DNA of 64,000 nt from Perna viridis. Lineage: Eukaryota. The position numbers were made by a program, and so were the translations under genes. The stretch spans positions 26,722,001 to 26,786,000 of the forward strand of contig CM074516.1 of the NCBI GenBank assembly GCA_037379345.1, written 5' to 3'. The notes below the pieces were generated by a model. That model worked only from the letters and a program-made list of their open reading frames with translations. It was not told where the DNA came from and did not search any database. How positions within the stretch are numbered: the stretch's first letter is position 1; each line of letters starts with the position of its first letter. Positions 1 through 64,000 of this stretch are shown here, piece after piece.

Positions 1-102
1 TAACCTAAATATCTTGAATATCATCTTCCAAGTTTACTGCATTGCAGACGATTATTTTGAATCAGCCTGTTGTTCTATATTTAATGCTATGTTTACTTTC
101 AG

Positions 103-318
103 AACAAGAAGCAGCTGAACAGGAAGAAGACATGAATGCTGATCACTCTGCTGATAGAAGCTTAGGTACCATAGCTGAAGATGATGACACTCCAAACTCT
201 GAGGTGACTAAGACTGAAGACACCAAAGATGATCATAGTTCCAACATGCGCACAGATGATGTTGTTGAAACTAAAGATACTAATCAAGGACTTGGGGAAG
301 AACATTTGGCAACACTAA
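103..318 (+). CDS. dynein exon (acidic tail insert)
   Basis: ttcag acceptor, gtaagt donor, phase 1-1, EQEAAEQEEDMNAD... Confidence 0.75.
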
Positions 319-3300
319 GTAAGTATATCATATTACATAAAAAAAATTAATTGATACATGTACAAGCCGTTAATTGAGTACCTTTGCATATATCTGACGT
401 GAGTATCAATTGTGGATACATTGTACCAGCCTAAGCTTGATATTACAAACTTAGACTGTCAGATTTGTAGCTAAATTCCAAACTGGGAAAGTATTAACAG
501 TTAGAGAAGTTAAAAATTTGTTTGATTTAAAAGACAGACAACTTTATTTTTGATTCTCTACTTGCTCTTCATTAATCCTGATGAATGAATATATTTATGA
601 TGTTTATTAGTTTCAATAGAAATTAACTCCTTTTTTCATTTATTTTACAGTTTTGATTATTAAAAAGTTAATATTGTCAACTTCTTTCCTAAAATTTCTA
701 GTTTTGCTATGGAAAATCAGCCTTACTTTGGATGAACTTAACAATATCTAGTGTAAATTATCACATTATCTGATGTTTCTAGGAAAGTTCTACCCAGAGG
801 ATGAAGAAGGTGATGGTCCTGGAATATCTACTGTTATAATGGAACACTTAGAAGAAATGACAAAAGCTATGTCTGATAATGTCACTACTAAAACCATGCT
901 TGATGTTGAGTCAAAGGTATGTCAAACTCTAATGGATAGAAGAACATGCAATACATGTCCAATTAACCAGGCTCTATGAATTTGTCCATGTTTTTGTTTA
1001 TAAAGAGGTGTAAAATTTAACTGCAATAGCCTTTTAATACATGAACATATTGACTGCCAATATTGAAAGTAGAGTGAATTTTGAGCTCATTTGTATTTTT
1101 TTTGGATAAGTCAGTCAGTCAATATTGACTAAGATTCTAACAAACTACTTTATTGAAAAAAGAGAATAATTTCTTGCTCATAGAAGAATGTTTTCGGTAA
1201 ATAGTAGACAATCCATTGTTGGACAATAAATTATATAAACAAATGTATTCAATAAATTATATAAACAAATGTATTTTGGAGGAAATAAAGTAGGGTTTTT
1301 TTTTGTTTTTTTGTTTTTTTTTTGGGGGGTGGGGGGTGATAAACTAACACTTAGTCAATTGACTTTAATTTTGTGATATGTTGAGAAATGAACACCAGTT
1401 AAGAAGTTCTAGTTTATTTATTTTCACTTTTGTGTTAATAGCATTTTTATGGGGATAGTATCAGTAGGTTCTTCAATAGTGGGAAGTATCGACGTTCAAG
1501 TACTGTAGAGGAGGATTCAGACGATGAATCGGTAGTGTGTCTGTTTTAATATTGTTCAATGAATTTGATGTTTGGTTTCTATTGTTCATGTCAGAGAAAC
1601 TGTATTTCTGTGGATTTCCTTGAATTTCAAAATGTTGTTGGTTTTTTGTGCTTTTTTTTTTATTATTCATGTTTAAAACTATTGCTTTTTGCTTGTATTT
1701 ACCATTGATGATCTTTTTTTTTGTTATTTCAACAATTTGACTGTTGACAACTCTATTTGTGTTTTGAAATACTCTCATCAAATTATAGCAATTAAATGAT
1801 CAACTTAATCAACTGTATTTATATGATGACATCAATAAAAAGAATATTAACTGACTTTTTTAAGTTATTAGAATAAGAACAGATATCTTGGTCAAATCAT
1901 CTAGGGTCTTTTTTTGCAGTTGTTTTATGATGTTGGAATTAAAGAAAGTTCAGCTTTTCATCACCATTACATTCAAACTATAGACAAAGAAAACATATTT
2001 AAAAAGTGTAAAATTGAAGACCAAAAAATTTTTAAATCTGCTACCTTGTGTTTTGCTAGCCTCTTTAAAGATGAGTAGCTATTTTAAAGTAGTTGAAATT
2101 TAGTGTTACATACTAATAATTTTACTTATAATCATTTAACCGGTTTTTTTAAAGGACAAAGACAGATTTGATATATACTATGCTAACTTTGCTGAGATAG
2201 TACAAGATCAGGAGAAATTTCTTTCTGCCTATCTGCATGTCATCTTCCTGAGGAAAATGAAGACACAGCAGGGACTAGACATCATAACAAGGTAAACAAT
2301 ATTATATCAAATACCCCATTGTATATTGGTTTGTTAAATGGCATGAATTTCCATTTGTGGCGTATATTGAGAAGCAGAAATTTGGACATACAAGTATTTT
2401 CTCTATATTAGAAACCATCAACAAGAGGTCTTTTAAAAATAAAATGCATTACTTGAAAAAAATCACTTACTGTATGAACATCTATGGAACTTGAAAGATA
2501 CAACATAAGTGGATAGATATCATGGGCCCTACAGAAAACCTTTTTAGGTTTATGTCACAATGTAAAACACAAGACTTCCTTGTAATTTTGAAAACTGAGA
2601 TAATTGTACTTGTTACTGGACATAATGAAGATTTAGAATTATTTCACCAAACAATACACAATAAACACAGGGGTAAAAAATAGTAAATACAAGCTGGTAG
2701 CCCAGACCATGTTGTTTAATATTTTCTATATGTTCATCAAAATTTTGCCCAAAAGTTTGGTAGTCCAGCCCAAAATCTAGTAGCCATGGGCTATTGGGCC
2801 ACTGCTAATTTTTATTCCTAAAACAGTAATTAACATGTTGGTTTTTTTTCTTTGATAGATTTGGACCAATCCAGGGAAGACCTGGTATAAGAACAACAAT
2901 AGCAGAGAAATTTGTAGAAATCTTCAACTGGTACGAGACTGACTTGGAGGAGGTCCATAAGATATACGAGACTCACAAGGTATGAAATATTTGCCAAGTA
3001 GAAGTGGAGCAAATCAGAGCAAGTGAAATGATGAGAAGACAAACTAATCTGTCTTTTAAGTGAAAGAAGTCCAATAATTTCAATGGGGATAAGTGAAAGT
3101 GCCCATTTCCAATGTCAACATTTTCCACATCTGTCGTTCTGACATAACATTTCCAAATTAAAAATAGCCTGTGACATCAACAATGTAGTCACTAACATTC
3201 TGTTCTCTGAGTAAAATGGGCTATGACATATTTGAAATACCTGTTGAGATAGAGTTGTGAAGGAATTTTTCATGTGCATCTACAGAAAATAGTCAAACAT

Positions 3301-6300
3301 TGTGTTCTAAAGAATAATGTATTTGATGACTATTAGAACAACTGCTTCATCAAATATATTTTCTGTTTGGGTGTTTGTTGGATATCACACTTTTGTTTCA
3401 TTTTCAATGGAGAAATTGTAATTCCTCTTACATTTCTAGGAGAGTCCACAAATGGTAAGAAATGCCCCACCTGCTGCAGGAGCTATTCACTGGTCTCGAC
3501 AACTCTTGAAGAGGATAGAAGACCCTATGAAGGTTTTCCGTGACAATAGAGCCATTAACCAGCTAGGAGATTTCAGTCGTATCGTCAAAATTTACAATAG
3601 ACTTGCAACTGCTTTGGTGACATTCGAGAGTCTTTGGTTTGCTCAGTGGAAGAATAGAATAGAACATGCTAAGACTGGACTGAGAGCCACACTGTTTGTA
3701 AATCATCCAAATACTGGGGAAATTGTTGTCAATGTGGATGATAGGTATGAAAGAGGTTTTAAATGGAATATTGTGTTTTAGTCAAAAAATTTTTGCTGAT
3801 ACTATAATTGCTAAAATTCAATATCCATATTATTTCCGTAGCATGCTTGTGAAACCATTCAGCTTATCTGAAAAACATCTGGATTAAGTTTGCACAATGT
3901 GGTCTTCGTTTGCACTTACTTTACTTGAAGTGATATAAATGATAGATTTAAGATAATTATTGACCGTTTTAGATATCATTGGCGTATGATTAGTTCCAAT
4001 AGGTGGAGTTGTACATCAGGGTTGCATATTTGACATGGCAGTTATCTTATTTTCCAGAGTCCTTGAACTGATCCATGAAGCCAAATGGTTGACAAGACTT
4101 GGAATTCAGATCCCAGACTCAGCTACTGCCATTATGCAGCAAGAGTCCAGATTTAAAAATTACAAGAGTCATTTAGAACTAGTCCTACATGAATACAAAG
4201 AAGTTTGCAAGGCCATCCCTGAATCACTTCAGAACTTATTCACCCCTCACATAAAATTTGTTGAGGAGCAGCTACAGCCAGGGTTGACAACTTTGGCATG
4301 GAACAGCATGAATATTGGTAAATTTAGATTGAATGTGTTTGCTATTAGTCTTCCTGTTGTAAAATAAAATCTTAAAATGTAAGGAAGTTAATGATGAAAC
4401 ATAAAGTATGCGATAAATATTTACTTTTCATACTGAAGGTTTTCTTGTGAAAAATGTTAACATGAAGATTTACTGCTATAGGATGTTGTATTTAAAATTC
4501 ATTAGGAAATTGAACTGTTATAGTAGTATTTTTCTGATGTATATATTTTGCCATTCTTGCAGTGTATAAAGAAGGCATGGAAAAAAGTTTCCATTTATTA
4601 TTATAAAACAACATAATTCCTTAAAAACCAAAAAAAAAAGCAACGAAAAAACAACAAGAAGAAATGATAGAATTGACTCTGTGGATTTGATGAAGTCAGC
4701 AAAGCAAACACAATTGATTAATAACTATTACAGCTCTATAGATATTTGAATATTTTCTCTCTTCAGATGCCTTTTTACACCAGATCCACTCAGCCACAAA
4801 TAAATTGAAGGAGAAGAGCAAAAGGGTAAAAGACTTGATGGAGAATGATGTTGGAGGTTCCCTGGAGGCCATTCGAAACTTCTACTTATTTGATTATGAG
4901 GAGGCTATTTCTAGACCATGGGTAAGAAAATGATGTCAGTCAAAATCATGTCACATGATCATTCTTTGAAAGAAATTTGCATTTTCACCCATGTTTTAGT
5001 AGGGTTTGTGGGAAAATTGAACAACGCTTGTCTGTAAAGGGTACTCCTAGACAAGAGTTGCCTAGGAGATAATCTCGCTAATTATTCTCAAAAAGTTTGG
5101 GTACAATGACCAAAAGAGTAATACTAGTCTTTGCATGTGATATGATTTTAGGCTTTGCTTATGAAGGCCAAAGCTATTTGTACAAAAATTATTGTGTAGA
5201 TAATGCACTGCTATGTTGTTTTGTGGCCGATATTTTTACCAACAGGAATATGGGTGACTTCCTCTAACATTCAATGTGCTTCTGCATTTAAAGTTCAAAC
5301 AGTCACTTCCTAAACGCAGACATCATTTCTGGAATATGTCACTTCCGACAGAATGATTTTGTGCTGTGCAAGTTGTAGAGCATCTACATATATAGAATGT
5401 CATTGATACTCCATCTCTTATAAATTACACAAATAACTAATTAAATGTTTTGGTGTTTTTTTGTGGGGTTCATAAAAATAAGAACTAGAACAACACTTCT
5501 CTTTGTTATGGGTATTCCTAGATCATAATTCACAGGAGTTAATGGCTCCATTTAAATAAAAATGCTTGGATACCATGACCAGAAGACTTATACTTGTGCT
5601 TGTTATTGATGAAATAAACATCATCTCATCAAACTTTTTCTTAACAATAGCCACCACATGAATTCAGAGAAGTAATGCTGGAGAGAATACGTGACAGAGT
5701 TCAGGAGCTTCAGAAACTTGTACAAAGAGTTATGAATGGTTTACTTGCAGTGGCCAACCTGCTGGCAACAAGAAAGGTATGTTTATCTACCTCCACTTCA
5801 AAAGAATATAACACATATGTCACAGTTTTTCTATAAATATAGTTATTTTTTACTTGATTGCCTTTCCTTTAAATGAAAAGAATTGATGTTGATAAGTTGT
5901 CACTGTTCCATGAAGACTATTCTTTTTAACCAAATGTCGAAATTTAAATGTGAATAAAACTTTCATTTTACATTGGTAATGTTTTTATTTGGATGCTTTT
6001 TCTAGTAGGGAGGGTTTAAATTACTGCTCTACTGGAGATATTCTTCCTTGTACTGTTAAAGTATCTGTTTCTTATTGTACTACTCTATTTTTGAAGTAAT
6101 TGTAAATTCAGATTTGTTACTAAAACGTGAAAGAAAAATGAAATAGATTAGAATAGAATGCCTTTTCCTTTACTACACCATCACTGAATAATAAGTTAGA
6201 AAAAACTGTGTCATTTTGTTGTGTGTATGCAATATGTTGGATCAATCCCAGTGCACTCATTAGAATATAATTGCAAAATTTATAGTTAACCCCATTGTTT

Positions 6301-9300
6301 GATTTACCTTACAAAGTACTGCTTTTACACCTGTGTGCTATTGCAATAATTTGTATTCCATTTTATGTGTAGTAATGCTTTTGTGTGTGCTTTGATGTGT
6401 GTTTTCATTCTTATGCTTCATGATATCTGCAATAATAAAAAATGCAGAGTTTTATGATTGTGTACTGTAATCCTTATTTCATGTGCTGAAATTTAATCCT
6501 TTTTATAACCCAAGGGCTACCATATTTCTAAATTGCTAGTTTTGAAGACCAGTTTTCTGAAAACTTAAGGCATTTGACTTACTAAATAGTTCAAAAACTG
6601 TATTGTTTTTCATAGCTTTTATAGAAACCCTGTCCAAACAGAAGTTATTATGCATAATGTCAGCAACTTTAATAAAACTTATTGTTCATTGTCCTTTGGA
6701 TGACTGATTTGTAGCTTTTTTTTACAATAGTTGCTTAATCTCTCCTTTGAATATTTATTCACAGACTTCACCATGTACTTGTTTATTGAAAGTTATGAGA
6801 AGCAATCCCTTGTTTTAGGTTAATATTAACCACCAAATAAATTGTTATAGAACTGTTGAAATGCATGAAAAGTTTAAAATTTTAACAGGAAGTAGTTTTC
6901 CTGCGGGCAGTTTTAAAGAAGTTTAGGAGAGTAAAGGTCAGTCATGGGTATTGTTATTATGGCTGTGGTATTTTATGGTTTATTTGTAAGTTATAAATCC
7001 AGAATTTATGCCTATTTCTTTACATTTACTTTAATTTTCCTTCATATTGTACTCCCTTAATATGACGAGAGGAACACATGCTTCGGTATGTTCAGGCTTT
7101 GTATATTTATGATTAATGATTTAACATTCTAACAATACCACTTTCAGGAATATGTTTATTCACCATCTCGTGGCTTTAAGCCATTGAAAACCACCCCAGC
7201 AAAAGTCGACCATCAGAAAAGAGCTAGTGTCATAGCAACCAAATCATTATCAGAACTGGTGGGAAACTAATTATAGAATAAAATATAAATAATTCTTAGT
7301 TCAGATTTAGACTTTATAATCATGTACTAAACTACAAGCATCTTTTAACTGAATATGCAAAGTTTATCATGGATTTTCTGTTTACAATGTAAAATGGATC
7401 TAAAGAAATTCATTTGAGTATGAAAGTATCATACTGCAAGGTAACTGTCAATGTAAATTGACTTGAGTAACTATTTCTTTCATTTTCTACCATTTTTAGA
7501 ATTATCTACTGTGATTTAAAAATGCTAGGGGATTTTTTTAAGACGAAGACCAGTATTGTGCATAGAAAATCTATCTAAAGAATTGCATATATTAACAAAG
7601 GTGGTTATGCTGTCTTTTTCAATCTGACTAGCTAACATTAACAACATTCTCATTTCAATATTGTTTACATTAATTCCAGTTTTTGGTTAACTTGAATCAA
7701 GTATTTTGTTGTAGAAAGCAAATTAGTGCATGTTATACTTTTGAAGATATAGTAATTTAGAATCTCAACAGTAGTTATAAGTATTATATTCACTTGTACT
7801 TTAGTTGGATAATTCTGATCCAAGTATGAATACTGTACTTTTATTCTTGTATGTGAGAAATTTAGTATTATGAGTTACGGAATTAAAAAAAAATACTGAA
7901 GTGTTAACTTAAATAAAAATTAAGATATTGTCCATACTGGGGAAACATAATTGACGACTTTCTTTTACATGTAAAGTAGGCTCTTTCTTTATTTCAAATT
8001 CAGCTCATCATCAAAGATAAAGTATATCTAATTCATTGAATCATTTTCTTTTTGCATGAAATTAATTTTTGATATGTACTGCAAACCAATCAGCTCATGT
8101 TATTAGTTTTCAAAGAAGTTTGCCGAGACACTTTGAAATGAAACGTCCCTGTTCCTTAGCTAGATCCTTGGCTAGATCCTTCAATCTCAGTTTCCGCTAT
8201 ATAGATGATGTATTATCTTTAAACAATCCTAATTTCGGGGATTTGATACATTGCATCTACCCAAAAGAACTTGAGATAAAGGATACTACAGACACTGAAG
8301 TCGGCCTCATATCTTGACCTACACTTAGAAATCGATGGTAAAGGAAAACTATTGACCAAACTTTATGACAAATATGATGACTTTTCATTCAGAATTGTCA
8401 ACTTTCCTTTCATCTGTGGCAACATCCTTCGGCTCCTGCGTATGGAGTGTTCATATCACAACTCATACGTTATGCCAGAGCTTGCCGAAACTATGCAGAC
8501 TTTTTGTATCGCACTAGAACTCTAACAAATAGGCTTCCGGAACAGGGTTATGTTGCTACAAGATTGAAGTCATCACTACAGAAATTTTATGGTCGTCATC
8601 ATGAACTCGGGGATCGTTATGGTGTATCCATCAGCACCATGAAAACTGATTTATTCAACGGGTCATAGTTTTCCTTTCCTTGTTTGTCTACCCCAGACTT
8701 GACTTTTTATGAGCAACTCGGCGGGTGTTTCTAGAAAAGCAGAGGACGCTTACCCTACCGGTGCATCTGGTCCGTGCTCCCAGTTTTTAGTGGAGTCCGA
8801 GTTGCTCATTTATTTGTGTTACTTTGTATGTATGATTTTAGTTACTTCATGTTCTTTGTTGTATATGTCTGTTTTCCATGTCTGGTCTTTGTCCCTGGAT
8901 TACATTCTTTTGATTACCGCTATAACCTTGGTTCCCTTGATTACTCTTAGAAAAAGTATATGTGGGTTTTTTGGTTTACAGAATTTCGTTGTTTAGCTTG
9001 TTTTTAATGTTTCAAGTTTGAGACCAGGGCCAGTTTTGTAAAAAAAATATCTCCTCTACTAAAATCTTTACCAATCAGTTTGCTTACAATTTAAAATTTG
9101 AAGAAAACATTAATTTGAAATTTTTATGAAACCAGGCCCTGCATTTCTAGTGTAAAATGTTGAAGATGAATTGTATTTTTGGGATTGCTTCCATAATGAA
9201 GATTACTTTAGTTTTAACGTTTTAAATCCTGTTTGACCTGTTTTTACATGTTTTGAACTTCAGTTGGCAGGTTTTGATTCCAGAAGTCTGTAGTTGCTTT

Positions 9301-12300
9301 TAAATGTATATCTGTTTCCTTGATTAAGTCATAGATGAGATGGTATTTAGAAGTTTATAGATGTATTTTTTTTTTTTTTTTGCTTCTTAGCAGAATTTCA
9401 CTACTTCAAATCTAGATCCTTTTTATTTACTGTATATTTACATCTGATTTTGCCAATTTCTGCTTTGTTGACCCTGTAAAATCATCTCTGTAGAAGCTGA
9501 ATGTGGGGATTGGAGAAATATAACCTGCATTGATTAAAGCTTTATGGCTTAGACAGGAAGTAGATGCTATGGTTACATGATTTAAATGCAAGAAATTGAT
9601 ATGATGGAAATCATTTGGTTACTTTAGCATCCAGGTTGAGTGAGGTTCAATGTGTAGAGGTTTCACTGTATATTTTATCAATTTAAGGTAGAGCAACATG
9701 TTCCTAAAGGGAAGAAGTTAGCCTTGCTGGCAGATGATACAGAAGCCATGAAGGAAAGACAAAAGGCAATTGAAGAGGAGAAATATATCTGCAATCTCAT
9801 CTGTAAGTAAATTTGTTTTATTTTTACAATAGGTTCATGAATATATCTTTTTCAGGACAGAAACGGAGGTAAACCTGATAAAAGTTAAGAATCATTTCAT
9901 ATAGTGTTTAAAGAAAAAAGGTCACACTTAATCTTTATATAGTCAGCATAAAACTTACACTGTAATTCAGTGTGACAGTTAAAAATACAAAATACTTAAA
10001 GATTCTTCCTTCTTCAAATAAGGGCAGACACAGTTTTCTTTTATATATAATATTCAAACTTAAATATTTTCTTTTTATATTTCACAGCTTTCTACAAGGA
10101 GCAAGTATATGAGGCTGTTCTTACTGCCACAAAAAGATCTTTGATGGCACTTGTTGATTCTACAAGTTGTCCTGAAGAGGAATTGAGAGCTGCCAGTGCA
10201 ATGTCTAACCCAACCTACTCACCCCATCCTAGTCCACGACGTAGTAGTCGTGCTGTGTCTGCTGCCAGCAGAGTGTCGTCTGCTAAGACAGATAGACCTC
10301 TTACTAGCATGTCTGCTTTGTCAAATATGACATGGACCTCAGAGAAGACCAATGATCTCACTTATTTACAGTATGTATCTTAGAAATTATCAATGTGCTT
10401 AAACTTAAAGTCCTTGCTACATTACAATCATACACATGGCATAATGATAATGAAAATATTCCTTACAAGCTAACCTGGTCATTCTGTTGATAGTTATCTC
10501 AGTTTTGTGTCTTTTACTATGATAAAAATGACCATGGCCACTGAAAGAAAACTCACATTGTTAAAAATGTTGATGATTTTGTTAGAAATTGTTAGAAAAA
10601 GGTTCTCAATTTTACAGAGATTATTTTTCTGTTCAATATGTATTGAACTTGGAACATTCCAATTCTGCACCATCACCAACTTATATGTTGATATGAAACT
10701 TTTTATAGAAATATATGTCTGTTTTAGAAAGCTTCTTGGTACAAATTTGTATCATATTTTATTACATTTTACTAAAAGTAATGTTGTCTTAATTTAAGGT
10801 TTGAAATAGAAGTTGGTTTTAACATCCCAGTGATAGCTGTACAGCCCACACTAGATACTGCTCAGACTGCCATTAACCAGGTTGCTTCAGCTGTTGTACA
10901 TTCCTCTCGAGGTATGAACATTTTAAGATTGTCAAATATAGTGTGAGAATATTTTTGGTTGATAAGCTATTGAAACAGGCATTGATTCCATTAGCACATT
11001 CAAGTTAAGAGCCTGTTAAAAAAGAATTCATTTTATGACAAGACATCTTTCACTTGAAGACTGAATGTCTGGTGTAAGAATAAATAGCTGTCATTGATTT
11101 TTGTTTTTTATTTTTAGATGTAACTTGGGCTGAGAGAGATGCAGTTTATGACTTTCATGACAGAATATCATCTGATTTTGAGGTCAACCAAATGCTGACC
11201 CAACTCACACATATTGTAGCAGGTTGGTTACATTAAAATTCTAAATAATATTATTTTTACAACACAGCTGGTAATAAGATATACTCAGTTTGTACCCCAT
11301 AACAGTTTCCAGTTGTATCTTTTATAATAAATGACTTGGATTATTGAAATATTTTCAATTCTTTTCAAAGGTTCTATGTTTATTCTTGCGAAATTCTCTC
11401 ATATCCTTTACACTTGCAAATAGTCTATTATTTCTAAAACCATATGTTGTTGAATTTTTAATAAGTATTTACAAAATACAACCAATTATTTTCCTTTATC
11501 ATTTCAGATGTTGAGCCAGTGATCAACAAACACATCTTCCACTTTAGTTACTATGATTTCTTATGGAAGGATGATTTACATGGGAACTTTAAAGAGTTCA
11601 TGCAGTCTGACCCAGCAATGTTTTCAATCAAACGTGAGGTAGAGAGGTACTTGTACATTGAGAAGAAGGTTCTTGCTATCCCAGAAATATTACCGGTTGG
11701 ACCTATTTGCTTGAAGACTGACCCCATCAAAGATGCCCTACATGGGTTTGCCATGCAGTGGAAGAGTCATTTTGCTTCTGTTTTACATGAAGAAGCCAAG
11801 GTTTGTTGTAATACAAAAAACAACAACTACTTATCTTATACTATTTTAATCTGGAATAAATCAATATCGTCAGGACAAAAAAACGCTGGTTCAAAGCTTG
11901 CACACCAAATTAGTAATACACTACACCATTTCATGCATGATACTGTTGATTGAAAGACATTATAAATTTCATTAAATAGATGGCAGAATAATGGACATCT
12001 TTTATAAGTTCTGATTCTGTAGAAATTGCTTAAAAATCAATGATTAATTTTGATGGCCTCTGCATATTAATGAAAGCAAGATCATAACTTTAGATGTTCA
12101 GTATTATTTGTTTTTCCACAGTAAAATTTGCTAAAAATGATATTCATGTAATTTATGTACTTCAGATCTTTCCAGGCTAACATGTCACCAAATCTGAAAG
12201 ATTCAGATTCTATGAAGTTGAGAATAATAATAATTGGGAATGAATTAACATGCATCTTATGTTTTAGTCATCTTTTGTTTAAATGCAGTATATTTTTGCA

Positions 12301-15300
12301 AATTAAAATAAAAGCTACATAAAAATGTTAATGTGCAGATTATATTTGTACTCAGTAAGTCAATAGTCAACACCAGTATGTTTTATTAATTATAACATTT
12401 GTCACTTGTAGAAAAAGTTGGATGGTGCTGTGTTGTACAGATCAAATGTCCGTAACAGACTAGAGTTGGATGTTATAACACTAGATCAACTTAACAGTGC
12501 CTTACATCTCTTAGAAGAACTCAGAGATATGGAAAATAAAATAGATGGCATTTACCTGCCTATAGAGACCTTATATGCTAAACTCAGGTAAGTTGATATA
12601 AGCTACACTGATCTAGAATGAGTAGTGATATCTTTTTCATAAGTTTTTGATGGATTTTCAATTTTTCAAAATACTTATATTCATTAGATTCTTTTGAATT
12701 GTCAATATACACAAAAGATAAACACCATCAGTGTGAAAAATGCCAAAATATCTTCATATTAATATTATCCATTATATTGATATCTTCTCTCATCATCTGT
12801 ATAGAAGTACTTTAACAAGTGTTAAAGTAATATAAGTTTTTTAACTTCTGTTGTAGGGAGTTTGAGCTGAGACTTCCACGTAATGAGGTAGAAGAGGTTG
12901 ACCAGCTCCGTGACAAGTGGCAGGAGCTTATGGAACTAGCAGAGGATGTCAGACACAAATTACTCATAGAGAAGAGAGGAACATTTGAACAGGAGCTGGA
13001 TAAACAAGTCAAGGTATTGAATAGACTCAAAAACAAGTCATAGTACTGTACATACTTAATAAACAAATTCATACTATATTGCCAAGATAGCTTTAGTTGA
13101 TTTTAAATTGAAATCATAATATGATAATAACAGGATTGTGTCACAAATATTTGACCAATATGCAAATTTCGATAGAAATCACTCTATACAATGATAATCA
13201 AACAAGTGCACATTCTGTGAAAGTATTATTGTTTATTCACTACTATTTAACCTTGAAATTGCATGATGTGATTTATTATGTTCAATAAATTTGTTAAAGG
13301 GGAATGTCTCACATAATTGTAAACATTCAGTTTACTTTAGCAGATTGAAGTACAAAATACTTTGGCATTTTTATATAGCATTTGATTTTTTTTTCAGTCT
13401 TTCAATGTAGAAGTCCTTAGGTTCAGAAATGATTTTGATGGACAAGGTCCAATGGTACCAGGAATACCCCCAGCAGAAGCAGTCTCTCGTCTTGAATTTT
13501 TCCAACAGAGTTATGTTCTCTTTGATCTTAAAAGGAAGACACTGGACTCTGTATCTAAACTTTTTGGAATTGTGTGCAAACCTTTCACAGAGCTTGACAA
13601 GACAGGAGAGGAGTTACATTTGTTGAACCAGTTATATGGATTGTTCCAGAAATTCATCAGATTTGATACAAGGTTCAGGGACACTCTCTGGGCTGATGTT
13701 GACCTAGAGGCTGCTCATATTGAGGTATAGTGTTTTTTTATGTATCTCATGCACAATGAAAGACTAGGGATTATTTTAAATTCATGAGACCTTGAAAAAG
13801 GTTCATACATTTGTATGCCCTCAATTAGGCTCAGTTTTTCTTTGGAGCTGTGCATGGGAATGAATTAAAATTTGATATGCAGCTTCTGGCTATTGGTATC
13901 TTGGGTTGTACTATGTGTCTTGACCTCTGTTAACCACTTCTTTTGCATTTGTCTCTTTCTCACATAATGATTAAATTGTCTAATGTCATTTGTAGTTCTA
14001 GATGCATTTAAACGATAGATGCATTTGATTTCTTCAAATGTATAATGCTCAGATATATTGACCAAAATGTTAATAAATGTTACATGAAAGGGTATTGCTG
14101 AGATTTAATTTCTATATTTACAGGTTGAAGGTTATTGGGATGAATGTCTGGCTCTGCCCAGTAAACTGAAGGATAAGGATGCCTACAATGACCTAAAGAA
14201 TTCATTACAGAACTATCTGGAGGTCTTCCCACTCCTTAAGGCCCTCAATTCTAAGGTATGAGGCAGATAACACTGTTATAGAATTTCACATCACACTTTA
14301 TGTGTCAGTTAGCACATCAATACCTTCATTCTTATTCTACTGTTCACATTGAGTTACAATGTGTTATGAAAATATTAAGATGTATTATCTAGGGATATAG
14401 TTTTTTGGTATATCAAAATTCTTAGGTCTAAACAAATTGAGTTATATTCAATAATTTGTGTTTATTTTATTTAACCAAATCATAAAACTTTATAAGTAAG
14501 TGATAAAAACTCATTTAATAAATGGTAAACAGCTCATATTTAGTACAATGGAGATGTCATATTGTTATAAAACTTTCTTCAGAACAACCCGTATTCCTCA
14601 CTGCTCTCTAAATACTTATGAGGTGTTTATGGCAGTAAAAAAATGTAAACTCATTTTGTGATAAGACCTGTTGTCAACACATGGTTAGGTTCTTTAGTAC
14701 ACATTGATGTTGTGTCAGGGTATGCACTCAACATCTTTCATTAAAAGTTCTGTTATGAAATCTTTTTTTTTTTAACAAAACTCCATCTTTGTTTGATAGT
14801 TTAGATAGTTGTATATTTGGTTAAATTATACTTGATTATCACAACAATGTCTACCTTGCACAGCGGGATGAGAAATATGATATAGCAGTAAGTATGTTGG
14901 TGTGTTTGACTGGTTTGTAATAACTTTAGGGTTTACTTGACTCATCTCTAAAGGTCAGAAACATATGTTTACAAAAACAAAAACAAATAGAAACATGTGA
15001 TTAAACATTTATTTGGATGTTGTAGATTATTGTTTACTGGTCGACAATTTGAAAATATATAACTAATAAAGTTTTGTTTTATATGGGACCTTCGTCGTTC
15101 AAAATTATAGGAAAGGAACCAATTTAGAATTACCTTATCACATTTAAATGTTAGAGAATGTTCGACCTTTCTTTGGTATAATCAACACTGAAAATAAATA
15201 TTTAAGTTAGTTTGGGGTGTAAAGATTAGGAAAATTGGTATTTAAATGATCTGCACTAATTTGATGATACTTATATGCATTTTTCTACATTCTGGTCTGG

Positions 15301-18300
15301 TTTTGCTACAAAATATCAATATCTTCTCAAGTTCTTTTCATACTTGTCTGTTTAGTAACAGTTGGGTTCCTGGTGTAGAGTTGTGTATTATAAAATGTTG
15401 TGCCCTGTTTCTTTGTAGCTGTTTAGTGTCTCATTCTAATGTTTGCAGTGAATTTTTAAAATAAGTCATCAAATTCCTCAGAGTAGAAAACATAAGAAGC
15501 ATGATTTGTTACAATTTTTATAGCGCATACAATAATGATGTTCAGAGGATAGAGTTGGTCTTCCGTTGATTTAAAGACAACTACTTGATGTACAACTGGA
15601 CAATTGTAAATGATATTTAAGCTTTCTATCATACACAGATTAAAATACCTATGGAATGATAGAGAGTTTACATCTTCTAAATTCTCTAGCTTACCGCTTA
15701 GGCAGTTCATCAGGTGATTGTTATTCAATCAAGAAAAGACAAACTCTATCCCCTGAACATCATCATTTATTGTGCTGTAATTAGTGGTACTACTGTAGCT
15801 GATTTTAAGCATGCTTTAATTTTTATCTAGATATTGAAAAAAATTTGTGTCTCCATAATACTGAAAACTTTAATGTTTTGTTTCTTAGTGTATAAACTTA
15901 GGACTTGTTTTTGGTTTGACAATAGTAAACCAAAGCAGTCTCCTGTAAACAGGAAATTTATGTACTGCTTTTTTTCTCTTGCGGTTTTCACAAACAGTTT
16001 GTTTACTCCCAGTCTTTAAAAAATGACTGTTATTCTTCATTTTGTGGTGTTATGTATGCTGTAGAAATTAACTGGTGAACAGTTTGTCTGATAATTACTC
16101 AGTATATTTTCTGAAGAATATTTTATGCATTTCATAAATCATTCTGACTATTTATTTAATAAGTTTTGAAAAATAATCCTGATTGACGATTTGTAGTTTT
16201 GAAATCATTCAAGAATTTGTTTACTCTGATATTTTCAGGAAATAAGAAATCGTCACTGGTCAAGAGTGATGTTTGTCACACACAGTCAGTTCCCATTAGA
16301 AGCCAATGTGTTCAAATTACATCATTTGATAGATATAGGACTAATCAAGTGAGTAAAATTTATCAAGATTATATGTAATTACCTTTTTAATTAAACCTGA
16401 AACATTTTTTAATAAATCATGTGATTTGAAGTCCCAGGTTCTATGCTATTTTAACCAGCTTGTCTATACCAAAGAAAAGTGTATGATCTAGAAGTGGTTA
16501 AGGATGAAATAGACTGTATCGCTGAGGTTTTTTTTTAAAAAACCATGCTTACGTATAGATATTTATCAAAACCTGAAATGAAGTCCACATCATACTGAAA
16601 AAAATCATAATGAAAAAATAAATGTAATGAGATAATGTGAATACCTATAGGGCTATATGACTTGTTTTGTCTGGTTTATATCTGCATTAGTTTTTTTGGG
16701 TAGTTTGTTGCTCTAATTATTTAGCTAAATGCCAGTACCAAGTCAGGACCATTGTGTTGCTTTTCCAACTTTCTGGTTTCTGCCCTGATATTGCCATTTG
16801 TTATATAGACTTAACTTTTAGGCTATTCCTTTTTAACTGCTGCCTAGATTTTATCACTTCTGTAATTTTGTTATTACCCTTTATTTCTTTATACAGGCAT
16901 AAATCAGAAATAGAGGAGATCTGCCATGGAGCAGCCAGAGAACTAGAATTAGAGATCAAAATGAAGGTCACTGAGGAAGAATGGACCGAACAGGTTCTGG
17001 CTTTTGAACATTACAAGAAACGAGGTCCAATGTACCTTGACAAGGCCTTTACTGAAAGGTTGTTGGAACAACTTGAGGACTCACAAGCCCTCTTGGCTAA
17101 CATGTTAACCTCTAAATATATTGCTCCTCTGAGGACAGAGACCGCCTCTCTAGCTGTCAAGTTAAAGGAGGTTGCTGAGGTTTTAGAACTGTGGTTAGAG
17201 GTTCAGGACTTGTGGCAATATTTAGAGGCAGTCTTCTCCAATGCTCAAGCTGCTAGAGTAAGTTTTAACTTGATGCATGTTTTATGTCCCTGCCTTTAGT
17301 ATGTTTAGAGATCTGGCAAGGCATTGAATTTTTAAGCAGTGCTACATATTTTTATAAAAAATCTGTTTTTCATAAGGATGATGTGGCACTTTTTTCTTAC
17401 AGTAAAACAATTCGAGTTAAGAATCATAAGCTGATTGTTTTAAAAAAAAGTTAAAATTTAATTCTGAATATACATGATATATGCCAGACAATGCAAAATT
17501 AAGGCAGTTTTAGTTCATATCTGTTAAATGTGCAAATTTTGAGGGTCATGGAAATTTCTAAAGAATTATTTTTTTCTTAGAACTGTGCTTTAAGAAGTAT
17601 TTATTTTTGTAGGAACTACCACAAGAAGCCAAGAGATTTGCTAGAGTTGACAAGACTTGGATGAAACTCATGAAGAAAGCATTTGATACTAGAAATGTAC
17701 TACAGGTAGATAATTATTTTTTTTAACCATGTTTTGTATTTTTAGTGTAATTGAAAAAAGTATGTTTATGTAAGACATGTTTTTTATCTCCTTATGAATC
17801 CTCCCACCAATTTCTTATTTATTTCCGTTTATTCTTGCATTAATGAATTTTTATTATCTATATCTCCATGACTATCTAACAAATATTGTTTTTCAGTGTT
17901 GCCATGGTGGAGGTGAAGGGTCAAAGGTCTTACACTACAAGATAATTTATGATGAACTGGAGATATGTTTCAAGTCACTGATGGTATATTTAGACAACAA
18001 GAGGAGAGCATTCCCTAGGTTCTACTTTGTGTCTGATCCTATACTTCTATCTATACTTAGTAGACCTGCTGATATGGAGTCTGTAAGACCACATCTTAGG
18101 TATGTACATTAAAATCATTCAATGGTAATAACTATCTTAGGTTTTATAGAGTGTCAGGGGTCGGTTTCACACAAAAAAAAAAATAAATAAAATAAATCGA
18201 GATTTTCCTCAACTCAGATATCAACCAATGAAATCACTTGAAATGGAAGATTTGAGAACAAATTTCAAATATTTGAAGAAAATTTCATTTTGAGATTTTT

Positions 18301-21300
18301 TTATGAATTGGACCCAGATCTTATACTTTCCATTGGTTCTCTTCCTACTTTGTCTGTTCAAAGTATACTTAATGATTTAAAGATTGTAAGACCTTACCTG
18401 AGATTTGTCAGATATTACATCAATCAAAATCATTGAAAATGAAGTACATTTAATTTATATAAGTAAACTGTAACACACTAAGGTAAGCTGCTTTATGTTG
18501 AGTCATTTTTTTACATTGTCTAAGTCTAATTAAGTTGAGTTTCTTTTTTTTTTAATATTTTTGCCTAAATTTGTAGATTTTTGTGATTATCTTTTCAGCA
18601 ACTGGGAACAACCAATTATTGAAAATTAATGATGTGACCTGACTATGAAAGCAATATTTTGTATCCCTCATTACTTGGACTTTAACAGTACATACATATT
18701 TCTCCTATTTCAGATCATTGTACAGTGCAATAACTGATGTCAGGTTGGAGGAATCCAACCCTCCTGAAGATGAATTTCCCACTGATGAGATTGGCTTTGG
18801 TAAATCATCTGATGGACACAGAACAGGGACTGGTTCTCGTGGTAAATCTATGCTGTCTCCTAGTCTCCGCAGCACCACACCACCAAAGATTGACAAGAGG
18901 CTGACAGAACATTATGTAAGTTTAGAAATAAATTAATGTGTAGTTACATGTGTTAGCAGTAACTTATTGGGTGTGATGTATAATCTTCTAGATTGTTAGG
19001 GATTATAATCAGTTCTTAGGGTTTGTTTCATTTTAGAAGTTAATATCATTGCAAGGTCAAATTGGCTGATATTTTTTAAGCTTATCTTTTTCTATTCTAA
19101 ATTTTAATATTTCCTTACCAGTTTTTATTGAAAGAAGAACCTGCTATATTTGAAAAAAAAAAAAAAAACCTCAGAACTTATCTCCCTTGTAATGACAATT
19201 GAAAGTAATTGATTTTTCCCCAGTTTTATGGAAAAAAAATCTGAAAAAGTACTATTAAAGTAAGTTTGATCTGCCTTAAATCTTTTTTTACATTTCAAAA
19301 ACTTGGGTGCAATAAAATGAAATTGATAATATTTAAGAATTGATTTAGTACCAGGTGAAGAATTTTTAAAGTTTTTTGTTTCTTATTAACTTTAGATGGT
19401 CTAAACTAAAAATTTGATGTTGTAATAGATAATAACTTTACGGTATGAACTTTATGATTAGAATAAGCATGGTGATGATTCTGGTCATGTGACCAGTGCG
19501 GAGACCAAGAAGGTATATGTTTGTTGTATTCTCGTTCATTTGGTTCACTTATTGATATGTGGTCATGATATATGATTGTTGTTACTTCAATCAAAATGGT
19601 ATATATATTTATCACTTTGAAAAATATCAATTGAAGCACTGACACACTGTCAGCTTTCACCCTTCAAATGGTAATATTTGTGTGTAGTTACTAGAGTACT
19701 TACTTTGAAAGACTTATTTTTTTGTGGGATACCAACTTTTCTGGTTGTTGTTTGGTCAAAGCATATATATTCCAATGCCCAATGAAATGTAACTAAGATG
19801 CTGAGATAAGTCAAAAGTTTTAAAGTTCCATCAATTTACCAAAATTTTAGACAAATCTTAAAAAAGTGATATCCATGCAAATGAGAACTTTACAATTTAG
19901 AAAAAGGAGTAAATTACACAAAAAAAAATCTATATTTTCTTTATAATGAAGCCTGTTTTAACACACATATTTTGTTTAAATCATTGGTTGCAAGATATCA
20001 AAAAAATTGGCAGAAACATTGTAAAATGAGAATGACAAATCTATTTGTAAATGGAGTTTAGTCTGGTTTCTTTTTAATTCTTTTGTTCCTTGTTTATATT
20101 CCATTCAGTGCATTAAGTTACATATTTTACAGGGATACTATTTTTGCTTTTTCTGACACTTAAAATATCCACATAGGTACAAAATCAAAGCATTTACAAT
20201 TTTTGTTTTTTATTTTGATTTCAGGGATATAGGGTATATACATTTTGTGTTTGGAAGCAGTGCACTTTAGTTTGTTTTGAAATTTGCTGCATCAAGTCAC
20301 TAAAAAAGAGAAAAAACCTAAATCTTATAAACAACTATTTTATGTAACTTTTATAATGTTATTAAAATGAAAAATTCTCTAATATTGAATTTGGTGTGTT
20401 ATTTCCCTGCAAGTAACCCATATAAACTGAGAGCTTTAAATGTTTTTTCCCTATCAACTAAATTTATACAGACTATGCATTTTTCCATTTTCAATTCTAA
20501 AAGTTTTTAGGAAAAGTGCATAGACATACCTTTCAAATGTGAAGTGATGTTTTCTACTTAATGATATCTTTGTCTTTGAAGATTTTGATAAAGAAATGAA
20601 ACGAATACATTTTGATTTTTTTCTAGTTTGTTTTATTATTGCTTTTATCACATTATTTTTGCTGTAGATGTTTAATTAATCATGTTTTTTCAGCATCACA
20701 GTGTAGCAGTATTTTCATTCTTACATTTCCATTAACATTAAACTATATTTTTTCTGTTTTACCTTGCAGTTCTTTGAAAATATTGAAACAGTAAATAATT
20801 TAAGAGGAGAAGGCATTATTAAGAATAGTTTTAATGGGCTTCATAGGGTATAGGAAAGATTCAGTGCATGTTTTAGCTAGAGAAATTTTAGTGAATGGGG
20901 GTATGCATGAAAGAGTTTGCTTGTAGTGGTCCTTAGTTCCCAAGTTGATTAAATAGCAAATTATTTTCCTCAGAACAAATCTTAGAAGAAAGGGCTACAA
21001 AATCAGAAATTGTTCAGTTAAGCTTTTGCTTTTAATATGTTTGCAACTTATTGATAAGTGTTATAAATCTTTCAATTTATAAGTCAAGCAAAAAGAAAGA
21101 TCGGGCAGTGTCAAAGGTCAAAGTTGGAAGTGAATCAACCACAAGGACTAAGAGCACAAAAAGTTGTGTTAAAAATATAATGGTATTACTCACACAATTC
21201 AATGTTTCTGTTGGTTTTTGATTAGTTGTTTTTCCATGCTTTTTTTGTTGGTTGAAAATTGATTTAAACATATTCATGTACATGTAATTTTGACTATTGC

Positions 21301-24300
21301 ATGTACTTACTGCTATTTGTTCTTGGTGATTTTTAAGTTCTTCTCTATTTGTTTTTGGTTAGTTAGATCATAAGAAAATCAGATGGGGACATGTTATCAG
21401 TTTTGTGTGTATGTTATGTTGTAGTTAAGCTTTTTGGAGCTATAAGCAAGGAGGGGAAATCTCAATTTTTTATGAAGTTAATTCAAATTATTCAAGAATT
21501 AATTATTTTGATATCCCTGCATGACAAGTTTTGGGTGTATATTTAGTTCTCATGCCTATATTTCGTTGTCTGTCTGACCTTTTGTTCATCAATTTATTGA
21601 TGACCCCCACCAAATCTCACTAATTTTCCACACAGCGCTATTGACCATGAAATACTGAACAAGTTCGATTTTGGTGTTTATTGCTTTACCATTCAGGAGT
21701 TATGGGCTTTTCTACTTGAAAATGTTTAATGCAAGAGTTCTATGACTACCCAATGTACTCTATAACTTGCAAAGCTTAAGTAGGTAGACCTAGGGTAAGG
21801 GACATAACTCTTGAAATCAGTGATTTGTTTGTATCATATTCAATTTCACTAAAGCCTGTCAAGCTTCCATTTGAAACAGAATGAAATCAGTCATAGTTAC
21901 TTTGATGTTTACATGAGATTGATGTAAAATGGTGAATACAAATGTTCCAATGATTTGTAAGAGTTATGTCTCTTATCTTATGTCTACCTCCTTAAGCAGT
22001 TAAGATATTGCAGTTGAACGTAACAAAACTTGTTGTAATGCTTAATAAATGAGTCGTACATAAATTAATAATAGATAAAAAAAATAGTAGAAAAACCGTA
22101 AGTTTCTAACATGGTGAAAGTGTGATTTCATAATTGACATTCATCATAAAGACTTGTACAATTTAACAAAGAGTAGAAAAACTTATACATGTATTCATTT
22201 ATGACTTAACCCTTTGCTTTGATTGTTCATTTACACAGGGTAAAACAGTATTTTATACAAATTTTGCAAACTGTCATCCTTATAGATAGTAATCTTTTTG
22301 TACTTAATTAAATAAGACATGCAGAATTTTTGTAGTGTCATTTAACATAACTGATAATTTTAGAAATAAGTGGAAAATTTTGAACATTTGACTGGTGATG
22401 TTTTGCAGAGCATGAACCCTAGTGTATTACAGCATGGTCCTTCATACCTGCCTTCAGAAGGAATTGTTGAGGATGTTATATTGTATGAAGCTACAGCAAT
22501 CTCTAGCTCTGATGGGGAAACTATTGCCCTTAAAGATAAGGTTTGTAACATAATCATAACAGGTAAACAATTTGTATTTATAAGCATAATGTAATAAACT
22601 TCTTCTGACTATAAACTGTTGTTTACAAACTGTGCTATGTAATTAACTTCTTTCGTTTGGTAATACAACGTAATCATATTGGTTTCAAGTTTCTGCTATT
22701 TTTAAACCATTTTTGAAATATCAGGCATTTATACTGTAATTCATTAGATAGGAAATTATTTCCAGCATTTGGTTTTAGTTTCATTAAAGTACTCTACTTT
22801 GTACCTTGATATACCTGTAAATTTTCCGTTTTGTGTTCCTGTCTTTTAAGGGACTTATTTTGGCATATCAGTGTCTGTCCATCCATCTGTGTAAATATTT
22901 TACAATAACTCATTAACATAATTAGCAACTTCAATAACTTTATAGTGGAATGTGAGTCTTCATAAACAATAGCTCTTTTCAATTTTTTTTTCATTTTTCT
23001 CCCTATTTGTTGTTTCTTATTTATTTAATGGACTTTGAACACTCAAAAATGGGATTGGCTTATCATGTGTTTTGGCACTACTAATTATATACGGGCTACT
23101 TGTCCTGTAAAAAGGTTAACTCATTAAGTTTGTGTTCTCCATATTTTAGGTGATATTATCAGATGGAGTAGAAGTTTGGTTACAGTCTCTGAGTGAATCA
23201 GCAGCGAAGACAATAAGAGAAATGAACATCCAGATCATACAAGACTGTAATACAGGTGTTGTCATGGATGAATGGCCTTCAAAGGTAAATCTCAGTCATC
23301 ACAATGAGTGAGTACTAATGAAAAATACAGGATATTTTGCTCAAATATCGGCAAAAAATACTGAAACATCAAAACAGGACAATTCAGAGATATCAGAATC
23401 TAAAGACACGGTCAAAACATGAGACAATGCACATACACAATGTAGACTACAGAATAAAAATTAATTACATTTAATTACATTTACTTAAGAAATGAAAAAG
23501 AAGACAGCACATAACTCCCACAAAGAAAGATATCATGAATAATACATTACTTCTTATATGTTGCAGTGTAGATTTTCACTTCTCTCAATATAACATTTAC
23601 ATTTACATTTGTCAGAAATAATTGTCACAACTGTAGTAGATCATATAAATCATACAATATTGTTTCTTATTTGTTAAAAAGGCATTGAAAAGTTTACTTA
23701 CCTAATGAAATAAATTTCTTTTGTATTCTAAGAAAAAGAACGAAATAATGATGATCAATGTGATTACTAATTTACAGTATCCAGCTCAAGTGTGTAAGAT
23801 GGGTATGTTGTATTTCTGGACCAAAGAGTGTGAAAATGGTATCTTAGAAATCAAGTATGACAGAAAGGCATTGTACGGGGCATTGAAGAGGTACTCAATA
23901 CATACCTCTAAACTAACCTCAGTTCTGTCAAGAGGTGCTTGGAGGACGATAGAGGAACCAATGTTACCTGTTCATAAGTCCAGACTTGAGTGTATGATTG
24001 CTGTAAGTTTGTTTGACTAATTTTGACTACATATAGTTTAAATATTGATTGTCATTCACATAATAGCAAGTTATTGTGAAATGTTATGATATAATACTAA
24101 TGTAAGACTTAGATATTGGTCTTCATGATATTGAAAATAAAAAAAAGATTGCATGAACTGAACATACTAAACAACGAAACAACAAATTAGGAATGCATAT
24201 GTAGTAATTTTTGCATTTCTGGATTTGTCTTCTCTTGAATTCTCATAACATATAACTTTCAAGGCTTATTAATGAATATTGCCAATTGCAGCAATTTAAA

Positions 24301-27300
24301 GAAGATCAAAATGATGAATTATACCCCACTCTAATGAGTGGGTGCTATATTGGCATTACCATGTCCATCCCAACTAAATTGCTATTTCGACTCCAAATGG
24401 ATGGATTGATTTTTAATTTGGTGTATGGTTTAATATAGAGGGGCATATGTGGTAAGCCATTTTGGTTGCTCTCCGATATCAACTTCCTGTAAGGATTGGG
24501 GTATGGCTATGAAATATCCTGTATAAGACTATTGAACTTAATTTTCTCAAACATCCATTAACAGCAATCCCTTTACCTAAGAGATGTGTTAGACAACATG
24601 TGCAGTAGGAAGTTACGAGAGGCAACTGACTTTGAATGGAGGAGGAGTGTCAGGTGTTACTTCCATCCTGTTGGTATGTACATGTCATTTTCTAGATCAT
24701 GCTACAACCAAACTCACAATTTCATTGCTTTTTTTTCAAGTTTGGATCCAAAATTTGACAGAAATGTCACCCCAAAAAAAAACGGTTCAGAATGCTTCGA
24801 TCAAATCATTCACATGGATGAGCTTTGATTGGTTACTTGATAGATCATAAGGTCTGCTAGGTTGGAAATTCATACCCATAAACATTTCTTTAGTTTTGCT
24901 TAAAATGAAAAAAAAATAATTATAAATTTGTGTACTTTGTGTATTTAATGACAACATCTTGGATTTAATCAATCACATAGCAATTTTTATCCCGGGGCTT
25001 TGATAAAATAAAGGGTATTTGAAAATGTCTTCTTATCAAATTTGAATCAATAATTAGATCAATATCAATAGAAGAAATAAGGATAAATTCCAGTATTTAA
25101 GAAGTGATAATTTTTTTTATAAAACATAGTCCTATATCTGAAATTAGAAAAAAAAGAAAAATGACCTGTTTCCAGTAACTTTAATTTCTAGATTTAGCTT
25201 ATTCTCACTGCTGTTAGAAGCATAAAAAAACATTTAGTAGGTCAAGGCTTATAAGAGTAATCAGTGAGGATGTTTTTACTAAATTCACTCGCACCATAGC
25301 CTTAAATTCACAATAGCTTTAATGAATACTGTTCATTGACTAAATGTAGCTGCAGAGGTTGAGGAAAGGTCAACTGCTGAGGAAACAGCCAGCCAGGCTA
25401 GTTTGACAGATTTACGAATACGTAAGGAGGCACCTACGGGTGGATGGATATACATTACTCTCTTGCTTATTTTATTTGAACAAATGTTTAGTTCTTCTCT
25501 TCATAATAGGAATGTTGCCACAGTAGTAGTTAGCAAACATTGAACAATAAATCAGCTTATTTTGCTTGTATTTAGGTACACTTAGCACTGCAGCCTTCTG
25601 TTATGTTGCCATCCATCAATCCTGGATTCACCAATTGTTGTCTCTGCTTTTTGCATCCACATTGTCAGCATTAGTAGCATTGTACTTCTTATTTATTTAT
25701 TTGACTTCTTTTGGTGTATTTAAAAACAAACTTATTTATTTATTGTTACAATCTTGTAACTTGAGGTTCTACTAATTTCTTGTTTACACCACTTACTGAA
25801 TTAAAAAAAAGGAAAGTCTTCAGACTATGATTAATTTATTATTAAAAAAATTGATATGCTTATCTGTTTAAGGATAGACCTAGGGTAAGGGACATAACTC
25901 TTGAAATCAGTGATGTGTTTGTATCATATTCAATTTCACCAAAGCCTATCAAGCTTTCATTTGAAACAGATTGAAATCAGTCCAAGTTATTTTGATGTTT
26001 ACATGAAATTGATGCTAAATGCTAAATTTACTTTCCAATGATTTGTAAGAGTTGTGTCCCTTACCTTAGGTCTACCTCCTTAAGCCATGAATCTTTAAGT
26101 TGAACTATTAAAGTGGAAATTTGCACTCTGTCTTAATCCATTTTACATTTTCATGTTTCTTAATCCATTTTACATATTTATGTTTCTTAAGCCATTTTAC
26201 GTATTCATGTTTGATATTGGTAATTGGCATACCCAGTGTATCTTCATTAAACACTGTCATTGAGTTTGATTCAGATTCAAGACAAGTGTGGGTTTCATAA
26301 AGAACCTCAAATTGACATTTTTCTCAAATCTTTCTTAACTCATATTTTGATCAATCAGGTCACTTAAAATTGAAGATTTGAGGCAAAACTCAGGATTTGA
26401 GGAAAATTTCAACTTAATATCTTTGTATGTGATATAGGCAAAAGATCAATTTTTAAAATTTGCAAAATTTAATGTGGTATCATCAAAGTTTGGTCTATTC
26501 ATCATTTTATCATAATTCATATTTGTCGTCTGCTTCAACAAAATGAAAAGACTTGATATTGGCCATTCTCTGTCTTTCTGTCTGCCTGTCTATCACTGGT
26601 ACTTTGCAGACTGAACTTCTGTTAGATTGCCTTAAAGATTATGTGAAAATTTTGTATGGTGGAAAATTTTAATTTAGGGGTAGCACCAACATTATACAGA
26701 CACATGCACATCATAGAGTTTCATTACAAGAATTACTGAATTATAGTTCTTATGTCATTTTGTCACAAAATTCCTTATTCTATGAAAGCTAGCTTTCTAA
26801 GATGTTGACACATCTTTGAGCATAAATATATTAGGGTATTTTTTTTTTGGCTAAAACAAATATATTTTACAGTTTAAATTAATTGACTACTGGATATCAT
26901 TTCATTGATAGGCTCCTGTGGTTCGATTATCTTATTCATTTACATGTTGATGTATTGACTTGCAACTCATTTTTAAAATCCAAAATCATTCCACATACAA
27001 TTAATTAATCTTTATTTTACTGATAAAAACAATTTTTATTTGAGACTTGCAAATATAGCGTGGAGAACCATCTTTTAAACCTTATATTTTAGCCTTTTAG
27101 AACTTTAAATTTGCTTACTATTTTATTTTCTAGAACAAGACTTTAAGTAAATGCTTTAAATCATTACTTTTTGTTTATTTTAGTATTTTAAACAGGAATA
27201 AGTTTCCTGATTTTCATAACACTAGCCATATATTCAAATTGACAACTCCTATTGAGAAATTTCTATCCTGCAGTAGGTTTTCAATAGCCATTTATTTCTA

Positions 27301-30300
27301 TGTAGTCATGTTTTAAATTATTGTGAGTTTATTCAGTCTATTAAAATTTATTTACTGTATAATAGAATTGAATTTCACAATCTGTATGAACTATTTGGAA
27401 ATGAAAACTTCTGAGACATCATTTTATGTACTCTAATTAAACTTAATTTTTTTAGTAGACTATAATTGAGGCGTTACATCTCTAAACCAGTATTGATGAA
27501 ATTTATGTTTTGTAATTGCCTGAAATGAGTGCATTGATTTTTACAGAGGAAGAACATGAGCCATTGATCTGGATTCTAGACACATGTTACCATTACTGTA
27601 ATGAGTTCTACGGGGCTGAGCCTGGTGTTGCTTTGACTCCTGTCACAGAGAGATGTTTCCTTACGATGTCTCAGGCTCTCAATAATGTTCAGGGCAGCCA
27701 TCTTGTTGGACCAGGTGGTGTAGGAAAAACAGAAACTGTCAAGGTAATTCATGTGATTTACTCAGTATTAATGAGGTATTAATAGTGAGCTGTAGAAACA
27801 GGATCAGATATGGTGAAATCCAACAATTGCACATGTGTATTACCTGAATACAAAAAAAATTAGATACTATCAGAGATCACCGAGGTTCTTCAGCAATTGT
27901 AAACGCACCTTTACACAAGTTCTGGAAGACCCTGACAACAAAAGTTATAAGAATGATGATACTTCTTAAAAAAAACAACTAAAAAATACAATAATGACAC
28001 CTAGACATATTAATGACTGACATCTCCTGACTGCTGACAGGCACATGTCTATGGTGGGGTTATACTAATGTGATATATAAGCACATTGTTGGTGGGTTTG
28101 AATACCTTACAGCAGGAGTAATTTTCTTTTTGTTTTTTTTGTTTTTTTTTGGGGGGGGATTTTGATTTTCAAAATCCAGATTTCCTGCTTGGATACTCTA
28201 TTATTCTGTATACTTATTTCCAATTTTGTCAATTTCTGTTTGAGTTTCTTGATGGCTGTATTGTACAAAGTATTCTAAGTATCAATCAAGTATTTACATA
28301 AACCAAAACCTTTACATTGTCTTGCAAACAGAGTTTAATGGTAACAGATAATTTGAACAGAGTTTGGGGGTATCAGAACATAGAACCATGCAGAATAACA
28401 ATACAAAATTATATTCTATTATCCAAAGTTACTATGTATAAAAACTGCTGTTTTCCATACTATATATTGTCTCCTTAATTAGTTGAGTTATATTGACATA
28501 ATGTTGATGAATTGTTTGAATTTCATTTTGTTTTCTTTTATTTTCAGGGACTAGCTAATTTGTTAGGAAAATTTTTGATGTTGGCTCAGTGCTCACCAGA
28601 GAGCAATACAAGTGGAATGGGCAAGATTGTCCAAGGGACTGCAATGGTAGGAATTCATTTCAAATAGGGCTAACTGCTTAAATATTAGTTCAAAATACAA
28701 AATAGCTAATAAGAAATTAGTTTTCTACTGTTCTACAAATTTCAATACTTGCAATAAACATACTTTTTTATTGAATATAGAACAACAAGAGTAAAACAGG
28801 TGTATATTGTAATGAACTAAATTGATTTAGAAAAAAATATGCTGTGTCCTTAAACATTTTATATCATTGACAATTGCAATGATTTAGAACTATAACTATT
28901 GTTCATTTTTACAAATATTGAATTTTCAGGAAGGATGTTGGGCATGTTTTGATGAAGCACAGACCCTCAACAACCTGTCCATGTCTGTAGTATTAGACTT
29001 TGTCACCTCAGTTTTAACAGCTCTTAAAGCCAGACATAGCTATGCTTCTCTCAGCAATGGTCAAGAGGTTAGTTAAAGTTCTCTAGTGAAAACATTCTTG
29101 GCTTGCACAAGTTATAAGAGGGAATAACAAAACTGTATCTGATATATTAGACTGTTTTTGTGTGTTAAATAAAAAAGATAGGGGATCTCTAGGTATCAAG
29201 GTACAATGTGAAGAAAAACTGTAACAATATTGAAAAAAAAATGAAAGAAAAATTCGATTGAATAAACATCTTGATATAAAAAAATACATTAAGTTTGAAG
29301 TATAAGAAAAAAGAAGTCCTTAAAGAATACTGAATTGTTTATATTCCTTATTTGCATCCTATTTCAGATCACTTTGAAGAAAGGCCTAGCCCTTCACATG
29401 ACCTCTAACCCAGCTGCACAACCTCCATCATGTAGAATGCCAAATTATGTGGCTGCTATATTTAGAACTGTTTCTCTGATTAAACCAGATCATTGTCTTG
29501 TGTTGAAGGCCAAATGTGCCTCACATGGATTTAAAGTACCAAATATTCTTGGAGTCCGGCTGAAGACATTGTCAGATCTTACCATTAACCAGCTGTAAGT
29601 ATTATTTTAGATAGCCCCAGGATTTTTTCCAGGATTTTGAAAGCTTCAGTCACTTTCGTGTGAGAAAATGAGGACCATTTTTATGTTGCTTTTTGTTTTT
29701 AAGTTCGGTAGTATTTGCATCTGACATAAGATATTTTAGAATCATCTGTTATTTACAGCACTGTGTAAAGACATGAAATAAATCATAAATGTGCATGTAC
29801 ATTGCATATGAATAAAGCACAAATTGTTTTCATTGTTATGCAAGCATGTTTTCCAGAGAATCCAAATAGGATGCCTGAGATTTAATTTAAAAAGGAAACT
29901 CCCCAACTTTTAAGAATCATCAAAAATAGAAATCCCTTTACACTTTTATACATTAATTAAGGGCATACGTCTCAGCATAATTATAAATATATTTCAAATA
30001 ATAAAAAAAAAGGTATTTTCTGCATTGCCACCCTTTGTAGAAACACAAAAATACATCAAGCACAATGTAAATATGGAAGTGCCTTAACTTGCACCAGTGC
30101 TACATTGGACAGATATAAATATATTCAAATAGGTTTTTCCCTATTGTTGCCTCATGAGATTCTATTTTTAGCACAATTTTCAACTGTGCTTTTGGGATCC
30201 AGACTGAGTTGATGATAAATTTATGTCATTATTTTTCAGTCATATAAATTTAGTATTGGTCCCTCAGGAATTAATTGATGGCATAAATGATATTTTCGAG

Positions 30301-33300
30301 ATCGTAAATAGTGCTAACATACAACTACAAATTGTAGTGACCAAATTACCTACATTTGGTTTACGCTCAAGTTTGATGTACAAAAAATGATAACTTTTTA
30401 TGTCATTTTGATACAAAGTTAATGAGAAGTAAAGGAATTTTGCCAGCTGCAATTGTCACCGGCATTTGAACTTTCATGCTTGAGTGCTCATGAAATTGAC
30501 ATTTATGCCACGTGCCTGATTAGTGTAATTGGCAAATTAGGTGATTGTTTACACATTTTGACACCTGTTGAGAGTTGTAATTAGCTTGGGGTAATAATAT
30601 TGTCACTTTTGCCAATTGAACCAATGTTGGGCTTACAGCTCTAAATGTTTTTTGTACTTTCGAAGATTTCAAGTGATGAAATGAGACTAGATTATTTTTG
30701 TCATTCTGAAAAGTCTTTCGTCATTGGCAAAATTACGAGCACTAGAAAAATCACTGGCTAGCCCTTGCCTTAAAGGGGAGATCTATCAGCTTGACATTTC
30801 CATAGTAAAGGCATTTGTTTCTGTATGTAAGAATATTAAATAAATTTCAATTATTGTAGAAAAGATGTATACAGTCATGGTGTTTATCAAGTAATTAAGT
30901 AATGGATGACCTAAGGGAAATCCACACCCACTGTTTACATTAATGAATACCAAAATGTCAAATCTCTTAAAGATACCCCAAAAGAATGCGGAATATGTGG
31001 CATATATGCCCAATGAATGTTTTCTTTGACTGCCCAATAAATGTGTACATATTACATTAATGTTCAATTTTTACAGACCACCAGAAGTCCACCATCTCTT
31101 TGGCATTGCTACATGGACTGGTGTCTTGAAGAAAGCTGCCATGAAGAAGAGAACCATCAAAGATGATAAGTTTGTAGACAAAATGGATGCCAGGAGAGAT
31201 GAGACATCTCGATCTGAGAGCCAGGCATCAGATAATGTTGCTCAACTTAAGACAGGAAATATCATGAATCCTCAAACCAGTGTTACATGTAAATATGCAT
31301 TTTGTTTCAATATTAATCAAAGAATATTAGATAAACAGCTAACTTCAATATTGATGAAATTTACTAAGCCTTAAATTGCTACTTAAATTGAGGTATTTGG
31401 AAAAAAGTGATATTGAAGTGCAAACAATAAATACCTGAAATATTTGATACATGGTAAGGTGTATAATTGAGGCTTTAAGATTGTACACATTGAATACAAA
31501 CAATTTACAGGGAGAAATACAGCCAGGTTTGAAGCAAGCAATTTAAAAAAAATGTTGACTATTTGTTTCTTTTATTTTCAGTGGCAGCCCCAAGTTCTAT
31601 TAAGATGGGAGGAACAACACTAACAGCTGGAACCAGGAAGATGGGAACACCTAATCCTATGACTCTAGCTGCCAAGATGGAGCATGCTTTAGTTTGTCAG
31701 ACAATCAAAGAAGTTATCTGTCCCAGAATGACTGAAGAGGTAGGAGTAACTAAAAAAATTCTGTTTATTATATATTTGTCTTTTATTTTATGAATTACTT
31801 TCACAATAAAGGTGAATTCATCAACAACAAAAAAGAAAAACATTGTATTAAAAGCCATATGTAAGTATTACTGCCATTTTGTATTCAATTAAAAGAAGGA
31901 CATTATTTATTCTTTACTTTTACAACAGTCCCAAGTAGATTTTTTGTGGCCATCTTAAGATGCAATTTTATTTTTGTTTACTTGAAACTCTTAATTCACT
32001 TTTTTTCAGAAGTATTACCTTTAAATAATTTTGCAACAATGACTACATATACAGTAGGTCTGACTGTAACTAGTATAATTATTGCAAATATTGTTGTATA
32101 TAAGCCTCACAAATTTGTTTTTTTTATCATTGCAAACATTGTTTTATTGAAAAAAAAAACTCACAAATTTGTTATCCTTGCAGAATAACAAAGTCTTTAA
32201 GAACATACTAGATGACGTTTTCACTGGTCTACCTGATGCTCCACCACCAAAGAACACTTTCTCAGCCAGATCACGTGGCATGGATGTGGAGCTAGCACTC
32301 AAACAGAAAGCAGTAGAAAAAGGGTTATCTGCCCATGAACCCTGGATCAGCCGTTGTAAACAGCTGTATGAGACATCACAGGTCTATCATGGTAAGATTT
32401 GCCTAGTCCTGTAGTGAAGGGAAATGGAAACTATTTGTAGGTGTTGGCTTCTAAGTTTGTACATTCAGAAATTGCTCAATAGAAAAACCAATCCATATTC
32501 TTCAAGAATAGAATTGTATTGCTGTAAATTTTCTACTTTGACTCAATCAGTTAAATGAGTATGGCTATCCTACAAGAATAAGGGTCTTAGAATATTATAA
32601 AACATTTTAATTTTATTTGTCATGAATTAGAGAGCATGTATCAGGTAGAATGGCTATTTAGGTGTTTTCTGCTTAGCTAGGACTACCTGTGATGTGGCAG
32701 AGTAATTTTGATTATCCTCTAATTAGGAAATGTTGTATTTTGATAAATGATATGAAATATGTCAATTTAAAAGTTATTTTATGTCTTTGAAATCTAATTC
32801 CAGAAAATAATCATAGAAAAAGATGAATTCTTGTCAATGAGTAATCAAGGAAACCAAGATTCTAGCGCAAATCAAAGGAATTGAATCCAGGGACAAAGAC
32901 AAGACATGGAAATATAGTTAATATTGTGATTTTTTTTTTACCAGGTGTGATTGTAGCAGGACCTCCTGGCAGTGGTAAGACCAGTTGTATCCAGACCCTT
33001 GTTGATGCCCTCAGTATCCAGACAAGAGGTGCTGCCTCTCGAGGCTCACACATCAGCCGTACCTCTAACCCTGCTGAATCACAGCACAAGATAATCAGAA
33101 TCAATCCCATGGTGGTAGATGATTATGCAATCATGTTTGGTTTTTTGAAAGACAATCATGATTGGGTTGATGGAATTGTTACCTCATCCTGCAGGAAAGC
33201 TAACAGAGTAAGTCTGAAGTACAGCTGTAGATCATAAACCATTATTCCTTGTGTTGTACAAAGCTAAACTGAACAACAAAGACTGAAAAATTTTGGTTTG

Positions 33301-36300
33301 GTTATGGTATATGTTTATACAAAATATATATGTATAGGAATTGAATGGAAAAAATTCTTGTGATAAGGACTGGATTTGTTTAAGGTAAATGCAAATACTT
33401 AGGTCACTTTCTCAGATTGTTGGCTTAGATATAACATCATATGAACAAGTTTAAAAGTTTATACTTACTATATGTATGTTGCTTTGTGTTACTCAGAAAC
33501 ATAAATGGTTATGCTACAAATGTTAGATTTAAGAGATGGTTCTGTGACATACTAAGTTTTGTCCTTTTGTTATTTAATGAGGTTAATATCATTGCTGTGG
33601 CTAGTTTCTGCTGTTAATTTGCAGTTAATTAAAATAATTATTTTTCAGAACCAAAGTACCACTTGGATATGTCTAGATGGACCACTCAATCCTGGATGGT
33701 CAGATAACTTCAATGCTGTCCTCAGTGAGGAAAAGGTAGGTGCAGCATGATATGATGTTAGAAAAGTTATTCTGATATTTTCAGTTGATCAGAAGAAAAT
33801 AAGATTAGGTGAAAAAAACAAATACACTTACAGCTTGTTGACATGAAATAAAATAATATATGGATGAGGCATGGAATCATGAACATGAGGCTTTGCAAAG
33901 TGTTTAATCCAATTCTTGCTGAATTTGCATATTGTTTTATTTCTGATTAAAAAAACTGTTATTATCATTTTACAGTTATCTAAATCACTGTTTAGTTTGT
34001 TAAGTTTTTATTTGTTACTTTTCTATCCTGCTTGTGATCTCTGATAGTGGTGCTAAAATAATAAGTGGTATTATTAATGCATTTTAGTTGCTCTGATAAA
34101 ACTATTGCAGTATAAAATTGAAATAATTATTCTCGACAGCGATGTACTTCTGAATTGTGCATACAGATGTCTGTGCTTTTATTTGTTAAATATGAGTAGA
34201 AACAAGAGGTAGAAGAACCAGATCAAAGCCACATAACAATGCTTTACTGATTATAGGAAAAACAAGTGGACTTGAACTTTTGTCTAATTCCTATTGGTGC
34301 TAAGATCCAACCTAATTGTCTGAGGAAGGTTGGGGGAGATGAATTATAAGATTCTTTAAGTACAAGTGCCACTCTACTTACCAAATGATCAATGATATTT
34401 CAGCATATGATTTTTTTTTGCTTCTTCCAGGTGATACATCTTAAGAATGGAGACAAACTATTCCTGTCAGAAAACATCAATGTTGTATTTGAGACTGATA
34501 ACCTAGCTAATGCCTCCCCATCAACAGTGGCCAAATCTGTAAGTTGTTATTTTGTCAGAAATGCAGGGTGATATTTTGTGGTTCTATCCTGTTCTATTAT
34601 ACTCGGTTGACAACCTTTTTTTAACATTTTAGGGTATTTATTGTACAACTGTTAAAGCTTCTTTATTCTGGTTGGAATGTTTCCGACTTTATATTATTCA
34701 TATAAATTTCATAGGCAGTAATTGTTCCTAGGATATAGCATTACTTAAGTAAAAAACGTGAGGCAGTTTATAAAAATTGTAAACTTGCCTTAACCAGATT
34801 CAAAAGTTAGAAACATTCCTTATTATTTTATGTGGGATGGATGATAAATTTTAATTAATTTAATAATTTAAAAAAAATTTAAATTGATTTGTAATAAGAA
34901 GTGTATTTTGTTAGGGATTATTTAAATCGTGGAGCACAGACCAATCAATGTTAATGGTGTTAATAATCAGAAACTTTATTACAATTTAAATTAAATTATA
35001 AAGATATGAAAATTGTATTTCCTTACATTGTTGAAGCACGTTCAAAATTTTCTAAAATACCAAAAAATATTATTATCAGTAGTATACTCACGTTCTCTTT
35101 ACAGGGTATTGTTTACCTTGACAACAATGTGGTAGGATGGAAGCCTATTGCTGATGCCTGGTTGGAAAGTAGGACACCTCAAGAAATACATGTATGTATC
35201 AATTGATCTTAAGTATGGAATTTTAAACTGCATGTACTTATAAGACATGTCAGGAGTAGGAAATTAGGGAAACAAATTTATAGCTATTGATAAAAGTTTG
35301 TTAAGAGGATTAGAGGTAGAATCTTTAGAAATGGAATGTGATAAGCTATGAAATTATTCTTTTCTACTTCCTCTGCTTCTGAGTGATATTTATATATAGT
35401 CTGTTTCAGTATAAATAGATTTTTGTTCTTTCCATTAAAATATCAGTTTATGCACTACTCTGTATTTTTCTAAAGTTTCATGAAATAGGCTATAATTTGA
35501 AAGTTACTCTATGGAACAATACACTCAAAATAGTCATTTCATATTCAGATAAGACCTTCTAAAACATGACAATTATTTTGCAATGAAAATGAATCTAGTT
35601 CTACTTGTTTTTTATTCTACATATTAAAGAAGTGCCACTCCCATTACATCCCCCAAAAAGCATAATTCTCATTTTATGTGTTTTTTGACTTAATATAAAT
35701 ATTTCTACCTATTTTACCCCAGATTCAGGTAGGTTAAGTTTGAGGTTGTTTATCTGCTGGATAGGGAAATGTCACGCAAACACCAAAAATCCAGACTCTC
35801 ATCACTCTATATCACTGTAGAAGGTAGATTTCTGATTGGGTTGAAACTTGATCTAGTATTCTTGTTTGTTTGATTTATATAATGTTTGTCTTTCTGTGAA
35901 ATGTTTGAAAGCATTCAGTGACATTGAATTAAAGACAATCTTTTAGTATGTTACACAGACTTGAAAAGATAATTACAGTGATCATGGTGTCTGTTCATCC
36001 GTCTTCATCTTTTTTCGGTGAAGTTTTTTTGTGTTACTACTCATCACACAGCCATTTGATATTTTGACAGAAGCGTTATATAGGTATACTATATGATATA
36101 ATTTGAGATTTAGACTGAAACAACATCAACTTCCTGTTTTACGACTTTTCTGACTGGAGTAAGGAGCATGGTTATCCTTTAGTGAGTGTTGCTCACAGTT
36201 TTCTAGTTTACTACTGAGAAAGTTTTTTTTTCAAATTCATTTATTCTAGTGTTAAAAGTAACTAAAGAGACATATATTTCATTTGTCATTGAATGCACCT

Positions 36301-39300
36301 TGAAGTTTTGAATAGTATTATAGCTTTTCATATCTTCATGATGGGTATTTCAGTTGGAAACATGTGTGAGTTGTAGCTTCTTATTAAATAATAGGGGAAC
36401 ATTTTTTGATAACTTTAGCAAAATTTCACTATGAAAATTTATTTTTAAAAAGAAGAATCCTTTGTGTTTCTTTATTACATTTATATATGAATGAGAAATA
36501 AACAAAATACCTTTAAACTGTTCAATTATATAGTCTTGATTATAAATTATGTTCAAATCAGCTGCTTAGTGTATGTTAAACACTAGCTGTTACCAAACAA
36601 AAAGCAATCCCATATGCCAAAGTTATATAATAATTTAAGTTGTTCAGTTAAGAGCATGTTATTTTTCTCTCACTTCCCAGTAGAAGTTTTATCACGAAAC
36701 CTAATTACTTGAATCACAATAGATTTCCGTAATGAATAGTGTAGAACTTTAAGGAAAGGAAAAAAAAAACACTAGAGTAGAGTTTGTAAGAGAGAGAAAA
36801 GTTAAGTAAGAAATTATTGTACAGCTTTGTTATTGCAATTTTGTTGAAACATTTGCAATATAGAACTTTATGTTATTTGAGTTATTGCAAGGTCAGGATT
36901 AATCTGAAGTATGCATTGGTGAAAATAGTCGGTTATCATGTTTAAATTATTTTGATAAAATTTGTCACACTTATTGCAATAATGATACTATGCAATAAGT
37001 TCTGTTCTTACTGGAGTCAAAATAGTATGAATGTAATACAGTCTACTGGATTTTACGGATGCAGCTAAGAAAATATGAAATGTATTGTAATTCTAAGATG
37101 ATTTAATCATGCACTGTCTATTTACTGTCAGTGGGTGATCATTTAAACTTCACTTTGGTGGTGGTTTGGTCAAGTATTTTAACCTCTGTCACTGACTGCA
37201 ATATTGTTCTAAGAAAAAAATATTTTTGCAGAGATATGCAAAAGAAGTAAGTTCCATGCAAGTGTTTGCTGGCTCACCAATATGTATTCATGTATAGAAA
37301 AAATAACTTTGCTAAAATGCAAAAATAATGTGCTTATATACTGAAATTAGATATGTGTTTTAAAAGTTATGGAAGTGTTGCAATTTACATAGTGATAGGG
37401 TTAGTTCAGTTTGGCCCTTATCTATGATAATTAGATGTTTATAAAAAGAAATGTTTGAATTTTTAAGGTACCTTTAATTTTCAGTTTACATCATTTCATC
37501 CATTCATTCCGTGATCATGTTTTATAAGTTTGTTGATTATTTCATAACTCTTCAATTTGAACTTGCAGCAGAGTTTTTTTGAAGCCTGAAATTTTATATA
37601 GCATTTTAATCACAAAAAAAAATGGTTTACTTAAACCAATATTTCTTCATTAATAAGAGTAACAAAGTTCTTGAATTCACACTGCATCTTAAACTGGACT
37701 TGCTAAAAACAAAAGAGAATTTAATATATTTTCTAGTTTTTCTAAGGTTATGTGAAGCAAAAGTTTACATTGCTTATTTACATGAGTGGTCTGAAGTCCT
37801 ATTTTGTTTTGCTAGATGTGGAAAGTTTGATCATCAAGTGTCAGTCCCTGTAAGAATCAGGCAGTGGGTGAAACATTGTATGAAAAAAAAACCAAAAAAC
37901 ATCATATTGGTAGTGTAATTTGACTATTTGCACCATCAGAATCAAGGAAAGCAGACAAGATTTTCGATATCATGCTGGACCATTGAGTCACAAATTCATA
38001 GAAATATACTGAAAATGAACATTTCAAGGGCAGATAACTGTCAAAACCTCATTTTTTGAAGATTCTATTGAAAAACTTGTGTGCAGAGTCAGTGATGCAG
38101 AGATCAAATAATGGTCTTTTCAAATAGAGAAAGAATCCTTGAGTGATATTACAGTGTCAAATCGATGAGGGTTTGACATGCATGTTTCTGATTTTTCTCT
38201 ATTTGCCTGATTCTTATGAGCACTTACACTGAAATGTGTATTTTGCTTAATTTCATTTTTCACATGTTTCTAATAAGACAATAGTATTTTCATGTTGGAA
38301 TATAATGATAATGCATGTATCATTGAATTGAAATATTTAAACAACACAGTTTGCATAATTTTGCCAGTTTCAGGGGCTGGCTTTTTATGAGAATTCTCAC
38401 ATCATCTTGAAATTAGTCATGTAACAATATCATAAGTTCTTACATTGAATGAGAAGATAGTTTTAATCTAAATTTCATGGTTCATTTATCATACATCCCA
38501 ATGTCTTACAAATCTGATGAATGTAGTAACAAACTTTATAGAATTGTGGAATTTTAAAACTGAAATTTCTGTTTTATTTTAAATCAATCAGAGGCCTGTT
38601 AATGTTGAGCAAGGAGAAACAGAACAATCAATTCCCAGAACTGTAGAAGGGGTAATAATTGATGTGGTGTATGGTGCATTATGTGTGTTTTTGTAGAGGC
38701 ACACATCTTGTTTAATGGGACTGCATTAATGTTGTTAATTTTTTGTTTATTGTGTGCATTTATGGATTAGGTTTTAATAGGAAATTTGTTTTGATTTATC
38801 AAAACCTTATTATCTACTGGTAGTGGCCATTTTCACTTTTTTCTCATCTTTTTTTTTACAGAAAGTATTTCTTTCCAAACTCCTTCCCCTATCCCACCAA
38901 AAAAATCCTTAACTATGTATAAACCTGATGTTATGTTTTTGAAATGATGACTTCACTTTCTATATGTTATCATACCCAATAGGTATATGGAAAAAGATCA
39001 GCATGGAAATAGCTGGTCATTTTGGAACCTACCAGAAAACTTATTATGTTGGGATTTTTTTTTAAACTATACATTTAACCTTGATTTCAATTTTTTTTTA
39101 CAAGGATATGTTATTTTTTTTGCACTAATTCATGTATGGTATCAAAATCTCTGCATGTGAATGCACAAATGACTCCCATCTGCATGGCTTGACACAGTTT
39201 TCCTTTAGTGTGTGACTCACCATCAGACACTTTTATAAGTGGCATGAACTGTTAATTGCTTCTGGCTGAGCACAGAATTCTATGTAGGCACTTAATTTCT

Positions 39301-42300
39301 GTATGCATGATGAAACTAATAGTTACACCTTGATAAAGTTAAATATTAATGAATAATGTCCGTTTTTGTGGTGATATTAAGTTGATTGAGGACGGTTTAC
39401 ATTTTAAAAGCAAAGAAAACTATATTCATGCGTAAAATCATATATCTATTTTCTGTTATCTAGGTCCTGCAAAGAGCTTTCCAGAAGACGCTTGATCCTA
39501 TTTCTCAGTTTGTACTGCATGAGGCGAAGTAAGTATATACATATATATTACAATGGTACCTAATTCAACTCACGCCTTTCCATACCACCACAGAAATATA
39601 TGGGTAGTGAAATGATATGGTGATGTTGTCTAGTGTCATAGTTTCCATTCACTGTCATCCATTAACGTTCTGTTTTAATACCTTGATCTAATTGAATCAT
39701 TTAATATTGAGTCTTAACACAAGGTACATTGTGGCCTGAACCATATTGGAGCAAAAGGGACCAAAACAGAGCATTTTTTATAACATATTGACTAATTTAA
39801 TTAGTTTGGAGAGATATATTTTAAAAAATGTGTTTTGCAGCTATTTTAGGTAACCTTGTTTGACAATTTTTGACATAATTTTGTTGGGTATTATTTTCAG
39901 ACCACTTGTGAAGTTATTCTCAATTGGATTGGTAAATATTTTTTTCTGTTTTAATTTCAGACCTCTTGTGAAGTTGTCTTTGGTTGGATTGTTCAAGTCG
40001 TGTCTTGGGCTGTTGTCAGCCATGTTGGCCGATAATCGTGAGACCAGTGAGGATCATGTTGAAAGACTATTTTTATTTTGTTTGATCTGGACTTTTGGTG
40101 GACTACTAGACAGTCATGACAGAAGAGTTTTCAGTGACAAGTTGAAGACACTTTCCAACACGTAAGCACCATTTTTATATTTTTGGTACTTTTTAAACCA
40201 AAACTCATAACTTGCTTTCAAAAAGATGTTTAAATTATTAAAATTTCAGCATAAAGATATTTATTTGATTGTTATCTTGTCTCCTGTTGTTACTAGGTTA
40301 CCAGATGATGACAGGTAGATCTGTGTATTTGATTGCAATGTCGTCTCCTATTGTTACTAGGTTACCAGATGATCACAGGTAGATCTGTGTATTTGATTGC
40401 AATGTCGTCTCCTGTTGTTACTAGGTTACCAGATGATGACAGGTAGATCTGTGTATTTGATTGCAATGTCGTCTCCTGTTGTTACTAGGTTACCAGATGA
40501 TGACAGGTAGATCTGTGTATTTGATTGCTGTGTTGTCTCCTTTTGTTACTAGGTTACCAGATGATGACAGGTAGATCTGTGTATTTGATTACTGTGTTGT
40601 CTCCTTTTGTTACTAGGTTACCAGATGATCACAGGTAGATCTGTGTATTTGGTTGCTGTGTCATCTCCTTTTGTTACTAGGTTACCAGATGATCACAGGT
40701 AGATCTGTGTATTTGATTGCAATGTCGTCTCCTGTTGTTACTAGGTTACCAGATGATCACAGGTAGATCTGTGTATTTGATTGCAATGTCGTCTCCTGTT
40801 GTTACTAGGTTACCAGATGATCACAGGTAGATCTGTGTATTTGATTGCAATGTCGTCTCCTGTTGTTACTAGGTTACCAGATGATCACAGGTAGATCTGT
40901 GTATTTGATTGCAATGTCGTCTCCTGTTGTTACTAGGTGACCAGATGATGACAGGTAGATCTGTGTATTTGATTACTGTGTTGTCTCCTTTTGTTACTAG
41001 GTTACCAGATGATGACAGGTAGATCTGTGTATTTGATTGCTGTGTCATCTCCTTTCGTTACTAGGTTACCAGATGATGACTGGCAGGTCTGTGTATTTCA
41101 TTGCTATGTAAGTGGAGTCTGAGTTGCTCATTTACTGTTGTTAATTTGTATGTATAATTTTAGTTACTCTATGTTCTTTATTGTTTATGTCTGTTTTCCA
41201 TGTCTGGTCTTTGTCCCTGGATTACATTCTTCTGATTTCTGCTAGAATTTTAGTTCCCTCAATTACTCTTTCTTGTCTCCTTTTGTTAATAGATTACCAG
41301 ATGATGACAGGCAGATCTGTGTATTTGACTACTATGTTGATGAGTCAGGAGACTGGGACCCATGGTCATCTAAAGTGAATGAATCTGTTTACTCTGATCA
41401 GCAGGACATGCTTGGAGAAGTGTTTGTTGACTCAATCAACACTGTGAGTATTAAGAGACATTGGAAAAGTCTAAAAAATATTCAATTCATAATGTTCAGT
41501 TAGTGTATCCTTGTAATGATATACTGTCAGTTTAGCTGTCATGCAATTAAAATTTCTTACATCTTCAATATTTTGATTGGCTTGAAAAAAAAAAACTTAC
41601 ATCATAACTATGTACAATGTCAACATATGCAGCTCATCTGTTACTTTTTTTTATAAACATGAAGATGGGGGAAAACATGTCTTATATAAGAACTTTATTG
41701 CACTATTAATTTTCATGTTCACAGATAAGGACCAAGATCTTGATAGACTTTGCCTCGGCCTCAGGACTCAATGTATTGTTGGTTGGACCTCATGGATCTG
41801 GGAAGACAACTCTTATCAATGATTTCATGGATCTGCAAGGTAAAAATTATACATTTTGTACCATTTTCAATGGTCACATATTATGTACAAGATATACTTG
41901 TACTTTCTTTTTGCTAAGATACATTGTTTTCCTTTTTGAAGACTCTTCAGGTTTTGAACAATTACCAATTTTCCAAATAAATTTGTACATTTTCCTCCAC
42001 TTTCAAATTCATAAACTGATCAGCAGATCATAATTGGCCTACCTTACCATTTTTTATTTGCTTTTTGGCGATAGTTCATTCACCCCCCATTTCAGCTGAC
42101 ACTTATAAAGTTAAACTGTCCAGCATTTTTGCATGCATGTTATGCTCAGAAATAATCAATTGAGGGGTTTGAGGAGACTTTCAGGTAACTTAAAAACTGC
42201 TATTCAGTTTTTTGTGACTGTTGTTTTGCAACAGTTGATACTGGTAACTGAAGTTTGGAAAATATCATTGAGTCATTAAAAATCATTATTCATTGAAATT

Positions 42301-45300
42301 AAATTTTCTTGATATTTAACTCAAAATTAGCAAAATTGTAGTGTTAAATTAAATTAAATTTTAGAAATTTACACTTGAAAATGTTCATTATCCTACTGGG
42401 TTGATATAAATATCCTGATAACTTAAATTGCTTCTTGCAAACTCTTCATTTGATTAGCTCTGGAACAGTGTTCTCCTAAAATACTTTAATTCAACAAATT
42501 TAACTGCATGTGCATTATAGACCATTTAAAGCTTATGTATGATAGTCACTGACATAGTCTTATCAACAAAGCTCTAATTATCATACTCCACTGATATCAT
42601 TCAATTGATTTTGTATTGAAACAATCACTTGATTAAACTGAAGTTGCTTCCCTGGCAATTTGGAAATACATAAGTATATCACAATGTGTGGTTCGTGCGA
42701 ATTTCTTTCTGGTCCAAAATATAGTATCATGACTCATTTAAATGATCCTCAGCAACAGTCCTAATTTCTTCAGTGCTTTTTATTCACCTATTCACATATT
42801 GCTGATTACTCATTTACATTTAATTCTTGAATTTTCGTTACAGGTAAACCTTTTAAGTTGACCAAAAATAATTACTTTCGTTGAAAAAAAAATTTTTTGT
42901 CTTTGTTATAGAAAGATGAACAGCACCCCCACCCCCCACCCCCCACCAAAAAAAAATTCTTGTGACAGTAAATGTACTTTTTAGCTGTTTTTTAATTGAT
43001 ATCACTATTCATATATTGAGATGTTGCAGTTATTTTAACATTCAATAATTTACCTTCTAATAGAAAAAGGGAAACAACTCATGTTGCTAAGTAAAAACAG
43101 TAAGTTTAGATTTGTAGTCATTTCTAAAGAGATATTTACTTGTTTTCATTCCTACTTCTTTTGATTTATATCAATGTTAGGTAGAATTGTTTTGAGGTCA
43201 AGCAAGCGTTTTTCAGTTGTGTGGATTTTACTTATTTCATCGTCATCTGCTTTATAATTCTTTTATGTACAATTTGCTGTCCAAATTTTTTATGCATCTA
43301 AGTTTTTCCTCTGTTTGCTTGAGATGTCTTATATACTGAGAGTTTGTTTGATACATTGTATATGCAATATTGCTAAACACCATCTTTTTGACGTCAGATT
43401 TGTAACATTTTTTATAAAAGTTTCTGCTAATTAAACAATTAAATAATTTATGAAAGTTTCAAATTTTCAAATGCATCAAATATAGGAAGAGAAATATGGT
43501 GGAATGTTTGTTTTAGTCAAGTACATGTTTAAGAAATTAATAGGGAAAAGTTATGTTCAGTGTATGGAATTGAGTTCTAAATTTGAAGAAAAGAATAGGC
43601 TGAATTTTAATTTTTTTACAAGTTTTCACTAGTCACATCATGGCGCAAGGCATGCCTTGTTGAACTGCTAAAAGATTATTGTAAATTCAGAAATTATTGT
43701 ATTAATTAAAATTTCAGAATTTTCTCACAAAAGCCAAATTTCATTATTAATTTTCATGTTTTAAGAAAAATCACACATCAGTAATTGTAAATCATTCCAT
43801 ATTTTAAGTTTTTGCATAGTAGCCTAGCTATATTGTTTCAGTAATAAATTAAAATAGGATGTTAAATGACTTGGCTAAAGGATTTATTCTTTTCTTTAAT
43901 TGAATCATTTGTTATTGGAGTATCGCCAAGTGGTTTATGATTTGACCCTCAATGATAAGGTATAATTTGTTAAGTTAAATTGTGCCCTCCTAATTTGATT
44001 GGGCTGTCTGTGGCATTTTTTTGAAACAATAGAAACTTCGCAAAATTTTCTGAATTGGCAATATTCAAACCCTTTTTTGGAAGTAGGAATGAGATGAGAG
44101 TAAATCGGTTTGCATTCAATTTAAATTTAATCCTGCTTGTTTACTTTGTCTCTCTGATGTTTTTGGTTATTGTCTTTATAACTTTTGTGTGTGCATGGTT
44201 TTATTTTCTAGAACGGTTGCAGCATTACAAATCTTCTTCTGGTAAAATCTGTTTTGAATTTTAGTTAATGCCAGAGTTGATAATTCTGTATGCCAGTGAA
44301 CAGATACAGATGCTATTAAATTATGATTTTGCATTTTAAATGAAAAAGAAAATTAATTTGTATAAAAAAAACAAACAACAAATAATACATACAAATCTAT
44401 GAAAAGAACTTAACTGTAACATCTTGCAAACAAAATATCAGTTGAAATAAACAAATAAATTGCTAACATAACATTAAAATCAGCTGACTGGAAAAATACC
44501 CAATAGAAATTTTTCATATCTTGCAAACAAAACATCATTTTTTATAAACTGAATGCATGGCAAAATTGAAAGTAAGAAATGCAGGGATAAAAATTAGCAT
44601 TTGCCCATTAGCCCATGGCTACTAAATTTTGAGCTGGGCTACCAAACTTTTGGGTAAAATTTAGTTAAACATATAGAAAATATTGAGCAAAAATATGGTC
44701 TGGGCTACCAGGTTGTATTTCCTAATTTTTACCCCTGAAATGTTGCAAAAAGTTATTAATAAAACCAGCAACAAACAGTTTATGAAGTATACAACTGAAT
44801 TGTAACTCAGATATTTATGTATCAAAAATATGTAGCGTGGACATAGTAATGGAAAACAAAATATCATAATTAAACACCTGCTACAGGTTTTTTATTTTGA
44901 ATATGATATCAAGCATGTATCTATGTAATGGATGTAAAACATATATCTATGTAATGCTAGATTGGGTGGTATGTATTGTTGTTTTTTGTTGATATGATAT
45001 GTTCAAAATTTGTGATGGTTTTTTCAAACTTGTTGTATTTTAACTGTATATTAAAATCAAATTTGACAACTGATTGAAGAAGTTTTCAGTGTTTTTAGAT
45101 GGAGGATTTTCAAAAGGAAATGATATAATAGTTAACTTTACACTGTAATTGTCAGTTAGGTAACATAAGAAGCTGATCATTTTCAGAATATTGCTTTAAA
45201 CATGATAAAGTAAGCTTAGCTTGTAGAAATGTTTAAGGTCATTTTTGCTTCAGCTAATTGAAGAAGAAGGGCAGTCCTTGAATCAGTTTTTATACCATGT

Positions 45301-48300
45301 CAACTATTTATATTTAAATGATATACTTGTATGTTTACAGATCCCCAGATATCTGTTTGTAAGAAGTTAGTATTCTCTGGAGCGTCCAGTGCACAACAGC
45401 TACAGAATTTCATTGACTCTAACATCTATCACAGACAAGGTAATGCCGTTAACACTCAGCCCTGCTGTAATATACTGTGTCCGCTTTACTGGGCATGGTT
45501 TCATAAAAAAAATCTGAACTTGAGATTTTTCTCAAATCCTTCCTCAACTCCAATTTTGACCAATCACATCACTTGAAATTGAAGATTTGAGGAAAAAGTC
45601 TAGGATTTTAAGATTTTATGAAACCCTGGCCTGTTTTTGCAATGCCAGGTTTATTTTGTGCTTGGGATGATTAGCAAGATTAGTCGCTAAATACTCCTTT
45701 AAGAACAAAAAAAAATATTTTACTTTCATAGCATCTCCACGAAATAAAACTAATATAGTCATTTCAATGATTAAGAGGCCAAAACTTCATCTTGGGAAAT
45801 AAAGCAAAATTGTTTGGGAGAAAAAAAAACTTTACTAGAAATTGGTCATGGGGATAAATGATCCTTTAAATATTTCAGGTTTTGTATATGGAGCTAAAGA
45901 GAACAAGAAGTTGAAGGTGTTTATAGATGATGTCAATCTACCACTGCCTGACCATTACAGTGTACAAAGGTGTAATGAGGTAATGTGTTATTTTTATCCT
46001 CACCAATGATGTTTGGAAAGAATGCAAAACAAGTTATAAATAATTTTGTGAGGACAAGAAATTTTGGAAAATAAATGTTTTCAATGCTGTCACTTGGTAC
46101 TTGCTATGAGCTTAGTTATCTGATGAAATTTCACAATTCTAAGTTGATTTCAGTATATTGATTTTCAACTTTTCAGTTCATTTCTCTATCATATTTTTCT
46201 TTGTAGGCTTGTGTGTTAGCTTTTTTTTACAATTCTTGGTGTCATGAATTGACATTATATGAATTTTACTATTTGTTTGGTCATAATCACTTTTAATCTA
46301 GGCATAGATTTTTTTTTTACAGCTCCTCAGACAGTTACTGGATGACAAGACACTGTGCACACTGGAGAAACCATTTGAATGGAAGACAATAGAAGGGTTT
46401 AATGTGATAGCTGCCATGTCAATGAGTGATAACCCTGGGGTATCCAGTACCAAGCTTTCAGAAAGATTCCTGGTAGGGATGACACTAGTTTAAAGTTTCT
46501 TTACTCAGGTTTCTTGCCATGTGGGCTTCGTTTTGGCTCACAGATTTCTTGTTAAACTCTGCCCTATGGGTTTTGGCTCACAGATTTCTTGTTTTAATAG
46601 AAAACCTGTCCCCTTTAGTTCAGTAATTGTGTTTTTATACTGTTTTTTTTTTTTTTTTAGAATTTCTGTTTAAAAAGTTATATCTAGATTAAAGTAAAAC
46701 AATTTTCTGTATGTTTTTGACTTTTTTTTTAACAGAGACACTTTGCAGTGTTCCATTTAACAGCACCAGAGGGTGAATCATTGAAGAACATTGTCCATGG
46801 TATTCTGGATGTAAGTAAATATTTATATAAAAAAATGAAAACGTTGGTCTTTTTGGTCTTATTGATCAATATAAATTGATCTTTTAATTAGGTAAGGAAT
46901 GTTTCTACTTTTTTTAACAGGTTATATGTATTAACCTGGTTTGGGGCAGTTTACCCTTATAACAGGGAAGGTTTCTTATAATTTAATTTTTTACAGATAA
47001 TAGTCCAAATATCAATAATTGATTCATAATCGAAAGTTATTTTGTTCTGGATTTTTTGAATCTCCAAGTGTGAACCAATCAATATTAATGACAGCCAGGT
47101 TATACAAAATAACCTGGTTTGCTCATAGAGAACCAACTAATCAGAAAGCTTTTAACAAATCTAATCAAATTATTGACTCATAAAGGATTAGCTACCAGCA
47201 CTGTTTATAATTGCAAATTTGTGTCGTTTAAATTTGACACATAAAACAGTAAAAAGGTAGAAAAAGTAATGTTTCTCTTTCAGAAAATTTAATCCTGGTC
47301 TTTTATATATTATAGCTGAACATGACAGATGGAGATGGACCAGGTTTAGATATAGAACTACACAACCATCTAGTTAAGGCATCCTGTGATCTGTTGTCAG
47401 CTGTTCAGGATGTCCTTAAATCTACACCCATGCCAGGACGTAAACATTACTTCTATACACTCAAAGATGTTACTACTTGCTTCCAGGTAATGAAAATGTC
47501 ACTGAATAAATAATTGACAGACTTGATTGCATTGAACATGACTTGGTAGAATCTAAAATATAATGTTTCTCATCATATCTGTGTAAAATTTTGAACTTAT
47601 ACTTGTATTAAGCATTTGGGAGATTATTAAAACCCACTATTTCTATGCCTGTACCAAGTCAGGACCATTTTTTTAGGCTTCAAACTTTCTGGTTTTTACC
47701 CTGATATTGCTATTTGTGATACCGACTTTCCTTTTGACTACTCCTTTTAACTATGTCTTGAGTTTATGGGTTTGATTTATGATTTAAAATGTTATGATAA
47801 TTTTTTTTTTTTTATCTTTATAACAGTGTTTGAAGAGACTGCCCGAGGAAAGCAGAGCTGATGAGACCTTGGTTCCTGTTATATCACTATGGAAACATGA
47901 AATGACGAGGATTATGAGGGACAGAATTGCTAGAACATCAGACCTAAACTGGTTTGATCAGACTATCAATGAAATACTGGCTGAGGTAAAGAAATAAATT
48001 ATTTCACATTTTTTTTATAGTTGGTGTTTAGATGGTACCTTTAATGTTGTTATATAATTTGTATTCTGTTTGTTATAAATCAAGACTAAGAAATAAATAT
48101 ATATACTGTGAAAGTACTTTAATTCCTGGATACCAGTTTTCGTGGATTAGGAAAGAAACAGAAGTTCATGAAGTCTTAAATTTGTGGCTATACACATCAA
48201 TGGGATTCTCCTTTTCTTTGGGAACCAAATTTTGTGGCTTTGTCTACCACGAAAACCACAAAAATTGATGTCCCGCAAACAATAGTACATTGACAGTAAC

Positions 48301-51300
48301 TATCATTTGATTCACAAAGTGTTGTAATTATATTTAACCTGAAGACAACTCTAGTATTGGTAGCATAGAAAACAATTACCATTACTATTATATTTATATT
48401 GCTAATTAAATTACAAAAAATGTCTAAACACTCATTCAAATTAGTCACAGTAAAAAAGAACACTATAGTATTTTTTCAGATTTATAGTAAAGTTTATAAA
48501 TAAAAAAAAAAAGACTTATAATTTTTGACAAATAATTTGTTGATTTAACTCCAACTGAATATTAAAATGTTACAATTGTTTTAGAATTTCCCTGAGGTAA
48601 AGGACCCATTGATGAATCACTTTGTAACCTTCCCAACTGATGCCAGACTTTACCAGAGACCCGTCACCTCTGTAGGTGGTAAAAATGTCAAGGTATGTCA
48701 CAGTACAACATATAATGGAATGGATTTGGCATTTCTTTGAGGCTTGTCTTATAGCATGAAATGTCAAGGGTCATTTAAATTTTTGTTCTGCGTGATACTA
48801 ACATATAAATATGTATTGGCAGTATCAAATTTTAGGGAAATAAGACAAAACATTTTCATGGTTTTCAAGTTACAATGATGCACTTAGTCAACTTCATCTG
48901 TATATAAGTTGTTTAGGTTATTGATTGCCTGAATGTAGCAGGCATGTTATAGGCCATTTGAAAGGTGAAGAAATAACTTCTATGACAGAAAGAGCCAAAT
49001 TCTTGTTTGAAATGACCTTTTATGAACACATTTGTAAAGATGTAAATAACTTGGATTTATAAAAAGGCTAAAATATTGATCTTGATGTTTTCTTTGTTTT
49101 TGAAAATAAAAATTCATGTTTTTTCTTATTTCAGATTATATTACAACCAATAGAAAACTTAAGAGATGTCCATAGTTGTCTGAACACACATCTGACAAGA
49201 TATAATGAGGAGTTTGGTAATATCCCACTGAACATCATGCTTTCAGATTTCATCATTGATCATGTGGTCAGGATGCACAGAATTCTCAGCTTCCATCATG
49301 GGTATGGTTGAAATCTTAAGTATCAGTTCTTGTAAGAATTAGGCAGTGGGTGAAACATGGTATGAAAAAACCCATCATTTTGATAGTGTAATTTGACAAT
49401 TTGCACGATCAGAATCAAGGGGGAAAAAACAAGATTTTCCATATCATGTTGCTGTATTGAGATTTAATTTCATTGAAATGCACTGTAAATAAACATTTTA
49501 AGGGCAGATAACTTTGTCAAAACCTCATTTTTCTAAGATTCTATTGAAAAATCTACAAGCAAATCCAATGATGCAGAGATAAAATAAGGGTCTTTCCAAA
49601 TAGAGAAAGTATTGATGAGTGATATTTTATTGTCAGGTAGGTGGGGTTTTGACTTGCATGTTTCAGTTTTTCCCATTTTGCCTAATTCTTACAAATACTT
49701 ACCCTTAAACTTTTATTAACTTCTTTAATTACAATTAGAACAGTATGATGTAGGTAATACATATATAACAAGGAAGATTTTCTTCCACTTTTTAGAAGAT
49801 TTTGGCATTTTCAGGTCTGGATTTTATTGTTATGATTCTTTCATTTACTACATAATTTTGCCAGTTGTTCCTTGTTAATTCTAGAATGTTATTAGATGAC
49901 AGTTTTATTTACACAAATATACAATACAAAGCCTTAAAACCTTGTACATTAATTTATTCTTGTTTTGATTTAGATTTGCATTATATAGAAGTACCATGGT
50001 AAAGGTAATTTATTTTGAATAATTGAAGGAGAGAGAAATTGTCTAAAATAAGTTCATCTTGCAAAAAAAAAAAAAACAACACTTTGTTAAACATGGATTT
50101 TTCCTACAAAACTGTTGTAAACATGTCTCATACACATTGAAAAAAAACAAAATGGTTTCAGGTGCTCATCTCTATAAATTTAATTGTCTATATTTTATTC
50201 CAGTGGAAATCTATTGCTTATTGGAGCAGTTGGAGCTCATCTAACTACTCTGTGTAGACTAGCCCTACATGTAGCTGACATCCCTATTCATAAAATGGAC
50301 TCTTCCAAACAAAGTAACTTTTTTGATGGACTCAGATCAGCTGTCAGACTCAGTGGAGCTGAGAATAAGATTCTCACTGTTCTTTTCACTGCCAGAGATT
50401 TACAAGACCCAGTTTACCTTGATGCTATAAACAGTTTGCTGATCAGTGGAGAGGTTCCTCATCTGTTTACTAATGATGAAATTGAGGGATTACTTCAGGT
50501 CTGTTATAACAATCTACCAGTGGTACATGTTAATACAAAGAAAAAAAATCTCATTTAGCTTTGTCATCTTATCTACATTGGTTTGTTTGTCTGGTGTATA
50601 TGTCTTTATGTCATGATTTTTTACCATTATGAAGTGTTCACCTTTGCTAATCTCTCATTTTTATATTATCTCCTGTGTACAACCATTTATGAGACAGGAG
50701 CAACTTAACTGGTGTCTCTCAAAAGGAATTATCCTTCCTTCCGTTACACTAGAGGGATCCATCTCTTTTCTGTTACTCTTCCCACACCACTGAATTGAAT
50801 TGAATGAAATTTTCACAGAACCTTTATAACATGTTCCCATTGTACACCTTTTATTTTAGAATTCGATCCTAATCAATTTGGAGGTTTCATGTAGCAAATC
50901 ACGAACTTCATCATTTATTAATATTGGCAAATGGGGGATCCATTTCTTATCGTTACTCCTCTTATACCACTGAATGGAATTAAAAGAAACTCTCACAGAA
51001 TCCATTACTCATTTTATTTTAGAATTTGATCTAAATGGGCAAGTGGGCGTATGAAGTTAGTGAGCATTTCACACAGTTTTTGTAGTTAAATCTAGGATGT
51101 TAGTGAGCATTGCACGCAGTTTTTCTAGTTAAATCTAAGATGTTGTATTTCACTGAGATTTTCCTTGATAGAATGCATTCTTTTGATGATTATTTTAAAA
51201 TATGTTTATTATTAGTGATATATATTGATAAGTTGTATATTTACATTTACTAATTGCAGGCTATAGCACCAGCTATGAAGAGGGAATTCCCCAGTATGTC

Positions 51301-54300
51301 TGTTGACCCAATGAAATTCTTTGTTGCCAGAGTAAAGAGTAACTTACATATCATACTCTGCCTACAGCCAGGACACCAACTTCTAGGAACAGCTCACAAG
51401 TAATAATTGGATAATTAGTCGGAAAAAGTGATAACCAAAGTATGCTTATAAGGGCTGAAGAATGAAATGATTTCATGAGCATGCAGTACCGTATTTTCTG
51501 GACTTTAAGTGGATGTGGATTTTAAGTCGAACCGCCTAATTTTGACCAAAATCAACAAAAAAAAACAAGTTATATCTTAATGCGTTCTTGGCTCATGTGA
51601 TTATATTTTGGTTATTCACAATAACCAATTGATTATCCTATTTATTATATAGATTTCCTCCATTATTTTTTGCTATTTTCAACATGAATTTTAAATTTCG
51701 TGAACAGCAGATTGATATTACTGGGAGAAAATGCGAGAGTGAAATTACTGAATTTATTTCACAGTGTGAATTATCGTAAATTTTTACACTGGGAAAATTT
51801 GGTAAAATCACTGCTATATAATATAATCATGATAAACAATTAAACATAGAATTCATAATGTATTGCAAAATTTTAATGTAAATGATAAGGTATTCCATTG
51901 ATAAAATCATAGAGTACACTGGGAGAGTTCCAGAAAGTGAAAAAAAAAAAAGAATCATTTATGTTATCACAACTTTGATCTTATCGAATATTTCCAACTC
52001 TACTGTGGATGTCAGATTTAATTATTATAACAGAACAATCTAAATGCATACTAAGTGTAAGAAATGTTGTTCAGCCAAAATTCAAAACTTCAGTTCACTG
52101 TTAAATACAGTTCTATTTTATTGTCTGCTGAAAAAAAGAAACTTTTTACTGGTTCTCTATCTCATCTCTTTAACCTTATTTATTGGACCAGTTACCCCCC
52201 CCCCCCTTTTAGAAAGGTGAACATATACCCCTGTTCTACAATGACAATGGTTTATATTATAGGGAGTTCCCAGGTTTACTGAGTGGCTGTGCCATAGATT
52301 GGATGTGTGACTGGCCACAGGAGGCACTACTGGGAGAGGCTTCATACTTCAATACCAGATTCCAACTTACTGAAGAGTTTGAAAATTTAAGGTATGTTTA
52401 TTTGAAGTACTTTATTCAAAATATTGTGCCCTATTTCATCATGCACATGACACTTTCATGTGTCTTTTAATGCATAGATATGACACTGCATAAGATTAAG
52501 GGTTATTTAAGTCATCATTTTTTAACATTTTGCTGTTATGATGTGTGAACTTAGTACACATGAAACCCTATTATATGTAATAGAGAACAAAGTTTAAATT
52601 GAGGTGTATAATTTTGATAATCAAATATTCATACAGTAATATTCCATTTTTAAAGTAGTTATCCTTGTGTATACTGTGATGATTTCTCTATCACCTGTTT
52701 ATCTTTCAGTGAGAATGTAACAACATGCCTTGCAAACATCCACAGTTTTGTCTTGAGAGATTGTCGCCAGCTACCCTGGGCTGGTGATCTGAGCCCTGAA
52801 ATAACAATCAATAAAATCAAGGTCCATGAGAAGAAGAAAGAACAGATTAAGATTGAGGCTGTCAAAGTACCAAACCTTCCTTACTCTAAAACCATGCTGC
52901 ATGAGAGGATTAAGTAAGAACTGCAAGAATATCTCTCTTATGTGTGAATCAGATTTGTATATCATTATATGAGTGAAGTAAATTTCGAAAGCTTTTTCTT
53001 TCACTCAAAAACTTGTTTTTTTCACAATTATCAAAAGTGTCATGATATTTTGTTAATTTTACATCACTTAGAGTAAGATTTAAAATCTGCTTGATGTTTG
53101 AAGTAGATGTAGGTTAAAACTTCATATTCACCCTAGGGACAGGAAGCAAGTATTTCAGTCCCAAATAATTATAAGTAAAAAATCCCTTGGATATGTAAAA
53201 CTTAATCATTCATACAAATTTCAGGAATAGACACAGAAAGGATGGAGATCGAGCCAAGAATGAGGTTTACATAGGTCCTACCACATATAGGAGATTTATG
53301 GAGTGTTTCAGATGCCTGTATACCAATAAATCTAAAGACAGAACTCAGGATGTAGAACAACTTAAGTAGGTTTACTCATGGTTTTATGCTGCTTTCAAGA
53401 TAAAAAAAAATAGTATTTTTGAAAACTGTGTTGATATAGGACTTACAAATTAGAGATCAGTCTTTGGAAAAGAATGCTTACTAGATAAAAGGATGCTTTC
53501 TTTACTTATTCCTTCCAATAAACTTTTGTACTAAATTTTAGTATTTTAGCATGTTGTATGTTTATTTTGCCAATTTCTGCTTTTTTTAGTGGCATTGTAA
53601 AATCATGTCTGAGGTAGACAAAATGACAAATTTGTAAATTTGCTCATGAAGATGTATTCTTCTTTTTCAGGAAAGTTTTAGCCACTTTAGATCAAACCAG
53701 ATCAGATGCCAAAGTAATGAGAAAAGCCATAAAGACAATCAGTGGAAAGTTCCAGGATGCCACCAAGAAAACAGAAGACTTACTTGATAAACTGACTGTT
53801 AAAGCTACTGCTTTAGAAAAGCTTAAAGCTAAAGTGGGGCTTAGTAAGTCTCTTGATGCACATCTTCACCTTACTGAACTGGACACAGAAGAAGAGCAGG
53901 AGGATGAACTGTTGGAACAAGGTATGTTTAGGACTACTTTGTGTCTTAAATTTGTTATTAATTGGTAAAAAATGTAGTTTTTTGGGATTATTTTATTTTA
54001 TGACACCTTTTCATCAAAAGCTTATGTGGTATAACTTGTACTGTCTGATGAAATAAGTGAATAATTGAATTAAGACTTAAGAGTGGAGGTTAAAAATTCC
54101 AAACTGCCAAACTTTATACTTTTAACCACAATGACTATACTGTTATTGTGAGAGAAAAAAATTGTGGAATGTTATTTTTTTTTATAATTCGCTAGGTCAA
54201 ACCTTTCACTTTTGTGGTCAGATGTTCAAAAAAAAATTTTTGCAACAGGTTTTTTTTTTGTTTGTTTTTGTTTGTTTTTTGTTGTTTTTTTTTTTTAATA

Positions 54301-57300
54301 TTTCATGGCCTCATTTTGTACAAATGATCATGGTAAGAAACTTTGAAAATAAAATTTATGCCATCTTATATTTCTGATAGAAATTTTTTTGACCAAGCTT
54401 ATTTCTATTTTACAGAGGAATATGATGAATATGACAGAAAGTTTGATAAGATGATGGAACTGAAGTTACAAGACAGACAGGTCAAGGCCAAAGAAGATCA
54501 TGCTAAGGCCAAGAAAACAGTAGAGGAATGCAGACAAAACCTGGAATATGCCAAGCAACAGGTAGGGTCAGTCAGAGGTCAAGGCAATGTGTGAAATATT
54601 ATTGTTTAGATTTCATTACTGTTTTGAAGATGTGATGGATTAGTCAATTGCAGGTAAAGGTTAAATTTGAAAGGTCAGTCTGATGGTGGTTGACTAAACA
54701 TCTGCGATTGAATATGACTGAACTGATTGTTACCAAAAAGAAAGTTGCTTGATAGGTTACTGTTTTTAGGTTTTGATGCAGTTTGAAGTCCTGACTTTCT
54801 ATGTCGTCAACTAACCTTAATTATATTATAAGTTTAAAAGCTTCTAAATTTATGATATAGTAAGGTAAGTTGTAGACAAAGAAAGTCAGGATTTCAAATT
54901 CAATAGTTTAAGAATGAAGGGGGGTAGTTACTTGAGGTCTGAATGTTAATGTAAACTTGATGTATTGTTAACTTTAAAGCCTATATTTAGGTATTACACT
55001 GGAAAACTAAAGTTGACCGTGGATGTATTGAGAGAATCCGTCAGTTCAGCAATCCACCATTGTTGGTTGGCCAAGTTATGGAGATGGTGATGATGTTGGT
55101 TGGCAAACGTCTTCCATCCCAGAGAATTTCTGAGCCCAAGGAGTCAACAGGCAAGGATGAGATGTCCAGTAGAATGTCATCGAGCTCCAGTAGTACCAAG
55201 ATGCTTGGTGTCAAGAAAGGTATGGTGATAGATAAATTGCTTTCAGTATAAGGAGAACCTTTTTACTTTTGGTTTGTTCAGATTTTTGGTAGATTTATTA
55301 GCCTTTTATTTTTTTGGTTTTATTAATCCAGTTTACGATTTTCTGTTGTTTACTAAAATGATTCATTTTAAATCTGTGATAATATGTCATTGTCAAAAGT
55401 AGATTTTTAAGCTTAATTTATACTGTAGATTTTCAATTTTGTGTATTTGTACTAACTTCCCAGATAAGATTATTATTTTCTGATTTGAAATTTCTTCTTA
55501 GATAAATTTATGCTCGGTAAGTTATGGTCCATAGGTAACTATTGTCACAAGAAAATTTTGTCCTTTTTGACCTGCCTGTAGCTATTGCGATTTTTTCTCT
55601 GTGCGTCTGTTCATGAATTAATTTGATTAACTGTCAATTACTTCTCAGGAAGAGTTTTTGTTTTAAAATAGTCTTTTTTAAAGCAGTGTCTCAATAATTA
55701 AAAAATTTAATGCTTGAATATCACAATGTATTTTTACTCAATTTTTATAATTTTAACACAAAATTGATATGACAGGACAAAGTATTGTGACAACAAATTT
55801 TTTGAAGAAATTTGAATACCTGTGTGTATGATTGCATTTGATATTACAAATGTGGTATTGCACTGGTTTTGAGTCACAGATTTTGGAATTTGAAATGTAT
55901 TATTTGGATTTGAACAGCATGAAACATGTGTGGCCTGCACTTCAATTTTTGCATGCTGTTATTTGGCAGAGTTTGCTCAGAAATTGCACGAATTTCTCAA
56001 GATATGCACAACTCTTCAAGAGAGAGTCAGATGAACAGTACCAATTGTAAATTATTTATTTTTCCCTAAGCTTTTGACCTGATTATTGCTTTAAATATAT
56101 AAAATTTCCTTGTCCAAGATAGACTGTTTTTAATAGTAGTTAGCAAGCATGATCTAAGTCCTATAAAACCACTGAAATTTAAATAGAAGTACAGGAAATG
56201 TCAAGATGTTCATTTCATTCTGATAAAACAGATCTGATAGAGCCAAATAGATATTATGATAATCTTGGATCTGTGCTTTGTTTGAATTTAGTTACTTAGT
56301 CTTGAGGTGAATTTTAATGCTTGAAATAAATCCTGCTTCAAATCCCATGTAAACTTGATTGAGTCTGTTGCAGATTGGATTTTTAACAAGTGGAAATTTT
56401 TTTATCAAAGATCAATTGTCTTAGATATTGGTATCACACTTGTTGTAAAGATATTGTGATACGTGTACTGTTGTAAACCAGTTTAGTAGGGGAGTTTACT
56501 TCTGAGTAAAAAAAGGAAATTTTGTCCATTTATTTTGTCTAACCTTTGACATTTGAATGTAGTTTTTCTTAATTTGATAATCTTTTCTGTTTTTGAAATA
56601 AAGTGGTAGAGACAAATTTAAAAAAAATTCAAGGATAACAATGCAATAAAATGGATGATTCAGAGTGAATAAAAGAAAACAACGCTCAATCTTTAAGGAT
56701 TAATCAAGTACACTTCTTCTGACAGGGGCAAACTCTTGTCATTTGACGTTTGACCTTTGCTACCCAAACTTTACAAATCACCCTGGGCGGTGAAGATTGT
56801 AACCCTACAGAAGTTATACTAGGGATAAGATTGTCATATGTATAGTAAATAGCAATGTATTTTTTGTCCCTTCAGCAAGTAGAGCAATCATGACTAATTG
56901 CTAATGCTTTAATGCTTTTTCCTTAGACCACAGAGAAGGTAAACTTACCACAATGTTATACAGAAAGATTCTCACATCAGTTTTATCTTTCTCAAATCAA
57001 GCTATTTTATGTAGTTCCATTACAGTAGATGCAAATGTAGATTAACACTCATAACCAATTTTAGACTCTCTTGTATAAAAGGTCAAATTTTCTATGTTTC
57101 TTGTAATCTACAATGTTTAAACTGCACACTTACGTAGAATAATGTTTCACTAATTAATATCATTAATAACTTTACTTTGAATTGCATCTTTTTTTTCCAT
57201 TTCAACTTGATAAACTAAAGGCTAATAGAGGGGTGTCTGATTATCTTTAGTTGACTTTTAGTTTCTTATTTACTTCTTCTTTGAAGTAAAGTGGGGAACA

Positions 57301-60300
57301 GTTACAGGAATTTGTTCATGGAAATTTTACCCATGATTTGGGAGGCAGTAAATTACTTCCTTAATGGGGGTCTCATAGAAAGACTGGGTGGGTTAATATC
57401 TCTGGTAGCTTATGCACAGATTTAATTCCTTTATTTTAAAGAAAGAAAGAATACAAAAATGTTTCTGCATGCATTTAATGAAAAGTTAGAACTGTTAGGA
57501 AACTTTTGTGCATTGATCTTTGATAAATAGGATTTATCTACCAACATTTCTATGAAATAAATAGATCCATTTTTGACACATTTCATGTTAATGCCAATAA
57601 TTTTAAATTTTCTTCTTCATTTATGATATTTATCGTTAACTCATTCATTGTCATTTTAAGTACGTATGGGAGAAATGTGTCGCTTACTACACAGGATTTT
57701 CTTTCATTGGACAAAATAACTGTAGACGTGACTTTTTTGTGTGTGTGTTTATTTATTGTGTATTTGTACCATCTTTATGACTTATGTATGTCCTTATCTT
57801 ACTAGTGTTGAACTTCAATTGTTCAACCATATTTGCAAGGAATAAGTCCTGTTCATTTGAAAAAAGGTTTAAGCAATAAATTGTCAGATAAACTTAGTAG
57901 TCTGTTATTGAGTATTTTGCACACTTGCATGTGCTCCGTTAAATTTTAACATGTATGGATATGTTTTACTCTATATGTAAAGACAATATTTCACCATCAG
58001 TATCACATAAAAAACCTAAAACTCTTTTAAAAGAAAAACAAAAAAAAGTTCTTGTAGAAAAAGATGAGATAAATTCTAGAATAGTTATATAAGTGAATAG
58101 TCATTAACTTTGTTGAGTGTTAGGCAAATCTATTGGTTAATACATTTATGTTATAACACTGGTTGCTCATTTAAAAAAAAATCAGTTTTTTTTTTAAATT
58201 TCTTCAATTGAAATAATACTTGAAATGCTATATGGATGAAAAAGTATATAACTTGATAAATTCTTTTTCTGAAGTTTATTTATAAAGCAACATCAAGGTA
58301 AATGTTACTTTTTCTGTTGTAAAATTGTTTTCTTTGCTACCAACAGATGGCCAGAGATCAGGTATAAAAAAAAAAAAACTGGGCACAAGCTTGAAATTAA
58401 ACTTAAGATAAAAGCTCACACATACATACCAAATACCTTGTATCTTCACCATAACAAAACTTGTATCCCTTAAGTGTATCTAATTATGGATAAACAGATC
58501 TGGTCATTTACATGAATAATGTACAATTTTATAATGTTGATTTAATCACAAGGAATACATCTATATACATATATGCTTCTAATTCACTAGCCCTGACACC
58601 AGAAAATTTAGAAAATTACTTAAGTTTGAAAATGTCCTTAACTGATTGTGAGGTCATATAATCCTTACACATTGATTGGAATGGCTGTGGAAGTCAAGAA
58701 TATTCTCAGACTTAGGTACTTTTCAATGTTTTGTGGTTAAAAAATACAGAGCTACTAAAACTCACTGTTTTGTTCCTATTTAATATAAATGTAATATGTT
58801 ATCTTAACATGTTTTTATTTTATTTTGCTAGAAAGTAAAGTTTAATTAAATTAGTACGTTTTCTGCCTTGGCATTTTACTAGTACCAGAAGTTGTTTTTA
58901 TGTTCACTTGCAGCAAATGTTAAAAGAAAAAACTAAGTTTAAAAAAAAGAAAAAAGAAATAAATTAAAAAAAAAAAAAATTAGGTGGGGCTATGTACGTA
59001 ATGTCTGAAGTCACAGGAACTTCTTTCTGAGGTAGGGTTTGTTCAATAATGATTGATGTTTTTATATACATAATAATAATCAAGTTGGGAGACAGTTGAT
59101 TTAAGTTCAGTAAATTAAAGCACACATGCCTTCATATTTTGTTTTCATATGTAGAATCATTAAGTTAGAGTCAACTTGATGTTTGACTTTTTAAGATTAT
59201 ACTTTATGATATCATATTTACTAACTGGTTGATTTATGAATTAATTTTTAGGTAAGAAAGATGGAGGATTTGACAGAGCTCAGTGGAAGAATATCCAGAT
59301 GACAATGAATGATTCACAGAAGTTTGTTGATATGTTACATAATGTACCATGGGAAGATGGACTTAATGATGATGTCCTCAGAGGTATGATAATTGCCATT
59401 AAAACTACATGTAATTTTGAACTTTTTTTTCGAATGTGTAAAGTAAAGCTACTGGTACTCTGTACTCTATCTGTCATGATGAGGGCTATGTTTACATTAT
59501 TTTTGATATTCTACTAATTAGACACACTAAAACATTAAGAAATCAGATCTGATACCTACTCACGGCTTGCTCTCAAATCCACAACTTATTTTTATCACCA
59601 AATCTGTCAACAAGTTAAATAATTGGTTAATATTTATTTTTCTTTCAGCTGTTGAAAGCTACCTTACTGTTAGTAAGGAAGGAAATCTTGGCGTGACAGG
59701 GGAGGGAACTCTATTAGACAACGCTCAAGGTTTGATTTAAATTGGATTCTAATTTGATGTACTTTCAAAGTCATTAGACCACACTGTGGTAAAATGGTGA
59801 TAAACATATGACCAATGTCATAGATAGTTGTCTTATTATAGATATATCACTATACATCCTGTTAATTACCTAGCTTGTTTGTCAGATTGTTCAATACATT
59901 TATGCAATAACAGAAACGGTCATTTTAACTTGTAAATGTTACAAATTTTTTTTGTAAAATGTCATTAGATAATTCTCTTATTTACATTTAGTTTTACCTA
60001 TTTAGGTACATAATTAAGTGAACTGTTAAAAAGAAAAGCAAATGAGAGGAATTTTTTAATTTTGTCTGCTTTGTGTAATGGAAATAAAAAGAATCTTTTT
60101 GTAAGGGTTAGATAGGAAATACATTTATGTTTTGATTTCCTTTGCAATTAACACACTTGCAATGGAGTTAAATCCATTGTAATAATGTAATATTCTGTTT
60201 AATTCTTTAGACACTCAATTCACTGCAAGGAAACGATCCCCATCGCCAGATCATACTAAAGGCATCACCATAGCTGCTGCCAAATACTCCAGTGAAGACT

Positions 60301-63300
60301 GTGCTACTCTGGTCCAATATACCATAGCTATTGTAGAGTTCTCTAGGCTCTGTGGTCCACTCAAGGCTGCCCTAGAGAACCTTCATGGACTGGAGAGAGA
60401 GATTGAGGAAAATGAGAGGCTCCAGAGGGAGAAAGAAGAAGAGGTAAGGAAATAACCTTGAGGGCTGTTATGTTAGTACAATGTACTTGATTTCTTAGGT
60501 CTTAATGGAATGAATAAATTTTTAATTTAACTATTTTACTGGTGTTGGTAACCCATATTGATGTATTTTTTAACTTTGCACATCAACTTTTCTATAGCTT
60601 CCTCCTTTCATTTTGTAGAAAGTATTCACTGTTTCAGATTTTCACTGTACCATAAAATGAAGTAACAAATGATCTATTATGAATTTCTTATGTATGCTTT
60701 TACCTGGTAAAGAATTTGTCAAAATATTTTTAAGTCTACAATATTCTGTAAAAATATGTATTAAATTCAACATATCCTGTAAAATGTAATGCATAAGCCC
60801 AGTTCATATATGAATGCTTTTTGACCAATGGTTGATTTGCAGCAAAGGTGGGCACTCATTGCAATTTCATTAATTGTACATAAAAGTATATGGAAAAGAA
60901 AAACTCACAGCTAAAATTAAATGTAGAATTGCTTAATACAGGACTCAGGAGGACAATCCAAGGTAATGAAAAGCCCACTATGGAGTAATATCACATATAT
61001 ATTAAGCTATTTAATATGTGTTTTAGTCATATATCTTGTGTTGTCAAGTCAAGTATGTGTTACAAATCTTACCTCAAACTTTCTATCCATTTTACAGTGT
61101 GTGGTTTTTGTTAAAATTTGCTCTTAAAATTTCCTCTAAATTACTTTGTTACACATCATTGGAGTGCCATGTATGTCACTCAAGTATTTTAAGAACATTG
61201 TTTTTGTGGATTGGTGATTTGTAGGTGGCTCTTCTCAATTTTACTCTTTTTTTAAGTGAAGCTAGCTTGAAAAATCAAGTTTTTAACTGTGATGTTTTTT
61301 CATGCCAGATGAGGTTAAAGAGGTTACTTCAGAAGGCTAAGGTACACAGGATTTAAGTGTGAAACATTTTAAAATGCTATTTACAGCATGTTATGATCAG
61401 TTTAATTTTTATAGATGAGAGATGCTTGTCTTCTAAACTTTTGCATGCCTTCGTTTTCAGCATATAAAATGCATGAGCTTCTAGTGTAGAGGATTTTATC
61501 TTGGTAGGAAAGCTGTATTAAATCCTCATTAATATAAACGTAAGAGTTCTTTTGGGCCTCATAATTTAGAAAAACCACACTTTTAAGTCAAGTTGAAAGA
61601 AAATATAAAAAAAAAAAACAACAAAGTATCAAATATAGTCGATTAATGCAGATACAACATGAGTGCTTGAAAAATGAAAACTGCCAAACACAAAACATGT
61701 ATTAAAACCACTTTATAACATGAATTTGCTGTGGTATATTAAAAATAAATGTTTAGTTCCCTAATTTTTTTGTTTTGATGTACCTCGTCTTAACAAATAT
61801 TTTGTTTGGCTGTTTGTGAGGTTAAATATATTTGTTTTAATTAAAACTAATATGTAATTTAACACAGATTTCAACAAAACTGAAACTTAGCCAAAATAGA
61901 AGAAGGCATAAGGTTTGTTCACGGGTAACATCAATGTTAATATTAAATGCTTGAAGTAAAAAATAATGTTGTTGTTTCCAAGTCATAGATTGGGGGTGGG
62001 GAGGGGCGGGGTTGAAATTTTCATGTTTTGAGAGCATCTGGAAATTTGTATTAGATTCTATTGATGTATCATGTAAGATCAAACTTAAAAAGTTTTTATT
62101 GAGTAGGAAGAGTTCAATTTTGCTTTCAAAGATGAAAGATCTAAAACCTATCAACATTTTTAGTCTGAAGGAAACAGGCTTTTATTACTATTGTACTGGA
62201 AATTATTGTATACACTAGAAACTCTGACAAGGGGAGATAATTTAACAATATTTTTGTCTTCATGCATTTAAAATGATCAGTATGTATGTTGTATTTTGGA
62301 ATGCATGTCATAGTTTTTTATAGTTCTTCCTTTCAGTATCATTCCTGTATCATTTCACCTTTGATTTATTTTAGCCTCTTTTTCATCCAATGACCTTGAT
62401 ATTGCATTTGTCCTTGAACAAAAGAATGTTTATTTTTTTTAATACATGTAGTTAATGATTTTAGTTACAGCATGTTTTAAAAAAGAAACAGGTATAGATG
62501 TTAATATGCTGGGACCAGGTTTCTTCTGTATACCTGTAGCTGGAATGTGAAAATATTAGCTAGTATGATAGATAGTAGACTGGTTTAGAGAGTTTTGGTT
62601 GAATGGTTCCTTTAGACTTTTTTTGTGTTTATATATTGATTTTTCCTTACTTATGTTTGTGATTTTCATCAGATAAAACTAGTTTATTTTCTACCATTTT
62701 AAATAATGTATACAGCTCTCTTAAGATGAGTTGTTTCTTTGTAAGCTGTTGTACAAAATATGGGATGTTTCTTTTGATTTAACTGACATGAAGAAACTCA
62801 TTGGAAAATTGTGATATCTTAAGGTTTCTGTCAGGTGATATAGACTTCTTGTTTCAATTAGTTTACTCTCTGGTTGTAGATTTTTGATAGTTTGATAGGC
62901 ACAGTTGTACCAATTTATACTATGATTGAGTATTTTATGATATCAACTACAAATTTCTTGCAAAAAATGGTTTTCTTTTCTGTGGCATTGTTATATCGTG
63001 TCTGTACCCCTTCCCTCGTAGATATTATACTAGTTCAGTGTAGTGTAGCTATCCATTAAAAACATAGTTACCCCTGAAATGCTGTAGTCCTATTGAAGTA
63101 AATACTTAAAGGTGTATGAGTGAGGAGGGAATCAGTGATGGTAGATTAAAAAAAAAGTGTGGTTGAAATATTTCATTTTTGTTCCATTGTTTTTCAAATT
63201 AATGAGAATAGATTGATCCGTAGATGTTATATATTGAAAAAAAAAAAGCAATGTTACGGCTTATTTAGAATAGCTATTATGCTTGCTTTGTTAAATATTG

Positions 63301-64000
63301 ATTCCAGTATGCTTGTAGATTATTAAATAGCAGAACTACCTCTTTACAAACTATATATGTACGTTCCTGCTTCTAATGCAATAATAAATGGAGACAATAT
63401 GGTTTATTTTTCTCAAAAATGATTTTGTTTTGTTCATTCATTTATAGGGAGAAGAGCATGATAAGCGTACCCCTACTCCAGAGCCAGAGCAAGAATATTC
63501 TGAGGACGATTTGCCGAAACTGCAAGATGATGTCAACAACTTACAACAACAGTTTGATGAGTCAGTAACAGAAAAACACAACCTGGAAACAGAACTGACT
63601 TCAATGAATCAGAGACTGAAGGCTGCAACAGATTTAATTGATAGGTAAATTGATCACATAGATCACTGATGTCTATCGCATTGAATATTGCAAGCCTTCA
63701 GTGAGCATGTTTAAATTTGAATTAAATTAATGAGAGTGAGTTGTGAATGATCTGGAAAATGTGAAACTGTTATTGCGTATATTTGACTGAATGCATAAAA
63801 CAAAGGAAGTTAGCTGTACTAACAGGAAAATACTGTGGGATTAGTCTGAATGTTTGAATCCTTGAATTTTAAATTTTAAGTTTGATGTTTTTATTTTCAG
63901 TTTACAACTCCAAGAGTTAGACTGGAGAAGATTTGTAAAAGAGAATGATAGTAATGATTTGTTATTGGCTAACTGTATTACTGCTGCAGCTTTCCTTGTC
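103..64000 (+). CDS. Divergent axonemal dynein heavy chain gene, DNAH5/DNAH8-like (partial; 63 core exons; tail to end of stalk)
   Basis: Phase-consistent GT-AG exon chain with dynein motifs in canonical order: RNAPPAAGAIHWSRQL, GPMVPGIPPAEAVSRL, RNRHW, WLEVQDLWQYLEAVF, FPRFYFVSD, AAA1 GPGGVGKTET/CFDE, AAA2 GPPGSGKT, AAA3 GPHGSGKT/FIDDVNLP, LWKHE..R..DR, NLHIILC, FPGLLSGCAIDW, MTBD NPP..V..VM. Exact orthology not determined. Confidence 0.95.
783..916 (+). CDS. dynein exon (tail)
   Basis: AG/GT; KFYPEDEEG...KTMLDVESK. Confidence 0.8.
1442..1531 (+). CDS. candidate cassette exon (90 nt, phase 0-0)
   Basis: pyrimidine tract+taatag, open frame HFYGDSISRFFNSGKYRRSSTVEEDSDDES, gtagtg donor. Confidence 0.55.
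2155..2291 (+). CDS. dynein exon (DHC_N1)
   Basis: DKDRFDIYYANF...GLDIITR; AG/GT. Confidence 0.85.
2668..2820 (+). mobile_element. MITE family A (CAGGG TIR, 5-bp TSD AAACA)
   Basis: reverse complement of 44582-44737; AAACA on both flanks. Confidence 0.8.
2859..2979 (+). CDS. dynein exon (DHC_N1)
   Basis: FGPIQGRPG...DLEEVHKIYETHK; AG/GT. Confidence 0.85.
3440..3744 (+). CDS. dynein exon (DHC_N1 core motif)
   Basis: PQMVRNAPPAAGAIHWSRQLLKRIEDPM; AG/GT. Confidence 0.95.
4058..4317 (+). CDS. dynein exon (DHC_N1)
   Basis: ELIHEAKWLTRLGIQIP...LQPGLTTLAWNSMNI. Confidence 0.95.
4767..4921 (+). CDS. dynein exon
   Basis: AFLHQIHSATNKL...AISRPW; AG/GT. Confidence 0.85.
5651..5776 (+). CDS. dynein exon
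   Basis: PPHEFREVMLERI...LLATRK; AG/GT. Confidence 0.8.
7148..7258 (+). CDS. dynein exon (low-complexity, phase 0-0, possibly cassette)
   Basis: tttcag; EYVYSPSRGFKPLKTTPAK...SLSEL; gtggga. Confidence 0.6.
8153..8948 (+). mobile_element. 5'-truncated, frameshifted Penelope-like retroelement (RT C-terminus + 3' UTR)
   Basis: FRYIDDVLSLNN...IYPKELEIKDTT / SASYLDLHLEI...LYDKYDDFSFRIVNFPF / AYGVFISQLIRYARAC...QGY...KFYGRHH over three segments (frameshifts ~8300, ~8425); stop at 8668; 3' tail shared with 41111-41269. Confidence 0.9.
9025..9141. mobile_element. MITE family D (CAGGGCC...TTTCATAAA-type TIR; PIF/Harbinger-like by inference)
   Basis: cagggccagttttgtaaaaa ... tttttatgaaaccaggccctg; internal ccaatca motif shared with copies at 18.2, 26.3 and 45.5 kb. 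Confidence 0.6.
9688..9802 (+). CDS. dynein exon
   Basis: VEQHVPKGKK...EEKYICNLI; gtaagt donor. Confidence 0.75.
10088..10370 (+). CDS. dynein exon with Ser/Arg-rich insert
   Basis: FYKEQVYEAVLTATKRSLMAL...SPRRSSRAVSAASR; AG/GT. Confidence 0.9.
10799..10911 (+). CDS. dynein exon
   Basis: FEIEVGFNIPVIAVQPTLDTAQTAINQ. Confidence 0.9.
11118..11222 (+). CDS. dynein exon
   Basis: VTWAERDAVYDFHDRISSD; AG/GT. Confidence 0.85.
11508..11800 (+). CDS. dynein exon
   Basis: YDFLWKDD...VGPICLKTDPIKDAL...WK. Confidence 0.92.
12412..12587 (+). CDS. dynein exon
   Basis: LDQLNSALHLLEELRDME..ID...LPIETLYAKL. Confidence 0.9.
12857..13013 (+). CDS. dynein exon
   Basis: EVEEVDQLRDKWQEL. Confidence 0.9.
13398..13724 (+). 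CDS. dynein exon (DNAH5/8-type GPM motif)
   Basis: GPMVPGIPPAEAVSRL...LFG...ELHLLNQLYGLF...LWADVD. Confidence 0.95.
14124..14255 (+). CDS. dynein exon (DHC_N2)
   Basis: CLALPSKLKDKDAYNDLK...FPLL. Confidence 0.92.
16239..16348 (+). CDS. dynein exon (DHC_N2)
   Basis: EIRNRHW motif. Confidence 0.92.
16728..16852 (+). repeat. Interspersed repeat family E (probable retroelement 3' tail)
   Basis: atgccagtaccaagtcaggaccatt...ttctggtttctgccctgatattgccatttg aligns with 47645-47765. Confidence 0.65.
16897..17257 (+). CDS. dynein exon (linker)
   Basis: IEEICHGAARELELE...LEDS...MLTSKY...WLEVQDLWQYLEAVF. Confidence 0.95.
17613..17705 (+). CDS. dynein exon (linker)
   Basis: ELPQEAKRFARVDKTWMKLM. Confidence 0.95.
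17897..18099 (+). CDS. dynein exon (linker)
   Basis: LEICFKSLMVYLDNKRRAFPRFYFVSD. Confidence 0.95.
18155..18317. mobile_element. MITE family D copy
   Basis: caggggtcggtttcac ... ttttatgaattggacccag; internal tcctcaactc/accaatgaaatcacttgaaat. Confidence 0.6.
18714..18915 (+). CDS. dynein exon with disordered insert
   Basis: SLYSAITDVRLEE...SPSLRSTTPPK; gtaagt. Confidence 0.85.
19462..19512 (+). CDS. candidate cassette exon (51 nt, phase 0-0)
   Basis: ttag|NKHGDDSGHVTSAETKK|gtatat. Confidence 0.55.
21084..21116 (+). CDS. weak candidate exon (SSKKKDRAVSK; may extend to 21162)
   Basis: purine-rich open frame after taag; donor ambiguous. Confidence 0.3.
21780..21991. mobile_element. MITE family B, TTAA-flanked (Kolobok-like)
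   Basis: TTAA|GtAGGTAGACCTAGGGTAAGGGACATAACTCTT ... AAGAGTTATGTCTCTTATCTTATGTCTACCTCC|TTAA; second copy at 25872. Confidence 0.85.
22409..22540 (+). CDS. dynein exon (linker)
   Basis: ttttgcag|SMNPSVLQ...ATAISSSDGETIALKDK|gt; alternative acceptor at 22371 possible. Confidence 0.75.
23150..23284 (+). CDS. dynein exon
   Basis: DGVEVWLQSL motif. Confidence 0.92.
23778..24002 (+). CDS. dynein exon
   Basis: YPAQVCKMGMLYFWTKECE. Confidence 0.92.
24565..24673 (+). CDS. dynein exon
   Basis: LRDVLDNM...TDFEWRRSVRCY. Confidence 0.92.
25350..25421 (+). CDS. candidate cassette exon (72 nt, phase 1-1)
   Basis: tgtag|AEVEERSTAEETASQASLTDLRI|gtaagg; alternative donor at 25440. Confidence 0.5.
25872..26079. 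mobile_element. MITE family B copy (TTAA-flanked)
   Basis: colinear with 21780-21991, same TIRs, TTAA on both sides. Confidence 0.85.
26131..26211. repeat. 27-bp tandem repeat x3
   Basis: tcttaatccattttacattttcatgtt units. Confidence 0.7.
26285..26440. mobile_element. MITE family D copy (degenerate)
   Basis: ggtttcataaa...ttctcaaatc...tcacttaaaattgaagatttgagg matches the 45.5 kb copy. Confidence 0.55.
27547..27743 (+). CDS. dynein exon, AAA1 Walker A
   Basis: EFYG...LTPVTERCFLTMSQAL...GPGGVGKTETVK. Confidence 0.97.
28548..28646 (+). CDS. dynein exon, AAA1
   Basis: GLANLLGKF...CS...MGKIVQG. Confidence 0.92.
28930..29067 (+). CDS. dynein exon, AAA1 Walker B
   Basis: GCWACFDEAQTL. Confidence 0.95.
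29368..29594 (+). CDS. dynein exon, AAA1 sensor I region
   Basis: HMTSNP...IFRTVSLIKPD...GF. Confidence 0.93.
31077..31288 (+). CDS. dynein exon, AAA1 small domain + insert
   Basis: HHLFGIATWTGVL aligns to HYDFGLR..SVL. Confidence 0.88.
31582..31739 (+). CDS. dynein exon
   Basis: EHALVCQTIKEVICPRM; AG/GT. Confidence 0.88.
32184..32391 (+). CDS. dynein exon
   Basis: VFKNILDDVFTG...PWISRCKQLYETSQVYHG. Confidence 0.93.
32945..33207 (+). CDS. dynein exon, AAA2 Walker A
   Basis: GPPGSGKTS...RINP...MFG...DWVDGI. Confidence 0.96.
33649..33735 (+). CDS. dynein exon, AAA2
   Basis: WICLDGPLNPGWSDNFNAVL. Confidence 0.95.
34431..34538 (+). CDS. dynein exon, AAA2 (Arg-finger region)
   Basis: LKNGDKL...VFETDNLANASPSTVAKS. 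Confidence 0.95.
35105..35191 (+). CDS. dynein exon
   Basis: GIVYLDNNVVGWKPIADAWL. Confidence 0.94.
35941..36209 (+). mobile_element. Helitron/Helentron-like non-autonomous element (degenerate)
   Basis: gtctgttcatccgtc microsatellite-like block; terminal hairpin gtgagtgttgctcac followed by tttttctagt. Confidence 0.45.
37838..38229. mobile_element. MITE family C copy
   Basis: taagaatcaggca...tgcctgattctta inverted ends; colinear with 49320-49704. Confidence 0.8.
38592..38651 (+). CDS. candidate cassette exon (60 nt, phase 0-0)
   Basis: atcag|RPVNVEQGETEQSIPRTVEG|gtaata. Confidence 0.45.
39464..39528 (+). CDS. dynein exon
   Basis: VLQRAFQKTLDPISQFVLHEA; gtaagt. Confidence 0.88.
39961..40161 (+). 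CDS. dynein exon (AAA2 small domain)
   Basis: HVERLFLFCLIWTFGGLLDSHDRRVF. Confidence 0.94.
40262..41110 (+). repeat. 64-bp tandem array (13 units) derived from the acceptor and 5' end of exon 41293
   Basis: unit gtctcctgttgttactAG-GTTACCAGATGAT(G/C)ACAG-GTagatctgtgtatttgattgcaatgtc; post-AG positions 40297+64n up to 41065. Confidence 0.97.
41111..41269 (+). mobile_element. 3' tail fragment of the same Penelope-like family as 8153-8948
   Basis: colinear with 8789-8948; both end in ATTACTCT. Confidence 0.9.
41293..41443 (+). CDS. dynein exon
   Basis: LPDDDRQICVFDYYVDESGDWDPWSSKV. Confidence 0.94.
41725..41839 (+). CDS. dynein exon, AAA3 Walker A
   Basis: VLLVGPHGSGKTTLI. Confidence 0.96.
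43064..43099 (+). CDS. candidate small exon (36 nt, phase 1-1)
   Basis: ctaatag|KGKQLMLLSKN|gtaagt. Confidence 0.5.
44212..44241 (+). CDS. candidate small exon (30 nt, phase 1-1)
   Basis: ttttctag|RLQHYKSSS|gtaaaa. Confidence 0.45.
44582..44737 (-). mobile_element. MITE family A (CAGGG TIR, 5-bp TSD AAATG)
   Basis: CAGGGATAAAAA...TTTTTACCCCTG flanked by AAATG on both sides. Confidence 0.8.
45341..45439 (+). CDS. dynein exon, AAA3
   Basis: LVFSGASSAQQLQNFIDSNIYHRQG. Confidence 0.93.
45489..45633. mobile_element. MITE family D copy
   Basis: ctgggcatggtttcataaaa...ttttatgaaaccctggcctg. Confidence 0.7.
45879..45979 (+). CDS. dynein exon, AAA3 Walker B
   Basis: KKLKVFIDDVNLP. Confidence 0.95.
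46323..46472 (+). CDS. dynein exon, AAA3
   Basis: LLRQLLD...LEKPFEW...IAAM...ERFL. Confidence 0.94.
46736..46810 (+). CDS. dynein exon
   Basis: RHFAVFHLTAPEGESLKNI. Confidence 0.92.
47316..47486 (+). CDS. dynein exon, AAA3 small domain
   Basis: TPMPGRKHYFYTLKDVTTCFQ. Confidence 0.93.
47645..47765 (+). repeat. Interspersed repeat family E copy
   Basis: atgcctgtaccaagtcaggaccatt...; aligns with 16728-16852. Confidence 0.65.
47827..47985 (+). CDS. dynein exon
   Basis: LWKHEMTRIMRDRI...DLNWF. Confidence 0.94.
48106..48296. mobile_element. TA-flanked MITE (CTGT...ACAG ends; Tc1/mariner-like by inference)
   Basis: TA|CTGTGAAAGTACT...AGTACATTGACAG|TA; internal ttttcgtgg / ccacgaaaa inverted motifs. 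Confidence 0.6.
48585..48692 (+). CDS. dynein exon
   Basis: NFPEVKDPLMNHFVTF...; AG/GT. Confidence 0.85.
49135..49301 (+). CDS. dynein exon (into AAA4)
   Basis: HLTRYNEE...LNIML...HVVRMHRIL. Confidence 0.92.
49320..49704. mobile_element. MITE family C, TTAA-flanked (Kolobok-like)
   Basis: TTAA|G..TTGTAAGAATTAGGCA ... TGCCTAATTCTTACAA..CTTACCC|TTAA. Confidence 0.8.
50204..50498 (+). CDS. dynein exon, AAA4 (degenerate P-loop)
   Basis: GNLLLIGAVGAHLTTLCRLA...YLDAINSLLISGEVPHLFTNDE. Confidence 0.95.
50754..51131 (+). mobile_element. Helentron/HINE-like remnant with two ~180-bp internal repeats and a duplicated 3' end
   Basis: gggatccat...accactgaat...tcacagaa twice; gttagtgagcatt...cagtttt...tagtt twice. 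Confidence 0.5.
51260..51399 (+). CDS. dynein exon, AAA4
   Basis: FFVARVKSNLHIILCLQP. Confidence 0.95.
52263..52391 (+). CDS. dynein exon, AAA4
   Basis: FPGLLSGCAIDWMCDWPQEAL. Confidence 0.95.
52710..52913 (+). CDS. dynein exon with insert
   Basis: VTTCLANIHSFV...; phase 2-2. Confidence 0.88.
53225..53365 (+). CDS. dynein exon (start of stalk CC1)
   Basis: VYIGPTTYRRFMECFRCLY. Confidence 0.9.
53671..53921 (+). CDS. dynein exon (stalk CC1)
   Basis: VLATLDQT...ALEKLKAKV + acidic insert. Confidence 0.9.
54416..54561 (+). CDS. dynein exon (stalk CC1)
   Basis: EYDEYDRKF...LEYAKQQ. Confidence 0.88.
54991..55219 (+). CDS. dynein exon (MTBD H1-H2 + Ser-rich loop)
   Basis: IERIRQFSNPPLLVGQVMEMVMML. 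Confidence 0.92.
55502..55516 (+). CDS. candidate microexon (15 nt, DKFML)
   Basis: tttcttcttag|ATAAATTTATGCTCG|gtaagt, phase 1-1. Confidence 0.55.
56927..56938 (+). CDS. candidate microexon (12 nt, DHRE)
   Basis: ctaatgctttaatgctttttccttag|ACCACAGAGAAG|gtaaac, phase 1-1. Confidence 0.55.
58347..58361 (+). CDS. candidate microexon (15 nt, DGQRS)
   Basis: tttctttgctaccaacag|ATGGCCAGAGATCAG|gtataa, phase 1-1. Confidence 0.5.
59252..59383 (+). CDS. dynein exon (MTBD H3-H4)
   Basis: AQWKNIQMTMNDSQKFVDMLHN. Confidence 0.9.
59649..59729 (+). CDS. dynein exon (MTBD)
   Basis: VESYLTVSKEG...; phase 1-1. Confidence 0.85.
60211..60443 (+). CDS. dynein exon (MTBD H6, stalk CC2)
   Basis: AAKYSSEDCATLVQYTIAIVEF...GPLKAAL. 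Confidence 0.9.
60942..60962 (+). CDS. candidate microexon (21 nt, DSGGQSK)
   Basis: tgcttaatacag|...AAG|gtaatg, phase 0-0. Confidence 0.5.
61309..61341 (+). CDS. candidate small exon (33 nt, MRLKRLLQKAK)
   Basis: tttttcatgccag|...AAG|gtacac, phase 0-0. Confidence 0.4.
63448..63644 (+). CDS. dynein exon (stalk CC2)
   Basis: RTPTPEPEQEY...LQQQFDESVTEKHNLE...RLKAATDLID. Confidence 0.9.
63901..64000 (+). CDS. dynein exon (end of stalk; runs off window)
   Basis: LQLQELDW...LLANCITAAAFL. Confidence 0.88.

What the first reader, a model, noticed from the sequence alone, without database searches (positions are those of the whole stretch)
27547..50498. Intact-frame dynein with systematically substituted ATPase residues: candidate pseudo-enzyme dynein
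Established: dynein AAA1 hydrolysis uses Walker A GPAGTGKT, Walker B FDEFNR, sensor I (TMNPGYAGR), the sensor II Arg (HYDFGLR) and an Arg finger from AAA2 (ASPATVSRCG). Seen here: GPGGVGKT and CFDE are kept, but FNRI>AQTL, NPGYAGR>NPAAQPP, GLR>GIA (Ala codon 31108-31110) and TVSRC>TVAKS (Lys codon 34533-34535). In AAA3, HYxFNLRD>HYFYTLKD and PGGGR is lost. In AAA4, Walker A GVGGSGK>GAVGAHL (50223-50243). Yet 63 exons stay in frame and structural motifs are conserved. Inference: a nucleotide-binding but hydrolysis-impaired dynein acting as a scaffold, brake or sensor, maintained by selection and not a pseudogene.
Basis: partly seen in the sequence, partly recalled or inferred. Interest (0 to 1): 0.8.

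Follow-up and report, generated by a model that had tools for sequence, protein, structure and literature searches.

The report
Mussel copy of non-motile dynein DNAHX

Summary
The window carries 62 in-frame GT-AG exons of one + strand dynein heavy chain. In it, the AAA1 Walker A reads GPGGVGKT and Walker B keeps D-E but has lost FNR. Sensor I has lost Tyr and Arg. The sensor II Arg is Ala (31108-31110) and the AAA2 Arg finger is Lys (34533-34535). The AAA3 sensor II Arg is Lys, and the AAA4 P-loop Lys is Leu (50223-50243).

The gene is not new in kind. It is the mytilid ortholog of DNAHX, the non-motile dynein subfamily of Chai et al. (bioRxiv 10.1101/2025.01.18.633724).
- It is 50% identical to the type protein XP_041462850 and 87% identical to the Mytilus californianus ortholog, against 28-31% for canonical dyneins.
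- It nests inside a fully supported DNAHX clade.
- It carries the family's AAA4S insert (predicted beta-hairpin plus helix) and its stalk and microtubule-binding-domain inserts.

It is spliced in RNA-like contigs from three studies. dN/dS against M. galloprovincialis is about 0.04. Seventeen other dynein loci in the same genome keep the canonical motifs.

Small additions: the AAA4 P-loop lysine is lost in 79 of 80 family members, the Arg-finger loss is lineage-specific, and DNAHX occurs in internal fertilisers. The scan had not noted this family before.

The parts
147..63997 (+). Window part of the DNAHX gene: 62 exons and 3475 codons, from tail through linker, AAA1-AAA4 and stalk/MTBD to CC2. 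The whole gene runs from about 8050 bases before the window to about 18800 bases after it.
   Evidence: Spliced model guided by four mollusc orthologs: all introns GT-AG, no stop. Flanks fetched from G000 cover residues 1-585 and 4129-5367 of the Mytilus ortholog.
27547..27743 (+). AAA1 Walker A exon. The motif GPGGVGKT lies at 27708-27731, with Val where canonical dyneins have Thr; Lys and Thr are kept.
   Evidence: Pfam AAA_6 hit; exon ends confirmed by spliced contigs; alignment; coordinates.
28930..29067 (+). AAA1 Walker B exon. CFDEAQTL lies at 28945-28968; the acidic pair D-E is kept and the FNR triplet is replaced.
   Evidence: the FNR Asn is absent in 80 of 80 DNAHX and present in 20 of 20 canonical dyneins.
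29368..29594 (+). AAA1 sensor I exon. NPAAQPP lies at 29407-29427; Asn is kept, while the 'backdoor' Tyr and the Arg of NPGYAGR are lost.
   Evidence: The RNA contigs carry T instead of C at 29593 (synonymous Leu).
31077..31288 (+). AAA1 small-domain exon with sensor II. FGIA replaces FGLR, with Ala codon GCT at 31108-31110. A disordered DNAHX-specific insert starts at 31162 and runs into the next exon (to 31670).
32945..33207 (+). AAA2 Walker A exon. GPPGSGKT at 32959-32982 is intact.
34431..34538 (+). AAA2 exon carrying the Arg finger that reaches into the AAA1 site. TVAK replaces TVSR, with Lys codon AAA at 34533-34535.
   Evidence: The position is Lys in the window gene, 3 of 3 Mytilus sequences and 25 of 26 amphibians, Ser in 6 of 13 gastropods, and Arg in most other DNAHX and in 20 of 20 canonical dyneins.
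41725..41839 (+). AAA3 Walker A exon. GPHGSGKT at 41785-41808 is intact.
47316..47486 (+). AAA3 small-domain exon with sensor II. HYFYTLKD lies at 47445-47468, with Arg replaced by Lys at 47463-47465.
   Evidence: Lys occurs in 23 of the 24 mollusc database sequences (and in the window gene); Arg is kept in echinoderms, chordates and cnidarians.
50204..50498 (+). AAA4 Walker A exon. GAVGAHL lies at 50223-50243, and the P-loop Lys is replaced by Leu.
   Evidence: Pfam AAA_8 hit; (Leu in 79 of 80 DNAHX; Lys or Arg in 20 of 20 canonical dyneins).
52765..53264 (+). Pre-sensor-II insert of the AAA4 small domain (about 60 residues over exons 52710-52913 and 53225-53365). This is the DNAHX hallmark said to lock the C-terminal cap.
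   Evidence: Absent from canonical dyneins and aligned with the insert of the type protein. Invariant residues occur across 27 sequences. AlphaFold2 of window:52711-52911 with 26 orthologs gives pLDDT 80 and helix, beta-hairpin, helix.
53671..63644 (+). Stalk and microtubule-binding domain with DNAHX-type insertions: an acidic insert in CC1, a Ser-rich disordered MTBD insert (55114-55219 and 59252-59292, across a 4 kb intron), a second MTBD insert and an acidic CC2 insert.
   Evidence: Alignment with DNAHX and canonical chains. The Pfam stalk family PF12777 is missing from the precomputed domain lists of all DNAHX members and present in the canonical hits.

Best explanation
The window holds most of the mussel (family Mytilidae) ortholog of DNAHX. 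This is an animal-specific dynein heavy chain that appears to derive from the outer-arm alpha chain (DNAH5/8 type).

Inferred mechanism:
- The protein keeps the P-loops of AAA1, AAA2 and AAA3, so it binds nucleotide.
- At AAA1 it lacks the sensor II arginine, the sensor I tyrosine and arginine and, in mussels, the arginine finger from AAA2. ATP would therefore be held as a structural ligand and not turned over.
- AAA4 has no P-loop lysine and is probably nucleotide-free.
- A folded insert in the AAA4 small domain holds the C-terminal cap.
- Insertions interrupt the stalk and the microtubule-binding domain.

The result would be a motor domain fixed in a pre-powerstroke shape. It would serve as a non-motile partner or template for another heavy chain ('dynein-X', phi-particle) and not as a force generator.

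Shown here: identity of the gene, the residue states, the inserts, intactness, splicing and purifying selection. Taken from the preprint on the sea-urchin ortholog and inferred for the mussel: ATP-locked AAA1, the pre-powerstroke lock and heterodimer formation.
For: Family identity:
- A search with the AAA4 exon returned proteins of up to 5251 aa as best hits.
- Word searches gave a family of 38-74% identity and mostly 5100-5650 aa. Scores then drop sharply to canonical dyneins at 26-30% identity.
- The family includes P0308 = XP_041462850.1 of Lytechinus variegatus, 5272 aa, which is the DNAHX type protein.
- My model is 87% identical to Mytilus californianus, 60-69% to other full-length molluscs (55-57% to two pulmonate snails), 50% to the type protein and 28-31% to canonical chains.
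- In the tree the DNAHX clade has SH-aLRT support of 100. The window gene is sister to Mytilus, and the topology follows the species tree.

Hallmarks and function:
- The motif states match.
- The AAA4S insert is conserved and predicted as a beta-hairpin plus helix.
- The stalk and MTBD inserts are present.
- The gene is collinear with 5277 of 5367 residues of the Mytilus ortholog. Stops occur only in overlapping HSP ends.
- Spliced contigs occur in runs of three studies.
- dN = 0.08, dS about 2, omega about 0.04; for AAA1 alone omega is 0.04-0.05.
- Cryo-EM in the preprint shows ATP in AAA1 and only the pre-powerstroke state for the sea-urchin ortholog.
Against: - No biochemical or structural data exist for the mussel protein.
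- The mechanism rests on one unreviewed preprint about an ortholog that is 50% identical.
- The mussel protein keeps the Walker A Lys and Thr, the Walker B Asp-Glu and the sensor I Asn, and its finger is Lys rather than a neutral residue. Slow hydrolysis is therefore not excluded.
- dS is saturated, so omega is only an order of magnitude.
- The runs with spliced contigs are only guessed to be RNA, and their tissues are hidden, so sperm expression is untested.
- I built no structural model of the AAA1/AAA2 interface. That would need the joined protein, which has no reference and was left out.
- My tree has no metazoan DNAH5/8, so the outer-arm-alpha origin is supported only through protist DNAH5-like chains.
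Confidence: 0.85

Rival explanations
1. The protein is still a working, but slow or tightly regulated, ATPase motor. The retained Walker A Lys/Thr, Walker B Asp-Glu and sensor I Asn, plus a Lys at the finger position, would support hydrolysis. The substitutions would tune the cycle and not abolish it.
For: Bivalves and basal gastropods keep the D-E pair and the sensor I Asn, unlike vertebrate DNAHX (D-D). The AAA1 core is under selection as strong as the rest of the protein (omega 0.04). Most DNAHX keep the AAA2 Arg finger, which is unexpected if hydrolysis is irrelevant.
Against: The sensor II Arg is lost in about 94% of the family and the FNR Asn in all members. The sea-urchin ortholog, which also keeps D-E and the finger Arg, shows unhydrolysed ATP and no post-powerstroke class under conditions where DNAH8 cycles. 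Mussels have additionally lost the finger Arg. The MTBD and stalk are interrupted, and the orthologs lack a Pfam stalk match.
Confidence: 0.1
2. It is a decaying duplicate of an outer-arm dynein gene (a young pseudogene) whose frame is still open by chance.
For: Many invariant catalytic residues are replaced. The Pfam scores of its AAA1 exons are among the weakest of the dynein loci in the genome (45 and 29 bits).
Against: About 90 exons and roughly 5300 codons carry no stop. Transcripts are spliced and omega is about 0.04. Orthologs occur from placozoans to amphibians with a tree that follows the species tree. A real dynein pseudogene in the same genome (L034) is full of stops.
Confidence: 0.01
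3. It is a member of the other degenerate 'orphan' dynein family, DNHD1, and not DNAHX.
For: DNHD1 also has a poorly conserved AAA1 site and many disordered insertions (preprint discussion).
Against: [quoted passage not shown] The window gene keeps D-E and groups with the DNAHX type protein at full support. A different locus of this genome (L032), with a Walker B lacking both acidic residues, is a better DNHD1 candidate. I had no DNHD1 sequence to compare directly.
Confidence: 0.02

Closest known systems
DNAHX (type XP_041462850, Lytechinus variegatus; Chai et al., bioRxiv 10.1101/2025.01.18.633724)
   Same: Same clade, with 50% identity over 3543 residues. It shares Walker A Thr to Val, loss of the sensor I Tyr, loss of the sensor II Arg, a retained Walker B, the AAA4S pre-sensor-II insert, the stalk/MTBD inserts, and a length above 5000 aa.
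   Different: Sensor II is Ala here and Lys in the urchin. The AAA2 Arg finger is Lys here and Arg in the urchin. AAA3 sensor II is Lys here and Arg in the urchin. Echinoderms and a hemichordate carry an extra 30-residue insert before sensor II that molluscs lack.
Outer-arm dynein alpha heavy chains (DNAH5/DNAH8; Chlamydomonas gamma)
   Same: These are the nearest canonical relatives by score (PDB hits DNAH5 and a 4730-aa mouse-sperm chain that I take, from its length only, to be DNAH8; kinetoplastid DNAH5-like chains). The overall domain order is the same.
   Different: They keep every invariant catalytic residue, are 4600-4700 aa long, have an uninterrupted stalk/MTBD and no AAA4S insert, and share only 28-31% identity.
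DNHD1 (orphan dynein heavy chain of mammals, needed for sperm flagella)
   Same: It is also a dynein heavy chain with a degenerate AAA1 site and many disordered inserts, proposed to be non-motile. Genetics link it to sperm flagellum assembly (papers listed).
   Different: It is said to lack the Walker B acidic residues and to be unrelated in sequence to DNAHX, with inserts at other sites. It was not compared directly here.

Membership tests
DNAHX | Groups with the type protein XP_041462850 in a clade separate from all canonical dynein classes | tested here: met
   Maximum-likelihood tree of 41 sequences over 1337 columns: the DNAHX clade has SH-aLRT 100 and the window gene is sister to Mytilus californianus inside bivalves. 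The type protein's identity was confirmed by accession.
DNAHX | Unusual length (above 5000 aa) caused by insertions along the chain | tested here: met
   The gene is collinear with 5277 of 5367 residues of the Mytilus ortholog over about 91 kb. Most full-length orthologs are 5100-5650 aa. The full spliced length of this gene was not assembled outside the window.
DNAHX | AAA1 site with a retained Walker B but altered Walker A (Thr to Val), sensor I loop and sensor II Arg | tested here: met
   GPGGVGKT; D-E kept; NPAAQPP; Ala at sensor II.
DNAHX | Pre-sensor-II insert in the AAA4 small domain (beta-hairpin plus alpha-helix) | tested here: met
   An insert of about 60 residues at 52765-53264 aligns with that of the type protein and is absent from canonical chains. 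AlphaFold2 with 27 sequences gives strands 30-39 and 45-54, then a helix, at pLDDT 80. This is a prediction on one exon, not a solved structure.
DNAHX | Insertions in the stalk coiled coil and the microtubule-binding domain | tested here: met
   CC1, two MTBD and CC2 inserts are shared with DNAHX members. PF12777 is absent from the family's domain lists.
DNAHX | ATP held unhydrolysed in AAA1; motor locked in the pre-powerstroke state; non-motile | not testable with these tools
   Known only from cryo-EM of the sea-urchin protein.
DNAHX | Present in sperm axonemal dynein preparations; pairs with a second heavy chain (dynein-X) | not tested
   Spliced contigs show expression, but run tissues are coded and no proteomics was available.
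Canonical outer-arm alpha dynein (DNAH5/8) | Invariant AAA1 catalytic set (GPAGTGKT, DEFNR, NPGYAGR, sensor II Arg, AAA2 Arg finger) and an AAA4 P-loop lysine | tested here: not met
   All of these are altered except the Walker A Lys/Thr, the Walker B D-E and the sensor I Asn.
DNHD1 | Loss of the Walker B acidic residues in AAA1; sequence relationship to mammalian DNHD1 | tested here: inconclusive
   The first feature was tested and is not met: the Walker B D-E pair is present. The second was not tested, because no DNHD1 sequence was at hand for a direct comparison; the placement with DNAHX argues against it.

The most novel reading that the evidence does not exclude
Within a known family, the data suggest an ordered, lineage-by-lineage erosion of catalysis under strong selection for nucleotide binding.
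- The AAA4 P-loop lysine and the FNR Asn were lost before the family diversified (79 of 80 and 80 of 80 members).
- The sensor II Arg was lost almost everywhere.
- The trans-acting Arg finger was lost independently in mytilid mussels, amphibians and pulmonate snails.
- The Walker B Glu was lost only in chordates and pulmonates.

Mussels would then be a natural 'double-arginine knockout' that still keeps the catalytic Glu. This would be a clean system to test whether ATP acts purely as a structural ligand.

The family's presence in land snails, other internally fertilising snails, caecilians and salamanders would also overturn the preprint's link to external fertilisation.
Probability: 0.4. Interest if true: 0.45.

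Novelty: new member of a known kind. Interest (0 to 1): 0.35.

Why it matters
The result shows that a tool-less reading of raw DNA correctly recognised a pseudo-enzyme motor. It also ties that gene to a family known so far from a single preprint.

For dynein biology, the value lies in the comparative table. It shows which catalytic residues are dispensable across about 80 orthologs and which nucleotide-binding residues are never given up. This supports ATP as a structural cofactor in a locked AAA+ ring. Mussels release large amounts of sperm, which makes them a practical source for purifying the native complex.

The taxonomic spread found here also questions the proposed link to external fertilisation.

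Tried and rejected
- **PDB sequence searches.** Searches with the AAA1 and AAA4 exons found only canonical dyneins at about 50 bits, so no DNAHX chain is in the copy. The preprint's PDB codes are placeholders.
- **Pfam on single exons.** This gave only generic dynein AAA families.
- **Look-up of the full Mytilus californianus protein.** I used the 3166-aa M. galloprovincialis fragment instead.
- **dN/dS.** Only 1147 codon pairs could be mapped cleanly. The YN00 estimate failed because dS is saturated, so only NG86 values are given.
- **First HSP chaining pass.** It dropped several exons and was replaced by a junction optimiser. That optimiser reproduced 6 of the 7 introns (and both outer exon ends) seen in the spliced contigs. 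The junction at 31288/31582 and the exon 25350-25421 were set from the RNA evidence. The acceptor at 25350 is chosen by frame and consensus only.
- **Large alignment.** The sensor I Tyr and Arg columns are misaligned for canonical chains, and the echinoderm sensor II column falls on a duplicated-looking insert. For those positions I rely and on the preprint.
- The spliced protein has no reference. It was therefore never sent to a search, family, structure or fold tool. Exons were searched singly by reference, and the joined model was used only inside local scripts. As a result no model of the AAA1/AAA2 interface was made.
- **Rejected readings.** Pseudogene, canonical DNAH5/8 and DNHD1; the reasons are given under the rival explanations.


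Full report
**What is in the window.** The window is AT-rich animal DNA (GC about 31%) and lies at G000:C6:26722001-26786000 of a 723 Mb assembly. Open frames on the + strand carry dynein motifs from one end to the other. Single exons hit the Pfam dynein families AAA_6 and AAA_8, but weakly. Their best PDB matches are outer-arm alpha-type chains at only about 50 bits.

**Gene model.** I built a spliced model in local scripts from tblastn matches of four mollusc orthologs plus a donor/acceptor optimiser. It has 62 exons in the window, all GT-AG, and 3475 codons with no stop.

I then laid contigs of four public runs on 27400-33399. In three runs from three studies, one contig each joins eight exons: 27547-27743, 28548-28646, 28930-29067, 29368-29594, 31077-31288, 31582-31739, 32184-32391 and 32945-33207. 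Six of the seven introns match my model. The seventh, and an extra exon ending at 25421, were corrected from this evidence.

With flanks fetched from the same genome, the gene runs from about 8 kb before the window to about 19 kb after it. It is collinear with 5277 of 5367 residues of the Mytilus californianus ortholog. The only stops lie in HSP ends that overlap the neighbouring exon match.

| Site | Sequence found | Coordinates |
|---|---|---|
| AAA1 Walker A | GPGGVGKT | 27708-27731 |
| AAA1 Walker B | CFDEAQTL | 28945-28968 |
| AAA1 sensor I | NPAAQPP | 29407-29427 |
| AAA1 sensor II | Ala (GCT) | 31108-31110 |
| AAA2 Arg finger | Lys (AAA) | 34533-34535 |
| AAA3 sensor II | HYFYTLKD | 47445-47468 |
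| AAA4 Walker A | GAVGAHL | 50223-50243 |

In an alignment with canonical dyneins of all classes, these columns are invariant in the canonical chains. In the same genome, 17 other dynein loci keep GPAGTGKT, CFDEFNR, ITMNPGYAGR and HYDxGxR. The pattern is therefore specific to this gene.

**What it is.** A literature search for the orphan dynein DNHD1 brought up a preprint: Chai et al. [quoted passage not shown] It describes the following:
- a sea-urchin sperm heavy chain (XP_041462850, 5272 aa) that branches from the outer-arm alpha chain;
- Walker A Thr to Val, an altered sensor I loop, and sensor II Arg to Lys;
- ATP retained in AAA1, and only pre-powerstroke particles;
- a beta-hairpin-plus-helix insert in AAA4S;
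- insertions in the stalk and MTBD;
- orthologs from sponges to frogs, gastropods included.

**Linking the window gene to that family.**
- A full-library search with the AAA4 exon gave best hits in amphioxus, a caecilian, coelacanth, bichirs and a frog, up to 5251 aa long.
- Word searches with the caecilian and scallop proteins then defined a family of mostly 5100-5650 aa at 38-74% identity. Scores fall abruptly to canonical dyneins at 26-30%.
- The family contains P0308, whose accession is XP_041462850.1.
- My model is 87% identical to Mytilus californianus, 60-69% to other full-length molluscs (55-57% to two pulmonate snails), 50% to the type protein and 28-31% to canonical chains.
- In a maximum-likelihood tree, the DNAHX clade has full support. 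The window gene is sister to Mytilus within bivalves, and the topology follows the animal tree, as expected for orthologs.
- The clade sits next to DNAH5-like chains of protists with support 99. No metazoan DNAH5/8 was available, and long branches meet there.

The host is therefore a mytilid mussel other than Mytilus.

**Other family hallmarks.**
- AAA4S insert. Between helix H6 of AAA4S and the conserved 'GPTTY' helix, the window gene has about 60 extra residues (52765-53264). They align with the insert of the type protein and are absent from all canonical chains.
- The exon piece window:52711-52911, aligned with 26 orthologs, has ten invariant positions. AlphaFold2 predicts a helix, a beta-hairpin (30-39 and 45-54) and the start of a helix, at mean pLDDT 80.
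- The stalk has an acidic insert in CC1. The MTBD has a Ser-rich disordered insert and a second insert. CC2 has an acidic insert.
- The precomputed Pfam lists of all DNAHX members lack the stalk family PF12777, which the canonical hits have.
- A disordered insert also separates AAA1 from AAA2 (31162-31670).

**Is it maintained?** Yes. Besides the open frame and the spliced transcripts, I took 1147 codon pairs against the M. galloprovincialis ortholog (locus L031). They give dN 0.08 and dS about 2, so omega is about 0.04. For the AAA1 domain alone omega is 0.04-0.05. dS is saturated, so the figure is only an order of magnitude, but it is far from 1. For contrast, a DNAH6-like locus in the same genome (L034) is riddled with stops.

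**How far the substitutions are shared.** I tabulated 80 family members.
- The P-loop Lys of AAA1, AAA2 and AAA3 is kept in practically all.
- The FNR Asn is absent in all 80.
- The sensor II Arg is kept in only five amphibians.
- The AAA4 P-loop Lys is Leu in 79 of 80.
- The Walker A Thr to Val change is typical of bilaterian members, while cnidarians and Trichoplax keep Thr.
- The Walker B Glu is kept in most molluscs, echinoderms and cnidarians, and is Asp or Asn in chordates.
- The AAA2 Arg finger is Arg in most members. It is Lys in the window gene, in 3 of 3 Mytilus sequences and in 25 of 26 amphibians, and Ser in pulmonate snails.
- The AAA3 sensor II Arg to Lys change is a mollusc and hemichordate trait.

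The preprint's main text does not discuss the AAA4 P-loop, AAA3 or the Arg finger.

**Mechanism.** The conservation pattern fits the preprint's structural result: binding residues are fixed and sensing or activating arginines are gone. ATP would be a bound ligand that keeps AAA1 closed. The AAA4S insert would hold the C-terminal cap, and the interrupted stalk and MTBD would no longer couple to microtubules. The proposed role is a rigid pre-powerstroke partner for another heavy chain. For the mussel protein this is inference by orthology. Slow hydrolysis cannot be excluded, because the Walker B Glu, the sensor I Asn and a Lys at the finger position remain.

The joined (spliced) protein has no reference. 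It was used only inside local scripts and was not sent to any search, family, structure or fold tool. Exons were searched one by one by reference. For the same reason no model of the AAA1/AAA2 interface was made.

**Verdict.** This is a new (mytilid) member of DNAHX, with a few comparative additions.

Noticed in passing
window 40262-41443: Short stretches at 40530-40598 and 40941-40982 match the same ortholog residues as the start of the true exon at 41293-41443. Partial copies of that exon's 5' part therefore lie in the preceding intron.
   Followed up: partly
L034 (G000:C8:13281000-13290000): A DNAH6-like dynein AAA1 region with many in-frame stops and a damaged Walker B (CFDQFN). This is a genuine dynein pseudogene in the same genome and a useful contrast to the intact DNAHX gene.
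   Followed up: partly
L032 (G000:C5:2586000-2594000): A further divergent dynein AAA1 region whose Walker B lacks both acidic residues (SFNNIN). No stops were seen in the matched exons. It is a possible DNHD1-type orphan dynein.
   Followed up: no
L033 (G000:C11:28334000-28343999): Another divergent dynein locus whose Walker A reads GPSGVGKSE, also with Val in place of the canonical Thr. It scores no better against DNAHX than against canonical chains, and its class is unknown.
   Followed up: no
protein lists: DNAHX orthologs occur in animals that, to my knowledge, fertilise internally: the land snail Bradybaena, Lymnaea, Biomphalaria, Physella, Aplysia, Littorina, Pomacea, Babylonia, the caecilian Rhinatrema, and the salamanders Ambystoma, Pleurodeles and Lissotriton. 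This does not fit the preprint's suggested link to external fertilisation. In Lymnaea and Bradybaena, the two pulmonates I inspected in alignment, the AAA1 Walker B is also degenerate, and Bradybaena's Walker A as well.
   Followed up: partly
window 29593: All three spliced contigs read T where the assembly has C, the second-last base of the exon. This is a synonymous Leu codon change, probably a polymorphism between the assembled individual and the RNA samples.
   Followed up: no
window 32800-32999: Word depth in the four runs jumps to 3500-8000 in this bin, against 0-60 elsewhere. An abundantly represented repeat or small transcript appears to lie in the intron just upstream of the AAA2 Walker A exon.
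   Followed up: no
window 8066-8993: Long open frames in the 3.8 kb intron between exons 8 and 9 include a YIDD-type motif typical of reverse transcriptases. This is probably a retroelement remnant inside the gene.
   Followed up: no
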